A stretch of DNA of 62,039 nt from Draconibacterium orientale (GCA_022729995.1 DZBS01000003.1:1-62039); one strand, 5' to 3'; positions 1 through 62,039 are shown, counted from the stretch's first letter. A program made the numbers and translations. The notes: generated by a model not told the origin, from the sequence alone.

Positions 1-1608
1 TATTTTGGAAAAGATGTTATAATTACCACAGAAAGAAACGTTTCAAAAAATAAAAAAATACAATCGGAACTTATTAAAGCTAAAGATATTGCAGAAGAAA
101 GCGAACAAAAAGTTAGAAGCATGTTTGAAAATACAAAAGCCGGAATATTGTTTTTTAATCCTGAAGGTCAAATTTTGGAAGCCAATAACGCTGTGTTGGA
201 AATAATTGGTTCTCCTTCAATAGAATTTACAAAACAAATAAATCTGTTAAACTTTCAACCTTTAATTGATGTGGGCTTTTCGGGAAATGCACAAAAATGT
301 ATTTCCGAAAAGAAAGTTATTGCGTCCGAAGCAACATATACGAGCAAATGGGGAAAAACTGTTTATATGCAATATTTTTTGATACCGATTTTTGTTCAAA
401 ATAATATTGTCGGTGTTTGGGCAAACTTGCACAATTTAACCGATTTGTGGAATACTAAAAACGATTTAATTATTGCCAAAGAAAAAGCAGAAGAAAGCGA
501 TAAATTAAAAAGCGCTTTTCTTCAAAATATTTCGCATGAAGTAAGAACTCCGTTGAATTCTATTGTAGGTTTTTCGCAATTAATTACCAAAAAGAATCAA
601 ACTCCCGAAAAAGTGCAATTATATTCGGATTTGATATATTCAAACAGCTATAAATTAATAGGGATAATATCCGATGTAATCGAAATTTCACAAATTCAAT
701 CAAAACAAATACATGCAAACTATTCAATGTTTGATATAATTTTATTTATAAAAAGTCAATTCTCTGAATTTATAAATATCGTTAATGAAAAAAACTTACG
801 ATATAATTTAACAATTGAACCAAATATTGAAAAATACATTATAAAATCTGATGAAGAAAAACTAAGAAAAATAATTTATCATATTATTGATAACTCTATA
901 AAATTTACATCAAAAGGAAAAGTAGATTTATCAATAAAAATTAATGAGGAAAAAATTGTTATAGCAATTTCCGACACCGGAATAGGTATTTCCGACGAAA
1001 TGAAAAAAATTATTTTTATGCCTTTCCGTCAAGCAGAAATCGGAGTGATTCGAAATTTTGGCGGCAACGGATTGGGTCTTGCATTGGCAAAATCATATAT
1101 TGAACTATTGTCGGGAAAAATTGACTTACAATCGGAAATAAATGTTGGAACAACAATTACATTACATTTACCCGTAAAAGAAGAAAAAAATGATTTCTAC
1201 AAAAATCAAAAAAATTATAACAAAAAAAATATAAATACAATATTAATTGCCGAAGACGAATTTTCAAATTATTTGCTTTTAATAGAATTAATGAATTCCT
1301 CAGAATTGAAAATATTACATGCTTTAAACGGACAACAAGCAGTTGATTTTTGCAGAAACGGAAATGATATTGATTTGATTCTTATGGATATTAAAATGCC
1401 AATTATGGACGGACAAGAAGCGGCAAAAGTAATAAAAGAATTTCGTCCGGATATACCAATAATTGCGCAATCGGCCTATTTCGAAGAAACCGAAATAGAA
1501 AAATACAAAGATATTTTTGACGATTGTATTGAAAAACCAATTAATGAAAAAGTTCTTAAAGAAATTTTGGAAAAATATTTTTTATATTCCGATAAAATAA
1601 AGTTTTAA
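1..1608 (+). CDS. Hybrid sensor histidine kinase (PAS-HisKA-HATPase-REC), 5' truncated by window edge
   Basis: Frame open from position 1 into the ATG at 121; H-box FLQNISHEVRTPLN, DTGIG/GNGLGL G boxes, C-terminal receiver (AEDE...DLILMDIKMP...EKP). Confidence 0.92.
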   Translation, partial: YFGKDVIITTERNVSKNKKIQSELIKAKDIAEESEQKVRSMFENTKAGILFFNPEGQILEANNAVLEIIGSPSIEFTKQINLLNFQPLIDVGFSGNAQKCISEKKVIASEATYTSKWGKTVYMQYFLIPIFVQNNIVGVWANLHNLTDLWNTKNDLIIAKEKAEESDKLKSAFLQNISHEVRTPLNSIVGFSQLITKKNQTPEKVQLYSDLIYSNSYKLIGIISDVIEISQIQSKQIHANYSMFDIILFIKSQFSEFINIVNEKNLRYNLTIEPNIEKYIIKSDEEKLRKIIYHIIDNSIKFTSKGKVDLSIKINEEKIVIAISDTGIGISDEMKKIIFMPFRQAEIGVIRNFGGNGLGLALAKSYIELLSGKIDLQSEINVGTTITLHLPVKEEKNDFYKNQKNYNKKNINTILIAEDEFSNYLLLIELMNSSELKILHALNGQQAVDFCRNGNDIDLILMDIKMPIMDGQEAAKVIKEFRPDIPIIAQSAYFEETEIEKYKDIFDDCIEKPINEKVLKEILEKYFLYSDKIKF

Positions 1609-1628
1609 ACCATATTTTATTAAAAAAA

Positions 1629-4600
1629 ATGAATGCAAAATTAATATTACGTAAAAATTTAGATAAAAATAAAACTAAAATATATAGAATTTCATTAATA
1701 ATTGTTGCAATTAGTTTTCCGGTAATAGGAATTTTCACAAACTTTTTTGACAATAAAATTTATGACCCGATATATTTACGTTTAATTTTAAGTTTACTTT
1801 CAATAACAATAATAACAGGAACATACTTTGAAAAGTTTAATCGGAATTTCAATATATATTTCAATATATATTTGGTTTTAATTTCAATTTGGGCAGGATA
1901 TATAACCTACGAAAACAATTTTTCATTCAGCACATCAATAATCTATCTGTCGTCAATAGCAATAGTTTCGTTTGCCATAAGTAATTACAAGCAAATTGGT
2001 TTATTTTCAATTATTTCGGTATCAATAATAACTATACTTTTAATATCAAGCGATGTTGATATTTTAAGCCGGTTTTCAATATTCATTTCAATCCTTTTCA
2101 TTCACTCGGTTGCTTTTGCAATAATATATTTGAATAACCTTTCGGAAAACAATCTTTTTGCAAATCAACAAAAATTATTAGACGTAAAAAATGTAGCTTC
2201 AATAGGAAATTGGGAAATAGATTTGAGAAATAATAAAATTGAATGTTCCGACGAAATAAATAATATTTTTGAATGCGATTCGGACATAACGGTTAAAACA
2301 TTAGAAAGATTTTTTTCATATATTCACCCCGATGATTTTGATTTAGCATACACATTGTATAGTAATTCATTTTCCGAAAAAAAACCTTCATATATTGAAC
2401 ATCGAATTATTACAAAAAATAATAATCTAAAATATTTAAAAGTTAGATGCCGAACAGAATTCGATATAAAAGGAAATGCAATAAAATCTCATGGAAACGC
2501 TATTGATATTACCGATCTTAAAAATAAAGAAACCGAATTGCAAGAAAGTGAAGAAAGATATAAAGCACTTCACAACGCATCTTTCGGAGGAATAGGAATT
2601 CACGACAAAGGAAATATAATTGAATGTAACAGAGGACTTTCAGAAATGACCGGTTATTCTGAAAAAGAATTAATTGGAATGAACGGATTATTACTTATTG
2701 CAGAAGAATCTAGAGATTTGGTAATAAAAAATATTAAAGAAGAAACAGAAAAACCTTATGAAGTAACCGGAATTAGAAAAAACGGCGAAAAATATCCGCT
2801 ACATATCGAAGCACGCAATATTCCGTATAAAGGAAAACTGATGCGAGCAGTAGAATTCAGAGACATTTCCGAAAAAGTAAACGCAGAACAAAAAATTATT
2901 GAAAGCGAAACAAAATACAGAATGCTCACGGACCTTTCGGGCGATATGATTGTTATGCACAGAAACTTCAAAAAATTTTATATAAACCCCACAGTTGAAA
3001 AAATATTAGGCTACACGCAAGAAGAATTCTTAAATTTTAATGCATTTTATCTTTTACACCCCGAAGAAGAAGACAGAATAAAAATTAATATGGAAGAAGA
3101 CCGAGCATTGCGTATTGAAAAAAATAAAACTTGCGATTTTAGAATGCGCCATAAAAACGGACATTTCGTTTGGCTTTCTTCTCAAATTATAATTCATAAA
3201 ATCGACGAAAATAATTTCATAACAATAATAAGTTCGCGAGATATTTCAGAAAAGAAAAAAATAGAATTAAAACTGTTGAGAAGTAAAGAAAACTTAAGCC
3301 AAGCACAAAGAGTAGGAAACGTTGGTCATTGGGATTATGATATTATTAATGACAAACTTTACATTTCAAAACAAATGTATAATATTTATGAAATATCAAA
3401 AGAGAATTTTATTCCAACAATTTCAAACGTTTTAGAAATGGTGCCTGATGATGAAAGGAAAACACTATTTGAAACCTTTAATAATTCTATAAAAGAAAAA
3501 ATAAATCTTGAATTTATTCACAAGATTATTACCAAAAAAGGAAATATAAAACATTTAAAAGAAGTTACCGAAACAAAATATAACAGTAATAATGAACCTG
3601 TCAGCATTCTTGGAAGCGTTCTCGATATCACCGAATTAAAAAACATTGAACTTGAACTAATAGAAAGTCAAGCAATTTTTAAAGCCATAAGTACTGCGGC
3701 AAATGACGCAATAATTATGATTGACAACGACGATACAGTTAATTTTTGGAATCCTTATGCAGAAAAAATGTTTGGATATACAGCAGAAGAAATGAAAGGA
3801 AAAACATTACATGATTATGTTGTTCCCGAAAACTCAAGAGAAATTTTTATAAGTGCATTTGAAAGTTTCAAAAAAACAGGAAAAGGAAGAGTACTAGGAC
3901 AAACAATAGAATTAACGGCAATAAACAAAAACAAACAAGAATTTCCGGTTGAAATATCAATTTCAAGAACCAATGTTGGAAATAAATGGACAGCAATAGG
4001 AATTGTTAGAGACATTACAAACAAAAAGAATTATGAAAATCAACTTAAAAGTTTTAATGCCACAAAAGATAAATTATTTTCAATAATTGCTCACGATTTA
4101 AAAAACCCTTTTAACTCTTTAATAGGTTTTAATAAACTTCTTGTTGCAAACGTATCGGATTATCCTAAAGAAAAAATTAAACAAATAGCACAAAATATGC
4201 TTGATGTTTCGTCTCAAACATATACACTGTTAGAAAATTTACTTCAATGGTCAAACTTCCAAACAGGTAAATTAACACCACAATTTATTGATATAAAACC
4301 TTCGGAATTAATAAAAGAAGTTGTATATTTAAGCGAAACAATAGCTCTTGCAAAACAAATAAATATTCAAACAAAAATAAACTGCGATAATTACATTTTT
4401 GCCGATTCGGAAATGATAAAAACAGTAATAAGAAATTTAATTTCAAATGCAATAAAATTCACATACCAAAACGGAAATATAAATATAGAAACATCAGAAT
4501 ATAACCACGAAATTTTATTCACAATTTCAGATTCGGGAACAGGAATTGACCCCGAACACTTAAAAACACTTTTTGGAATTGACAATAGATATTCACAAAG

Positions 4601-4742
4601 AGGAACTGCCAACGAAGCAGGAACAGGACTTGGCTTAATGTTATGCAAAGATTTTATTGAAACCCACAAAGGTAAAATTTGGGTTGAAAGTGAATTAAAT
4701 AAAGGAAGCAAATTTATGTTTACAATTCCAAAATCAATTTAA
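1629..4742 (+). CDS. Membrane-anchored multi-PAS sensor histidine kinase
   Basis: N-terminal hydrophobic helices, several PAS/PAC repeats (IHPDD, LLHPEE, RDIS/RDIT), H-box IIAHDLKNPF, NLISNAIKF, GTGLGL. Confidence 0.92.
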   Translation: MNAKLILRKNLDKNKTKIYRISLIIVAISFPVIGIFTNFFDNKIYDPIYLRLILSLLSITIITGTYFEKFNRNFNIYFNIYLVLISIWAGYITYENNFSFSTSIIYLSSIAIVSFAISNYKQIGLFSIISVSIITILLISSDVDILSRFSIFISILFIHSVAFAIIYLNNLSENNLFANQQKLLDVKNVASIGNWEIDLRNNKIECSDEINNIFECDSDITVKTLERFFSYIHPDDFDLAYTLYSNSFSEKKPSYIEHRIITKNNNLKYLKVRCRTEFDIKGNAIKSHGNAIDITDLKNKETELQESEERYKALHNASFGGIGIHDKGNIIECNRGLSEMTGYSEKELIGMNGLLLIAEESRDLVIKNIKEETEKPYEVTGIRKNGEKYPLHIEARNIPYKGKLMRAVEFRDISEKVNAEQKIIESETKYRMLTDLSGDMIVMHRNFKKFYINPTVEKILGYTQEEFLNFNAFYLLHPEEEDRIKINMEEDRALRIEKNKTCDFRMRHKNGHFVWLSSQIIIHKIDENNFITIISSRDISEKKKIELKLLRSKENLSQAQRVGNVGHWDYDIINDKLYISKQMYNIYEISKENFIPTISNVLEMVPDDERKTLFETFNNSIKEKINLEFIHKIITKKGNIKHLKEVTETKYNSNNEPVSILGSVLDITELKNIELELIESQAIFKAISTAANDAIIMIDNDDTVNFWNPYAEKMFGYTAEEMKGKTLHDYVVPENSREIFISAFESFKKTGKGRVLGQTIELTAINKNKQEFPVEISISRTNVGNKWTAIGIVRDITNKKNYENQLKSFNATKDKLFSIIAHDLKNPFNSLIGFNKLLVANVSDYPKEKIKQIAQNMLDVSSQTYTLLENLLQWSNFQTGKLTPQFIDIKPSELIKEVVYLSETIALAKQINIQTKINCDNYIFADSEMIKTVIRNLISNAIKFTYQNGNINIETSEYNHEILFTISDSGTGIDPEHLKTLFGIDNRYSQRGTANEAGTGLGLMLCKDFIETHKGKIWVESELNKGSKFMFTIPKSI

Positions 4743-4797
4743 CAAAAAACTGCCGGAAATTACAAGAATAATAAGCAAATACAGAAAATAAAATTAT

Positions 4798-4887
4798 ATG
4801 AAACATCCACGCAAGTTTCACGAAACAAAAGAGATTGATTATTTGGGATGTTCCTTTCTGACCATTAAAAAAAATAAATATAAACAG
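4798..4887 (+). repeat. Start-codon-proximal hairpin element, copy 1
   Basis: ATGAAACATCC...GGATGTTCCTTTCTGACC, A-rich tail, then AAACAG-ATGAAA at the gene start. Confidence 0.85.
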
Positions 4888-6093
4888 ATGAAAATATTAA
4901 TAGTTGACGATATTATTTCAAACATAATTTTACTTGAAGAGATTCTGTCCGGAAATCATCAAACCGAAAAAGCATATAACGGACAAGATGCTCTTGATAA
5001 AATAAATATTTTCAATCCCGACTTGGTTTTGCTCGATATTATGATGCCTGTTATTGACGGAATTGCAACATTAAAAAAAATTAGAGCAAATTTGCTCACA
5101 TCAGATTTGCCTGTTATTATGATAACAGCAAAACAAGAATATGCAGATTTAAAAGAAGCTCTAAATGCAGGTGCTTCCGATTATATTAAAAAACCAATTG
5201 ACAAAACCGAATTATTCACAAAAATTGAAATTCAAAATCAACTGATTCATAAAAGTAAAAAAATTTTAGATTACGAAATTTACGATAATATTCAAGAAAG
5301 TATGGTTGTTGCCCAACGTTTTCAACAATCATTACTTCCCGATAAAAAAAAGCTTTTGAAATTATTTCCAAACAATTTTGTGCTAAATCTTCCTAAAGAT
5401 ATTTTAAGCGGAGATTTTTATAATTTTTATAATTTTGAAAATTCAAGAAAACTAATAACATTATACGATTGTATTGGACACGGTGCTCCGGCGGCAATGA
5501 TGACAATTGCAATTCAACTTATTGCAAATAACCATTTTACATATAATTCTAATTATAATCTGCACGACTCGGTTCAAAAAATAATTGACAATTTAAAAAT
5601 AAATATTAATCAATCTGTCGACACATTTTCCGATTTCAGTTTCGATGCAATATTCTTAGAAATTATTGAAAATGAAATGACTGCAAATTTCATAGGTGCA
5701 CACAGACCGCTATTAATTGTAAGAAAAAATTCTACCGAAATTATTGTTAACAATCAACCGGAAAAGCCGTATATTACACTGCACGACTATTCTTTATTCA
5801 GAATAAAAGGAAATATTCACAGTATAATTCTTGAAAATGCAGATTTTGATAATAAAAAAATAAAACTTGAAAAGGGCGACAGTATATATTTATTTTCCGA
5901 CGGATATACAGAACAAATGTCGAGCAATTTTAAAAAAGTTAGAATTTCAATGAGAGGTCTTGCCGATATTTTAATTGAAAATCAAAATTTATCTATGAAC
6001 GAACAAAAACAAATATTATACGATTACTTTATAAATAATCTTAACGGAAGCAATCAACTTGACGACATTATTGTTATAGGAGTAAAAATATAA
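4888..6093 (+). CDS. Response regulator receiver fused to PP2C/SpoIIE (RsbU-like) phosphatase
   Basis: MKILIVDD...DLVLLDIMMP receiver; SGDFY, DCIGHG, FSDG, DDIIVIG PP2C motifs. Start placed at 4888 because the ORF-track extension from 4798 is the repeat element. Confidence 0.88.
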   Translation: MKILIVDDIISNIILLEEILSGNHQTEKAYNGQDALDKINIFNPDLVLLDIMMPVIDGIATLKKIRANLLTSDLPVIMITAKQEYADLKEALNAGASDYIKKPIDKTELFTKIEIQNQLIHKSKKILDYEIYDNIQESMVVAQRFQQSLLPDKKKLLKLFPNNFVLNLPKDILSGDFYNFYNFENSRKLITLYDCIGHGAPAAMMTIAIQLIANNHFTYNSNYNLHDSVQKIIDNLKININQSVDTFSDFSFDAIFLEIIENEMTANFIGAHRPLLIVRKNSTEIIVNNQPEKPYITLHDYSLFRIKGNIHSIILENADFDNKKIKLEKGDSIYLFSDGYTEQMSSNFKKVRISMRGLADILIENQNLSMNEQKQILYDYFINNLNGSNQLDDIIVIGVKI

Positions 6094-6112
6094 AAAACAA
6101 CGAAATTTTTAT

Positions 6113-6838
6113 ATGTTAATAAAAACCAAAGGCATAGTTTTAAACAGATTAAAATATTCCGACACAGCAATTATTTGTTCAATTTACACTCAAAAATTCG
6201 GGAAATTATCTTTTATGATTCACGGAACAAACTCCAAAAAATCGAAAATTAAAGCAAATCTTCTACAACCAATGTATTTGCTCGATTTAGAAATTATTTA
6301 TAAAGATAATTCAAATTTGCAAAAACTAAATGAAATTTCTTCCGATTACACTTTTACCGACATTCCCCTATCCTTCTCAAAAAATTCTATTCTTTTTTTC
6401 TTGGCCGAATATATAAATAAATGCTTAAAAGAACACGACCAAGATGCTGAACTATTTAATTTTATAAGAAATTCGATGATTTTTTTAGACCAATTAAAAG
6501 TAAACTCTTCTAATTTTCATATTAAATTTTTATTCGATTTTTTTAAATATTTAGGAATTCTCCCCGAAAATAATTTTTCGGATATTCAAAATATTTTCGA
6601 TTTGCAAGCCGGTAAATTTATTTTGGGAAGACCGCAACATAAAGACTTTGCCGATATTGAAACAAGCTTTTATATTTCTGAATTTTTGAAATCCGATTTT
6701 GAAAATATGCACACAATAAATTTATCTAAAACAATGAGAAACAATCTTTTAAATTTTATTATTGATTATTCAAACATTCATATTGAAAAACCGGGATATA
6801 TGAAATCCGTTGACGTTTTGAAAGATATTTTTTCGTAA
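6113..6838 (+). CDS. recO: DNA repair protein RecO
   Basis: KTKGIVL..KYSD..I...YT..FGK N-terminal OB-fold pattern; Bacteroidota RecO-like C-terminus (FDLQAGKF, KSVDVL). Confidence 0.88.
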   Translation: MLIKTKGIVLNRLKYSDTAIICSIYTQKFGKLSFMIHGTNSKKSKIKANLLQPMYLLDLEIIYKDNSNLQKLNEISSDYTFTDIPLSFSKNSILFFLAEYINKCLKEHDQDAELFNFIRNSMIFLDQLKVNSSNFHIKFLFDFFKYLGILPENNFSDIQNIFDLQAGKFILGRPQHKDFADIETSFYISEFLKSDFENMHTINLSKTMRNNLLNFIIDYSNIHIEKPGYMKSVDVLKDIFS

Positions 6839-6842
6839 ATTT

Positions 6843-7817
6843 TTAATTTTCTCTAACCTTTAATTTTTCTGCAATTTCAAATAATATTTTCTTTTTTTCA
6901 CTTTCAACATTCACTTTCTCAAGAGATTTTATTGCCGAAAGATAATAATCATTAATTTTATTCAGAGTTAATTGTTTAATATTTAATTTATTGTAAATTT
7001 CTGTAACATGTTTTACTTTAGATGTTCTGTCCATTAATTTGTCTTCCAACAAATTATTTAAAAATTCATTAGTTTTTAAATCAGAATTTTTTAAAGCATT
7101 TATCAACAAAAAAGTTTTTTTTGCCTCAACAATATCTCCGCCCGTTTGTTTTCCAAAAACTTTGGAATCGCCGTAAACATCGAGCAAATCGTCTTGCAAT
7201 TGGAATGCAAGTCCGAGATTTAGACCAAAATCATAAAGTAAATCGGAATCTGTTGAAGAAGCTCCGCCAATTATTGCACCGGATTTTATGCAAGCTGCAA
7301 TAAGAACCGAAGTTTTAAGTTTTATCATCTCCAAATAATCATCAATTTCAACATTTTTTTGAGTTTCAAAATTCATGTCATATTGCTGACCTTCACAAAC
7401 TTCCAAAGCTGTTTTATTAAATATTTCGAATATTGACTTTAAATTTTCAGATTTATTTTTTAGAATATATCCGTAAGCCAAAATCATCATTGCATCGCCC
7501 GATAAAATTGCAGTGTTTACGTTCCATTTCACATGAACGGTTTCATTTCCTCGTCTAAGATTTGAATTGTCCATAACATCGTCGTGAAGCAAAGTAAAAT
7601 TATGAAAAATTTCAAAAGCCAAAGCTGTATCAACAGCATTATCAATGCTTTCGCTAAAAACATTACACGCAGCCAAAAGCAAAGCCGGCCTCAACCTTTT
7701 TCCGCCAATATCCAAAATATATTTTACGGGTTCATATAATCCTTCAGGTTTCGGACAATACTCAAGGCTTTTAATTTTATCGGAAATAATATCTTGTAAC
7801 TCTTTTATTGAAAACAT
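6843..7817 (-). CDS. Polyprenyl diphosphate synthase (IspA/IspB family)
   Basis: GGKRLRP, LLHDDVMD..RRG, GQQYD, FQLQDDLLD motifs; start reassigned to ATG 7817 (MFSIKEL), downstream of a TAnnTTTG motif. Confidence 0.92.
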   Translation of the reverse strand: MFSIKELQDIISDKIKSLEYCPKPEGLYEPVKYILDIGGKRLRPALLLAACNVFSESIDNAVDTALAFEIFHNFTLLHDDVMDNSNLRRGNETVHVKWNVNTAILSGDAMMILAYGYILKNKSENLKSIFEIFNKTALEVCEGQQYDMNFETQKNVEIDDYLEMIKLKTSVLIAACIKSGAIIGGASSTDSDLLYDFGLNLGLAFQLQDDLLDVYGDSKVFGKQTGGDIVEAKKTFLLINALKNSDLKTNEFLNNLLEDKLMDRTSKVKHVTEIYNKLNIKQLTLNKINDYYLSAIKSLEKVNVESEKKKILFEIAEKLKVREN

Positions 7818-7867
7818 AAAATTTGAATTTAACTCTAATAAAAAAACAATTAAAATTTGCTTCTTTG

Positions 7868-7875
7868 CAAATGTA
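7868..7875 (-). promoter_or_regulatory. Bacteroidota-type -7 promoter motif (TACATTTG)
   Basis: Matches TAnnTTTG about 50 bp upstream of the polyprenyl synthase ATG. Confidence 0.45.
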
Positions 7876-7953
7876 ATAAATTGAACAAAATATCTTATTA
7901 AATATTTTTTTTTGATACTTTGCATCAATATTTTTACAAAAAATATAATTTAG

Positions 7954-10422
7954 ATGAATCCTTTAAGTATCAATGAAATTGCAATTGCCGTAAACGGAAA
8001 AGTTTTCGGAAACGAAAATATAATTATAAAAAATATAATTATCGACAGCAGAACTTTTTCGGCCGATAAATCTACAATTTTTGCCGCAATTAAAAGTTTG
8101 CGAAACGACGGACATAATTTTATTCCCGAACTTTATAAAAAAGGAATCACAAATTTTATTGTTAGCGAAATCAAAAAAGAGTTTGAGAATTTTGAAAACG
8201 CAAATTTCATTATCGTTGAAAATACAATTTCGGCACTTCAAAAACTTGGAGCATATTACCGAAAAAATTTCACAAATTCATTGGTTGCAATTACCGGAAG
8301 TAACGGAAAAACTGTTGTTAAAGAATGGATTTTTCAACTTTTGCACGAGAATAAAAACATTACCAGAAGTCCTAAAAGTTTTAATTCGCAAATTGGAGTT
8401 CCGCTTTCGCTAATGCTTTTAGACAATAAATTTGATTTGGCAATTATTGAAGCCGGAATTTCATTTACGGGCGAAATGGAATTACTTGAGAAAATAATTT
8501 ATCCCGAAATCGGAATTTTTACAAATATTGGAAATGCACATCAAGAAAATTTTGAAAATATTGAAAAGAAAATCAGAGAAAAAATAAAGCTTTTTAAAAA
8601 CTCAAAATTAATTATTTATAATTCCGATATTAAAAAAACAGATGAAATAATACGAAATGAATATTCGCAAACAAAAGAACTTTTTACTTGGGGAAAAAAC
8701 AAAAATGCAAGTCTTAAAGTGTTAAATATCAATAGAAAAAATAACTTTACCGAAATAATAAGTTTGCATAACGAAAAAGAAATATCAATAAAAATACCTT
8801 TTACCGATACAGCTTCGGTAGAAAATTCGATAAATTGTTTGGCATTTTTAATTAGTTCGGGAAATTTTTCATCTCAAATTTTAGAGAAATTTTCTTGGCT
8901 AAGTCCTGTGGAAATGAGACTTGAATTAAAACAAGGAATAAATAATTGTACTTTAATAAACGATTTTTATAATTCCGATTTAAGCTCTTTAAAAATAGCT
9001 ACCGATTTTTTGAATACTCAAAATCAGCACTTCAGAAAAACAATAATACTTTCCGACATTCCTCAAAGCGGAACAATTGAAGAAGAATTATATAAAGAAA
9101 TATCTGAAATAATAACAAAATCGGGAGTTACAAGAATAATTGGTGTTGGAGAAAAAATATCTTTTCATAAAAATTATTTCAAAAATATACACCAAAAAAC
9201 ATTTTATAATTCAACAGAAGAATTTCTAAATAATTTTAAAACTACAGATTTTTCGGAAGAAACAATTTTGATAAAAGGTTCGCGAAAATTTGAAATGGAA
9301 AGAATTTCGGCTCAACTTATTCAAAAAAAGCACCGAACCGTAATGGAAATAAATTTAAACGCAATAATTCATAACTTAAACTACTATAAATCAATTATTA
9401 AAAAGGAAACTAAAATAATGATTATGGTAAAAGCTTTTTCTTACGGAAGCGGAAGTTTTGAAATTGCCAATTTGTTGCAAGAGCAAGGTGTTGATTATTT
9501 GGGAGTTGCATTTGCCGACGAAGGCGTAAAACTCCGAAAAGCCGGAATTTCTGTTCCAATAATTGTTATGAATCCGGAAATTGAAGGTTTTGCGAACATT
9601 ATTGATTTCAATTTAGAACCCGAAATATACAGTTTTGGAATTTTACGCGAATTTATAAAATCTGCCGAGAAAAATTTTTCGGTTCAAATTCCAATTCATT
9701 TAAAAATCGACACAGGAATGAAACGTTTGGGATTTTGCGATTATGAAATTGACGATTTAATATTTGAAATAAAAAAATCTGATAAAATTAAAATTAAATC
9801 GATATTTTCACATTTAGCAGCAACCGACGAAGAAATTCACGATGATTTTACAAAATATCAATTAGAAAAATTTAAAACAATAAGCGAAAAAATAATATCA
9901 CAATTCGACTACCCTATTATTCGACATTCGTTAAATTCTTCGGGAATTGAGCGTTTTCCGGAAGCACAATTTGAAATGGTAAGGCTCGGAATCGGGCTTT
10001 ACGGATTTAGTCCGAAAAATGGAAATAAATTAATGAATGTGAGCACTTTGCGAAGTAAAATATCGCAAATAAAAAATGTGAAAACAGGTGAAACCGTTGG
10101 TTACAGCAGAAAAGGAAAGTCCGAAAAAGATACCAAAATTGCAGTAATTCCAATTGGTTATGCCGACGGTTTTAATAGAGCATTGAGCAACGGAAAAGGC
10201 AAAGTTCTTATCAACGGAAAATTTGCTCCAATAATCGGAAATGTTTGTATGGACATGTGCATGGCCGATTTGCAGAATATTGAAGCCGCAGAAAACGACG
10301 ATGTAATTATTTTTGGAGATGAATTTCCGGCATCTGAAATTTCAAAAATCTTAAATACAATTCCTTACGAAATTATTACAGGAATTTCCGAGCGAGTAAA
10401 AAGAATTTATTACCGCGAATAA
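7954..10422 (+). CDS. alr: Bifunctional MurF-like ligase / alanine racemase
   Basis: ITGSNGKT P-loop and KGSR Mur-ligase motifs; MVKAFSYG (PLP lysine), KIDTGMKRLG, IGYADG and CMD racemase motifs. Confidence 0.93.
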   Translation: MNPLSINEIAIAVNGKVFGNENIIIKNIIIDSRTFSADKSTIFAAIKSLRNDGHNFIPELYKKGITNFIVSEIKKEFENFENANFIIVENTISALQKLGAYYRKNFTNSLVAITGSNGKTVVKEWIFQLLHENKNITRSPKSFNSQIGVPLSLMLLDNKFDLAIIEAGISFTGEMELLEKIIYPEIGIFTNIGNAHQENFENIEKKIREKIKLFKNSKLIIYNSDIKKTDEIIRNEYSQTKELFTWGKNKNASLKVLNINRKNNFTEIISLHNEKEISIKIPFTDTASVENSINCLAFLISSGNFSSQILEKFSWLSPVEMRLELKQGINNCTLINDFYNSDLSSLKIATDFLNTQNQHFRKTIILSDIPQSGTIEEELYKEISEIITKSGVTRIIGVGEKISFHKNYFKNIHQKTFYNSTEEFLNNFKTTDFSEETILIKGSRKFEMERISAQLIQKKHRTVMEINLNAIIHNLNYYKSIIKKETKIMIMVKAFSYGSGSFEIANLLQEQGVDYLGVAFADEGVKLRKAGISVPIIVMNPEIEGFANIIDFNLEPEIYSFGILREFIKSAEKNFSVQIPIHLKIDTGMKRLGFCDYEIDDLIFEIKKSDKIKIKSIFSHLAATDEEIHDDFTKYQLEKFKTISEKIISQFDYPIIRHSLNSSGIERFPEAQFEMVRLGIGLYGFSPKNGNKLMNVSTLRSKISQIKNVKTGETVGYSRKGKSEKDTKIAVIPIGYADGFNRALSNGKGKVLINGKFAPIIGNVCMDMCMADLQNIEAAENDDVIIFGDEFPASEISKILNTIPYEIITGISERVKRIYYRE

Positions 10423-10423
10423 A

Positions 10424-12298
10424 CTATGCGTCCAAACTTTCGTAAACAGAATTTTTGCTTAAAAACTCGGGAACAATTTTTTTCATTTGAGCCACAATTT
10501 CAAAATTATCGTGATTAGATAAAATTTCTATTAATTTCTCAATTTCGGGAATAATTTCTTCGTGCTTGTATTGACGCACCTTTGCAGTCATAATTTTTTC
10601 GTGAACTGTAGGCAAAGTATTTTCTTTATCATTAAGCAATTCTTCATAAAGTTTTTCGCCGGGACGCAAACCTGTAAATTTTAAATTGATATCAACTCCA
10701 AGTTTTAAATCGTAAAGTTTAATCATTTTTTGGGCTAAATCAACAATTTTAACCGATTTTCCCATATCAAAAATAAATACTTCGCCACCGTTTCCGAGAG
10801 AGCCTGCTTGAAGAACCAATTGGCAAGCTTCGGGAATTGTCATAAAATATCTTGTAACATCGGGATGTGTAACAGTAACAGGTCCGCCGGATTCAATTTG
10901 TTGTTTAAACCGCGGAATTACCGAACCGTTTGAGCCTAAAACATTTCCAAATCTGGTTGTAATAAATTTTGTGTTGCTTCGAGCACTCACAGTTTGCGTA
11001 TAAATTTCGGCAATTCGTTTTGAAGCGCCCATAACATTTGTTGGATTCACAGCTTTATCGGTAGAAATCATTACAAACTTTTTCACTCCGAATTCAATAG
11101 ATTTATCGGCAATTGTTCTTGTTCCGATAACATTAGTAAGAATTGCTTCTGACGGATTATTTTCCATCATCGGCACATGTTTATATGCGGCCGCATGAAA
11201 AACAATATCGGGATGAAAAACCTCAAAAACCTTATTAACTCTCACTTTGTTGGTGATGTCGCCAATAACTATTTCAAAATCATAGAATTTATATTTTTCT
11301 CTCATTTCGAGTTCCAAATCGTAAAGCGGCGATTCTGCTTGATCGAAAATTACAATTTTCTTTGGGAAAAACTTAGTTAACTGAATAACAATTTCCTGTC
11401 CTATTGAGCCTGCAGCTCCGGTAACAAGAACAACTTTTCCGAGAATATCTTTTTGAATTTGTTTTTCGTCGAGTTGAATAGGCGGACGTTCGAGTAAATC
11501 TTCAATATTAATTTTTCTGATTTGATTATAACTCAATTCTCCGTTAATCCACTCGCTGACATCGGGAACAGTAAATATTTTAATATCATTATTTAAGCAA
11601 AGGTCAAAAATTTCTTTCTTTTGAATAGCACCAATATTTTTATCGGCAATTAAAAAATCGGTAATTAAATTTTTCTCAATAATTTTTTCAATTTCATCTG
11701 AATTATGAACCATAACACCGTCAAGTTTCTTTTTTGCATCAAAATTATTTGGGTCGATAAAAGCAAGAACATTATATTTAATTTCCAAATCTCTCATTAA
11801 CACACGTTTTGCGGTAATAGCATTTTGATTTATTCCGAGAATTATAATATTTCTTTCGGGTTTAAAAAGATTATTAATTTCGAGATACATAGATTTAACA
11901 GCCAAACGAAATGTTGTCATTAAAAATATCGAAATAAAAAAATCTATTAAAACAACAGAAAAAGGCATTACATATTTACCCGAAAACAAATAACTTACAG
12001 AATTAACAACTACATATAAAGTGTTAGAAACTAACATAATAATTATTATTCTAACAGTATCTTTTGTGCTTGTGTATCTAATAATTCCGGCATACGATTT
12101 TGTAAGATAAAAAAGAGTAGCTCTAATAGATAAAGCAAACAAAATTGCCAGCCAAAGTCCTGAAAAACTTTGATTTGTGAAATCAAAATTAAATCGCAGA
12201 AAATAAGCAAAAATCATTGAAAAGATTGAAATTGCTAAGTCGATACCTAAAATAACCCAGCGAGGAACATGTCTTTTAAAATCCAATAAATCTCTCAT
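10424..12298 (-). CDS. Nucleoside-diphosphate sugar dehydratase, CapD/PglF family
   Basis: N-terminal TM helices; TGAAGSIG, HAAAYKHVP, STDKAVNPTNVMGASKR, RFGNVLGS, GLRPGEKLYEEL. Confidence 0.95.
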   Translation of the reverse strand: MRDLLDFKRHVPRWVILGIDLAISIFSMIFAYFLRFNFDFTNQSFSGLWLAILFALSIRATLFYLTKSYAGIIRYTSTKDTVRIIIIMLVSNTLYVVVNSVSYLFSGKYVMPFSVVLIDFFISIFLMTTFRLAVKSMYLEINNLFKPERNIIILGINQNAITAKRVLMRDLEIKYNVLAFIDPNNFDAKKKLDGVMVHNSDEIEKIIEKNLITDFLIADKNIGAIQKKEIFDLCLNNDIKIFTVPDVSEWINGELSYNQIRKINIEDLLERPPIQLDEKQIQKDILGKVVLVTGAAGSIGQEIVIQLTKFFPKKIVIFDQAESPLYDLELEMREKYKFYDFEIVIGDITNKVRVNKVFEVFHPDIVFHAAAYKHVPMMENNPSEAILTNVIGTRTIADKSIEFGVKKFVMISTDKAVNPTNVMGASKRIAEIYTQTVSARSNTKFITTRFGNVLGSNGSVIPRFKQQIESGGPVTVTHPDVTRYFMTIPEACQLVLQAGSLGNGGEVFIFDMGKSVKIVDLAQKMIKLYDLKLGVDINLKFTGLRPGEKLYEELLNDKENTLPTVHEKIMTAKVRQYKHEEIIPEIEKLIEILSNHDNFEIVAQMKKIVPEFLSKNSVYESLDA

Positions 12299-12313
12299 AA
12301 TAAGTTTAATATT

Positions 12314-12886
12314 TTATTCTCTGATAATTTTAACTTCACCCGAAATTCCAATTTTAATAATAGAAGAAGCTTTAGCTTTTGTTTTATCATTTTGTTTCCA
12401 TTTCACAATATAATCAACTGCATTTTTTATTTCTTCGGAAATTTCCGAAAAATTTTGAGGTGATCTTTGGTTTGATATATTTGCCGAAGTTGAAACAATT
12501 GGTCGGTTTAATTTTTTGATAAGTTTTTGGCAAAATTTATCTTCAGCAATTCTAATTCCTATTGAATTATCTTGTGCAATAATATTTTGCGGTAAGTTAA
12601 TAGCTTCGGGATATATAATTGTTGTAGGACGACCGGCAATTTCGGCAATATCAACTGCAATTAGTGGAACTTTATTTACATATTGATAAACTCTGTCGAC
12701 CGAATCAACCAAAATGAGCATTGAATTATTATCTGCTCTTTTTTTAATTTGATATATTTTATCAACAGCTTTTTCGTTTGTAGCATCGCAACCAATTCCC
12801 CAAATTGTGTCGGTAGGATACAAAATTATTCCGCCTTGTTTAAGTATTTTTATAGCGTTTTCAATATCTTCAATAAATTCTTCCAT
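12314..12886 (-). CDS. tsaC: L-threonylcarbamoyladenylate synthase (TsaC/YrdC/Sua5)
   Basis: YPTDTIWGIGCDA, KKR, STSANIS motifs. Confidence 0.92.
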   Translation of the reverse strand: MEEFIEDIENAIKILKQGGIILYPTDTIWGIGCDATNEKAVDKIYQIKKRADNNSMLILVDSVDRVYQYVNKVPLIAVDIAEIAGRPTTIIYPEAINLPQNIIAQDNSIGIRIAEDKFCQKLIKKLNRPIVSTSANISNQRSPQNFSEISEEIKNAVDYIVKWKQNDKTKAKASSIIKIGISGEVKIIRE

Positions 12887-12889
12887 AAT

Positions 12890-14002
12890 TTATTTTAAAT
12901 AAACATTCATAATATTTGAAGCAACTTTGTCTTCAAGAAAATTTTGAGCATAATTATAACCGTCGTCAATCATTTTTTTTCGCAAATCACTATCGTTCAA
13001 TATTTTTAAAATTGAGTTTGCTAAATCGTCAATATTTCCGTATTCAATATATGCAGAACTCATTCCTCCGGCTTCGCTAAAACATCCGCCTTTTGTAGTA
13101 ATTACGGGAACTTTAGAGAAAAGTCCTTCAATTATCGGGATTCCGAAACCTTCAAAAAGCGAAGGATAAACCATAATTGTTGACTGCTGATAAATTGCGG
13201 GTAAATCTTCTTGCGGAATGTCGTTTAGAATAATAAGTTTATCGGTAATTTTATTTTTTTGTGCGTAATTTTCTATTTCATTTTGATATTCGGTTTTTCT
13301 GCCGATAATTATTAAATGTATATCAATTTTATGTTCGTGAATTGCTTTTAAAATTGATAAACTGTTTTTACGTTTTTCGATATTTCCGACATTTAAAATG
13401 TAATTTTCAGGCAGATTATATTTTTGAGCTGTTTCAATAATTTTTGATTTTTCGGCTTCTTTATAAAATGAAGAGTTACAAGATTGATAAACAACTTCAA
13501 TTTTTTGGTCGTCGATTCCAAAAAAATCAATAATATCGGTTTTTGTTTGTTCGCTAATTGCAATAATTGTATCGGCAATTTGACAAGAATATTTGAATTT
13601 TTGAAAATATATTTCTCTGTCAATTTTTTTATACAATTCCGGAAATCTCATAAAGATTAAATCGTGAATTGTAACAATAAGTTTAGCACCGGTTTTGTGT
13701 GCATTGTGCGGTAATTCGTTTGTTAATCCGTGATAAATATCAATATTATTTTGTTTGATAAATTTTTGTAATCTGAAAGTTCGCCAATATGAATGAGATA
13801 AATGATTTACGATTCCCGAAGGTTTTATAATTTTTACGTTATTTGGAGCAGAATAAAATGATGTATGTTCGTTAGAAGGAGTAAAAAGTGTGTAATCATT
13901 TGCAGGAAAATATTTTATCATGAAATTAATAGTACTTCTGCTATAATTTCCTAATCCGCTGCCGTTAAAAAAAGCTCTTTTTGCGTCGAAACCGATATTC
14001 AT
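12890..14002 (-). CDS. Glycosyltransferase family 4
   Basis: VTIHDLIF, RKN, YPSLFEGFGIPIIE motifs. Confidence 0.92.
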   Translation of the reverse strand: MNIGFDAKRAFFNGSGLGNYSRSTINFMIKYFPANDYTLFTPSNEHTSFYSAPNNVKIIKPSGIVNHLSHSYWRTFRLQKFIKQNNIDIYHGLTNELPHNAHKTGAKLIVTIHDLIFMRFPELYKKIDREIYFQKFKYSCQIADTIIAISEQTKTDIIDFFGIDDQKIEVVYQSCNSSFYKEAEKSKIIETAQKYNLPENYILNVGNIEKRKNSLSILKAIHEHKIDIHLIIIGRKTEYQNEIENYAQKNKITDKLIILNDIPQEDLPAIYQQSTIMVYPSLFEGFGIPIIEGLFSKVPVITTKGGCFSEAGGMSSAYIEYGNIDDLANSILKILNDSDLRKKMIDDGYNYAQNFLEDKVASNIMNVYLK

Positions 14003-14017
14003 AAATAAATTATTAAA

Positions 14018-14836
14018 TTAAACAGCAACGTTATAATCACGTAAAGCGTCGTTTAGCGATGTTTTCAAATTTGTTGATTCTTTTCTCTTGCCAATTATCA
14101 AAGCTGCCGGAACTTGAAATTCTCCCGCGGGAAATTTTTTGGTAAAAGAACCGGGAATAACAACCGATCTTTCCGGAACAAAACCAATATATTCAATTGG
14201 TTCGCTTCCGCTAACATCAATAATTTTTGTTGATTTTGTAATTACCACATTTGCTCCCAAAACTGCTTCTTTTTGAATATGAACTCCTTCAACAACAATG
14301 CTTCTTGAACCTATAAAACAATTATCTTCAATAATTACCGGAGCTGCCTGAACCGGTTCTAAAACTCCGCCGATTCCAACTCCTCCGCTAAGATGAACAT
14401 TTTTACCTATTTGTGCACAAGAACCAACTGTTGCCCACGTATCAACCATTGTTCCTGAATCAATAAAAGCTCCGATATTTACAAACGAAGGCATCAATAC
14501 AACTCCTTTTGAAATATACGAACCGTAGCGTGCAACTGCATGAGGCACAACTCTGATTCCTAATTCTTTGTATCCTTTTTTTAGAGCAATTTTATCATAA
14601 AATTCCAAAACTCCGGCTTCGGAAGTTTTCATTTCTTGAGTAGGAAAATAAAGGATTACAGCTTTTTTAATTATTTCGTTTACTTTCCAGCCGTTTTCTG
14701 TTGGTTCTGCAACTCTTACTATTCCTTTATCCAAAAGTTCAATTATTTGGGAAATAGCATCAATATATTCGGGTTTTTTAAGCAAATCATGATTTTCCCA
14801 TGCTCGCTCAATAAGTTTGAACCGGTTTTCTAACAT
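14018..14836 (-). CDS. dapD: Tetrahydrodipicolinate N-succinyltransferase
   Basis: MPSFVNIGAFID.GTMVDTWATVGSCAQIGKNVHLSGGVGIGGVLEP signature. Confidence 0.96.
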   Translation of the reverse strand: MLENRFKLIERAWENHDLLKKPEYIDAISQIIELLDKGIVRVAEPTENGWKVNEIIKKAVILYFPTQEMKTSEAGVLEFYDKIALKKGYKELGIRVVPHAVARYGSYISKGVVLMPSFVNIGAFIDSGTMVDTWATVGSCAQIGKNVHLSGGVGIGGVLEPVQAAPVIIEDNCFIGSRSIVVEGVHIQKEAVLGANVVITKSTKIIDVSGSEPIEYIGFVPERSVVIPGSFTKKFPAGEFQVPAALIIGKRKESTNLKTSLNDALRDYNVAV

Positions 14837-14971
14837 TTTATATAGTTTATCACAAATTTAAAAAGATTTATCAAAATACAATGAATATTAAAATTTGCAT
14901 TTTAATTAAGTTTTTTTCAAAAAATAATCGTAAAACGGGGTCAAAAGTAATTAAATTTACCGATAATTGAA

Positions 14972-17047
14972 TTAATTTACATCAAATATTTTTGAAGAGA
15001 ATTTTGCGTTTAAATCTGCCGATTTAACTTCCATAAAAATTTTAAAATCTTTTGCTTTAATAATTTTAATGTAAGGAATCATTTTGTCTTTATCGCCCGG
15101 AACTTGTCGGTAATCGGAAATTTCAACAGTATTTATTAATTTGAAATTATTACCTTCTTTTGTAGTTTCTTTTTTAAGTTCTTCGGATTTTACTTTAAGG
15201 TAAGTTTTTTTGTCGTAGTAATCATATCTAAATTTATCGTAAGGATATTTTACAAAAATTTTATACAATTGATTTTCACCTTCGTCAACAATACCGAGTA
15301 ATTCTACCGAAATATTTTTATTCTGATAATATTCTAATTCTTCAAATTGAAAGCTTTCCGAATAATTTTCATTATTCATATCATTGTCGGAAATTATTGT
15401 ATCTAAATAGTTTATAGAAGAAATGTTTTTGCTGTTAACAATTTTCTTTGAAATGATTGCTTTATTTGTATTATCGTTTAATAAATAAGTTTCCGACAAA
15501 TATTTTTTTCCGTCTCTGAAAATATTTCTTTCAAATTTATTTTCAAATTCTTCAAAAACATATTTCCCTGTAATAGTTATAGTTTGAGGTTTTTCGGGCG
15601 GATATTTTGTTGCTCCCACTTTATTCAAATATAAAGCAATAATATCCATTGCATTAAACCCGAAAGGAATAATTTCAATATCAGAATTTTCTTTAAAAGT
15701 TCTTGTTTCGGCTATTGAAGCCAACATAAGAAACTGATTTTCTATTAGTTTGCTTTTCCCGAGAATTACAATTGTATATTTATCTGTTCTCAAATAATTT
15801 GAAGCATATTTTTGAATATCTTCATTCCCAATTTTTTTCAATCTGAATATTAAAGTTGAGAAATAATCTTCAGGTAAATTATATTTTTCGATTAAATATA
15901 TCATTTCGGCAATTTTATCGAACGAATTTAGCGATTTTAGAAAATCTCTGATACAATATTCTTTTGCAATTTCGAGCTCGGCTTCCGGAATTATTTCCGA
16001 AATAATTTTTTGTTGCTGATTTATAATAATTTGAAGTATTTCGGCCAAATATTCGGGTTTTAAAACCACCGAAACCGAAAACTCGGGATTTTCGGGAGAA
16101 AATTCATGTCGCAAAAAAACATAATCAACGTAATTTTCATGTTTGAAAAGCTCGGAATAAAATCTTCCGTATTGAAATTCGCCCAAAACTTTATTTATAA
16201 TTAATTCTTTTTCGTAATTTTTGTTACCGATTCCTGCTTGTAAAGGATAAAGAATATTCATGTATGTTTTGCTTCCGGTAATTTTTTCGTCTGTTTCATG
16301 AAAGTAAATTACAGTGTTTTGAGGCAGTTTTGAAGTTTTATATTTGTTTTCATTTATCAGAATATCAGGAAATTGATTGCTGTATTTTAAAGCAAGGTTT
16401 TTCTGAGAATTGAAACTTTGATTACTAATTACAAAAAAATATTTGAACGATTTAAGAAAATATTCTGCATAAAATTTTTCGCAATCGTTTATCGAAATAT
16501 TTTTCATTTTTTCGAGGTCAAAATCTTCGCCTTCGGGATTTGAATTTTCATAAAAAGCATTTTTTGTCTTCCTTATTATATATGTGTTGGGAGAAATAAA
16601 CGGAGGAAATGTGTTTTTGATTTCGGAATTTTTTATTTTATCAAAAAGTTTTTTGTTTGAATTATCGAAAACGAAGAATTTATCCAATATCAATAAAAGA
16701 CTGTCGATTTGAATATTGGATTTTAAAGTAATTTGAAATTTGTTTGATGAAACGGTAATATTATTTTTCTGTAATTCTTCTTGATATTTTTCTTTAAAGG
16801 CTTCAACAATATATTCAAACGTTATATTTTCTATTCCTTTTTTTTCTCCAAAAAACACTTTTGGAGTATCAAAAATTAGTTTAATATAAGTAAATGTATC
16901 AATTCTGTTTTTTACAGAAATAATATTAAACTTCTCTGTTTTGATTGATATATAATTCTGTAAATCAATCAAAACAGAGTCTGTTTGTCCAAAAATATTT
17001 AGACTAAAAAGAAAAAAGTTTAAAATTAAAATGGATTTTTTTAACAT
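14972..17047 (-). CDS. Secreted peptidase M16-like protein, probably catalytically inactive
   Basis: Signal-peptide-like N-terminus; M16 C-domain-like segments (INKVLG..YGRFY.EL; ELEIAK; DIQKYASNYL); no HXXEH seen. Confidence 0.55.
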   Translation of the reverse strand: MLKKSILILNFFLFSLNIFGQTDSVLIDLQNYISIKTEKFNIISVKNRIDTFTYIKLIFDTPKVFFGEKKGIENITFEYIVEAFKEKYQEELQKNNITVSSNKFQITLKSNIQIDSLLLILDKFFVFDNSNKKLFDKIKNSEIKNTFPPFISPNTYIIRKTKNAFYENSNPEGEDFDLEKMKNISINDCEKFYAEYFLKSFKYFFVISNQSFNSQKNLALKYSNQFPDILINENKYKTSKLPQNTVIYFHETDEKITGSKTYMNILYPLQAGIGNKNYEKELIINKVLGEFQYGRFYSELFKHENYVDYVFLRHEFSPENPEFSVSVVLKPEYLAEILQIIINQQQKIISEIIPEAELEIAKEYCIRDFLKSLNSFDKIAEMIYLIEKYNLPEDYFSTLIFRLKKIGNEDIQKYASNYLRTDKYTIVILGKSKLIENQFLMLASIAETRTFKENSDIEIIPFGFNAMDIIALYLNKVGATKYPPEKPQTITITGKYVFEEFENKFERNIFRDGKKYLSETYLLNDNTNKAIISKKIVNSKNISSINYLDTIISDNDMNNENYSESFQFEELEYYQNKNISVELLGIVDEGENQLYKIFVKYPYDKFRYDYYDKKTYLKVKSEELKKETTKEGNNFKLINTVEISDYRQVPGDKDKMIPYIKIIKAKDFKIFMEVKSADLNAKFSSKIFDVN

Positions 17048-17049
17048 TA

Positions 17050-18792
17050 TTAATTTCCGCTTTTATTTTTTTCTAATGATTTCTTCACTTTAACTTGCAT
17101 ATTATTCTCATAAACAGCAAGAAACACAAGTTTTCCTTTTTCGTCAAATCGTTTTATTTTTCCGTTTCGAGCACCAAATTTATATTGCGATATTTCAGCA
17201 ATTCTGCCTCTTTCATCATATATTTTAACAAGTCCGTTTCTTTTTCCCTGTTTATAATTTTCTTCTCTAAATTTTGAACCGTCTTTATTGTAAACCATCC
17301 ACTTTCCAATTTTTAATCCGTTTTGAAAAACGCCTGTAATGTTAACATTTCCTTCGGCAAAATAAGTTTCATATTTTCCGTGCAAAACACCGTTTAAATA
17401 ATTTTCTTCAATTTGAGTTTTCCCGGATTCAAAAAAATGCGATGATTTTCCATTTTTTAGATTGTTCACATAATTTGTTTCATATTCGGTAATTCCGTTG
17501 GGGAATTTTCCAATCCATTTTCCGTTCATAAGTCCGTTAACAAATTCGCCTGTAATTTGAATTTTTCCGTTTTCGTAATATGAATTCCAAATTCCGTTTT
17601 CTTTACCTTTATCGTAATTTCCTGTATAATAGACATTTTCATTTTCGTAGAAAGTTGTCCATTTTCCTTGTTTTAAATCATTTTCAAAAGAGCCCGATTT
17701 CCAAATTTTTCCGTTTGGATACCAATAATTCCAAACTCCGGACATTTTTCCGTAGTTGTATGAACCTTCATTTCCTTTTGGATTAATAACTTTATTATTT
17801 ACGGTATCAATTTGCCAATAAGTCCAAACACCGTGCATTGTGTCGTTTTTAAAATTTCCGAAAATATCATTTTTCCCGTCTTTTTTATACCAAAATGCCG
17901 ATCCGTCTTTTAAATCGTTTTTATAATTAAGGCTTGTAATTAAAACACCGTTTTCGGTAAATATTTCGTGCTTTCCAATTTTAAGGTCGTTGCTGTAATC
18001 GCCGGTTCTGTTAATTTGTCCGTTTTCAAACCAATAAGTCCAAGTTCCGTCTTTTTTTCCGTTAATAACTTTTCCTTTCATTTCAACTTGTTTATTCGGA
18101 TAATATGAAATATTTAACCCGTTATCGAAATTCACAATCTTCTGAATATCACCGTTTTTATAAAGAAATTTCCACTCACCGGCTTGTTCGCCTTTTATGT
18201 AATTTCCGTAAGAAAATTTTTGTCCGGTTTCAAAATAAGAAATCCAAAGGGAATCTTTAAATCCGTTTTTATATTTTCCTTCCGAAAGTAATTTGCCGTT
18301 TTCGTAATAATCTTTATAATATCCGTTTCCTTTATTAATAAGAGTTTCACCCGTTTCGGTAAAATATTTTAAAAGTTTAAGAGTATCGTTTGTGTAATTT
18401 TCAATAAATTTTGGTTTTCCGGAAACATAAAAAACATTCCAAATACTGTCTTTCATTCCGTTTTTATATTGACCGGATTTCATAATTTTTCCGTTATCGA
18501 ACCATTCTGTGTAATTTCCTACTTGCTTGTTATATCTGAAATAACCTTCATTTTGTTTTTTTCCGTTTAGATAATAAAAAGTAACTCTTCCTCGCACTTG
18601 ACCTTTAATATATTCGGTTTCGCGATACAAAACTCCTTCTTTAGTCCAAAATTTCCAAACACCTTGTTCGATTTCTCCGTCGAGAACTCCTTCCGATTTT
18701 TTATTTTTATTTTCCCAATAAAAGGTTTTAATTTCCTGAGAATAAGAATATTCTACACTTAAAAATGCCAATAATATAATTAATTTCTTCAT
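17050..18792 (-). CDS. Secreted MORN-variant repeat protein (YwqK-like family)
   Basis: Signal peptide then many ~23-aa repeats of type YENGK..SEG.YKNG.K.G.W. Confidence 0.88.
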   Translation of the reverse strand: MKKLIILLAFLSVEYSYSQEIKTFYWENKNKKSEGVLDGEIEQGVWKFWTKEGVLYRETEYIKGQVRGRVTFYYLNGKKQNEGYFRYNKQVGNYTEWFDNGKIMKSGQYKNGMKDSIWNVFYVSGKPKFIENYTNDTLKLLKYFTETGETLINKGNGYYKDYYENGKLLSEGKYKNGFKDSLWISYFETGQKFSYGNYIKGEQAGEWKFLYKNGDIQKIVNFDNGLNISYYPNKQVEMKGKVINGKKDGTWTYWFENGQINRTGDYSNDLKIGKHEIFTENGVLITSLNYKNDLKDGSAFWYKKDGKNDIFGNFKNDTMHGVWTYWQIDTVNNKVINPKGNEGSYNYGKMSGVWNYWYPNGKIWKSGSFENDLKQGKWTTFYENENVYYTGNYDKGKENGIWNSYYENGKIQITGEFVNGLMNGKWIGKFPNGITEYETNYVNNLKNGKSSHFFESGKTQIEENYLNGVLHGKYETYFAEGNVNITGVFQNGLKIGKWMVYNKDGSKFREENYKQGKRNGLVKIYDERGRIAEISQYKFGARNGKIKRFDEKGKLVFLAVYENNMQVKVKKSLEKNKSGN

Positions 18793-19053
18793 TTTATGAT
18801 ATTTATTTTTTCAGTATAACGAATTATTATTGAATAAATTTGAGATAATTTTACTTACAAAGTAACAAAAATTTAAAAAAAATGAAACAAAAATAAATTT
18901 AACGAAAAATAAATTATTTTTGCAAATTCCAAGCCTACAAATCGTAAGATGTTTTGAACAATAAGCAATGATTATTTTTAGGTTTGACTTTTTTTATAAT
19001 TTTAAACAAAATTCTAATACATTGTAAAAATATTAATTCCCTTTTATAAACAG

Positions 19054-19632
19054 ATGAATCAAATCTTAAAATCAATTATTACAGAAATTAAAAACCAAAA
19101 AGGACTAAGATTTCTTGTAAATATAGCTTTATTAGGAATATTGTTTACATTTTTTTATTATTTCCTTAGAGATTTTAAATTTGTGAACGACATTTATTTG
19201 TGGGGAATCGAACAATTTTCATATTTTCTTCTAACATGTTCAAAATATTTGGTTCAGACATTTGGTTATGAAGCTGTTACTTACGGAAAAACTATAAGAA
19301 TTATCGACGGATTTACAGCTCGCGGAGTTTTTCTCGATCGCGGATGTATGGGGAGAAATGTTTTATTGGCTTATGCCGGACTAATTATTGCTGCTCCCGG
19401 AAATTTTAAAAACAAACTTTGGTTTATTCCAATGGGATTGGCAATTATTACGTTTGTAAATATCATAAGAATAAGCGGTTTGGCTATTACAGCTCATTGT
19501 TGTACTGAATATTTAGATATAAATCATCATTTTGTTTTTAAAATTGCGGCTTGGATTGTAATATTTTTTTTGTGGGTAATTTGGTTTAAAAAATATATGA
19601 ATCCGAAGAAAAAATCTAATATTCAAAAATAA
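19054..19632 (+). CDS. Exosortase/archaeosortase family membrane protein
   Basis: Multiple TM helices with a Cys (RGCMG), Arg (NIIRI), His (NHH) triad arrangement. Confidence 0.78.
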   Translation: MNQILKSIITEIKNQKGLRFLVNIALLGILFTFFYYFLRDFKFVNDIYLWGIEQFSYFLLTCSKYLVQTFGYEAVTYGKTIRIIDGFTARGVFLDRGCMGRNVLLAYAGLIIAAPGNFKNKLWFIPMGLAIITFVNIIRISGLAITAHCCTEYLDINHHFVFKIAAWIVIFFLWVIWFKKYMNPKKKSNIQK

Positions 19633-20413
19633 ATTTATATCCGCTGTATTTTCTAATATTTAAAACATTTCCGTTACTAAAAATAAGATATTGACCTTTT
19701 ATTCCCATTAAATTTCCGGTTATACTTTTTTCCTTGTCCAAATTAAAAGAAATAATTTGTGTGGGATATTTTAAAATCGGATATTTTATTTCAACTATTT
19801 CGCTTTCAGGAATTAAATATTGACTTAAATCCGGCCTCAACAATTCGGAAGCATTATTTTTTTCGGTTTTTAAATTGATATCTAAAACGTTTTCGGTTTT
19901 AAGCATTTTTTGAAAAGCTGTTTTATCCGAAAAATATTGTTTTAAATCTACTTCAATTAATCCGGCTAAATTTCTGTTTGGAGTTTTTGCAATTTTTATT
20001 GCTTTTACGGCACCTTGGTCAATCCAACGAGTTGGAATTTGCGATGCTCGTGTAACTCCGACTTTTAAACCGGAAGTTAAGGATAAATATACGAAATGAT
20101 CTTGCAAACAATTATTTTGTGCCCATTCCATATCGCGAGAAATACCTAAATGTGCTTCACAAAGTTCGGGATTTAAAATACACGGAGCAGTTTCAGGCGA
20201 AATTTGAAAACAATTATAACAAAAGCCTTGAAAAAATGATGTTTTAGTAACTTTTCCGCATTTCACACAATTAATTTCACCGGTCCAACTTATTTTTATT
20301 TCATTTCCCAATAATGAATTCATTTCAATTTTGTTCTCTCCTATCGGCAAAAAATATTCCACAGAGTTGGAAAGAACACTCTTCATTTTTGTAATATTTC
20401 CTAAATATTTCAT
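19616..20413 (-). CDS. DUF2797-like protein
   Basis: CVKCGK...QGFCYNC, KVGVTR..QIPTRWIDQGA, GIKGQYL motifs. Confidence 0.8.
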   Translation of the reverse strand: MKYLGNITKMKSVLSNSVEYFLPIGENKIEMNSLLGNEIKISWTGEINCVKCGKVTKTSFFQGFCYNCFQISPETAPCILNPELCEAHLGISRDMEWAQNNCLQDHFVYLSLTSGLKVGVTRASQIPTRWIDQGAVKAIKIAKTPNRNLAGLIEVDLKQYFSDKTAFQKMLKTENVLDINLKTEKNNASELLRPDLSQYLIPESEIVEIKYPILKYPTQIISFNLDKEKSITGNLMGIKGQYLIFSNGNVLNIRKYSGYKFIFEY

Positions 20414-20505
20414 CTGTATATTTTAAATTGTTTTTTAAAGGTCAGATAGGAATATCCGGAAAAATCAATCTTTTGTATATCGAGAAACTCATACGGATAT
20501 TTCAT
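20414..20505 (-). repeat. Start-codon-proximal hairpin element, copy 2
   Basis: Minus strand: ATGAAATATCCG...CGGATATTCCTATCTGACCTTTAAAAAACAATTTAAAATATACAG, then ATGAAA of the DUF2797-like gene. Confidence 0.88.
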
Positions 20506-20608
20506 GCGTTATATATTTCTTCAAAAATAATTAAAAATATTTGATAAAAAAACAAGCTGTGAATCAAGATGTTAAAAAATATATTACATAGGACATTAAA
20601 ATATTTAC

Positions 20609-20649
20609 TACTTTGTATTGCATAATACCATATTTTATATATATCTTTG
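20609..20649 (+). promoter_or_regulatory. Putative promoter (TTG ... TATCTTTG) with overlapping imperfect palindrome, candidate PadR operator
   Basis: TATCTTTG at 20642-20649; TTG 21 nt upstream; TACTTTGTA-T-TGCATAATA dyad at 20609-20627. Confidence 0.5.
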
Positions 20650-20672
20650 TAAAAACAAATCAAAAATAAATT

Positions 20673-21173
20673 ATGGAAAAAATTAATTCAATTAGGATTA
20701 ACGGTAAAAATTTCAGACTTACCGATTCTGCATATTCACTATTAAAAGAATACGACAGATTTATAAGAAAAAATGTATCGGATTCTCATGTAATTGTTGA
20801 AATTGAAGTTCAAATGTCGGTAATTCTTGAAACCGGAAACCCCAATAATATTAACATTATTCAAATTCGAGATATAGAAGAAGCTATAAATTTGATTGGT
20901 GTAAACGAAAAAATCAATTTTAAAAGAAACTCGAGCAGACCATTTGAGCAAAAAAGAACAAAAGTGAAACGAGAAAAAACAGATGAGTTATTCAGAGATA
21001 AATCCGACAGTGTTTTGGGAGGAGTTTGCTCGGGAATTGCAAACTATTTGGGAATTGACTCTGTAATTGTTAGAGTTGCATTTATAGGATTAACTCTGAT
21101 GACGGGATTTTTCTTTTTGATATATATAATTCTGTGGATTTTTCTGCCCGACCAATCAAGAATACTAAAATAA
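20673..21173 (+). CDS. Short PspC-domain protein
   Basis: C-terminal LFRDKSDSVLGGVCSGIANYLGID...YIILWIFLP PspC motif. Confidence 0.85.
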   Translation: MEKINSIRINGKNFRLTDSAYSLLKEYDRFIRKNVSDSHVIVEIEVQMSVILETGNPNNINIIQIRDIEEAINLIGVNEKINFKRNSSRPFEQKRTKVKREKTDELFRDKSDSVLGGVCSGIANYLGIDSVIVRVAFIGLTLMTGFFFLIYIILWIFLPDQSRILK

Positions 21174-21183
21174 AATTAAACAG

Positions 21184-21274
21184 ATGAAACATCTATGTAT
21201 ATCTCTCGACTCACAACCGAATGATTATTTGAGATGTTCCTATCTGACCTTTAAAAACAATTAAAAAATAACAG
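21184..21274 (+). repeat. Start-codon-proximal hairpin element, copy 3
   Basis: CAG-ATGAAACATCT...AGATGTTCCTATCTGACCTTTAAAAACAATTAAAAAATAACAG-ATGAAA. Confidence 0.88.
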
Positions 21275-21359
21275 ATGAAAAAAAATATCAATATAAAAAG
21301 AATAAAAAAATGTAAAAAAAACGAAAAAAAATCAATATAAAAATTTAAAATTTAATAAT

Positions 21360-21722
21360 ATGGACATTGAAAATGCAACAGCACAAATGAGAAAGGGAGT
21401 ATTGGAATTTAGCATTCTGTCTATTCTCTCCAGAAATGATGCCTACGCTTCCGATATAATAAATGAACTGAAAAGTGTGAACTTAATTGTGGTTGAAGGA
21501 ACATTATATCCGCTTCTTACACGACAAAAAAATTACGGTTTGTTGAGCTACAGATGGGAAGAATCGGTAAAAGGACCGCCAAGAAAATATTATAAAATAA
21601 CCGAAGACGGAAGTCAGTTTTTGGCAAAACTCGATGAATCGTGGGAACAACTTACAAAATCCGTAAATAAGATAAGAGTTACAAGCAAAAACGCTCAGAA
21701 AAACGAAACATCGGATTTATAA
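21360..21722 (+). CDS. PadR family transcriptional regulator
   Basis: QMRKGVLEF, VEGTLYPLLTR, W.ES..GPPRKYY. Confidence 0.95.
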   Translation: MDIENATAQMRKGVLEFSILSILSRNDAYASDIINELKSVNLIVVEGTLYPLLTRQKNYGLLSYRWEESVKGPPRKYYKITEDGSQFLAKLDESWEQLTKSVNKIRVTSKNAQKNETSDL

Positions 21723-21749
21723 ATTTTAAAAAATTAATTCTATAAAAAA

Positions 21750-23357
21750 ATGAAGAAAGCAATAAAAATACATATAAGCGGATATGTTTTCACAATTGAT
21801 GAAGACGCTTATGATAAGCTTAATGATTGGACACAGAAAATTTCCGAACAATTTAAAGACGAAGAAGGCGGAGCAGAAATAGTTTCGGACATTGAAGCCA
21901 GAGTTGCCGAGCTTTTTAGCGAGAAAATGAAAGATGAAGAAACGGTTATTACCATTGAAGAAGTTAACGAAATAATTTCTATTATGGGAATGGCCGAAGA
22001 TTTTTCGGAAGAAACAACAAACGGAAATTCTTATGAAACAGAAAGAATAAAATTCAAAAAAAGATTATATCGCGACGACGACAATGCTTTTATAGGCGGT
22101 GTTTGCGGCGGTTTAGGAAATTATTTTAATGTCGACGCAGTTTACATTAGACTTGCATTTGTATTGTTAGTTTTATTCGGCGGTTTTGGTCCTTTAATTT
22201 ATTTGATTTTATGGATTATTACTCCAAAAGCAAAAACAGCAGCTCAAAAATTAGAAATGAAAGGAGAAAGAGTAAATGTATCGAATATTGAAAAAACAAT
22301 TAAAGAAGAATTTGAAAGTGTTAGAAAAAACATTATACGCCAAACAAAATCAGATAGTTACAAAAATGTTTCAAGCGGAATCGAGAAACTTATTTTGTTG
22401 ATATTCAAAATTATAAAAGTTGTATTTAAAGTAATACTTTATTTTATCGCAGGAATGTTTATATTTTTTGGAGCAATGTTTTTAATTATTCTTTTAGGAT
22501 TATTATTTTTTGGAACAATTCCTCATTTTGCATCAACATCAGGCGATATTTTTATTTTTGGAACAATATTAGAAGCAATTCCAATATCAATCTCAGGTTT
22601 TTGGGCTCAATTAGGATTAATAATAGTAATTGGAATTCCTTTGATAACATTAATTTATGCAGGAATAAAAATTATTTTCAATTTCAAAACAAACAATAAA
22701 ATAATTGGTATTACCGCAACAACTCTTTGGTTTATAGGTCTTTTCCTTTCACTGTCTATTGGTTTAAATATTGCCGGAAATTATAAAAACGATAATCAAG
22801 AAATAAAATCTTTCAATATTGATAAAACAAATTCCGATACATTATATTTAGAATCGAAAATTATTTCGGAAGAATATGATGAAGACTCTCAAATGGATTT
22901 GGACAACTATTTAATTACAAAAGAAAAAGGCAAACTTAAAATTACAGGTCATCCCGATTTTAGAATCGAGCAAAGTTATGATAAATCAACTTCCTTAAAA
23001 TTAAAATATAAATCAAAAGGAAAAAGCAGAAGAAATGCATTAAATAATATCACACAAATAGAATATAATTGGTCTCAAAAAGATTCACTTATAACTTTTG
23101 ACGATATTTTTAAAATTAAAGGCGAACAAAAAATTTACGGACAAGAAGTTGAAATGATTCTTTATTTGCCTGTAGGAAAATCGGTTTATCTTTCACCAAG
23201 TATGGAAGAAATTATTTTCGACATTCAAAATGTTCAAAATATGTGGGATAACAATATGACAGATAAAATATGGACAATGACAAAAGACGGTTTGAGTTTA
23301 TATCCAAACGAAAAACCCGAAAAAGATACTGAAAGCTACGATATTGATTTAGATTAA
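21750..23357 (+). CDS. PspC domain-containing membrane protein
   Basis: DIEARVAELF N-terminal domain, RLYRD...GGVCGGLGNYF PspC domain, TM helices, C-terminal soluble domain. Confidence 0.9.
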   Translation: MKKAIKIHISGYVFTIDEDAYDKLNDWTQKISEQFKDEEGGAEIVSDIEARVAELFSEKMKDEETVITIEEVNEIISIMGMAEDFSEETTNGNSYETERIKFKKRLYRDDDNAFIGGVCGGLGNYFNVDAVYIRLAFVLLVLFGGFGPLIYLILWIITPKAKTAAQKLEMKGERVNVSNIEKTIKEEFESVRKNIIRQTKSDSYKNVSSGIEKLILLIFKIIKVVFKVILYFIAGMFIFFGAMFLIILLGLLFFGTIPHFASTSGDIFIFGTILEAIPISISGFWAQLGLIIVIGIPLITLIYAGIKIIFNFKTNNKIIGITATTLWFIGLFLSLSIGLNIAGNYKNDNQEIKSFNIDKTNSDTLYLESKIISEEYDEDSQMDLDNYLITKEKGKLKITGHPDFRIEQSYDKSTSLKLKYKSKGKSRRNALNNITQIEYNWSQKDSLITFDDIFKIKGEQKIYGQEVEMILYLPVGKSVYLSPSMEEIIFDIQNVQNMWDNNMTDKIWTMTKDGLSLYPNEKPEKDTESYDIDLD

Positions 23358-23380
23358 AAGTAAAATTAAATCGAAAGTAA

Positions 23381-23422
23381 ATTGAAAGAGAAATCCCGAA
23401 TTGCAGGATTTCTCTTTTCAAT
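23381..23422. terminator. Bidirectional intrinsic terminator between convergent genes
   Basis: GAAAGAGAAATCC-loop-GGATTTCTCTTTTC hairpin. Confidence 0.75.
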
Positions 23423-23444
23423 TTGTTAAAAAATTGAATATCTT

Positions 23445-24455
23445 TTATTCAACAATATCAATCCAACCAAACTTATCAGCTTCATCGCCATATTGTATAG
23501 CCATTAATCTTTCATAAAGTTTTGTTGAAATTTTTCCGGGTGCTTGAAACAAATAATCTTTTTTATTATCAATATCCGAAATTTTCCCAATCGGGCTAAT
23601 AACAGCAGCAGTTCCGCAAGCTCCGACTTCTTCAAAAGTTGAGAGTTCGGAAAACTCAATTTTTCTTTCTTCAACTTTTAGTCCCATATCGGCACTAATA
23701 ACCATAAGGCTTTTATTTGTTATTGAAGGTAAAATTGATTCGGATTTTGGTGTGCAATAAGTATTATTTTTAATAGCAAAAAAGTTTGCCGGACCGCATT
23801 CGTCGATATATTTTTTTTCTTTTGCGTCAAGAAATAAAACATTTGCATATCCTTCATCATGAGCTTTTTTCATTACCGATAAACTCGCGGCGTAATTTCC
23901 GCCAACTTTATATTTTCCGGTTCCTAAAGGTGCAGCTCTGTCATATTCTCTTGTAACAAGCATTGAAACCGGACTGAAACCTTCTTTAAAATAAGGACCT
24001 ACAGGAGTTACGAAAAACACCAATAAAAATTCGTCGGCAGCTTTTACCCCTACACTTTTTCCGGTACCAATTAATAAAGGTCTTATATATAAGGAAGCTC
24101 CGGTTCCATAAGGCGGAACAAATCTTTTATTTAATCTGATTACTTCAAAAGTCATTTTTTTAAAAAGCTCAATTGGCGGTTCTGCCATTAAAATTCCTCT
24201 TGCCGAGCCTTGCATTCTTTTAGCATTTTCTTCTGCTCTAAAAACTCTAATTTTTCCGTCTTTTCCCATGAAAGCTTTTAATCCTTCAAACGATTCTTGT
24301 CCGTAATGAAGAGCTGTTGCTGCCATGTGAATAGGAATTTCTTCTGATGTTGATACTTCAATTTCACCCCATTTACCATCGCGATAATAACATCTTAGAT
24401 TGAAATCTGTTTTTAAATATCCGAAAGGTAAATTACTCCAATTTATATTTTCCAT
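23445..24455 (-). CDS. ilvE: Branched-chain amino acid aminotransferase
   Basis: LHYGQESFEGLKAF, LYIRP, KVGGNYAAS, ILPSIT, GTAAVISPI. Confidence 0.96.
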   Translation of the reverse strand: MENINWSNLPFGYLKTDFNLRCYYRDGKWGEIEVSTSEEIPIHMAATALHYGQESFEGLKAFMGKDGKIRVFRAEENAKRMQGSARGILMAEPPIELFKKMTFEVIRLNKRFVPPYGTGASLYIRPLLIGTGKSVGVKAADEFLLVFFVTPVGPYFKEGFSPVSMLVTREYDRAAPLGTGKYKVGGNYAASLSVMKKAHDEGYANVLFLDAKEKKYIDECGPANFFAIKNNTYCTPKSESILPSITNKSLMVISADMGLKVEERKIEFSELSTFEEVGACGTAAVISPIGKISDIDNKKDYLFQAPGKISTKLYERLMAIQYGDEADKFGWIDIVE

Positions 24456-24521
24456 GATACAATTAGTTTTTATAAAGTTATTTTTAAATTATTAATAAAA
24501 TTGATTCATATTTAATAAAAC

Positions 24522-24556
24522 AAAAAAGGAGTTTTGTTTTCACGCAAAACTCCTTT
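24522..24556 (-). terminator. Intrinsic terminator after the cyclase-HD gene
   Basis: AAAGGAGTTTTG-loop-CAAAACTCCTTT with a U-run on the minus strand. Confidence 0.75.
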
Positions 24557-24565
24557 AACTTTTTG

Positions 24566-25975
24566 TTATTCCTCTGTAATTAGTGTTTTAATTCGTTCAA
24601 TTTGCAACTCCTTATTAACAAGCCTCATGTTTCTGGCTGTATTTGTAAAAAATTGATGAACAGATAAAAATTTCACTTGCATTTTATTCCAATCGTTAAA
24701 ACTTCCAATCAATCCTTGTACTTTCAATTCTCTATAAAGCGTGTCGGAAACAGGAATAAAATCTCGCCTTCCGAGATAATCCAAGTCGGCATCGGCAATT
24801 ATGCTTTCCAGCTTTGTTTTCGGATTTGGAGGCAATTTGGTTGCCATAATAATTCCTTTAATTATACCAATTTGTTCATCGTCATAACCAAATGAAGGCA
24901 AAATTTCATCAACAATTTTACATCCGCGTTCTTCATGTCCTATTGCGCCTTCAACTTGACCAAAATCGTGAAACAAGGCAGCTGTTTTTAAAAGCAACAT
25001 TTCTTCTTCGTTAACTCCTTCTCCCGAACCGATTATCTCCACTCCTATTACAACATCAATAGTGTGTTTTAAATTATGATAATACAAGTGCATTGGAAGT
25101 TCACGTTCTAATCTGTCGAGAACATAATCGTTAATATCTTCAAATTTTATAGTTTGAAATCTTGTTTTAAAAGCTTTATTCGGATTTCTTCCTTTTCCGT
25201 CAACAGAAAGTTCGGGTCTGATTCCTTTAACTTCGTAAATAGCAATATCTCCTTTATATTTTATGGGCATTTTTGAGCGATATTCGCAAGCAAAAAATTC
25301 TTTTACAAATTCATAAGTCATTGCAGAAATACTAATTTCGCCGGGTTCGCAAGCCGATTCTATTCTGCTGGCAATGTTTACTGTATCGCCTTTTACGTCG
25401 TAAGAAATTTTCTTTTTCCCGGAAACTCCTGCAATAACGGGTCCGGTGTGAATTCCGAAAGTGAGATTCCAAATTTTTTGATTATTTTTTTCGGATTCGC
25501 CTTGAAGTTGTTTAAGATGTTCTTGCATTTCAAGAGCAGCAATAATTACTTCAATAGGATTTGTTCTGTTCTTTTTGGGAATTCCGCCGGCACACATAAA
25601 AGTATCGCCGATAGATTTAACTTTCTGAATATTATTCTTTTCTACAATTCCGTCATATAAGAAAAAGAAACTGTCCAGTTCATCAATTAAAGCCTCGGCA
25701 TCTTTCTCTTTTGAAAGTTCGGTAAAACCTTTAACATCGGAATAAAGAACAGTTACCATTTTATATCTTAAAGAAGAATCAATACCTTTAAGTTTTATTT
25801 GCTCTTTGGCATCTGACGGCAAAAAAGACATTAATTCGGAATTCCTGTCATTTTCTTCTCGTAACTCTTTGTTCTGGTCAGCCAATTCTAAATTTAGCTT
25901 TTCCAAATAAACAATTCTCTCCTTTAAGAGTTCAATTTCGTTACCGTTTTTATTAATTTCGTTTTCTTGCATCAT
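24566..25975 (-). CDS. Class III adenylate/guanylate cyclase fused to a C-terminal HD domain
   Basis: LYSDVKGFT, KVKSIGDTFM, YDVKGDTVNIASRIE; then YHNLKHT, ALFHDFG, HEERG, ADADL. Confidence 0.9.
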   Translation of the reverse strand: MMQENEINKNGNEIELLKERIVYLEKLNLELADQNKELREENDRNSELMSFLPSDAKEQIKLKGIDSSLRYKMVTVLYSDVKGFTELSKEKDAEALIDELDSFFFLYDGIVEKNNIQKVKSIGDTFMCAGGIPKKNRTNPIEVIIAALEMQEHLKQLQGESEKNNQKIWNLTFGIHTGPVIAGVSGKKKISYDVKGDTVNIASRIESACEPGEISISAMTYEFVKEFFACEYRSKMPIKYKGDIAIYEVKGIRPELSVDGKGRNPNKAFKTRFQTIKFEDINDYVLDRLERELPMHLYYHNLKHTIDVVIGVEIIGSGEGVNEEEMLLLKTAALFHDFGQVEGAIGHEERGCKIVDEILPSFGYDDEQIGIIKGIIMATKLPPNPKTKLESIIADADLDYLGRRDFIPVSDTLYRELKVQGLIGSFNDWNKMQVKFLSVHQFFTNTARNMRLVNKELQIERIKTLITEE

Positions 25976-26179
25976 ATTAAAGTAAAATATTTTCTACATA
26001 AATACAAGTAATAATTGCATAAATTTTAAACTTCATAAAATTAAGAATAATAAGTTTAAATGCCTAAAATTTTAATATATCTTTAAAAAAAAATTAATGT
26101 GAAATAAAATTTAAAAAACTGTTGAAAATTTATAATTTATTTTTAAATTTGAAGAATATAATAATTTTAACTTAAAATC

Positions 26180-27001
26180 ATGAGTGAATTAAGACCTATT
26201 ATAGTACCTTGGGATTTCTCCGAATTATCTGAATATGCTCTTGAGCATGCGATAAACATTGCTAAAATTGTAAAATGTGACATTTTTTTGGTTCATATCA
26301 TAAAAAAGCAATCGGATTTGGAAGCAGCCGAAGAAAAATTAATAAAATTTTCGACGGAAGTATTTGATAAATATGGAATTAAACCACTATACATCATAAA
26401 AGAAGGAAGTATTTTTACAGAAATTTCCGACATTATTGATGAGAAAAATGCGTTTTTCGCTGTAATGGGAACTCACGGAATAAAAGGAATGCAAAAATTT
26501 ACGGGAAGTTGGGCTCTTAAAGTTATTGCAGGTTCAAAAGCACCTTTCATTGTTGTTCAAGCACCGCCGGCTTCCAAAGAATTAAAAAATATTGTATTTC
26601 CGGTTGACTTTAAATTCTCCGAAAAAGAAAAATTACTTTGGGCAGAATTTATTTCAAGATTTTTCAACTCAAAATTCCACCTTTGTTATATTGATGTTTC
26701 AGATCCTTCTTTTAAAAAGAAAATTAACTCAAACATTCTTTTAGCAAAAAAATATTTGACAGATAAAGAAGTAGATTTTGAAATAGTTAAACTCGACGGT
26801 AAAATAATTTCAGATTCGGCAGTTGAATATGCAAAAGCAATTAATGCAGATATGATTATGATTTCTACAACTAAAAATATTAGTTTCCAAGATTATGTTT
26901 TGGGAGCTTCGGAACAAAAAATTATTGCAAACAAAGAAAAAGTTCCGGTAATGACTGTTAACCCGAGAGCCGACATCACAAAAACCGGCGGATTAACATA
27001 A
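26180..27001 (+). CDS. Universal stress protein (tandem USP domains)
   Basis: IIVPWDFSELS..AL, VMGTHG, second domain IVFPVDF. Confidence 0.9.
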   Translation: MSELRPIIVPWDFSELSEYALEHAINIAKIVKCDIFLVHIIKKQSDLEAAEEKLIKFSTEVFDKYGIKPLYIIKEGSIFTEISDIIDEKNAFFAVMGTHGIKGMQKFTGSWALKVIAGSKAPFIVVQAPPASKELKNIVFPVDFKFSEKEKLLWAEFISRFFNSKFHLCYIDVSDPSFKKKINSNILLAKKYLTDKEVDFEIVKLDGKIISDSAVEYAKAINADMIMISTTKNISFQDYVLGASEQKIIANKEKVPVMTVNPRADITKTGGLT

Positions 27002-27018
27002 GCATTAATTCTTTTCAT

Positions 27019-27050
27019 AAAAGAAGCTGTCCAATGGGCAGCTTTTTTTT
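27019..27050 (+). terminator. Intrinsic terminator
   Basis: AAGCTGTCC-AAT-GGGCAGCTT followed by a T-run. Confidence 0.8.
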
Positions 27051-27072
27051 ATTTATAAAAGAACAAAATTAT

Positions 27073-27080
27073 TAACTTTG
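27073..27080 (+). promoter_or_regulatory. Bacteroidota-type -7 promoter motif (TAACTTTG)
   Basis: TAnnTTTG just upstream of the GlyRS start. Confidence 0.55.
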
Positions 27081-27103
27081 CGAACAAAAAAAAAATATAA
27101 AAC

Positions 27104-28663
27104 ATGGCAAATCCTGAAATCTTTAAAAAAGTAATTGCTCACGCAAAAGAATACGGTTTTATTTTCCAATCAAGCGAAATATATGACGGACTTAGTGCTG
27201 TTTATGACTACGGACAAAACGGTGTTGAGTTAAAAAACAACATTAAAAAATATTGGTGGGATTCAATGGTGAAACTCAACGAAAACATTGTGGGTATCGA
27301 CTCGGCAATTTTTATGCATCCCGAAGTTTGGAAAGCTTCCGGGCACGTTGGTGCATTTAACGACCCGCTTATAGACAACAAAGATTCTAAAAAAAGATAC
27401 AGAGCCGACGTTCTTATTGAAGAACATCGCGAAAAAATTCAAGAAAAAATTGATAAAGAAGTTGAAAAAGCACAAGCGAAATATGCCGATAAATTCGACA
27501 AAGACACATTTCTTGCTACAAACGCCAGAGTTCTTGAAAGAAAACAAAAAATTGATTCTTTAACAGAAAGATTTCAAAATGCTTTAAATTCAAATAATCT
27601 TGAAGAGTTAAAACAAATAATTGTTGACGAAGAAATTGTGTGCCCAATTTCCGGCAGTAAAAATTGGACAGACGTTAGACAATTTAATTTAATGTTCGAC
27701 ACAAAATTGGGTTCCGTTAGTGAAGAAGCAGACATTATATATTTAAGACCCGAAACAGCTCAAGGTATTTTTGTAAATTACCTCAACGTTCAAAAAACCG
27801 GAAGAATGAAACTTCCTTTTGGAATTGCTCAAATTGGAAAAGCGTTTAGAAACGAAATAGTTGCTCGCCAATTTATTTTCAGAATGCGAGAATTTGAACA
27901 AATGGAAATGCAATTTTTTATCAGACCCGGCGAACAAGAAAGTTGGTTTGAACATTGGAAAAAAGTAAGAATGCAATGGCATTTGGCTCTCGAACCCGGA
28001 AACGGAAAATATAGATTTCACGACCATGATAAACTTGCACATTACGCAACAGCAGCCACAGATATAGAATTTGATTTTCCTATTGGTTTTAAAGAATTGG
28101 AAGGAATTCATTCGAGAAGCGATTTTGATTTATCGCAACACCAAAAATTTTCGGGTAAAAAAATCCAATATTTCGACCCTGAAACAAACACATCTTATGT
28201 TCCTTTCGTTATTGAAACTTCAATAGGTTTGGACAGAATGTTTCTTTCTGTTTTATCAAATTCTTTTGGAGAAGAAAAAATAGATAAAGAAGACGGAAGT
28301 TCCGAAATAAGAACAGTTTTAAAAATACATCCGGCTTTAGCACCAATAAAAGCAGCTATTTTACCGTTGATAAAAAAAGACGGATTACCCGAAAAAGCTT
28401 ATCAAATATTAAATTTATTAAAATTTGATTACAACTGTCAGTACGAAGAAAAAGATTCAATAGGAAAAAGATACAGACGACATGATGCAATAGGAACACC
28501 GTTTTGTATTACAATAGACCATCAAACACTTGAAGATAACTCAGTAACAATAAGATATAGAGACACAATGTTACAAGAAAGAATTTCTGTTGATAATATA
28601 AAAGCAATTATCGAAGAAAAAGTTAACATGCGAAAACTATTTGAGAAAATTGAAAATAGGTAA
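27104..28663 (+). CDS. glyQS: Glycine--tRNA ligase (alpha2 type)
   Basis: YLRPETAQGIF, FRNEI, FRMREFEQME, ELEGIHSR, IGKRYRRHDAIGTPF. Confidence 0.97.
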   Translation: MANPEIFKKVIAHAKEYGFIFQSSEIYDGLSAVYDYGQNGVELKNNIKKYWWDSMVKLNENIVGIDSAIFMHPEVWKASGHVGAFNDPLIDNKDSKKRYRADVLIEEHREKIQEKIDKEVEKAQAKYADKFDKDTFLATNARVLERKQKIDSLTERFQNALNSNNLEELKQIIVDEEIVCPISGSKNWTDVRQFNLMFDTKLGSVSEEADIIYLRPETAQGIFVNYLNVQKTGRMKLPFGIAQIGKAFRNEIVARQFIFRMREFEQMEMQFFIRPGEQESWFEHWKKVRMQWHLALEPGNGKYRFHDHDKLAHYATAATDIEFDFPIGFKELEGIHSRSDFDLSQHQKFSGKKIQYFDPETNTSYVPFVIETSIGLDRMFLSVLSNSFGEEKIDKEDGSSEIRTVLKIHPALAPIKAAILPLIKKDGLPEKAYQILNLLKFDYNCQYEEKDSIGKRYRRHDAIGTPFCITIDHQTLEDNSVTIRYRDTMLQERISVDNIKAIIEEKVNMRKLFEKIENR

Positions 28664-29630
28664 TATTGAAATAAGTAAATATCCGTTGTTGCTTGCACCA
28701 ATGGAAGATATAACCGACAGGTCTTTCAGGTATATTTGTAAAAGATACGGAGCAGATATTTTATACACAGAATTTATTGCTTCGGAAGCTTTAATTAGAG
28801 ATATCTATAAATCGAAACAAAAATTACTTTTTGAAACAGACGAAAGACCCGTTGGAATACAAATTTACGGTCACGACATAGAAAATATGGTTGAAGCCGC
28901 AAAAATTGCAGAATCGGCAAATCCGGATTTAATTGACATAAACTTTGGTTGCCCGGTTAAAAAAATAGCCACAAGAGGCGCCGGCGCAGGAATGTTGAGA
29001 GATATTCCAAAAATGATTGAAATGACAAAACAAATTGTTAAAGCAGTAAAATTACCGGTAACTGTTAAAACACGTTTGAGTTGGGATTTTGACACAATAA
29101 AAATTGATGAATTTGCCGAAGAATTACAAGACACCGGAATACAAGCATTAACAATTCACGGAAGAACCAGAGCTCAGTTATATAAAGGAATTTCGGATTG
29201 GACACTTATAGGAAAAGTAAAAAATAATCCGAACATAAAAATTCCGATAATCGGAAACGGAGATGTAACTAACGGACCGCAAGCAAAAGAAATGTTTGAC
29301 CGATACGGAGTCGACGGAATAATGATTGGGCGAGCAACAATAGGAAAACCTTGGGTTTTTAAAGAAATAAAACATTTTTTGGAAACAGGAGAAGAAATGC
29401 CCGAGTTGACATTAACACAAAAAATTGAACTTGCGAAAGAACATTTCAAAAAATCATTGGAAATAAAAGGAATGCCACGCGGATTTTTTGAAACCAGAAG
29501 ACATTTTGCACTTTATTTTAAAGGTTTGCCCGATTTTAAACAATTAAGATTAAAACTGTTAACTTCGGTTGAAGAAGAAGAAGTTCTTGAACTTTTAAAT
29601 CTTATCAACGAAAAATATAAAGACTTTTAA
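28641..29630 (+). CDS. dusB: tRNA dihydrouridine synthase DusB-like
   Basis: LAPMEDITD, DINFGCP, TVKTR, HGRTR, IGNGDV; TTG start overlapping the glyQS end. Confidence 0.92.
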   Translation: MRKLKIGNIEISKYPLLLAPMEDITDRSFRYICKRYGADILYTEFIASEALIRDIYKSKQKLLFETDERPVGIQIYGHDIENMVEAAKIAESANPDLIDINFGCPVKKIATRGAGAGMLRDIPKMIEMTKQIVKAVKLPVTVKTRLSWDFDTIKIDEFAEELQDTGIQALTIHGRTRAQLYKGISDWTLIGKVKNNPNIKIPIIGNGDVTNGPQAKEMFDRYGVDGIMIGRATIGKPWVFKEIKHFLETGEEMPELTLTQKIELAKEHFKKSLEIKGMPRGFFETRRHFALYFKGLPDFKQLRLKLLTSVEEEEVLELLNLINEKYKDF

Positions 29631-29642
29631 ACCAAATTTACT

Positions 29643-32408
29643 ATGAATTTCAACAATAAAAAATACATGATAATTGCGGCTGCAATTGTTGTTGTAGTAA
29701 TTATTTTGGCATCAATATTTATCGGAAAAGGAAAAACACAAATTTTTCCGGCAATAAATGCTGTTCCCGAAAAAGCAATTTTAATAATGGAAACCGATAA
29801 ACTTCCGGAATTATTAACAGCATTAAAAGACGATATTTCACTTTTTAGTTTATTGTCGCAAAGCTCATTATTTCAGAGTTCATATAAAGAAATTTTCATG
29901 ATAGATTCTTCATTCAATAAAAATAAAGATTTGAAGAGTTTTTTTGAAAACAGAAAAATAATAATTTCGTCGCATATAGTTAGTAACAAGGAAAATTCAT
30001 TAATTCTAATTGCTCCTGCAAATGCTTCCGACCCCGAAAATTTAAAAAAAATACTTACTAAATTCTCGTTAAAAAAAATCCAAATTCAATCTTTAAAATA
30101 TGATAATGCAGTAATAACAAGCATTTCGGAAGTAGACAATTCGGATTATAAAATTTATTATTCGTTTTACGACGGATATTTTTTATTGAGTTATTCCGAC
30201 ATCTTATTGCAAAATTCAATTAGAAGAATCGACAGCAATTACTCACTTTCAAAAGATAAAAACTTTAATGAATTATACGGATTTATAAAATCGCAGAGCA
30301 TTGCCAAAATTTTCATTAATTACGAAAATGTTTTAAAATCATCGGGAACGTCAATAAACGAAAAAGAACTTAAAAGATTTGGTTTCCTATATAATTTTGC
30401 CGATTGGACAGGTTTGGATATAAATATCGCAAACAATAAAATTGAAATGAGCGGTTATACAGTTACAAAACCCGATGCTCAATATTTGAATATTTTTAAA
30501 GAAATTGAACCCGATAACACCGAATTATTTAAAATTCTTCCAAAAAAAACTTCTTCTTTTTTAATATTGAATATAAAAAACGGTGTATTTTTTAATTCTA
30601 AACTTGAGACATATTTGTCGGAAGTAAAAAAAATAAAACAACACAAAGCATATATTGATAAATTCTACGAAACTTTTAAAATTAGCAAAAAAAGCATGGA
30701 TTTTTATTCCAAAATTGGAAACGAAATTGCTTTTGTAGATGAAGATGTTAATAAAAACGGAATAAATCACAATTCATTTTGTTTCATTAAAATTACAGAT
30801 ACCGATTTTTATCCCAATTTTTTTGATAAAATAAATAACAATTTTTGTAAGGCAAACAATTTAAATTCGTCCAATTATAAAAAAGATATTATTGTGAATG
30901 ATGAAAAATATAAAATATTCAAACTTCATTCAGACATTATTCCGTTGATATTTTTTGGTTCAATTTTCGAAACCTTAAGTGCACAATATGTAACATTTAC
31001 TGATAAATATTTAATTTTTGGAGAAACCGAAAATGCCTTAACAGATTTATTGGTTTCATATCAAACCGGACAATCTCTTAACGAATTTTCCGATGATATA
31101 AATTTAATAAAATCGGTAACCGACGAAACAAATATTTTCTTCTATACCAATATTTTTCATAATAAAAATATTTACAAAAAATATTTAAACGGCTCATATT
31201 CACAGAAATTAGAAAACGATTCAAAAATTATAGGAAAGATAAAAGGTCCCATAATTCAATATATTTCAGATTCATATCCGATTTACACAACCGTGAATTT
31301 TGAAACAGATATTGCTCCGCCGAATATTGCGGAAACAGTTTGGGAAACTAAACTCGACTCAAGTTTAATTACAACTCCTTTCATTGTTACAAATCATAAT
31401 ACCAATGAAAAAGAAATTTTTGTGCAAGACGCAAAAAATAAAATCTATTTGATAGACAGATTTGGAAATATTATTTGGAAAAGACAACTTTCGGAAAAAA
31501 TTATAAGCAATGTTTTTCAAATAGATTATTTTGAAAACAATAAACTTCAATTAATATTTAACACAAAATCCGAAATTCATACATTCGACAGAAACGGAAA
31601 TTACGTTGAAGGATATCCGGTTAAATTAAAATCGCCGGCTACAAACGGCTTAACAGTTGTTGACTACGAAAACAACAGAGATTACAGAATATTTATTGCA
31701 ACCGAAAACAAAAAAGTTTTATTGCTCGACAAAACATGCAAATTAATTGAAGGTTGGAATTTTGGAACAACAAAAAATACTGTTTCAAAAGAAATAAAAT
31801 TCTATAGTGCTTTTGGAAAAGATTATATTACTTTTAATGATATTTCAAATGTTTATATAGTTGACAGAAAAGGCGAAATGCGTGTGAAACCGATTACAGC
31901 CTTCCCTATCGGAAAAAACAGCGAAGTGTTTTTTGAACAACGAGAAGACGAAAAAAATTCGCGGTTTGTAATTACAAATCCCGAAGGAACATTATATTAT
32001 ATTTATTTAGACGGAAACGTGAAAAAAATGCAAATCGAAAAATATTCCGATTTACATTATTTCAGTTCTTACGACTTAAACGGCGACAATAATCCGGAAT
32101 ATCTTTTTACCGATAATAACCAAACCGATGTTTATAATTACAAAAAAGAAAGATTATTTTCGTATACATATTCGGACAAAGTTCTTTATCAACCAAGATT
32201 ATTCAAATTTTCGGAAACAAATAATAAAATTGGAGCCACATCTTTAAACGGAAAAGTATATTTAATAAACAACGACGGAACTATTTTAAAAGGGTTTCCG
32301 CTAATCGGCACAAGCGATTTCAGAATTTCAAAAATGACAAAAGATTCAGAATTTAGCATTATTGTCGGAGGTAAAGGCAACTATATTTACAAATACAATG
32401 TCTTGTAA
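29643..32408 (+). CDS. Large membrane-anchored hypothetical protein (DUF3352-like region, probable C-terminal beta-propeller)
   Basis: N-terminal TM anchor; C-terminal repeats (YLIDRFG..IW, GYPV, GFPL, DLNGDNNPE). Confidence 0.55.
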   Translation: MNFNNKKYMIIAAAIVVVVIILASIFIGKGKTQIFPAINAVPEKAILIMETDKLPELLTALKDDISLFSLLSQSSLFQSSYKEIFMIDSSFNKNKDLKSFFENRKIIISSHIVSNKENSLILIAPANASDPENLKKILTKFSLKKIQIQSLKYDNAVITSISEVDNSDYKIYYSFYDGYFLLSYSDILLQNSIRRIDSNYSLSKDKNFNELYGFIKSQSIAKIFINYENVLKSSGTSINEKELKRFGFLYNFADWTGLDINIANNKIEMSGYTVTKPDAQYLNIFKEIEPDNTELFKILPKKTSSFLILNIKNGVFFNSKLETYLSEVKKIKQHKAYIDKFYETFKISKKSMDFYSKIGNEIAFVDEDVNKNGINHNSFCFIKITDTDFYPNFFDKINNNFCKANNLNSSNYKKDIIVNDEKYKIFKLHSDIIPLIFFGSIFETLSAQYVTFTDKYLIFGETENALTDLLVSYQTGQSLNEFSDDINLIKSVTDETNIFFYTNIFHNKNIYKKYLNGSYSQKLENDSKIIGKIKGPIIQYISDSYPIYTTVNFETDIAPPNIAETVWETKLDSSLITTPFIVTNHNTNEKEIFVQDAKNKIYLIDRFGNIIWKRQLSEKIISNVFQIDYFENNKLQLIFNTKSEIHTFDRNGNYVEGYPVKLKSPATNGLTVVDYENNRDYRIFIATENKKVLLLDKTCKLIEGWNFGTTKNTVSKEIKFYSAFGKDYITFNDISNVYIVDRKGEMRVKPITAFPIGKNSEVFFEQREDEKNSRFVITNPEGTLYYIYLDGNVKKMQIEKYSDLHYFSSYDLNGDNNPEYLFTDNNQTDVYNYKKERLFSYTYSDKVLYQPRLFKFSETNNKIGATSLNGKVYLINNDGTILKGFPLIGTSDFRISKMTKDSEFSIIVGGKGNYIYKYNVL

Positions 32409-32442
32409 TTTGATATTGAATACATCTTATTAAAAAAATAAT

Positions 32443-32450
32443 TAACTTTG
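32443..32450 (+). promoter_or_regulatory. Bacteroidota-type -7 promoter motif (TAACTTTG)
   Basis: TAnnTTTG about 30 bp upstream of the lipoprotein at 32483. Confidence 0.5.
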
Positions 32451-32482
32451 CACATTAACCTTTTGCATAAAATATTAAAATT

Positions 32483-33718
32483 ATGAACCGGAAAAAACAC
32501 ATATCCATAATTCTGTCGTCAATGTTAATTCTTTCAGCATTTGTATTTCAGTCATGCCGTAAGAATTTTGGATTTGACGAATTTTCAAACCTAACAACAG
32601 ACTCGTTAGAATTTGACGGAAGCCTTGCAATACCGATTTTAGACACAAAATTCACACTTGAATCTTTCATTCCCGAAACAGATTCATCTATTTGGGCAGA
32701 AGTTGACGCTCAAAGCCTTATTCATATTAGAATGTATTTTAAAGATGTAATTTCTTTAAGAATGGGTCAAATATATCCAATTACTTCGAGCGGAGCACCT
32801 TCCGGAACTCCAATTCCGGCAGGAGAAACATCAGTTAGAACAGACACTTCGCAACTAAAAGTTTTTTCAAGAATGCTTGAAGGAAAACTTTTTTTTAACG
32901 ACCCAAAAATTACTTTTATAATATCGAACCAAATTCCGGTTGTTACATTTTTTAGATTAGATACTCTAATTTTTCATGATGTTGAAGGGCAATCATTATC
33001 AAATACATCAGACAAAGAATATACAATTTCGGCACCTTCAACATGGGGCGAAGTTTCAACAACAAATATTTTAATAGATAAAAATGAAATACCTGTTTTG
33101 CCCGACGTATTTTCGCCGGTTCCAAAACAAGTTTCTTTTTATATGAGTTTTGGCAGCAACGCATTACAAACATTACCTTTTGACGTAACAGGCGACGAAA
33201 TTTTAAAATTAGATGCAGACTTTGACCTTCCGCTTGATGCTCGGCTTGAAGATTTAGTTATGGGAGATACAATGAATATGGATTTTTCAAAAGGAACATT
33301 TAGCCAAATTACATCTGCTGTTTTAAAAGTTCGTTTCACAAACGGATTTCCTTTGGAAGGAAGAACTCAAATATATTTTGCAGACACGACCGCAACCGGA
33401 GAAATAAACAATATTGTAGATTCTCTTTTTGATGAGCTGAATACTGATGTTTTTGCCGACGGCTGGAGATTTGTTTCGGCAATTACAAACACTTCCGGAG
33501 TTGTTACAGAAACTTCTGTCAGCAATATTTATATTGAAATAACACAAGAAAAATTTCAAAAATTAAAAGATGCCCGAGTTGCAAAAATACTTTTGCTTTC
33601 TAAATTAAATACTTACAACAGCACTTCCGGAACATTTATAAAACTTTTATCTACGTATCAACTTGGTGTTGAGCTTGGAATGAAAGCAAATTACATTATA
33701 ACGGGTGAAGATTTTTAG
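32483..33718 (+). CDS. Hypothetical lipoprotein
   Basis: Signal peptide II (FQSC); beta-rich; NGFPL motif. Confidence 0.7.
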   Translation: MNRKKHISIILSSMLILSAFVFQSCRKNFGFDEFSNLTTDSLEFDGSLAIPILDTKFTLESFIPETDSSIWAEVDAQSLIHIRMYFKDVISLRMGQIYPITSSGAPSGTPIPAGETSVRTDTSQLKVFSRMLEGKLFFNDPKITFIISNQIPVVTFFRLDTLIFHDVEGQSLSNTSDKEYTISAPSTWGEVSTTNILIDKNEIPVLPDVFSPVPKQVSFYMSFGSNALQTLPFDVTGDEILKLDADFDLPLDARLEDLVMGDTMNMDFSKGTFSQITSAVLKVRFTNGFPLEGRTQIYFADTTATGEINNIVDSLFDELNTDVFADGWRFVSAITNTSGVVTETSVSNIYIEITQEKFQKLKDARVAKILLLSKLNTYNSTSGTFIKLLSTYQLGVELGMKANYIITGEDF

Positions 33719-33780
33719 AAAAATATCAGAATAGAAATAAAAAAATATAACTCTTTTGAGCAAAATATAAAATCATACAG

Positions 33781-35253
33781 ATGAAGAATATTATTAAAAT
33801 ATCAATTACAATAATTGCAATCACGAGCATTTTCTCTTTTAATAAAGTGAATGCTCAAAGCAATATTTTATATGGAATGGGAAATATTCCTCAAACAGTA
33901 AACACAAATCCGGCACATCAACCAAATTGCTCATTTTATTTAGGATTTCCGGCACTTTCAAATATATACGCAAATTTGAATAATTCATCGTTAACATTAA
34001 ACACAATATTTGAACCCAAACCAACAGTTCCGGATAGTTTTTTTATTGATATAAATGAAATTGAAAAACAAATAAAACCAATGAATTATTTGAATATTGA
34101 AGAAAATATTTCTTTAATTGATTTTGGTTTCAGAATTGCAAACGGTTTTTATTTTACTTTCACAATAAGCAATAAAACAACCGAAAACTTTGGATTCTCA
34201 AATAGTTTAATAGATTTACCAAAAGGAAATTTCAATGAAGCAGGACTTCCTGTTTCAATAAAATTTTATCAAAACCTCACAAATTACAACGAATATTCTG
34301 CAAGTTTATCAAAACAACTGATGAACAATTTAACAGTAGGCGCAAAAATAAAATTGCTTTCGGGAAATGCAAACTTAAAAGCATCGAAACTAAATTTAGA
34401 TTGGTACACCGAATCTGCTACCGACAGTTTATATGAATGGACTTTTAATACCGATATTGAAGTAAAAGGTTCGGCAATTGTTGATTGGGACATTGATTAT
34501 GTTGACAATAAATATGTATTTACTTACGGCGACATTAAAGATTTAACAGCAGATATTCCGTCTCTTCTATTCAGCCCAAATACAGGATTGGCTTTTGATT
34601 TTGGAGCAGAATATACATTGTTTAACAAATTAAAATTATCGGCAAGTATTATTGATTTAGGATACATAAAATGGCAAACAAATTCAAAAGTTTTAACTCA
34701 AAACGGTTCATTTAAATTTTCGGGAGTTGATTTAGAAAACTATATAACTTCAATTTCCGACATTATGAACGGCGCTAATATTAGTGATCAAATAATTCAA
34801 GATTTAAAAGATTCTGTTCTCACATTTTTAGAACCAACAATTAGTGAAGCTTCATATAAAACATCTTTAAACACAAAAGTATATATTGGAGCAAACTATT
34901 TCTTAACAAAAAAAATTGATGCCGGATTTCTTTTCAGAGGAACAATGCTCAACAGTTCATTATATTCATCATACACATTTTCTGTTAATACAAATTTTGG
35001 AAAAGGTTGGGCTTTTTCAGCAGATTATTCCATTATGTATGGTTTATACAACAACATAGGACTTGGTTTGGCATATAAAATCGGACCACTTCAAATGTAT
35101 ATTTTAACAGATAATATTTCTCCTTTTTTCTGGGCAGTTAACGAAAGTAAATTAACCGATAATTTAATCAGAAATACAAAAGGAACATCAATTCAATTTG
35201 GAATGAATTTCGTTGCATTTAAACAAAAAATTGATTACGGATTAATTGAATAA
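33781..35253 (+). CDS. DUF5723-like outer-membrane beta-barrel protein
   Basis: Signal peptide (AQ), NPA motif, GLAFDFGAEY, SASIIDLGYIKW, amphipathic strands. Confidence 0.7.
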   Translation: MKNIIKISITIIAITSIFSFNKVNAQSNILYGMGNIPQTVNTNPAHQPNCSFYLGFPALSNIYANLNNSSLTLNTIFEPKPTVPDSFFIDINEIEKQIKPMNYLNIEENISLIDFGFRIANGFYFTFTISNKTTENFGFSNSLIDLPKGNFNEAGLPVSIKFYQNLTNYNEYSASLSKQLMNNLTVGAKIKLLSGNANLKASKLNLDWYTESATDSLYEWTFNTDIEVKGSAIVDWDIDYVDNKYVFTYGDIKDLTADIPSLLFSPNTGLAFDFGAEYTLFNKLKLSASIIDLGYIKWQTNSKVLTQNGSFKFSGVDLENYITSISDIMNGANISDQIIQDLKDSVLTFLEPTISEASYKTSLNTKVYIGANYFLTKKIDAGFLFRGTMLNSSLYSSYTFSVNTNFGKGWAFSADYSIMYGLYNNIGLGLAYKIGPLQMYILTDNISPFFWAVNESKLTDNLIRNTKGTSIQFGMNFVAFKQKIDYGLIE

Positions 35254-35289
35254 TTTTAATTGACCTTTTATTAACAAATCTAATAATTT

Positions 35290-35378
35290 ATGAAACATCC
35301 ATGTAAGACTCACGAAACACAGAAGAATGATTATTCAGGATGTTCCTATGTAACCTTAAAAATTTAAAATATCAACAC
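35290..35378 (+). repeat. Start-codon-proximal hairpin element, copy 4
   Basis: ATGAAACATCC...GGATGTTCCTATGTAACC, tail, AACAC-ATGAAA at the lipoprotein start. Confidence 0.85.
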
Positions 35379-36167
35379 ATGAAAACAAAAAGTAAAATTT
35401 CAGTAATGATTCTTTCGCTTGCAATAATGATTTTTTCATTTTCATGCGAAAAACCCGCACAACCCGACAGTCAATCGGCCGAAGACGACGCAAAAGGCTC
35501 ATTGGTTGTTTCCGATGCATTTGCATTTTCTAACACAGCAGCAAACAGCGACGGAAAATCTATTCAAACAGATGATTGCTTCATAATTGCTTTTACAGGA
35601 ATTTTCCCTGAAAGAGTTATGACTTTAACATTTGACAATTGCATTACAAACGGAATAACAAGAAACGGACAAATTGTAGTTACATTAGGTTCTGTTTGGA
35701 ATGTAGGAAGCACAATGACAATTACTTTTAATCAATACACAGTAAACGGTATTTCGGTTGAAGGAACAGTTGTTGCTGATTATAGTTTAGTAACTTTAAT
35801 TCCGACATTTACGCTCTCCGAACAAAAAATGAAACTTACATTTACCGACGGAAAAACTTCAACTTGGGATTCTGAAAGAGTTTTTACAATGAATTCTGGT
35901 GCTTTAACTCCATTAATAAGAATAGACGATATTTTCTTAATTAACGGAACAAAATCCGGCGTTAACAGATACGGAGAAGAATATTCGTCGGAATATATTG
36001 AGGTTGAATCCGATAAAAGTTGCGATTGGCCAAAAAAAGGAATTGTTAAAGTTTCAAAAACCGGCGATGACCCAACTGTAATAGATTTTGATCAAGACGG
36101 AAACGCTGCTTGCGATAACATTATAAAAGTATCAAAGAACGGATTTGAATTTACGATTTCTTTATAA
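35379..36167 (+). CDS. Hypothetical lipoprotein (paralog of 36796-37575)
   Basis: MKTKSK...FSFSC lipobox; start reassigned to 35379. Confidence 0.8.
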   Translation: MKTKSKISVMILSLAIMIFSFSCEKPAQPDSQSAEDDAKGSLVVSDAFAFSNTAANSDGKSIQTDDCFIIAFTGIFPERVMTLTFDNCITNGITRNGQIVVTLGSVWNVGSTMTITFNQYTVNGISVEGTVVADYSLVTLIPTFTLSEQKMKLTFTDGKTSTWDSERVFTMNSGALTPLIRIDDIFLINGTKSGVNRYGEEYSSEYIEVESDKSCDWPKKGIVKVSKTGDDPTVIDFDQDGNAACDNIIKVSKNGFEFTISL

Positions 36168-36192
36168 TATAACATTTAAAAACATTTAAAAA

Positions 36193-36516
36193 ATGGCTAT
36201 ATTTAATATTTTCAAACTGCCGGAAAATAAAAGGTTTGAATATAAGCCAATTTATTTTGATAAACGAAAAGAAGAATTAGCAAAAAAAATTTCAGATGCA
36301 CAAAAATTAAAAGAAATTAAAGAACATAACTTTTATAAAACTGAAATTAAAGGCAAATTTAAAAGCGAATTCCAAAAAAATTCTTTATTAAGGCAGAACA
36401 GGAATTCAAATATCAGAATAGGAATTATTATAATGTTTTTAGGTTTAATATTATATTATGTTAAGATAAATAACGATTTAATTTCGAGAATGATAGAAAT
36501 ATTATACTCAAAATAA
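36193..36516 (+). CDS. Small hypothetical membrane protein
   Basis: FKLP..KRFEYKPIY N-terminus, basic middle, C-terminal TM helix after SNIR. Confidence 0.7.
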   Translation: MAIFNIFKLPENKRFEYKPIYFDKRKEELAKKISDAQKLKEIKEHNFYKTEIKGKFKSEFQKNSLLRQNRNSNIRIGIIIMFLGLILYYVKINNDLISRMIEILYSK

Positions 36517-36520
36517 TAAA

Positions 36521-36603
36521 AAGAAACTTTCGTGAAATAGCATAAAAAACTATTTTACGAAAGTTCAATGTTTTAAACTATTAAAACTTTTAAAATAGAA
36601 CAA
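36521..36603 (+). repeat. Hairpin element, degenerate copy 5 (first unit of the tandem run)
   Basis: GAAACTTTCGTGAAATAG-loop-CTATTTTACGAAAGTTC, tail ending TAAAATAGAACAA-ATGAAA. Confidence 0.7.
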
Positions 36604-36795
36604 ATGAAACTTTCTAATACGAAAAACAATGAATTATTTAAAACATAATTTCTTTAGAAAGTTCATATTTGACCTTTAAAAACAATTAAAATAGAACAAA
36701 TGAAACTTTCAAATATGAAAAACAATGAATTATTTAAAACATAATTTCTTTAGAAAGTTCCTATTTGACCTTTAAAAACAATTAAAATAGAACAA
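36604..36795 (+). repeat. Two tandem 96-bp hairpin elements (copies 6 and 7)
   Basis: Units 36604-36699 and 36700-36795 differ at 3 of 96 positions; the next ATGAAA (36796) starts the gene. Confidence 0.95.
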
Positions 36796-37575
36796 ATGAA
36801 AAAATCAACTTATTATCTGCCTGTTTTAATCGGATTACTAATTTTTACAACATTTACTTCTTGCAATAAAGACGAAGAAATTGATGCTCAAGCAGTGGAA
36901 GACAATGCAAAAGGTTCATTAGTTGTTTCAGATGCATTTGCATTTTCAAACAGTACTGCATCAGGAAAAAAATTAGCAGGCACCGAATGTTACACAACCG
37001 TAACTATCGACAACGGATTTGAACTCACATTTGACTCATGTATTTATGACGGTATTTTACGCAACGGTAAAATTATTCTTACATTATCACAAGATTGGTC
37101 GGAAGGCTCGCTTATGTCTATTGAATTCCAAGATTTTGTTTTCGACGGAAATAGAATCGACGGTAAAATTACTGCAGGATATAGAATTGATATCACCAGA
37201 TTAGATATTCTAAACGGTATTTATTTTGAAATTAAAGCCATAGACATGGTTATGGATTTTAACGACGGAACAAGTTTTTCGTGGAACTCTACAATGAATT
37301 TCGGACTTAGAATTGACGGTGTTTTACCTGTTTTTGAATATTACGGTTTTTCTTACGGAACAAACAGATTGGGCGAAGAATTTGAAACAAACTCAGAAGC
37401 AGTTCTTTTCGACAGAGCTTGCGTGTGGCCTTCTTCAGGAACTTTTACAATGAAAGTGGGAAACAAGGAAACAGTTGTTGATTTTGACGAAGACGGAACC
37501 GGAATTTGTAATAATGTAATTAAAGTTACATGTGGCGATAACACGTTGAATTTAACTTTAGAACCAAATAATTAG
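36796..37575 (+). CDS. Hypothetical lipoprotein (paralog of 35379-36167)
   Basis: FTSC lipobox followed by NKDEE; shares ED.AKGSLVVSDAFAFSN and a Cys pattern with the upstream paralog. Confidence 0.8.
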   Translation: MKKSTYYLPVLIGLLIFTTFTSCNKDEEIDAQAVEDNAKGSLVVSDAFAFSNSTASGKKLAGTECYTTVTIDNGFELTFDSCIYDGILRNGKIILTLSQDWSEGSLMSIEFQDFVFDGNRIDGKITAGYRIDITRLDILNGIYFEIKAIDMVMDFNDGTSFSWNSTMNFGLRIDGVLPVFEYYGFSYGTNRLGEEFETNSEAVLFDRACVWPSSGTFTMKVGNKETVVDFDEDGTGICNNVIKVTCGDNTLNLTLEPNN

Positions 37576-37596
37576 TTTAAATATCACAAAATCAAT

Positions 37597-37639
37597 AAAA
37601 AGGAAGAAATCTTGTTTAACAGGATTTCTTCTTTTTTTT
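37597..37639. terminator. Bidirectional intrinsic terminator
   Basis: GAAGAAATCTTGTT-T-AACAGGATTTCTTC flanked by A-run and T-run, between convergent genes. Confidence 0.78.
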
Positions 37640-37652
37640 ATTACCTAAAAAA

Positions 37653-38372
37653 CTAAACCGATTTTTTATTTTTAAAAGAAAACTTATACCCTACTCCTTT
37701 CACGGTTTTAATAAATTTTTCATCGGTTTTTTCTCTAATTTTTCTGATATGAACATCAATAGTTCTATCGCCCACAATTACATCATTTCCCCAAACTTTG
37801 CTATAAATTTCATCTCTCGAAAATATTTTTTCGGGAAATGAAGCAAGCATAAATAAAAGATTAAACTCTTTTTTGGGTAAAACTATTTCATTTCCGTTAT
37901 AAACAACAATATGATTTTCTTTATCAATTATAAGATTCTCAAATTCAATAATACTTTTAACTTCAGAATTTGAATTAACTTTTTTTAATCTTTTTAATAA
38001 AGCATTAATCTTTTTCACAAAAACTTTAGGGCTTATTGGTTTTGCAATAAAATCATCGGCTCCGGCATCGAAACCCGCAATTTGCGAATAATCTTCGGAG
38101 CGTGCGGTAAGAAAAATAATGGAAGTACTTTCGAGAACAGGAATTTGACGAATAATATTACATGTTTCAATTCCGTCCATTTCGGGCATCATAATATCCA
38201 AAACAATTAAATCGGGTAATATTTTTTGAGCTGTTTTTATTGCATCTTTTCCGGACGATTCTGAAAAAACATTGTAACCTTCCTTTTTTAAATTATAAGT
38301 TAAAAATTCAATTATATCGGTTTCGTCGTCAACCAATAAAATTTTAATTTGAGATTTAGTTTCTCTTTCCAT
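37653..38372 (-). CDS. OmpR/PhoB family response regulator (PhoB/PhoP-like)
   Basis: LLVDDE, LDIMMP, FLTARSE, wHTH RTIDVHIRKIREK...TVKGVGY. Confidence 0.93.
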   Translation of the reverse strand: MERETKSQIKILLVDDETDIIEFLTYNLKKEGYNVFSESSGKDAIKTAQKILPDLIVLDIMMPEMDGIETCNIIRQIPVLESTSIIFLTARSEDYSQIAGFDAGADDFIAKPISPKVFVKKINALLKRLKKVNSNSEVKSIIEFENLIIDKENHIVVYNGNEIVLPKKEFNLLFMLASFPEKIFSRDEIYSKVWGNDVIVGDRTIDVHIRKIREKTDEKFIKTVKGVGYKFSFKNKKSV

Positions 38373-38373
38373 T

Positions 38374-39303
38374 TTAAGCTTTTTTTAATGAAAAAGTAAA
38401 AACAGTGCCAATTTTTAGTTCACTGTCAACAAAAATTTTTTCTTGATGTGCTTCAATAATATGTTTAACAATTGATAATCCCAATCCTGTTCCTCCGGAT
38501 TTTTGTGAACGACTTTTGTCTACTCTGTAAAAACGTTCAAAAATTCTGGGCAAATCGTCTTTTGCAATACCAATTCCGTTGTCGGCAACATCAATTAATG
38601 CTTTATTATTAATATCTCTAATTCTAACTTTTGTAATTCCGTTTTGTTTTCCGTATCGAATAGAATTTGTCAGCAAATTAACCAAAATTTGAGTTATTTT
38701 TTCTCTGTCGGCAACAACATTTAATATTATTTTATCTTTAATCAAAACAAAATCTATAAATTTTTCTTGAGATTTTAAATGTAACATTTCAAAAACTTCG
38801 TTAACAAGTTCAATAATATCAAATGTTTCAAGATTTAAGTTTAAAATTCCGGATTCAATTTTTGAAATCATATCTAAATCTTCCACAATTGTAATCATTC
38901 TATTTATGTTTTTCTCGGCTCTTTCAAGATAATTTATATTAATTTCGGGGTCGTTAATTCCGCCGTCCAAAAGGGTTAAAACATAACCTTGAATATTAAA
39001 AATAGGTGTTTTAAGTTCGTGTGACACATTGCCAATAAATTCCTTTCTGTATTTTTCGTTAGCTTTCAAATTTTCAATTTCCGAATTTTTTTGTTTAAAA
39101 GAAAATTTCCTAAACTTTAAATAAAACTCTATAATGAATGGTAATATCAATGAAATAGAAACAAAATTTACAATTAATATTCCATATAAATCTAATGAAA
39201 AATATTCGGGTAAATTATCATTAATATAATTTTCAACAATAACAACTGTCATTGCAATTAATGAAACAATTAACGATAATGCAAGTTTTGAATTGAAACT
39301 CAT
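38374..39303 (-). CDS. PhoR-like sensor histidine kinase
   Basis: RKEFIGNVSHELKTP, FERFYRVDKSRS..GGTGLGL; start is ATG 39303 or TTG 39315. Confidence 0.92.
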   Translation of the reverse strand: MSFNSKLALSLIVSLIAMTVVIVENYINDNLPEYFSLDLYGILIVNFVSISLILPFIIEFYLKFRKFSFKQKNSEIENLKANEKYRKEFIGNVSHELKTPIFNIQGYVLTLLDGGINDPEININYLERAEKNINRMITIVEDLDMISKIESGILNLNLETFDIIELVNEVFEMLHLKSQEKFIDFVLIKDKIILNVVADREKITQILVNLLTNSIRYGKQNGITKVRIRDINNKALIDVADNGIGIAKDDLPRIFERFYRVDKSRSQKSGGTGLGLSIVKHIIEAHQEKIFVDSELKIGTVFTFSLKKA

Positions 39304-39308
39304 AAAAC

Positions 39309-39364
39309 TTAACAATTAATTAACATTGAAATATAAATTCCTCAATTATAATGAAATAAATTTG
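39309..39364 (+). promoter_or_regulatory. Candidate Pho-box-like direct repeat plus TAAATTTG promoter motif for the PiT transporter
   Basis: TTAACA at 39309 and 39320 (11-bp period); TAAATTTG at 39357-39364. Confidence 0.45.
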
Positions 39365-39458
39365 CAAATTGTACTTAAGCTTAAGTTTAAATAAAGCAAT
39401 AATTATAATGCGGAAAAATTCAAATTTAAACAAAATATAAGAATTTAAAATAATATTA

Positions 39459-41720
39459 ATGGAAACAATTTTTATCATAATGGTTGGCATTTTGATTTTG
39501 CTTGCCGTCTCCGATTTAGTTGTCGGTGTAGCAAATGATGCCGTAAACTTTTTGAATTCGGCAATCGGGTCAAATGCTGCACCGTTAAGAATTATAATGA
39601 TAATTGCAAGTTTGGGCATTTTTATCGGAGCAACATTTTCAAACGGAATGATGGAAGTTGCCAGAAAAGGAATTTTCGTGCCGGAGCTTTTTTCCTTTAA
39701 CGAAGTAATGATAATTTTTCTTGCAGTAATGCTCACAGATATTATTCTTTTAGATGTTTTTAATTCATTAGGAATGCCAACATCAACAACTGTTTCGTTG
39801 ATATTTGAACTTTTAGGAGCCGGAGTTTCAATGGCAGTAGTTTTGGTTTTGAAAAATGATGAATCGGCAAGTGAGATTACAAAATATATAAATACCGGAA
39901 GAGCACTTTTGATAATTGCCGGAATACTATTTTCGGTTATTGTAGCCTTTTCATTGGGAACAATTGTTCAATTTTTTACAAGATTAATTTTTACTTTTAA
40001 ACAAACAAAAGGTTCTCAAATAATAGGATTAATTTGGGGCGGAATTGCAATAACAGCAATTGTTTATTTTATATTGATAAAAGGATTACAAAGCTCGAGC
40101 TTTGCAGGAAAAGGAACACCAACACACGATTATATTTCAAAATTTCAAACTCAAATATTATTTATAAGTTTTGTGGTTTGGACATTAATTTTTGCTGTTA
40201 TACAATTATTCGCAAAATTTAATTATTTAAAAATAATTGTTTTAGCAGGAACTTTCTCTCTTGCAATGTCTTTTGCCGGAAACGATTTAGTGAATTTCAT
40301 TGGTGTTCCGTTAGCAGGTATTGCTTCGTATCAAGATTGGATTGCTTCCGGAGCACAAAGCCCCGACACGTTTTTGATGGGAAGTTTGTCGGCTCCGGTT
40401 TCAACGCCGATTTTATATTTGCTTTTAGCCGGCGTGATAATGACTTTAACACTTTGGTTTTCTAAAAAGGCAAAATCCGTAACAGAAACCGAGCTTTCAT
40501 TAAGCCGACAAGAAGAAGGATTTGAAAGATTTGAATCGTCGGCAATTTCAAGATCAATTGTTAGGGCAACAATAAAAGCTACCGATAATTTGGCAAAAAT
40601 ATTTCCGAAAAGATTTACAAATTGGATAAATATCCGATTAGAAAAAGAAGAAATTTCAACAAAAGAAAAAAAAGAAAATGTATTTGATTTAACACGAGCA
40701 TCGGTAAATTTAATGGTTTCGGCAATTCTTATTGCAATTGGTACTTCATATAAACTTCCGCTTTCAACAACTTATGTAACATTTATGGTTGCAATGGGTT
40801 CGTCTTTGTCCGACGGAGCTTGGGGAAGAGAAAGTGCAGTTTACAGAGTTTCGGGAGTTTTAACAGTTATTTCGGGTTGGTTTATTACTGCACTTGTAGC
40901 GTTTACCGTTTCATTTATATTTGCATTAATTATTAATTGGGGCGGAATATTTGCTGTAGGAATAATTTTAGCAATAGGAGTTTTTTCGGCTCTAAAATCG
41001 AAAAAATTTCACAAAAAAAGAGTAGCGGAAAATATTGAAAGAACCAAAATAAACGAAATTGTTACAAGCGAAGAAAATATTTTTGAAAGATGTTCAATTA
41101 ACGTAATAAGTATTTTAAAATCGGTTAACGAAATTTATGCTCACACAATTGAAGCTTTAGGTAAACAAGACAGAAAGAAATTAAAAAAGCTTCTGAAAAA
41201 GAATCAAGATGTGAACAAAAAATCAAAAATGCTGAAAGATAATATCTACCAAACAGTAAATAAACTAATGGAAGATTCAATAGAATCGGCACCATATTAT
41301 GTTCAAGTTATTGATTATTTGAGAGAAATGACTCATGCTTTGGAATTTATTGTTTTGCCGTCATTCACGCATGTCGAAAATAATCATAAACCATTGTTGG
41401 ATAAGCAAATTATCGTTCTTACTTTGATTTCGGAAACAATTGATGTAATGGAAAAAATTATTATTGAAACCATTGAAAAAGAAGATTTTGAAAACAAAGA
41501 AGAAAATATCAGAAATTTACAAATTGATTTACTCGGATATATAAATGAAGCAAGAAAAGTTCATTTAAAAAGAATAAAGAATAATGAAGTAAGCACTAAA
41601 AACAGCATGCTTTATTTAAATTTACTTTCGGAAACAAAAAATATTGCATTATATATGATTAATGCTTATAAATCTCACAGAGATTTTGTAAAAGATTATA
41701 ACATGTCATTGAAACAATAA
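39459..41720 (+). CDS. Inorganic phosphate transporter (PiT family) with PhoU-like helical C-terminus
   Basis: GVANDAVNF, GMPTSTT, AGNDLVNF, LPLSTTY repeats; divergent from the phoR/phoB-like pair. Confidence 0.9.
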   Translation: METIFIIMVGILILLAVSDLVVGVANDAVNFLNSAIGSNAAPLRIIMIIASLGIFIGATFSNGMMEVARKGIFVPELFSFNEVMIIFLAVMLTDIILLDVFNSLGMPTSTTVSLIFELLGAGVSMAVVLVLKNDESASEITKYINTGRALLIIAGILFSVIVAFSLGTIVQFFTRLIFTFKQTKGSQIIGLIWGGIAITAIVYFILIKGLQSSSFAGKGTPTHDYISKFQTQILFISFVVWTLIFAVIQLFAKFNYLKIIVLAGTFSLAMSFAGNDLVNFIGVPLAGIASYQDWIASGAQSPDTFLMGSLSAPVSTPILYLLLAGVIMTLTLWFSKKAKSVTETELSLSRQEEGFERFESSAISRSIVRATIKATDNLAKIFPKRFTNWINIRLEKEEISTKEKKENVFDLTRASVNLMVSAILIAIGTSYKLPLSTTYVTFMVAMGSSLSDGAWGRESAVYRVSGVLTVISGWFITALVAFTVSFIFALIINWGGIFAVGIILAIGVFSALKSKKFHKKRVAENIERTKINEIVTSEENIFERCSINVISILKSVNEIYAHTIEALGKQDRKKLKKLLKKNQDVNKKSKMLKDNIYQTVNKLMEDSIESAPYYVQVIDYLREMTHALEFIVLPSFTHVENNHKPLLDKQIIVLTLISETIDVMEKIIIETIEKEDFENKEENIRNLQIDLLGYINEARKVHLKRIKNNEVSTKNSMLYLNLLSETKNIALYMINAYKSHRDFVKDYNMSLKQ

Positions 41721-41747
41721 AAACAAAAATTATTTCGGAGGAAAATT

Positions 41748-42449
41748 TTACTTGAAAAAGAAGATTTTTCCTCCGTCATACAAATTTCCGTCGTATAAAC
41801 TTACAATTTCTAATTCGGATTTTTCGGTTAAATCCGTAATAATATTATAGTCGGAATGCTTTTTTATATTTCCTATAAAATATATTTTATTCTGAAAAAT
41901 CCCGGAAGTTCCGCCAATAAAACCGTGATTGTGAATTGGAATCAATATTTTTTCGGGTGAAAAATATTCACAATTCAAACCGGCAGATTTTATTGTCTTC
42001 AAAATTCCTTTATCGGAAGTTAAAAAATAATTCTCATTAAGTGCTATTAAACTGCAAGCAGAATACGCTTGCGGAAGATTTATAAATTCTTTTTTGGAAT
42101 TTATCTCTAAAACTTTAGAATCGGTAAATCCTTTTTTGTGAAAAAAATATTTTTTAATGGAAATACAATTATATAAAGCTGAATCGTTAAGCTTATCTCC
42201 TATTTTACTGTTTCCCGTTGAAAAACTTATTTCATTTTTATAAAGAAAATCTGTCAATATTTTAGGAGAATTTGGTGCAAGAATCACATTTTCGGAATCT
42301 TGATAAATAAAAATATCGGGATGTCCCGAAATACTTTCATAAGTGATGTTTTCAGAAGAAAAAGTCAAAACTTTGTCGGCAATTAATTTTAACTCTTCAA
42401 TTGCTTCTTTTGGAGCACGGCTGTCAATTATTGCAATCATGGATTTCAA
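41748..42449 (-). CDS. DUF6873-like hypothetical protein
   Basis: ISGHPDIF, LTSDKGI, GFIGGTSG, LYDGG motifs. Confidence 0.6.
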   Translation of the reverse strand: MKSMIAIIDSRAPKEAIEELKLIADKVLTFSSENITYESISGHPDIFIYQDSENVILAPNSPKILTDFLYKNEISFSTGNSKIGDKLNDSALYNCISIKKYFFHKKGFTDSKVLEINSKKEFINLPQAYSACSLIALNENYFLTSDKGILKTIKSAGLNCEYFSPEKILIPIHNHGFIGGTSGIFQNKIYFIGNIKKHSDYNIITDLTEKSELEIVSLYDGNLYDGGKIFFFK

Positions 42450-43437
42450 ATAAAGGAATTTCCAATTTTCCGAAGAATTTTAATTTAAAACCTTTTGAAT
42501 AAAAATATTTGATATTACTTTTTTTATAACCCACAGCGTAGTTTATTTGGTTTGAATTTACAACAAATTTATATTCCGAAGGCATAAAATTATTAAGCTT
42601 TTCGGTTAAAATATCTTTCCAAATATCTGTTAAAACAAGTTCTTTAAACGAGTTATGAATTGGTCCGGCAATAAATGAATTTTCGGGTGTAAGCTCTTCG
42701 GAAGGATGAAGCCCTACTCTTAAAACTTTAATATTATTTTTGTGAAAAATATTGATAAGTTCTTTTGTAATACTCACGGCTTCATTAATTTGCAACGGAA
42801 CATATTTTCCTGTAATATATAACTTTTCAAGTTCTGTATCTTTAACAACAAGTGTGGGATAAATTCTTGTGTTATCGGCACCAAGAGCTACAATATCGAG
42901 AGCAGTTTGAATACTTTTTTCGCGAGTATCGCCGGGCAAACCAATCATCATTTGCAATCCTAATTCAAATCCGAAACTTTTTATTAGAATTGCCGAATTT
43001 TTTATTGCTTCAAAATTGTGTCCTCTTCCCGATTTATTAAGAACGTAATTATCTGTAGATTGCGCCCCAAGTTCAATTGTTTTAACTCCGTATTTTTTAA
43101 GAATTTGAAGAATATTTTCATCAATATAATCCGGACGGGTTGAAACACGAATAGAATTTACTTTTCCGGATTTTATAAATTTATGAGCTTCAATTAAATA
43201 TTCTTCTTGTAATTTTATTGGAATTCCGGTGAAACTTCCGCCAAAAAAAGCAATTTCGGTTTCAATATTTTTGTTAAGGGTTGATAAATATTTATTTATA
43301 ATTTCTTTTATTTCCGCAGGTTTTGGAGCATTTATTGTTCCGCTGATTTTTTGTTGATTACAAAATACACATTGATGCGGACAAGCCATTTCCGGAATAA
43401 AAATTGGAATATTTACATGATTCTTGTTTGCTTTCAC
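42424..43437 (-). CDS. Radical SAM protein, Elp3/YhcC-like
   Basis: CPHQCVFC, AFFGGSFT, STRPD, IELGAQS, RIYPT; GTG start. Confidence 0.88.
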   Translation of the reverse strand: MKANKNHVNIPIFIPEMACPHQCVFCNQQKISGTINAPKPAEIKEIINKYLSTLNKNIETEIAFFGGSFTGIPIKLQEEYLIEAHKFIKSGKVNSIRVSTRPDYIDENILQILKKYGVKTIELGAQSTDNYVLNKSGRGHNFEAIKNSAILIKSFGFELGLQMMIGLPGDTREKSIQTALDIVALGADNTRIYPTLVVKDTELEKLYITGKYVPLQINEAVSITKELINIFHKNNIKVLRVGLHPSEELTPENSFIAGPIHNSFKELVLTDIWKDILTEKLNNFMPSEYKFVVNSNQINYAVGYKKSNIKYFYSKGFKLKFFGKLEIPLFEIHDCNN

Positions 43438-43485
43438 CTTGTAAAGATTGAATCAATTAAAATAATTAAAATCGGAAATATTAAA

Positions 43486-44433
43486 TTATTTATTTGGAAA
43501 TGACACTTTATTTAAAACATTCAATACCAATTTTTTATCTTTAGTTAATTGGATTTTAAGTTCATCTAAATTTTCAAATTTAATTTCTTCTCGCACAAAT
43601 TCTTTAAAAAATATTGTTATTTGCGAATCGTAAATTGTTTTTTCAAAATCAAAAATATGCACTTCAACAGTTGAATAAATTGTTCTTTTAACTGTTGGTT
43701 TTTTGCCAATATTCAACATTCCTTGATGCTTTTCGTTTCCTACAAGAACTTCCACAGCATAAACACCGTCTTTTGGAATAATTTTATTTACATCAATAAT
43801 ATAAAGATTTGCGGTTGGAAAATTAATTTGTCTTCCAATTTTATTACCGTGAACTACCTTTCCGTGAAGCGAAAAATTGTATCCGAGAAATGCATTTGCT
43901 TTTTGAATTTTACCGTCAATCAAAGCATTTCTTATTTTTGTTGAGCTCACATTTACATTATTTACTTTAAAAGCTCCAACTTTTTCTAATTCAATTCCTA
44001 AAGGTTTGGCACATTGTTTTAGTTTATCAAAATCTCCTTGCCTGTCTCTGCCGAAATGATGGTCGTGCCCCACAACCAAAACGTTAACATCTAATTGTTT
44101 ATGTAAAATATTATTGATGAAATAACAAGAATCAAATTCGGCAAATTCTTTGGTGAAAGGATATATTATTAAATTATCGACACCAATATCTTCCAATAAT
44201 TTAATTTTTTCTTTTTGAGTATTTAAATGTTTAAGCTCAACAGAATCGGGAAAAATTACTTGACGCGGATGAGGGAAAAACGAGAAAACAACGGATTCGC
44301 CTCCTATTTCTTTGGCTTTTTTCACAAGATGCAAAAGCAAATCTTTGTGCCCCAAGTGAACTCCGTCAAATGTACCGACTGTTAAAACCGGTTTATTAAT
44401 TTTAATGTTTTCTATGGAATAAAATATTTTCAA
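43486..44433 (-). CDS. ribF: Bifunctional riboflavin kinase / FAD synthetase
   Basis: GTFDGVHLGH, SSTKIR, FPTAN, EVHIFDF. Confidence 0.96.
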   Translation of the reverse strand: MKIFYSIENIKINKPVLTVGTFDGVHLGHKDLLLHLVKKAKEIGGESVVFSFFPHPRQVIFPDSVELKHLNTQKEKIKLLEDIGVDNLIIYPFTKEFAEFDSCYFINNILHKQLDVNVLVVGHDHHFGRDRQGDFDKLKQCAKPLGIELEKVGAFKVNNVNVSSTKIRNALIDGKIQKANAFLGYNFSLHGKVVHGNKIGRQINFPTANLYIIDVNKIIPKDGVYAVEVLVGNEKHQGMLNIGKKPTVKRTIYSTVEVHIFDFEKTIYDSQITIFFKEFVREEIKFENLDELKIQLTKDKKLVLNVLNKVSFPNK

Positions 44434-44504
44434 TTTCCTGTCAAATTAGGACGCAAAATTAGAAAATATATAAGAAGTTAAAAATATATATTTCAAAATA
44501 ACTA

Positions 44505-45287
44505 TTATTTTTTGAAATTAGAAATGTATTTTGAAAGTTCTTCAATTGTATATGCGTGCTCAAATACGTCATTTACAACCGAATAATTATCTTTGTCGAT
44601 TGTATTTTGATATGCAAATTTTGCAAATTCCAGTTTACTGTTTTCAAAATCAAGAGTTCCGGCAATATCTCTAACTTGCGATGACAACAAACAGTTATTT
44701 AAAATTACTTGTTTTGCCGATTGTAGTTTGTCGCTTTCAAGGTCAATCATTTTAAGATTTAAAATTATTTCCGAAAACTCATTTGGCAACATTTCCGTGC
44801 TGCAAGGTTTATAATTGTTGTTATTTAAATTGATATTAATACTGTCATTATTGTTGGTTAAATTATTATTTTTTATTTGAGGTTTGTGAATATAAACAAC
44901 TAATTGATTATCTGCTTCATAAATGTGAGCATTTAATTGATATCCGGTTTCATCAAACATCAATTTTTGTTTGTCAACCATTTTAAGATACATTTTGTTA
45001 TTAGTTTTTGATTTTATAACATACACAATTTCAGTATCTTGCCTTGCATAAATATCTTTTTGTATTTCTTTAAATTCTGTATTTTCAAATTTAATTTTAA
45101 TATTTTGCACACCGGCTTCTGTATTAAATAATTTTATATTTTTAGTCGGCAAATTATTTATTACGCTATCATTCAAACTCAAAATAAAAGGTGCATTTTC
45201 CGTTGTGTACACAACAATACAAGCAGTTTGCGAAAAAGTATTTTTAGAAATTAATAAAATTGATAAAAAAATAAAAATTTTATACAT
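44505..45287 (-). CDS. Secreted DUF4476-like protein
   Basis: Signal peptide; C-terminal ESDKL..AKQ...CL.S.QV...FE..KLEFAKFAY..T.D..NY. Confidence 0.72.
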   Translation of the reverse strand: MYKIFIFLSILLISKNTFSQTACIVVYTTENAPFILSLNDSVINNLPTKNIKLFNTEAGVQNIKIKFENTEFKEIQKDIYARQDTEIVYVIKSKTNNKMYLKMVDKQKLMFDETGYQLNAHIYEADNQLVVYIHKPQIKNNNLTNNNDSININLNNNNYKPCSTEMLPNEFSEIILNLKMIDLESDKLQSAKQVILNNCLLSSQVRDIAGTLDFENSKLEFAKFAYQNTIDKDNYSVVNDVFEHAYTIEELSKYISNFKK

Positions 45288-45370
45288 GAAATTTAATACC
45301 TGAAATTTTATACATATTATTAGGAATTAACTCCAAAAACAAAGCCAATATTATTTTTGATATTCAATTT

Positions 45371-46603
45371 CTATAAAAAATCAATTCCAAGAATAGTAAT
45401 ATCATCAAAAAGGAAAGAATTTGATTTGTCGAGATTAAGAGTTTCTTTTAATGAATTTATTGTGTTTTCTATATTTCCGCCAAGTTTAACGGCTTTTTCA
45501 ATTTCCAAGAGACCAATTTCAATATGTTCTTCATTTTCAAGTTCTGTTAATCCGTCGGTAAAAGAAATGAGTTTTGAAGGGTTTTCAATAATTATTTCGC
45601 CTTGATTTATAAAAGGAATTTCGTCGAGCATTCCAACTCCCGGACAACCGTTTGTGAGAGATTTTAATTCACGCGTTATATTATCAATTATAAACGGCGG
45701 ATTGTGCCCTGCATTAACAAATTTAAGAACTCTGGATTGATAGTTATATTTTCCTACAAAAAAAGTAATAAACTTTTCGCCTCTTGCATTTGAAATTACA
45801 ATTTTATTTAGTTTTAAAATCAAATCGGGCAAACTTATTCCTGCGTGTAAATATCCTTTTATGCTTGCTTGGAAATTTGCCATTAAAAGTGCAGCCGACA
45901 TTCCTTTTCCGGAAACATCGGCAATACAAAAGAAAAATTCGTTTTCGGAAAGCTGTTCAAAATCATAATAATCTCCTCCTACTTCAAAATGAGGTAAATA
46001 AAAAGATTCTACGTGCAAAAAATCGTTTTTCGGAAAATCTTCTGCATCGGGCACCAACATACTCTGCATTTTTGAAGCAAGTTCCATTTCTTTTTTTATT
46101 CTTTCTTGTAGCAAACTTTCTTGGTAAAGTCTTTTATTTTCAACAGCAACAAAAATTACATTTGTGAGAGTTTGAATAAAATGCAAATGTTTAATTGTGG
46201 GGCTAACTCCTTGGCGTTCTTCTTCCACATCGCCTATTAACACATAAGCAATTGCTTTATTATTGTGAAAAACGGGAATAATAAAGTCGAAATAAGCCAA
46301 TTCAATATTTTCGGAAGCTGCTGTTGTGAGAGTAATTTCATCGAATTTTAAAAAATCGTCGGGAATTTTTATTTTCTCAATTTCGCAAGGGTCAATTCCG
46401 TATTCCAAAACAATTTCCCAATCTTGCATAAAAGCGAAAACCAGAATTTTTCCAAGCTTTAACTCGTTAATTAATAAATCGCTGTATTTCTGAAGAAGTT
46501 CCGGAACTGTTAGATTTTGGTTAATAGCATTGGTAATTTCAAGCAAAGCATTTAGCTTAAAATTGCAAAATTTTAATCTGTCGACAGAAGATTTGGAGGC
46601 CAT
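45371..46603 (-). CDS. PP2C/SpoIIE-family (RsbU-like) phosphatase with GAF-like N-terminus
   Basis: VGGDYYD, IADVSGKG, NAGHNPP, FTDGL, DDITIL. Confidence 0.92.
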   Translation of the reverse strand: MASKSSVDRLKFCNFKLNALLEITNAINQNLTVPELLQKYSDLLINELKLGKILVFAFMQDWEIVLEYGIDPCEIEKIKIPDDFLKFDEITLTTAASENIELAYFDFIIPVFHNNKAIAYVLIGDVEEERQGVSPTIKHLHFIQTLTNVIFVAVENKRLYQESLLQERIKKEMELASKMQSMLVPDAEDFPKNDFLHVESFYLPHFEVGGDYYDFEQLSENEFFFCIADVSGKGMSAALLMANFQASIKGYLHAGISLPDLILKLNKIVISNARGEKFITFFVGKYNYQSRVLKFVNAGHNPPFIIDNITRELKSLTNGCPGVGMLDEIPFINQGEIIIENPSKLISFTDGLTELENEEHIEIGLLEIEKAVKLGGNIENTINSLKETLNLDKSNSFLFDDITILGIDFL

Positions 46604-46644
46604 TAAATTTTAAATTTATAAAAAAAGATTTATTATTAAATACA

Positions 46645-46680
46645 AAAATTTATCCAAAAATAAATTTCGGATAAATTTTT
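46645..46680 (-). terminator. Possible terminator after efp
   Basis: AAAAATTTATCC...GGATAAATTTTT inverted repeat. Confidence 0.5.
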
Positions 46681-46703
46681 GGATAAAAAATAATTTTTAT
46701 AAA

Positions 46704-47270
46704 TTATTTTACTCTTTCGTTGTATGCTCTGTCTCTGGTATCGACTTTAATTTTGTCGCCAATATTAACAAATAACGGAACTTTAATTTCGGCACCTGTT
46801 TCAAGTTTTGCAGGTTTGAGTACGTTTGAAGATGCAGTGTCGCCTTTTAAGCCGGGTTCGGTATATTCAACAACTAATTCTACAAATGCGGGCAAATCGC
46901 AGGATAGTGCGGTATTTGTATCTGCATGAAAAACGATTTCAACATTTTGTCCGTCTTTCATTAAATCGTTGTTAAAAACCATTTGCGGATTTAGTATAAC
47001 TTGCTCAAAAGTTTCGTTGTGCATGAATGTATATCCCATTTCGTCTTTATACAAAAATTGATAAGGATGTCTCTCTATTCTTGCTTCAACAACTTTTTCT
47101 CCTGCCGTGAATGTATTTTCTTTTGTTCTTCCGGATTTTAAGCTTAAAAGTTTTGTTCTGACAAAAGCAGCTCCTCTACCCTTTTTGGAGTGTTGGAAAG
47201 AGATAATTGTGTATAATTCTCCTTCAAATTCTATAGTTAATCCGTTTCTAAAATCGCCTGTTGTAATCAT
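46704..47270 (-). CDS. efp: Translation elongation factor P (Arg32 type)
   Basis: AFVRTK, YTEPGLKGDT, KPAKLETG, VPLFV..GD.IKVDTR. Confidence 0.97.
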   Translation of the reverse strand: MITTGDFRNGLTIEFEGELYTIISFQHSKKGRGAAFVRTKLLSLKSGRTKENTFTAGEKVVEARIERHPYQFLYKDEMGYTFMHNETFEQVILNPQMVFNNDLMKDGQNVEIVFHADTNTALSCDLPAFVELVVEYTEPGLKGDTASSNVLKPAKLETGAEIKVPLFVNIGDKIKVDTRDRAYNERVK

Positions 47271-47345
47271 TATTATATATTTTATTTTTGCCTGCGAAGA
47301 TAATAAATTTTCCGAAAAAAATCATTTCAATTAATAATGTTATAA

Positions 47346-48596
47346 CTATATATCTTTCCTTAATCTAAAAGAAGTTTTGTATTCTACACCGCCTCTCAAA
47401 AACACAATTGAAATTTTCTTTCCTTGCCTTAATCTCATAAATGAATTAATTTCAATTACGGAATAATTAAATGTGCTTTCACCGTTAATTTTTATAATAT
47501 TATCGCCGAATCTTAATCCGGCCAAATCTGCGGGTGAATTTTTTAAAATATATGAAACTCTATAAATTGGAAATGTTCCGAAAATAGATTGAACCTCCAT
47601 TCCGCCCATATTAAAATTGAATTCATCTTTAAAATTTTTATTTTTGGTGAGTGTAATTTTTTTGTTTGGGTAATCGAATATTATATCAAACCTTCGTAAC
47701 ATTTCGGCACCAATACTTCCGTTTCTTCCGATAATATCGAGTTCAAAAGAATTTAATATTGAAGTTGAATCGGGAAATGAAGTAGAAACATTACAAAGTG
47801 AATGTTTGCCGATATTTACTTGTTTTGTTCTTGCCTGAAATCCAAAAATTTTTCCGCTCAAACCTTTTCCCAAAAATGTATATCTTTTGTTTTGAGGAAT
47901 AATTATTTCATCATTTGTTTCTTCAAAAAGCCAAAGTGCATCGCCGGAGCCTGTATCGATTAACAGTTTAACTTTTAACAAACTGTCTTTTTCATTCTTA
48001 ATATTCAAATTAATATAAGGTTTTGATTTAGATATTTCTAAATCCATTTCCTGCGAATTTCTATTTTTGCGAGGATATTTGAATTTTTGCGGGTCGAAAA
48101 AAGTTAAAGTATTATTTGAATAATTAATTTTAACAATAAAGTTTTCAAAAATATCAGCACCTATTAAACCGTGTATATTCATTCCTAATTCTCCGGAAAG
48201 ATTAAATTTATCATCGGTTATTATGTAAAAATTATAATTATTGCATACAATTCCGTTCATTCTTATTTTATTACCGTAAGACAAAAACACATCTAAATTT
48301 CCTTCAATACCCAATCCTTTTATTGTGTATTTTTGTGCAAGTTTCAACATCGACGAATCTTTTTTTGGCAAATTTGTAATTAGCGAAGTTTTTAATCCTG
48401 TATCTAAAATAAAATTCAAAGTATCGGATTGGTTAATAATAACCGGAATAATTATAAGATTATTTACCAATTTGAAATTGAAAGTAGATTTTGATTTTTT
48501 TTCATTTTCAAATTTTAAAATATTAGCTTGTGCATTTGTAATAAAAGGAGATATTATTATCGAAATTAATAGTAATATATTATAAATCGTTTTCAT
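47346..48596 (-). CDS. Secreted aspartyl protease with PDZ domain
   Basis: Signal peptide; two DTG motifs (FILDTG, LLIDTG); C-terminal SPADLAGL..GD.I..ING. Confidence 0.88.
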   Translation of the reverse strand: MKTIYNILLLISIIISPFITNAQANILKFENEKKSKSTFNFKLVNNLIIIPVIINQSDTLNFILDTGLKTSLITNLPKKDSSMLKLAQKYTIKGLGIEGNLDVFLSYGNKIRMNGIVCNNYNFYIITDDKFNLSGELGMNIHGLIGADIFENFIVKINYSNNTLTFFDPQKFKYPRKNRNSQEMDLEISKSKPYINLNIKNEKDSLLKVKLLIDTGSGDALWLFEETNDEIIIPQNKRYTFLGKGLSGKIFGFQARTKQVNIGKHSLCNVSTSFPDSTSILNSFELDIIGRNGSIGAEMLRRFDIIFDYPNKKITLTKNKNFKDEFNFNMGGMEVQSIFGTFPIYRVSYILKNSPADLAGLRFGDNIIKINGESTFNYSVIEINSFMRLRQGKKISIVFLRGGVEYKTSFRLRKDI

Positions 48597-48711
48597 GTGT
48601 TTATTTTTAAAATGTTTTTAAAAGTCGGAACTTATTCCGATTTTTTTTCGTGATAGAAACATCATAAATAACAATTTTCTATAATGTTTTAAATAATTAA
48701 GAATATTTCAT
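48597..48711 (-). repeat. Hairpin element, diverged copy 8 with internal insertion
   Basis: Minus strand: ATGAAATATT...GATGTTTCTATC, insert with TCGGAA-TAAG-TTCCGA, then CTTTTAAAAACATTTTAAAAATAAACAC-ATGAAA. Confidence 0.68.
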
Positions 48712-48841
48712 TCTAAATTGCTGTTTATTTTTTAAAGATAAAACAAAAAAAACTAAGTAGAAATTACCTTTGGTATAAATTAATTGTTATTTATAATAAA
48801 TAATTCTACTTTCATATTTTAATTAGAAAAAAATCAAAATT

Positions 48842-50074
48842 ATGGTATTGAATTATATTTGGGTAGGATTTTTTTTGATAGCATTTGTTATTGCTCTTAT
48901 AAAATTGATATTTATGGGAGATACCCAAGTTTTTAGCCAAATGGTTACTTCAACTTTCGATATGTCAAAAACCGGATTTGAAATTTCACTCGGATTAACG
49001 GGCGTTTTGACATTATGGCTCGGCTTAATGAAAGTTGGCGAAAAAGGCGGAGTAATTTCAATTTTTTCAAAATTAATTACTCCATTTTTTAAGCGAATTT
49101 TTCCTGAACTTCCAAAAGATCACCCGGCTTACGGCTCAATGATAATGAACGTTGCAGCAAATATGCTCGGACTCGACAATGCCGCTACTCCAATGGGATT
49201 AAAGGCTATGAACCAATTACAGGAAACAAATCCGAACAAAAATGATGCATCAAATTCGCAAATTATGTTTTTGGTTTTGAACACATCGGGTTTAACTTTA
49301 ATTCCAATCAGCATTATGGTTTATCGTGCTCAACTTGGTGCTGTTGACCCTTCGGACATTTTTATTCCGATATTGCTTGCAACATTTTTTTCGACATTGG
49401 CTGGTTTACTTGCTGTTGCAGCATTTCAAAAAATAAATTTATTTAACCGAGTTATTTTGGCTTATTTGGGTGGAATTACATTATTTATTGTTGGCTTAAT
49501 ATATTATTTGCAAACACTTCCAAAAGATAAAATTGCAGATTTTTCATCAATTGCAAGCAATATAATTTTGTTTGCAATTATTATAACATTCGTTGGAATG
49601 GCTGCAATAAAAAGAGTTAACGTTTATGAAACATTTATAGAAGGAGCAAAAGAAGGTTTTTCAATTGCAGTGAAAATAATTCCTTATCTTATTGCAATTC
49701 TTGTTGCTATTGGTGTTTTCAGAGCATCGGGTGCAATGGATTTTGTAACTCAGGGATTCAAGTGGTTTTTTACTCTTATTCACGTAAATACCGATTTTGT
49801 TGAAGCAATTCCAACTGCTTTAATGAAACCTTTGAGCGGAAGCGGCGCACGAGGAATGATGGTTGAAGTAATGCAAACTCACGGAGCCGATTCGTTTTTA
49901 GGAAGAGTTGTTTCTACAATTCAAGGTTCTACAGATACAACATTTTATATTATTGCACTTTATTTTGGTTCTGTGGGAATTAAAAATACCAGACATGCTG
50001 TTCCTGCAGGTTTAATAGCAGATTTTGTAGGAATTACGGCAGCAATTATTATTTCATATTTGTTTTTTCATTAA
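48842..50074 (+). CDS. SpmA/SpmB fusion (nucleoside-recognition gate) membrane protein
   Basis: ANMLGLDNAATPMGLKAM, KPLSGSGA, GSTDTTFY. Confidence 0.92.
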   Translation: MVLNYIWVGFFLIAFVIALIKLIFMGDTQVFSQMVTSTFDMSKTGFEISLGLTGVLTLWLGLMKVGEKGGVISIFSKLITPFFKRIFPELPKDHPAYGSMIMNVAANMLGLDNAATPMGLKAMNQLQETNPNKNDASNSQIMFLVLNTSGLTLIPISIMVYRAQLGAVDPSDIFIPILLATFFSTLAGLLAVAAFQKINLFNRVILAYLGGITLFIVGLIYYLQTLPKDKIADFSSIASNIILFAIIITFVGMAAIKRVNVYETFIEGAKEGFSIAVKIIPYLIAILVAIGVFRASGAMDFVTQGFKWFFTLIHVNTDFVEAIPTALMKPLSGSGARGMMVEVMQTHGADSFLGRVVSTIQGSTDTTFYIIALYFGSVGIKNTRHAVPAGLIADFVGITAAIIISYLFFH

Positions 50075-50083
50075 AGGTTTTTG

Positions 50084-50836
50084 CTAAATATTACCAAGAA
50101 TTTTATATGAAATTATACCGAATATTTCATGAAAAAACTTCGACCATTCATTAAAAATTGAAGAATCCGGAATAAAAATATCGGCAAAAGAATATTTGTA
50201 TTTTACCATGTAATCTGTAGGGTAAATATCAGTTTTAATTCCGGCTTTTTCAAAACACAACTTAGCTCTGTATGCGTGAATAGAAGAACTTATCAACAAA
50301 TATTTGCCGGTTTTATTTTTCAATATTTCCGAAGTAAATTTTGCATTTTCATAAGTATTTCTCGATTTATTTTCAACAATAATATCCTCTTGGGGTATTC
50401 CCCATTTCAATAAAATTTGATTTGTGTATTCACTTTCAATTTGATTTTTTGATACAGGTTTTATTGAACCTCCGGAAATTATAATTTTTTTAATTTTTCC
50501 GTTGAAATACAAATCTACGGTTTGCATAATTCTGTCGCCGGCTTGGCTAAAAACAACTTTATTATTTATAGTATCAAATGCAGAATATCCGCCCAAAACA
50601 ATACCGTAATTATATGGAGTTTTAATTTGATTGGAGTTTATTGGTTTATATTCAATTATTTTTGAAATTTGAACGTATGCAAACTTATTTGAAAAGATAT
50701 AAAATGCAACTAATGAAATAATTAACAACGCTTTATTTATCTTTTTCTTCTTATAAATTATTGAAACTATTAATAATAAGAAGATTAAAAATAACGGGTT
50801 TAGAAAATAAGAAATCATTTTTGAAATTATAATCAT
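50084..50836 (-). CDS. YdcF/DUF218 (ElyC/SanA-like) protein
   Basis: IVLGG, DRI, ISGG, ENKSRNTYENA, SS..HAYRA, HE motifs. Confidence 0.9.
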   Translation of the reverse strand: MIIISKMISYFLNPLFLIFLLLIVSIIYKKKKINKALLIISLVAFYIFSNKFAYVQISKIIEYKPINSNQIKTPYNYGIVLGGYSAFDTINNKVVFSQAGDRIMQTVDLYFNGKIKKIIISGGSIKPVSKNQIESEYTNQILLKWGIPQEDIIVENKSRNTYENAKFTSEILKNKTGKYLLISSSIHAYRAKLCFEKAGIKTDIYPTDYMVKYKYSFADIFIPDSSIFNEWSKFFHEIFGIISYKILGNI

Positions 50837-50854
50837 GATTTTAAGTATAAAAAA

Positions 50855-50889
50855 TTAGCCCGACAAATGAAATTCAATTGTCGGGCTAA
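50855..50889 (-). terminator. Intrinsic terminator after the deaminase gene
   Basis: TTAGCCCGACAA-loop-TTGTCGGGCTAA with a U-run on the minus strand. Confidence 0.78.
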
Positions 50890-50904
50890 ATTCAAATTTT
50901 TTGT

Positions 50905-51375
50905 TTAATATTCAATTTTATCATCTTTATTTTCCCAATCTTTAAAAGCTTCCAAAGCTTCATCTCTCATAATTTGAATGTTCGGGATTTTTCTTTTATC
51001 ATAAGAAAGTTCAATTTCTTCATAAATAAATGAATCATCAAAACCAATATTCTTAGCATCTGTTTTTGTATTGGCAAAATATAATTTGTCTAATCTTGCC
51101 CAATAAATTGCTCCGAAGCACATAGGACAAGGTTCGCAAGAAGTATAAATTTCGCAACCTTCTAAATCGAATGTATCTAATTCTTTACAAGCCTTTCTGA
51201 TAGTGTTCACTTCGGCATGCGCAGTTGGGTCGTTATCCTTTGTAACACTGTTTGATGACGCTGCAATAATTTTTCCGTCTTTTACAATTACTGCTCCAAA
51301 AGGACCACCGCCATTCTTTACACTTTCTCGTGAAAGCCTAATGGCTTCCGTCATAAATTGTTCTTCTTTTCTCAT
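50905..51375 (-). CDS. Nucleoside/guanine deaminase (GuaD-like)
   Basis: GGPFGAVI, DPTAHAEV, SCEPCPMC, GFDDSFIY. Confidence 0.9.
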   Translation of the reverse strand: MRKEEQFMTEAIRLSRESVKNGGGPFGAVIVKDGKIIAASSNSVTKDNDPTAHAEVNTIRKACKELDTFDLEGCEIYTSCEPCPMCFGAIYWARLDKLYFANTKTDAKNIGFDDSFIYEEIELSYDKRKIPNIQIMRDEALEAFKDWENKDDKIEY

Positions 51376-51407
51376 CTATATTAAAAATTTTATCAAAGAT
51401 AAAAAAA

Positions 51408-51659
51408 TTAATAATTTATTGCAACCACTTCTTTAATTTCGGGAATAGCGCTTTTTATTGCTTGTTCGACTCCAAATTTTAATGTTTGTATACTCATTGA
51501 ACATGAATGACATGCACCGGTTAAAACCACTTGTACTGTTAAATCGTCCAATAAACCGACAAACTCAATATCTCCGCCGTCGGCATTCAAATATGGTCTA
51601 ACCATTTCCAATACATTTAAAATTCTCTCGCGATAATCTTCTTTATTTATATTTTCCAT
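51408..51659 (-). CDS. NifU/NfuA-like Fe-S carrier
   Basis: VRPYL.ADGGD, GACHSC motif. Confidence 0.92.
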   Translation of the reverse strand: MENINKEDYRERILNVLEMVRPYLNADGGDIEFVGLLDDLTVQVVLTGACHSCSMSIQTLKFGVEQAIKSAIPEIKEVVAINY

Positions 51660-51700
51660 TTTAATTTAATTAATGATAAAAGAAAATTTCAAAATTGTGG

Positions 51701-52834
51701 TTAATCTGTTGAACAGCCTGCATTTGGATCTATTTCTACTTTCTTGGTCGGTTCTAATTTTGCATTTCTTTCTTCAATTTTTTCGGCAACATTTTCTGCT
51801 AATTCTGTAAATGCTTGTGCTACAATTTTGTCTTCGGAAGAAACAGCCGGATTTCCGCTATCGCCGCCTTCTCTAATGCTTTGCACAATTGGAATTTGTC
51901 CTAATAAAGGAATATTCATTTTTTCGGCAAGAAGTTTTAAACCGTCTTTTCCAAAAATATAATATTTGTTATTTGGCAATTCGGCAGGTGTAAACCACGA
52001 CATGTTTTCGATAAATCCTATAACCGGAACTTCAATTTTATTTGCTTTAAACATACTTACGCCTCTGAGAGCGTCTGCAAGTGCAACATCTTGTGGAGTG
52101 CTAACAATTACAGCAGCCGTAACAGGTATTGTTTGAACAATTGTTAAATGAATATCGCCTGTTCCCGGAGGTAAATCTATGATGAAGTAATCCAAATCTC
52201 CCCAATCGGAATCTTTTATAAATTGTTGAATAGCACTTGTTGCCATTGCTCCTCGCCAAATTAAAGCATCTTCGGGTTTAACAAAAAATCCTATAGATAA
52301 CATTTTAATTCCTTGTTTTTCAACAGGAATGATAATATCTTTTCCGTTAACTTTTTTAATTGAAGGATGTTCGCCCTCTGCACCAAGCATTTTAGGAATT
52401 GACGGACCGTAAATATCGGCATCTAAAAGCCCGACTTTTGCTCCGCTTTTTGCAAGTGCAATTGCTAAATTAACAGCAACTGTAGATTTGCCGACTCCGC
52501 CTTTGCCCGATGCTACTGCTAAAATATTTTTAACTCCCGGCAAAATTGTTCCTTCATCTGTTCTTCCGAATGAAATTTTCTTTACTTCAATTTTTGTTAA
52601 GGCTTGCACTTCAATTTCTAAATCGTTAGAAATTTTTTCTTTAAGAAGTTTAATTGAAGCTTTTTCTATTGACTTTACAAACGGGTTTCCCGAGTTCATA
52701 CTCAGTTTGAATGTAATTTTATTTCCTTGAATTTTTAACGATTCAACCGCATTCAATGTTATAATATCTTTGCCTGTTTCAGGGTCTTTCACTTGTGATA
52801 AGACAGACATTATTTGTTCTAATGTGTAATTCAT
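51701..52834 (-). CDS. mrp: Mrp/ApbC/NBP35 family ATPase (Fe-S cluster carrier)
   Basis: SGKGGVGKST, DADIYGPS, DLPPGTGD, ENMS. Confidence 0.94.
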   Translation of the reverse strand: MNYTLEQIMSVLSQVKDPETGKDIITLNAVESLKIQGNKITFKLSMNSGNPFVKSIEKASIKLLKEKISNDLEIEVQALTKIEVKKISFGRTDEGTILPGVKNILAVASGKGGVGKSTVAVNLAIALAKSGAKVGLLDADIYGPSIPKMLGAEGEHPSIKKVNGKDIIIPVEKQGIKMLSIGFFVKPEDALIWRGAMATSAIQQFIKDSDWGDLDYFIIDLPPGTGDIHLTIVQTIPVTAAVIVSTPQDVALADALRGVSMFKANKIEVPVIGFIENMSWFTPAELPNNKYYIFGKDGLKLLAEKMNIPLLGQIPIVQSIREGGDSGNPAVSSEDKIVAQAFTELAENVAEKIEERNAKLEPTKKVEIDPNAGCSTD

Positions 52835-52870
52835 TATTGTTATGTTAAATTAATCTTAATTGGAATAGTG

Positions 52871-52878
52871 CAAAGATA
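52871..52878 (-). promoter_or_regulatory. Bacteroidota-type -7 promoter motif (TATCTTTG)
   Basis: TAnnTTTG upstream of mrp. Confidence 0.5.
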
Positions 52879-52915
52879 GAATTTAGATTAATTCTAAACA
52901 AGGTTTTTGTGAAAT

Positions 52916-53233
52916 TTATTCAGGTTGCCAGAAAAATAATTCAAAGTCTTTAATAATGTCATTTTCAATAACAATACCTTCACTTTCTAAAAGTTCTTTC
53001 ATAGTATTGTAATTAGGGAAATGTATTTTACCGGTAAGAAGTCCGTTTCGATTTACAACACGATGCGCAGGAACAAAAACTGTTTGCGATGAAGATTTAT
53101 TTAAAGCCCAACCAACCATTCTGCCCGCTTGCGGACTTCCGATAAAAGCTGCAATTGCGCCATAAGAAGTTACACGTCCGCGAGGAATTCGGCGAGTAAC
53201 TTCATATACTTTATTGAAAAAAGATTCGGGCAT
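52916..53233 (-). CDS. Alkyltransferase-like (MGMT family) DNA-binding protein
   Basis: IPRGRVTSYG; PAHRVV in place of the catalytic PCHRV. Confidence 0.9.
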   Translation of the reverse strand: MPESFFNKVYEVTRRIPRGRVTSYGAIAAFIGSPQAGRMVGWALNKSSSQTVFVPAHRVVNRNGLLTGKIHFPNYNTMKELLESEGIVIENDIIKDFELFFWQPE

Positions 53234-54129
53234 TATTTTTTTTGCTTGAAGAGAAATTCGCTTTCTTCTTTTGTCAAATTATGATATCCTTCTTTAGAAA
53301 TTTTATCGAGTATTCTGTCGAGTTCAATTTGATTTGCATCTTTTTCGAAGCTTTTTTTGTCTCTTCCGGGTTTTTCAAATCTATTATATTTTGAATCAAT
53401 TTTCATTTTGGCTCTTTGTTTTTCGGCTTTTGAGCTTCCAAAAAATGATACTGCATTATTCAAAAAATTATTAAAAGACCTTGTAATATCTTTACCGTTT
53501 TTGACTTTATATCCAAACCAAATTCCGTATAATGCACCGCCTAAATGAGCAAAATGTGCAACACCGTCGGAAACAACAAGTCCGTTTTTCATTTCACCGG
53601 CAATTCCCATAATATCAATAACAATTGCAATAATTGCTAAATATTTAATTTTAACTGCACCAAAAAACATTAAATGAATTTCATAATCGGGCTTAAAAGT
53701 TGAAATTGCAAAAACTATAGACATTACAGCAGCCGAAGCTCCAATAATTCCGACTCTGGCTTCCGTCGGTAACAATTCGTTTACGCCTAAATGCAAAAGT
53801 GCACCTGCAAAACCGCCGAGAAGAAATACAGCTAAAAATTGTTTATTGTTGAAGAAAAGTAAAAATATTTGTCCAAACCAAAACAGCCATAACATGTTCA
53901 TTAAAAGATGCCAAAATCCGCCGTGCAGAAACATGTATGAAACAATTGTCCAAGGTTTAAATATAAATTCCTTAAAAGTTCCGGGTAAAGAAAAATAGCT
54001 TTCTAAATTAGGAAATGCTAAAAACAAAAAATATAGTACTACATAAGCTGCAACATTAATAAAAATCAATTTAGTAATAATTGAGCCGTTGTTATATAAT
54101 CTTTTTAAATCGTCTGCTAATTTTGCCAT
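53233..54129 (-). CDS. Rhomboid intramembrane serine protease with soluble C-terminal extension
   Basis: HLLMNM, GASAA, AHLGG; C-terminal LDRILDKISKEGY..LT.EE. Confidence 0.92.
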   Translation of the reverse strand: MAKLADDLKRLYNNGSIITKLIFINVAAYVVLYFLFLAFPNLESYFSLPGTFKEFIFKPWTIVSYMFLHGGFWHLLMNMLWLFWFGQIFLLFFNNKQFLAVFLLGGFAGALLHLGVNELLPTEARVGIIGASAAVMSIVFAISTFKPDYEIHLMFFGAVKIKYLAIIAIVIDIMGIAGEMKNGLVVSDGVAHFAHLGGALYGIWFGYKVKNGKDITRSFNNFLNNAVSFFGSSKAEKQRAKMKIDSKYNRFEKPGRDKKSFEKDANQIELDRILDKISKEGYHNLTKEESEFLFKQKK

Positions 54130-54138
54130 AACAATATA

Positions 54139-54885
54139 TTAATAAAAGTTGTTGGAGCTTTTACCCCAAATTTTGATTAGAATAAACCCAAAAAGCATTC
54201 CTCCCAAGTGAGCAAAATGCGCAATATTATCGCCGGGAACATTTGCTACACCGTTAAATAATTCAAGTGCGCCATAACCCATTACAAAATATTTTGCTTT
54301 AATCGGTATTGGTATAAACATCATGTATAATTCTGTATTTGGAAACAACATTCCAAAAGCCAATAAAATTCCGAATACTGCACCCGACGCTCCAACCGTA
54401 GGAATATTTACAAGTAAATTTAATTTTCCCATAGCAGAATTTGTATAATTCATACCGTCGGACAAAGCTAAATATCCTTTAGAAATAACTTCATTAATTT
54501 GTTCCGGAGTTAAAGAACTCATTATAGATTGAGCATGAAAATAATTCACTAAAGAATGAAGAATTGCAGCTCCAAAACCTGTAACAAGGTAATAAATTAA
54601 AAAACGTTTTGGACCCCAAACTCTTTCAAGAACTTGCCCAAAAATCCAAAGTGCATACATATTGAAAAGTAAATGCAAGAAACCTGCGTGCATAAACATG
54701 TGAGTAACAATTTGGAACGGTCTGAAAGAATCGGAGCCGAAATAATAAAGTCCGATTATTCGTGCTAAATCGATTCCGGAAAACTGACTTAGAATTCCAC
54801 CCAACAGCAAAACGGCTGCGTTTATAATAAGTAAATTTTTAACTACAGGACTGATATTCATTAACGGATTAGCTCCCCTATTCAT
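54139..54885 (-). CDS. Rhomboid intramembrane serine protease
   Basis: HLLFNM, GASGA, AHFAHLGG. Confidence 0.93.
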   Translation of the reverse strand: MNRGANPLMNISPVVKNLLIINAAVLLLGGILSQFSGIDLARIIGLYYFGSDSFRPFQIVTHMFMHAGFLHLLFNMYALWIFGQVLERVWGPKRFLIYYLVTGFGAAILHSLVNYFHAQSIMSSLTPEQINEVISKGYLALSDGMNYTNSAMGKLNLLVNIPTVGASGAVFGILLAFGMLFPNTELYMMFIPIPIKAKYFVMGYGALELFNGVANVPGDNIAHFAHLGGMLFGFILIKIWGKSSNNFY

Positions 54886-55026
54886 ATATTTATTTTTTTT
54901 ATAAAACTTGGCAAATTTAATAAAGTTTTAGTATTAAATGTTATTTTGAAATTGTTAAAAAATCTAAATTTTAAAGTGATGTTTACAAAATTATTGGTAA
55001 TTTAGACAAATTTTTTTAATAAATTT

Positions 55027-55902
55027 ATGAATAGCACAAGCAAAGATAATTCACAAAAAAAAGTAAGAGGCTCATATTTTATTTCAATTATCAGTGTGTC
55101 AATGGTTTTATTGATGCTGGGTATTATTAGTTTATTGCTGATAAATGCAAAAAATTTATCGGATTACGCAAAAGAAAATATTGGTTTTACGCTTTTTCTT
55201 GAAAATAATGCCAAACCTTCTGATGTTGACAGACTAAAAAAAACACTACAAATATCGAATTACACAACTTCCTACAAATACGTTTCAAAAGAAGAAGCAC
55301 GCCAAATTATGAAGGAAGAATTAGGAAAAGATTTCACGGAAATACTGGGTTACAATTCTTTACCAAATTCAATTGAAGTATTAATAGATTCAAAATACTC
55401 AAACCCGGATAGTATAGAATCAATAAGAAAAAGTTTGGGAAAATTTACAGCAATAAAAGAATTCTATTACCAAAAATCATTAGTTTCGTTGGTAAATAAG
55501 AATGTTCAGAATTTAACCTTTGCAGGAATTTTTATAAGTTCTCTACTTTTATTAATTGCAATAACATTAATAAACAACACAATACGGCTTTCGGTATATT
55601 CAAAAAGATTTATAATAAGAACAGCTCAACTTGTAGGAGCCACAAAAAATTTCATAAAAAATCCGTTTATAACCGGCGGAGTTGCAATGGGAATGCTCGG
55701 TTCGGCTGTTTCGTCAATGGTTTTGGTTTTTATAGTTTTAATTTTACAACAAAACTTTGAAAATATAATTACCATTCAAGGAATATGGCTTGTAATTTTA
55801 ATTATGTTTGTATTAGGCTCTGTAATAACAGGTTTAGCCGCAAATTTTGCAGTAGAAAAATACTTAAAATTAGACACTTCAAAACTGTATTTTGAGAATT
55901 AA
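55027..55902 (+). CDS. ftsX: Cell division protein FtsX
   Basis: INNTIRLSVYSKRF.I...QLVGAT..FI..PF; four-TM layout. Confidence 0.92.
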   Translation: MNSTSKDNSQKKVRGSYFISIISVSMVLLMLGIISLLLINAKNLSDYAKENIGFTLFLENNAKPSDVDRLKKTLQISNYTTSYKYVSKEEARQIMKEELGKDFTEILGYNSLPNSIEVLIDSKYSNPDSIESIRKSLGKFTAIKEFYYQKSLVSLVNKNVQNLTFAGIFISSLLLLIAITLINNTIRLSVYSKRFIIRTAQLVGATKNFIKNPFITGGVAMGMLGSAVSSMVLVFIVLILQQNFENIITIQGIWLVILIMFVLGSVITGLAANFAVEKYLKLDTSKLYFEN

Positions 55903-55967
55903 TAAAAATACTTTTATTTTGAGACTTCAAAAAATAACTTCAAAAAATAAAGCAAAAAAATAAACAC

Positions 55968-56219
55968 ATGAAAGAAGGAACAGAAAAATTCGGGTTTGCA
56001 CTTGCAAAACAAAATTACATATTATTGGCAATAGGTTTTGTAATAATTGTAATAGGTTTTTTATTGATGACAGGCGGCGGAACTCAAGACCCAAACGTTT
56101 TTAATGCAGACGAACTCTTTAGTTTCAGAAGAATAACACTTGCTCCGATGGTGGTATTATTCGGTTTCATTTTTGAAATTTACGCAATAATGAAAAAACC
56201 AAAAGAAGAAAATTTATAA
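55968..56219 (+). CDS. DUF3098-like small membrane protein
   Basis: NY.LL.IG...GF.LM.G...[10 protein letters not shown]; located between ftsX and uppP. Confidence 0.82.
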
Positions 56220-56998
56220 TGAATTGGTTACAAGCATTATTAATAGCAATTGTCGAAGGAATTACAGAATTTTTGCCGATATCATCAACCGGTCACATGA
56301 TAATTACCGAAAAAATTATCGGATTGGAAAGTGATGATTTTGTAAAAGCATTTATTATAAATATTCAATTCGGAGCAATATTATCTGTTGTAGTTTTATA
56401 TTGGAAAAGTTTTTTTCAATCATTAAAATTTTATTACAAATTATTTGTAGCTTTTATTCCTGCTGCAGTATTTGGCTTATTGTTAGGCGATTATATTGAC
56501 AAATTACTCGAAAACGTAGTTGTTGTAGCTATAGCTTTAATTTTGGGCGGAATTATTTTAATTTTTGTAGATAAATGGTTTAAAAATCCTTCGGAAAATC
56601 AAGAAGTAACATATTCTAAAGCATTAAAAATAGGATTTTTCCAAGTAATTGCTATGATTCCCGGAGTATCACGTTCCGCAGCAACAATAATTGGCGGAAT
56701 GTCTCAAAAACTTACACGAAAAAATGCAGCGGAATTTTCATTTTTCTTGGCAGTTCCAACTATGTTTGCCGCATCAGGATACAAATTATTAGAAAATTAC
56801 AAAGCCATAAATGTTGATAATATCGGAATTCTAATATTCGGAAATATAATTGCGTTTTTTGTAGCATTAGTTGCAATAAAAACATTTATTAATTATTTGA
56901 GCAAAAACGGTTTCAAAATTTTTGGATATTACAGAATTATACTCGGAACAATAATTTTAATATTATTGGCATCGGGTTATAATTTGAGTATAATGTAA
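56219..56998 (+). CDS. uppP: Undecaprenyl-diphosphate phosphatase
   Basis: [31 protein letters not shown]. Confidence 0.96.
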
Positions 56999-57088
56999 TA
57001 ATTCAACTTATTAACAAGAAAAATAAATTGCTATTCAAAAAATATCAATTTTTATATCGAAAAAAAATATCCAAAAAAACAATTTAAA

Positions 57089-57778
57089 ATGATTCCCAAT
57101 AAAGATTATTTAGCAGGAGAAGTAATTTTAATAAATAAATATCTCTCATGGACATCATTTGATATTGTAAATAAAATGAGATATCTTTTGAAAAAAAAAT
57201 TAGATATAAAGAAAATTAAAGTCGGACATGCAGGAACGCTTGACCCGCTGGCAACAGGATTGGTAATAGTTTGTACCGGAAAAAAGACCAAAGAAATAGA
57301 ACAATATCAAGCTCAAGAAAAAGAATATATTGCAGATATTTATCTTGGAGCCACAACTCCTTCTTTCGATTTAGAAACAGAAGTTGACAAAGAATATGAA
57401 TTTTCACATATTACAATTGAACTTATAAATGAAGTTCTAAAAAAATTTATAGGCAAGCAACAACAGATTCCTCCTATATTCTCGGCAAAAAAAGTTGACG
57501 GACAACGTGCATACATAAGCGCACGAAAAGGAATTGAACTCATAATAAAACCTTCGGATATAGAAATTTATGAAATTGAACCCTTAGAAATAAATTTACC
57601 GCATAATTTAAAAATAAAAATAAAATGCAGTAAAGGCACATACATTCGCGCATTAGCAAGAGACATAGGCACTTCACTAAACAGCGGTGCATATTTAAAA
57701 GGCTTAATAAGAACAAAAATTGGAAATTTTTCTGTTGAAAATTCCATAACAGTTGACGAATTTGAAAATTTGTTGTAA
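57089..57778 (+). CDS. truB: tRNA pseudouridine(55) synthase
   Basis: KVGHAGTLDPLATG, CSKGTYIRALARD. Confidence 0.97.
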   Translation: MIPNKDYLAGEVILINKYLSWTSFDIVNKMRYLLKKKLDIKKIKVGHAGTLDPLATGLVIVCTGKKTKEIEQYQAQEKEYIADIYLGATTPSFDLETEVDKEYEFSHITIELINEVLKKFIGKQQQIPPIFSAKKVDGQRAYISARKGIELIIKPSDIEIYEIEPLEINLPHNLKIKIKCSKGTYIRALARDIGTSLNSGAYLKGLIRTKIGNFSVENSITVDEFENLL

Positions 57779-57822
57779 TTTTGCAGTTCGTTTCCCAAAT
57801 AAAAAAAAAGAAAATCCCATAG

Positions 57823-58872
57823 ATGAAACTATCAAAATTTAATTTTAGTTTACCAAAAGAACTTATTGCAAAATATCCTGCATCAAACAGAGATGAATCC
57901 AGATTAATGGTTATCGACAGACAAACAGGAGAAATTGAGCACAAAATATTCAAAGACGTGATTGAATATTTTAATGAAGGCGATATGTTTATTTTTAACA
58001 ACACGCGTGTATTTCCGGCAAGATTGTACGGATTAAAAGAAAAAACAGGTGCAGAAATAGAAGTATTTTTATTAAGAGAACTTAATAAAGATCAAAGACT
58101 TTGGGACGTTCTGGTTAATCCTGCAAGAAAAATAAGAATCGGAAACAAACTTTTCTTCGGAAAAGGCGAAACACTTGTTGCCGAAGTGATTGACAATACA
58201 ACATCAAGAGGAAGAACATTGCGTTTCCTTTTCGACGGCGAATATGACGAGTTTAGAAAAACTCTTTTCGATTTAGGAGAAACTCCTTTACCGCTGTTTT
58301 TGGACAGACCTGTTGAACCTGAAGATTCTGAAAGATATCAAACAATTTTTGCAGAAAAAGAAGGTGCCGTTGCAGCTCCGACTGCCGGATTACATTTCAG
58401 TAAAATTCTTTTGAAAAAGTTTGAAATAAAAGGAATTCAAACTGCTGCAATAACTTTGCATGTTGGTTTAGGAAATTTTAGAAGTGTTGATGTTGAAGAT
58501 TTAACAAAACATAAAATGGATTCGGAACAAATATTTATTTCCGAAGAAACAGCAGATGCGGTAAATAAAGTTAGAGATTCAAGAAAAAATATTTGCGCTG
58601 TAGGAACAACGGTTTTGAGAACTTTAGAAAGTTCAGTTTCAACGCAAGGACATTTAAAACCTTATGTAGGCTGGACAAACAAATTTATTTTTCCTCCTTA
58701 TGAATTTAGCGTTCCAAACAGAATGATTACAAATTTTCACATGCCCTACTCTATTCCGTTAATGTCGGCAACTGCATTCGGCGGATATAGATTAACAATG
58801 AAAGCTTATGAAACTGCAATTAAAGAAGGCTATAAATTTGGAACCTTCGGAGATGCGATGTTAATATTATAA
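57823..58872 (+). CDS. queA: S-adenosylmethionine:tRNA ribosyltransferase-isomerase
   Basis: [36 protein letters not shown]. Confidence 0.97.
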
Positions 58873-58875
58873 ATG

Positions 58876-58903
58876 AAAAAGAGGCTTTGAAGCCTCTTTT
58901 TTT
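58876..58903 (+). terminator. Intrinsic terminator after queA
   Basis: AAAAAGAGGCTT-TG-AAGCCTCTTTTTTT. Confidence 0.85.
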
Positions 58904-59311
58904 ATTTCTTTCCGTTAAAACAGCAAACACAAAAATTTTATTTTTCGAGCAACAAATTTCTTTCGGAATTGTTGAAATACTAACGCAATAATTTTTGCAA
59001 ATTAATATTTGGCAGAAGTTTCAGAATTTAGAATTGCAAATTAATTCATAAAACAATTTTTAGCAATTTAATAACTCGTTAAGAAGCAATTATTTCAGTC
59101 GGATTATTACCATTAATTTTTTATGCTTTCCTCAAGCAGGAAAAACGATTGTTAGATTCATCTATAATGCTTTATATTAAACAATTATAGCGGAAAAGAT
59201 TTCTGTATTCAATTACGTGAGTTTGTAAATAAATTTCTCTTTTAGGTGAAAATCATAATAATAAAGTGTATTTTTTTAGAAAGTTTTTCTTTTTTCTTTT
59301 TCAGTGATAAA

Positions 59312-59377
59312 AAAACCCAAACATTGCAAAAGTTTTAGAACTTTTGCAATGTTAACTATTTCTGTAAGATAAAATCT
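59312..59377. repeat. 66-bp REP-like palindromic repeat, left copy
   Basis: Perfect 15-bp arms AACATTGCAAAAGTT-TTAG-AACTTTTGCAATGTT (59320-59353); 61/66 identical to 60485-60550. Confidence 0.9.
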
Positions 59378-59462
59378 TTCGGTTCTCAAACAGCATTTTA
59401 AAAAAATTTTTATATATTTATTGAAATTCTTTGAATTCGTGACGTAACGATTAACGGCAGAG

Positions 59463-59684
59463 TTATTCTATATGTTTAATTAAAGTATCCTGAATATTTA
59501 AAGAATCTTTAAATTGTTTAAATACAATATCATCATCAAAAAAATATTTCTTTCCATTAAAAATAATAATATATTTATGTTCTTTTAATGGCGGTGACGG
59601 CAAATTCTCTTTAATTTCAGGTTTATAATTACAGCTACTTATATATAAAATAATCAGTGTAATAGATAATATTTTTCTCAACAT
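59463..59684 (-). CDS. Small hypothetical lipoprotein, possibly a fragment
   Basis: MLRKILSITLIILYISSC lipobox-like start; 73 aa. Confidence 0.5.
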   Translation of the reverse strand: MLRKILSITLIILYISSCNYKPEIKENLPSPPLKEHKYIIIFNGKKYFFDDDIVFKQFKDSLNIQDTLIKHIE

Positions 59685-59730
59685 TTATATATATATATTT
59701 TAGAGAATTATCCGAACAAGGCATCTCGTT

Positions 59731-60114
59731 TTACCTTTTTTTTGGTTCTACTAATTTTACTAATTTATCAATGTTCTGAAAATCTGATATATCACTTGTT
59801 AATAAATCTGCATTTAAATGTTTGGCAGTCGCCAAAATTAATGCGTCGGGTAGTTTTATCTTTTTCTGTTTGCGATAATCAATTGCTATATCGGCAATTT
59901 CTTTGTTAATATTTACGATTTCAACACTATTTAGTATTTGGGTTACAATTTCTTTTTCTTCGTTATCTTCAAAATTATAACCTTGTGTTTCAATGTAACT
60001 TATTATTGAAGTATACAGATAATCATATTTATTTACAATATCTTGCGAGGAAACAATTCCTTTTGAAGCGTCAATTATAACATTGCTGTCCAATAATCCT
60101 TTATTCCCACTCAT
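59731..60114 (-). CDS. PIN-domain (VapC-like) toxin
   Basis: LLDSNVIID, E in YIE, KLPDALILATA, LLTSD..DF acidic PIN residues. Confidence 0.9.
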   Translation of the reverse strand: MSGNKGLLDSNVIIDASKGIVSSQDIVNKYDYLYTSIISYIETQGYNFEDNEEKEIVTQILNSVEIVNINKEIADIAIDYRKQKKIKLPDALILATAKHLNADLLTSDISDFQNIDKLVKLVEPKKR

Positions 60115-60343
60115 CTCTTAATTGTTTTTGCCAAGTTACTGAATCATTTATATTTTTAAATATACCTTTTTCTTGTGCTTTGGCAAAAGCAAATGAAAGC
60201 AACTTTTTGTTATAATTGCCTTGCTTTTCCGGTTCACTATAAAGCAAAATTACCTTTACTTTTGCATTGTCGATTATTTGAAATTGCATTGGTATCTGAA
60301 TTGCTCTGTGATTTATATACGTTTCAAATTCTATTGCTTGCAT
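60101..60343 (-). CDS. Putative antitoxin
   Basis: 80 aa, overlaps the PIN gene start; MQAIEFET...I.IP...VKVILL and WQKQLRDEW patterns. Confidence 0.75.
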   Translation of the reverse strand: MQAIEFETYINHRAIQIPMQFQIIDNAKVKVILLYSEPEKQGNYNKKLLSFAFAKAQEKGIFKNINDSVTWQKQLRDEWE

Positions 60344-60359
60344 AATTTTAAATTTTAAA

Positions 60360-60367
60360 CAAAGTTA
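60360..60367 (-). promoter_or_regulatory. Bacteroidota-type -7 promoter motif (TAACTTTG) for the TA operon
   Basis: TAnnTTTG 16 bp upstream of the antitoxin ATG. Confidence 0.5.
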
Positions 60368-60484
60368 CGAAAATATAATGTTGTTTAACTAAATTGAAAA
60401 ATATATTGTTATTTTTTATTACATAATTTGATTTTACGTTCCTCTCGACAGAAGTTTGCAAATCAAGCTTTTAACAGGCCGTTT

Positions 60485-60550
60485 AAAACCCAAACATTGC
60501 AAAAGTTTTAGAATTTTTGTAATGTTAACTATTACTGCAAAATAAAATCT
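60485..60550. repeat. 66-bp REP-like palindromic repeat, right copy (direct orientation)
   Basis: Five mismatches to 59312-59377; two are C>T changes in the right arm. Confidence 0.9.
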
Positions 60551-60587
60551 ACCTCTCCCCGCTCCCGAAATATTTCCGATTTAAGAA

Positions 60588-61691
60588 TTAATACTGACGT
60601 TTTGTGGTTTGAAATCTGTAATTGGTTTTATCTTTTTTAACATAATTAAGAATTTGCTTTTCTACATCATCTTTTTCATTGTTGAGAATATTTATTTGAA
60701 TTGGCAAAAAATACATTCGTTCACGCATATTCACATTTGTAATCTCAAAATTTCTGAGCTTTGCAGAATCTTTTTCTGTTGTTATAATAATTTTTTTTGA
60801 GTTCTGAATTTTTAAGAATTCATCTTGTATTTTTTCAATTTCTAATTGTGTAAAATCAAAATGATCTTTAAATTTTAAATGATATATGTCTGAACTATAA
60901 TTACTTATGTATTCTTCTATGGTTTCGCTGTTTGCAATTCCGGTTACTAATAAAATTGAATAATTCTCTAATTTAAGATTTTCAATATCAAGAATTTCTT
61001 GTTCACTTGCGTAAACACGATTTAACTTTTTGTATTCAATACTTGAAAAATATAAACTTTGATATGGAAATAAGTTAACTTTCTTTGCCATTATTCTCAT
61101 GTCAATAGGTTTTAATTTTGGCGGTGCTTTAGTAACAATAATAATGTTTGCTCTGGTTCTTTGTCCCGGACTTTCACGCAGTCTTCCAAAGGGCAAATAA
61201 AAATCATTAAAAAAAGGTTTTGTGTAATCTATCAGCAAAATTGAAAGTCCCGGCTTAACATATCTGTGTTGATATGCATCATCAAGTATAATTAAGTCGG
61301 GCTTTTCAACTAATTCTTGTAATCTTTTTATTCCTTCAACACGTTTTTCGGCAGCTGCAATAATAATATCGGGATATTTTAATTTAATTTGCATCAATTC
61401 ATCGCCAATAATATTCGAATCGGATTTTTCATCGGCAAGCACAAATCCTTTTGTTTTTCGCATATATCCGCGACTTAAAACAGCAACTCTGTATTCGGGT
61501 TTCAGCAAATTAATTAAATATTCAACATGCGGCGTTTTTCCTGTACCTCCCACAGTAATGTTTCCGACAGAAATTATCGGTATTTCAAATTCTGTAGATT
61601 TTATTATATCAATATCGAACAAAAAGTTTCTAAAATTTGCTACAAACGCATATAATAAAGAAATCGGGTAAAGAAAAATTGCTTTAAACAT
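60588..61691 (-). CDS. lpxK: Tetraacyldisaccharide 4'-kinase
   Basis: SVGNITVGGTGKTP, LSRGY, LDDAYQH, GRLRE, TTEKD. Confidence 0.96.
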   Translation of the reverse strand: MFKAIFLYPISLLYAFVANFRNFLFDIDIIKSTEFEIPIISVGNITVGGTGKTPHVEYLINLLKPEYRVAVLSRGYMRKTKGFVLADEKSDSNIIGDELMQIKLKYPDIIIAAAEKRVEGIKRLQELVEKPDLIILDDAYQHRYVKPGLSILLIDYTKPFFNDFYLPFGRLRESPGQRTRANIIIVTKAPPKLKPIDMRIMAKKVNLFPYQSLYFSSIEYKKLNRVYASEQEILDIENLKLENYSILLVTGIANSETIEEYISNYSSDIYHLKFKDHFDFTQLEIEKIQDEFLKIQNSKKIIITTEKDSAKLRNFEITNVNMRERMYFLPIQINILNNEKDDVEKQILNYVKKDKTNYRFQTTKRQY

Positions 61692-61706
61692 TTTGACTAC
61701 GGATTT

Positions 61707-62039
61707 TTAATTTAATTCAATAAAAAATGGTATTCTTGCTTGTATTCCTTGTATTTGCGATAGTTTTTTAAAATTATCGAAATAATAATATGAACTTCCT
61801 AATTCTTTTTCCATTACCGACATTCTTGTTTCTGAAAGTAAATCTTCAAACATTTCTTGATATTTGTCTTTTTCGGGAAAACTAACCAATTTATATTTAT
61901 CGAGTTTTGCCATTTGTGCAGCAATTTTTATTGCATCGCCCAAACCGCCGTAAACATCAATAAGCCCAATTTCTTTGGCATCTGCACCGCTCCAAACTCT
62001 ACCTTGTCCAATTTCATCAACTTTTTCGACAGAAATTTT
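61707..62039 (-). CDS. sppA: Signal peptide peptidase SppA, C-terminal part (5' beyond window edge)
   Basis: Open frame from 62039 reads VDEIGQGRVWSGADAKEIGLIDVYGGLGDAI. Confidence 0.9.
   Translation of the reverse strand, partial: KISVEKVDEIGQGRVWSGADAKEIGLIDVYGGLGDAIKIAAQMAKLDKYKLVSFPEKDKYQEMFEDLLSETRMSVMEKELGSSYYYFDNFKKLSQIQGIQARIPFFIELN

What the first reader, a model, noticed from the sequence alone, without database searches (positions are those of the whole stretch)
4798..48711. Dispersed ~90-bp structured element fused to start codons, about 8 copies with covarying stems
Seen: copies at 4798-4887(+), 20414-20505(-), 21184-21274(+), 35290-35378(+), 36521-36603, 36604-36699, 36700-36795(+) and 48597-48711(-). 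Layout: left arm (CAG)ATGAAACATCC, a variable ~35-45 nt loop, right arm GGATGTTCCTATCTG, tail ACCTTTAAAAACAATTAAAA..AACAG, then ATGAAA. The arms covary: AACATCC/GGATGTT, AACATCT/AGATGTT, AATATCCG/CGGATATT, AACTTTCT/AGAAAGTT, and outer CAGAT/ATCTG vs CAAAT/ATTTG. Pairing is therefore conserved while the loop drifts. Every copy ends exactly at ATGAAA, and the five annotated genes it precedes are mostly unrelated yet all start Met-Lys. Inference: either a non-autonomous mobile element that targets and duplicates ATGAAA and supplies an A-rich translation-initiation region, or a cis-regulatory RNA family. I do not recognise it as a described family. No mobilising enzyme is in the window.
Basis: partly seen in the sequence, partly recalled or inferred. 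Interest (0 to 1): 0.9.

Follow-up and report, generated by a model that had tools for sequence, protein, structure and literature searches.

The report
Mobile repeat that lands on start codons
A roughly 90-base hairpin-forming DNA repeat, present about a hundred times in this bacterium and in many related ones, sits exactly in front of gene start codons and carries its own ribosome landing pad, which looks like a mobile element that homes to the first codon of genes.

Summary
The genome (3.25 Mb, probably Bacteroidota) holds 106 copies at 94 loci. In 76 of the 94 loci the ATG just after the element opens an ORF of at least 100 codons.

Anatomy: ATGAAAC, hairpin P1, GTTCC(T)AT-NN-GACC, an A-rich tail of about 25 nt, C-N'N', then the gene's ATG(AAA). 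Two helices covary: P1, and P2 (CAT-NN-G with C-N'N'-ATG, which includes the start codon).

The family matched in 42 of 150 sampled genomes of the same order. It is homogeneous within a genome and different between genomes, mostly at non-orthologous genes. The nearest relative has three syntenic empty sites, and in one the native leader runs right up to the element.

The upstream reading frame is not conserved. I found no Rfam match and no description in six literature searches.

Best reading: a non-autonomous element that inserts precisely 5' of ATGAAA-type start codons and brings a replacement translation-initiation region. I could not identify the mobilising enzyme: IS110, TnpB and reverse transcriptase are missing from most copy-rich genomes, and the Y1 transposase is inconsistent. 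Whether the helices act in DNA or in RNA is unresolved.

The parts
4798..4887 (+). Copy 1. It is in frame with the downstream gene and has no stop. The gene ATG at 4888 starts a response regulator-SpoIIE phosphatase of 401 aa.
   Evidence: P1 is 4802-4808 with 4846-4852. P2 is 4856-4860 with 4885-4889.
20414..20505 (-). Copy 2 (arms AATATCCG/CGGATATT). The gene ATG at 20413 starts a DUF2797 protein of 265 aa.
   Evidence: Contigs of two other metagenomes bridge this copy.
21184..21274 (+). Copy 3. The following ATG at 21275 opens only 21 codons. A PadR gene starts at 21360.
21188..21238 (+). P1 hairpin of copy 3: AACATCT (21188-21194) pairs with AGATGTT (21232-21238). The loop holds the conserved ACACA..ATGATTAT motif.
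21242..21276 (+). P2 of copy 3: ATCTG (21242-21246) pairs with CAGAT (21272-21276), enclosing the A-rich tail. The last two paired bases are the AT of the start codon.
35290..35378 (+). Copy 4, of the CAC/GTA sub-family. The gene ATG is at 35379 (262 aa, no Pfam family).
   Evidence: The syntenic site in G001 has no element.
36521..36603 (+). Copy 5, the degenerate first member of a tandem triple. It starts AAGAAAC and has a shortened loop.
36604..36699 (+). Copy 6, tandem (arms AACTTTCT/AGAAAGTT, with CAA/TTG at P2).
36700..36795 (+). Copy 7, tandem. The gene ATG is at 36796 (259 aa).
   Evidence: G001 has only 15 nt between the two syntenic genes.
48597..48711 (-). Copy 8, with a nested hairpin insertion of about 21 nt (CACGAAAAAAAATCGG type) inside the left strand of P2. 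The gene ATG at 48596 starts an Asp-protease/PDZ protein of 416 aa.

Best explanation
This is a non-autonomous, site-specific mobile DNA element of about 90 nt (up to about 170 nt in relatives). It integrates exactly between a gene's native leader and its start codon, strongly preferring ATG-AAA.

The element is ATGAAAC - P1 hairpin - GTTCC(T)AT-NN-GACC - A-rich tail - C-N'N'.

Shown:
- The native leader stays upstream, now in front of the element's own ATGAAAC.
- The gene's ATG is now preceded by the element's A-rich tail, which has the look of a Shine-Dalgarno-less Bacteroidota initiation region.

Predicted by RNA folding:
- P1 buries the upstream pseudo-start, while the real start stays as open as that of an ordinary gene. 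The insertion would therefore be close to harmless.

Inferred:
- The stretch GTTCCAT-NN-G acts as a splint. It can pair with the element's 5' end (ATGAAAC) and its 3' end (C-N'N') together, as they would lie in a circular or tandem junction.
- It can equally pair with the 3' end plus a target ATGAAA. That would explain both the NN:N'N' covariation and the choice of target.
- Mobilisation happens in trans, on single-stranded or hairpin DNA, by an enzyme I could not identify.
For: Copy number and placement:
- 106 copies at 94 loci (84 single, 8 double, 2 triple). In 76 loci the next ATG opens at least 100 codons, in 2 it opens 60-99, in 9 fewer than 60, 6 run off a contig or into N, and 1 has no ATG.
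- 68 of 78 assessable copies followed by ATGAAA are at long ORFs, against a null of 0.376 (p about 1e-19) or 0.20.
- The gene start after the element is ATGAAA in 82 of 93 terminal copies, against 596 of 2483 genes overall.

Left junction:
- 5' flanks show the same A peak at -13 to -11 as native leaders.
- For pepD, the G001 native leader aligns with the G000 5' flank to within about 3 nt of the junction (score 52; shuffles 30.2 +/- 4.6; 0 of 500 reach it). It does not align with the element's interior (46 of 500).
- Two further syntenic empty sites exist in G001.

Mobility:
- Matches in 6 of 30 relatives, with none in the same-genus genome.
- Matches in 42 of 150 genomes of the order, each from a different family.
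- Matches in 2 of 150 in a phylum-wide sample.
- Near-identical copies within a genome and different P1 sequences between genomes.
- Of 18 G000 homologues of genes that carry the element elsewhere, only 1 also carries it.
- Some tandem arrays are built from different sub-families.

Structure:
- In G000, on a MAFFT alignment not fitted to any model, P1 is Watson-Crick in 651 of 700 cells and P2 in 441 of 493.
- 97.3% of cells are paired over 19 copies from 7 genomes, with 7 of 12 pairs changed on both sides and 0 of 500 shuffles reaching the observed value.
- 97.8% are paired over 60 copies from 6 genomes, with 107 doubly changed cells; slid controls give 26-39%.
- P2 pairs seen include CT/AG, GT/AC, AC/GT, CA/TG, CC/GG, AT/AT and TT/AA.
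- There are few wobble pairs: 14 G.T and 6 A.C in 1171 cells.

RNA folding: the window around the 5' ATG has unpaired probability 0.38 against 0.52 for controls (p 2e-9). The real start has 0.53 against 0.52.

The peptide from the upstream ATG is not conserved: it runs 2 to 38 codons.
Against: - I saw no autonomous copy, circle, excision footprint or insertion polymorphism. Contigs of the same species from four other metagenomes either bridge a copy or break inside one, and none skips a copy.
- No candidate enzyme tracks the element. Among five copy-rich genomes, IS110 is in 1, TnpB in 0 and reverse transcriptase in 2. Y1 transposase is in 111 of 151 genomes of the order but is missing from the copy-rich G054 and from G049 and G053. 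The single Y1 gene of G000 is flanked by a different repeat.
- ATGAAA alone does not explain the restriction to true start codons. Selection, or some further target feature, has to be assumed. My null depends on a crude ORF-based gene call.
- The wobble counts do not say which strand or which molecule folds. In G000 there are 27 G.T against 40 A.C, of which 21 A.C are one inherited state.
- Two of the five measures were reached by many shuffles (132 of 500 and 26 of 500). Alignments A3 and A5-A7 were fitted to the model.
- The empty sites come from a relative with only 53-78% protein identity. Loss of the element there, rather than gain in G000, cannot be formally excluded.
Confidence: 0.6

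Rival explanations
1. The element is, or has become, a cis-acting mRNA leader. P1 hides the duplicated start codon. P2 (CAT-NN-G with C-N'N'-AUG) gates the real start codon, so that many unrelated genes share one form of translational control, for example by temperature, an RNA-binding protein or a small RNA. On this reading the covariation is kept by selection on RNA. Mobility only explains how the leader spread.
For: - The element is always in the sense orientation and abuts the start codon.
- P2 contains the whole ATG in most genomes.
- RNA folding predicts an occluded upstream ATG (0.38 against 0.52) and a somewhat less open real ATG triplet (0.34 against 0.41, p 0.08).
- Loop motifs (ACACA, ATGATTAT) and GACC are conserved in sequence across the order.
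- Published work says initiation in this phylum is tuned by mRNA structure and upstream bases (PMC6847099; I saw only the start of the abstract in the listing).
- 35 of 90 loci lie within 60 nt of a co-directional upstream gene, so these copies are probably transcribed within operons.
Against: - Positions are mostly non-orthologous between genomes (1 of 18).
- The genes served are functionally unrelated.
- Wobble pairs are very rare (about 1% of cells) and many changes are transversions such as C:G to G:C. That is unusual for RNA helices.
- Private mutations are no rarer in the helices than in the tail. This is a crude measure.
- P2 is only 5-6 bp around a 25-nt loop and was not in the minimum-free-energy fold.
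- There is no Rfam match.
Confidence: 0.25
2. It is a derivative of an IS200/IS605-type or REP/RAYT-type element. It would be moved as single-stranded DNA by the Y1 (HUH) transposases that are common in this order. GTTCCAT-NN-G would play the part of the guide that recognises the cleavage sites and the target.
For: - The element has a sub-terminal hairpin plus an internal stretch complementary to both ends and to the target. This resembles the guide principle of IS608, which I recall from memory and did not check here.
- Y1 genes are in 111 of 151 genomes of the order, and in most of the 43 element-positive genomes.
- An element lies within 1.5 kb of 3 of 14 Y1 loci examined, and one sits exactly on a Y1 start codon in G075.
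- REP-like CCCG..CGGG hairpins are nested inside about 10 G000 copies.
Against: - G054 has at least 24 copies and no Y1 match at 94% completeness. G049 and G053 also lack one.
- The Y1 genes carry their own, different REP-like hairpins (GTCCCGTAGGGAC).
- The element has one hairpin, not two. The guide lies 3' of the hairpin and pairs as an ordinary antiparallel helix.
- The G075 case looks like an ordinary start-codon insertion.
- TnpB was found in 0 of 5 copy-rich genomes.
Confidence: 0.2
3. It is a translated upstream ORF or leader peptide (consensus MKHPCISLDTQPNDYLGCSYLTFKNN) that regulates the downstream gene by coupling or attenuation.
For: Every intact copy begins with an ATG in the native initiation context. 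The consensus frame ends 13 nt before the gene's ATG (read from the consensus).
Against: - The frame length varies from 2 to 38 codons within G000 and between genomes. Many copies stop after 4-5 codons.
- The covarying changes alter the encoded residues on both arms.
Confidence: 0.02
4. It is not mobile. On this reading it is an ancient conserved leader of a regulon, or an attC-like recombination site of gene cassettes.
For: It is widespread in the order and always next to a gene start.
Against: - The genes are non-orthologous.
- Empty sites show conserved synteny.
- Copies are homogeneous within a genome.
- There are no cassette arrays. The loci are ordinary housekeeping neighbourhoods.
- There is no GTTRRRY/RYYYAAC core. 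That consensus is recalled from memory.
Confidence: 0.03

Closest known systems
MITEs of bacteria, such as Correia/NEMIS elements of Neisseria and the P. gingivalis MITEs (PMC4596501 and the census PMC11602168; I saw the listing and some passages only)
   Same: Short, non-coding, high-copy and intergenic, with inverted repeats. Copies are homogeneous within a genome and the distribution across genomes is patchy.
   Different: - The right inverted repeat is sub-terminal, about 30 nt from the 3' end.
- The flanking direct repeat has a fixed sequence (ATG(AAA)), not a variable target duplication.
- I found no cognate IS with matching ends.
- The orientation and the position relative to start codons are fixed.
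IS200/IS605-derived palindrome-associated elements and guide-based single-strand transposition (IS608; recalled from memory. PMC6006769 was seen in a listing only)
   Same: A hairpin, plus an internal sequence complementary to the element's ends and to the target. Insertion is next to a short specific sequence. A circular junction would be expected.
   Different: There is a single hairpin. The guide lies 3' of the hairpin and forms a canonical antiparallel helix. Y1 presence does not track the element, and no TnpB was found.
REP/REPIN elements with RAYT transposases (PMC3733652, listing only)
   Same: Dispersed palindromic repeats, probably moved in trans by a single-copy enzyme.
   Different: REPs are 20-40 nt, carry a GTAG or CGTC tag and usually lie after genes. 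This element is about 90 nt, has an A-rich tail and lies before genes. The genome's own Y1 gene is flanked by a different hairpin.
Rickettsia palindromic elements (recalled from memory)
   Same: Palindromic repeats tolerated at positions that touch coding sequence. One window copy (4798) is in frame with its gene.
   Different: RPEs sit inside ORFs and are translated. This family sits before the ORF and usually has stop codons in its tail.
Start-codon- or RBS-sequestering mRNA leaders, such as RNA thermometers (recalled from memory)
   Same: A helix that includes the start codon and encloses the initiation region.
   Different: Such leaders are single, orthologous and gene-specific. This one is a repeat family at unrelated, non-orthologous genes, with almost no wobble pairs.

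Membership tests
Any Rfam 15 family | A covariance-model match at or near the gathering score | tested here: not met
   No match at gathering score in the whole window. Over 20380-21320, which holds two copies, there were only three chance-level hits with E of 2.5 or more.
MITE | Terminal inverted repeats at both extreme ends | tested here: not met
   The inverted repeat (ATGAAAC+P1 left with P1 right+GTTCCAT) is terminal on the left. On the right it ends about 30 nt before the element's 3' end.
MITE | A target-site duplication of fixed length and variable sequence | tested here: not met
   The flanking repeat is always ATG(AAA): 82 of 93 ATGAAA, the rest ATGAAT, ATGAAC and others. This looks like a recombination core or a recognised target, not a staggered-cut duplication.
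MITE | A parent IS with the same ends encoding a transposase | tested here: not met
   No left and right arms lie more than 80 nt apart around an ORF in G000. Only this one genome was scanned in this way.
IS200/IS605-derived element | Co-occurrence with a Y1 (HUH) transposase | tested here: inconclusive
   Y1 is in 111 of 151 genomes of the order and in most element carriers. It is absent from G054 (at least 24 copies), G049 and G053. The carriers are draft genomes.
IS200/IS605-derived element | Sub-terminal hairpins at both ends, with a guide 5' of each hairpin | tested here: not met
   There is one hairpin, and the complementary stretch lies 3' of it.
REP/REPIN-RAYT | A 20-40 nt palindrome with a GTAG/CGTC tag, flanking a RAYT gene | tested here: not met
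   The Y1 genes are flanked by GTCCCGTAGGGAC-type hairpins that are unlike P1.
IS110/IS1111 (bridge-RNA) derivative | A DEDD transposase in genomes with active copies | tested here: not met
   PF01548 was found in 1 of 5 copy-rich genomes.
Retroelement | A reverse transcriptase in genomes with active copies | tested here: not met
   PF00078 was found in 2 of 5 copy-rich genomes. It is absent from G058, which has near-identical copies.
Cis-regulatory leader or riboswitch | Conserved at orthologous genes, with RNA-type covariation that includes G.U pairs | tested here: not met
   1 of 18 homologues share the element. G.T pairs make up 14 of 1171 cells.
Leader peptide / uORF | A conserved reading frame and peptide | tested here: not met
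   Frame lengths run from 2 to 38 codons.
Integron attC | R''/L''-L'/R' boxes with a GTTRRRY core, in cassette arrays beside an integrase | not tested
   The core consensus is recalled, not searched. By eye GTTCCAT does not fit RRR, and the loci are not cassette arrays.

The most novel reading that the evidence does not exclude
This is a new class of self-guided mobile element. A built-in splint (GTTCCAT-NN-G) base-pairs with the element's own two ends and with the start codon of a target gene. The element therefore homes to translation start sites and replaces the gene's initiation region. Its specificity could be reprogrammed by changing a few bases, and it is moved by an enzyme, or a host function, that has not yet been linked to transposition.
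Probability: 0.3. Interest if true: 0.9.

Novelty: new variant of a known kind. Interest (0 to 1): 0.8.

Why it matters
- If the reading holds, this repeat family rewires the 5' end of about one gene in thirty in some genomes. In G000 it occupies 94 loci among roughly 2,500 long ORFs.
- It would be the first bacterial mobile element I know of whose target is the start codon itself.
- It also bears on genome annotation. The element's own ATGAAAC sits in the native initiation context, so gene callers may choose the wrong start or call spurious small ORFs. Window ORF 4798..6093 is an example.
- It gives a natural experiment on Shine-Dalgarno-less translation initiation in Bacteroidota, because about 100 unrelated genes run on one imported leader.
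- The complementarity between the internal stretch and the start codon suggests a simple base-pairing rule for target choice. That rule can be tested at the bench.

Tried and rejected
- **Rfam.** No match at gathering score or in permissive mode.
- **Literature.** Six searches aimed at the element found no description, and one further search was for background. The Bacteroidota MITE census PMC11602168 has 0 occurrences of 'start codon' and 0 of 'upstream'.
- **The search for related loci** with the DUF2797 protein in genome contigs and metagenome contigs returned only relatives at 43-44% identity.
- **RNA evidence.** No RNA holder was listed.
- **Read laying on 19000-38500 with four other metagenomes**. 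Contigs bridge the 20414-20505 copy and break inside the 21184, 35290 and 36521-36795 copies. No joint skips a copy. These are contigs, so a rare variant could have been dropped.
- **Search for a long, autonomous version in G000** by unpaired arms: none found.
- **Search of G075 for one copy's arm sequences**. That P1 sequence is unique to one copy. This led me to fetch more copies.
- **Private-mutation test for purifying selection**. The measure is biased in variable columns, so I give it little weight.
- **MAFFT alignments of empty against filled sites** were confounded by AT-rich sequence. I replaced them with a local alignment with shuffles.
- **Two of the three genus searches for further empty sites failed.** One G001 orthologue is cut by a contig end. 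The other was not found.
- **The promoter idea.** By eye I saw no TAnnTTTG motif (recalled consensus) inside the element. No tool was run for this.
- **Hammerhead or other small ribozyme.** No Rfam hit.

Full report
**What is in the window.** All eight copies lie at the coordinates given, and nhmmer finds exactly these eight in contig C30.

Each copy reads as follows:
- ATGAAAC;
- a left arm (AACATCC or a variant);
- a loop of 35-45 nt;
- a right arm (GGATGTT);
- CCTAT-NN-G/A-ACC;
- an A-rich tail of about 25 nt;
- C-N'N';
- the ATGAAA of the next ORF.

Two copies depart from this. The copy at 36521 is degenerate (AAGAAAC, short loop). The copy at 48597-48711 carries a nested hairpin of about 21 nt.

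The ORFs that follow are unrelated: a response regulator-SpoIIE phosphatase, a DUF2797 protein, two proteins with no Pfam family, and an Asp-protease/PDZ protein. After the 21184 copy comes only a 21-codon ORF, with a PadR gene 85 nt further on.

**Census in the genome.**
- The assembly has 3.25 Mb in 172 contigs at 30% G+C. It has 34 Por_Secre_tail matches above the cut-off, and none of the 14 control genomes has any. A type IX secretion signal points to Bacteroidota. That link is my own knowledge.
- An HMM built from the eight copies finds 115 hits at E up to 10 and 106 at E<1e-3. They form 94 loci: 84 single, 8 double and 2 triple. Several arrays contain assembly gaps, so the count is a lower bound.
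- The ATG after the last copy opens at least 100 codons at 76 loci, 60-99 at 2 and fewer than 60 at 9. Six run off a contig or into N, and one has no ATG.
- For comparison, 1458 of 7184 ATGAAA sites in the genome (20%) open at least 100 codons.
- In a crude ORF-based gene set, 596 ATGAAA sites are gene starts, 1089 are intergenic and 5576 lie inside ORFs.
- Among terminal copies followed by ATGAAA that could be assessed, 68 of 78 are at long ORFs. This gives p about 1e-19 against a null of 0.376. The null is rough, because short genes count as intergenic.
- The hexamer after the element is ATGAAA in 82 of 93 terminal copies. The rest are ATGAAT (5), ATGAAC (2), GTGAAA (2), ATGAGA (1) and ATGAAG (1). 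Only 24% of genes start ATGAAA.

**Not a peptide.** The frame opened by the element's own ATG runs for 2 to 38 codons in different copies, and once straight into the gene. In other genomes it often stops after 4 codons. The covarying arm changes also alter the encoded residues.

**Two covarying helices.**

In G000, on a MAFFT alignment of 100 copies that was not fitted to any model:
- P1 is Watson-Crick in 651 of 700 cells.
- P2 (ATCTG with the CAGAT that ends in the start codon) is Watson-Crick in 441 of 493 cells.
- The central P2 pair is C:G in 61 copies, G:C in 23, T:A in 5 and something else in 10 of 99.
- The same arm paired against the 5' flank is complementary at that position in only 26 of 99. 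The partner therefore lies inside the element, at its 3' end.

Across genomes:
- 19 copies from 7 genomes: 97.3% of cells paired, 7 of 12 pairs changed on both sides, 0 of 500 shuffles reaching the observed value, slid controls 30-40%.
- 60 copies from 6 further genomes: 97.8% paired and 107 doubly changed cells, with 0 of 500 shuffles for three measures. Two measures were reached more often: the number of pairs with a double change (132 of 500) and the number of pair types (26 of 500).
- These alignments were fitted to the model, which favours the structure. The G000 result above does not have that bias.

In most genomes the right arm reads GTTCCAT, so P2 is CAT-NN-G with C-N'N'-ATG. That is six pairs and includes the whole start codon. 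The NN pairs seen are CT/AG, GT/AC, AC/GT, CA/TG, CC/GG, AT/AT and TT/AA. In G075, almost identical copies differ only by compensated changes at this pair.

The same CAT can instead pair with the element's own 5' ATG (ATGAAAC with GTTCCAT, one A.C mismatch).

Wobble pairs are scarce: 14 G.T and 6 A.C in 1171 cells order-wide. In G000 there are 27 G.T and 40 A.C, of which 21 A.C are one inherited state. The counts do not point to a strand. The near absence of G.U-type pairs and the frequent transversions fit DNA pairing better than a typical RNA helix. That last point is inference.

**Distribution.**
- A broader model matched 42 of 150 genomes sampled from the order, each from a different family, at E up to 1e-4. 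Only 25 candidates per genome were scored, so copy numbers are capped.
- In a phylum-wide sample at E up to 1e-6, it matched 2 of 150. One is from the same order. The other, from a different order of the class, is a clear copy in front of a lipoprotein-like gene.
- Of 38 copies from 33 genomes, 31 precede ORFs of at least 100 codons, 1 an ORF of 60-99 codons and 5 shorter ones, and 1 runs off a contig.

**Evidence for mobility.**
- Copies are nearly identical within a genome (14 in G058) and have different P1 sequences between genomes. Some genomes hold several sub-families.
- I took 31 genes that carry the element in other genomes. Eighteen have a G000 homologue at E up to 1e-10, and only one of those also carries an element (C157, shared with G015 of the same family).
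- G001 is the closest genome held, at 53-78% protein identity. It keeps the synteny around window copies 35290 and 36521-36795 but has no element. There are 78 nt and 15 nt between the respective genes, and both orthologues start ATGAAA.
- For pepD, the G001 leader aligns with the G000 sequence 5' of the element almost up to the junction (score 52; shuffles 30.2 +/- 4.6; 0 of 500 reach it). It does not align with the 70 nt before the real ATG (46 of 500). The shared leader holds TATATTTG, which fits the recalled Bacteroidota -7 promoter motif. In this pair the gene starts ATGAAC in G001 and ATGAAT in G000, so the shared core is at most ATGAA.
- 5' flanks of first copies have the same A-rich profile, in the same register, as leaders of ordinary ATGAAA genes.
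- Several tandem arrays join different sub-families (C6, C89, C133 and the window triple). In three of these four the upstream copy is the degenerate one (read). This fits repeated insertion at the gene's ATG.
- Elements follow co-directional genes at 73 of 90 loci, against 352 of 496 for controls. The spacer distributions are similar, so the element shows no tie to promoters.

**What I could not show.**
- Contigs of the same species from four other metagenomes bridge or break in the copies. None skips one.
- No RNA data are listed.
- No long version with an ORF exists in G000.
- Enzymes, in five copy-rich genomes: IS110 in 1, TnpB in 0 and reverse transcriptase in 2.
- Y1 transposase genes are common (111 of 151) but absent from G054, G049 and G053. 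In G000 the single Y1 gene is flanked by three copies of a different palindromic repeat found nowhere else in the genome.
- An element lies within 1.5 kb of 3 of 14 Y1 loci, and once exactly on the Y1 start codon. This is a lead, not an association I can defend.

**How it most likely works.**

Shown:
- The element sits between the native leader and the ATG.
- It carries an A-rich tail next to the real start.
- P1 and P2 are maintained by compensated changes.

Predicted:
- As RNA, the upstream ATG window is occluded (unpaired probability 0.38 against 0.52 in 150 control genes, p 2e-9).
- The real start is as open as a normal one (0.53 against 0.52), and its upstream 20 nt are more open (0.65 against 0.54).
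- In a phylum that initiates without Shine-Dalgarno pairing, with initiation tuned by structure and upstream bases (PMC6847099; I saw only the start of the abstract), this would make the insertion nearly neutral.

Inferred:
- GTTCCAT-NN-G is a splint that holds the element's 3' end (C-N'N') next to either its own 5' end (a circular or tandem junction) or a target ATGAAA.
- This accounts for the covariation, the fixed flanking ATG(AAA) and the target preference.
- Restriction to true start codons then needs either selection against other sites or a further target feature, such as the A-rich leader.

**Comparison and novelty.**
- It behaves like a MITE or REP-type non-autonomous element, and its internal complementarity recalls the guide principle of IS200/IS605. 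It fails the defining features of each family that I could test (see the membership table).
- It matches no Rfam 15 family, and I found no description in six searches. A bulk MITE census of Bacteroidota may list it anonymously in supplements that I could not open.
- I rate it a new variant of a known kind (a non-autonomous mobile repeat). It has an unusual and well-supported property, start-codon homing with an imported initiation region, and an open mechanism.

Noticed in passing
G000 contig C49:2350-3281 (locus L031 about 1078-2009): The single Y1 (IS200-like, NF033573) transposase gene of 152 aa is flanked by three copies of a palindromic repeat of about 125 nt with GTCCCGTAGGGAC and CCGTCCCGACAGGACGG hairpins. 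The repeat occurs nowhere else in the genome. Y1 genes in G075 have similar REP-like hairpins.
   Followed up: partly
window 48597-48711 and about 9 other G000 copies (for example C68:295-418, C44:28859-28987): A sub-family carries a nested hairpin of about 21 nt (CCCGAAAAATCGGGACAAGTT type) inserted between CCTAT and CTG, splitting the left strand of P2. It resembles the REP-like hairpins next to the Y1 genes. The NN:N'N' match is kept in 5 of the 9 copies I inspected by eye.
   Followed up: partly
window 4798-6093: Copy 1 is exactly 90 nt long, in frame and without a stop. An ORF finder therefore extends the response-regulator gene by 30 codons from the element's ATG. This is a likely source of wrong start-codon annotation.
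   Followed up: partly
window 21275-21340: The ATG after copy 3 opens only a lysine-rich 21-codon frame (MKKNINIKRIKKCKKNEKKSI). The PadR gene starts 85 nt later. It could be a decayed gene start, a small ORF, or an element at a start that has since been lost.
   Followed up: no
G000, for example C126(-), C113(-), C121(+), C96(-), C104(-), C55(+), C89(-), C61(-), as listed: About ten genes without a detectable element are still preceded by the last 10-14 nt of the element's tail (AAAAATAAACAC or ..CAG directly before ATGAAA). CAG or CAC before ATGAAA is also over-represented: 42 of 530 ATGAAA genes have it, and neither trinucleotide is among the 12 commonest for all genes. These may be remnants of old copies.
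   Followed up: partly
G000 C157:66876-66976 and G015 locus L041:379-522: This is the only case found where orthologous genes (53% identity) in two genera both carry the element, each with its own genome's P1 sequence. It is either an old insertion homogenised with the local family or two independent hits.
   Followed up: no
L164:1852-1953(-) (G075 C4): An element sits exactly on the start codon of a Y1 transposase gene, between that gene and its upstream REP-like hairpin. A second copy lies about 300 nt downstream of another Y1 gene (L155:2139-2239).
   Followed up: partly
loci L077, L078, L079, L082, L097, L101, L136, L139: A sub-family found in several genomes has AAACGA(A)G opposite CGA(A)GTT in P1. 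This gives tandem G.A/A.G mismatches in the middle of the helix, and they are conserved rather than repaired.
   Followed up: no
G000 C149:21359-21563, C156:3071-3275, C133:19586-19784, C36:31675-31817, C35:about 17140: Runs of N (assembly gaps) lie inside tandem arrays of the element. Array lengths and the total copy number are therefore underestimated.
   Followed up: no
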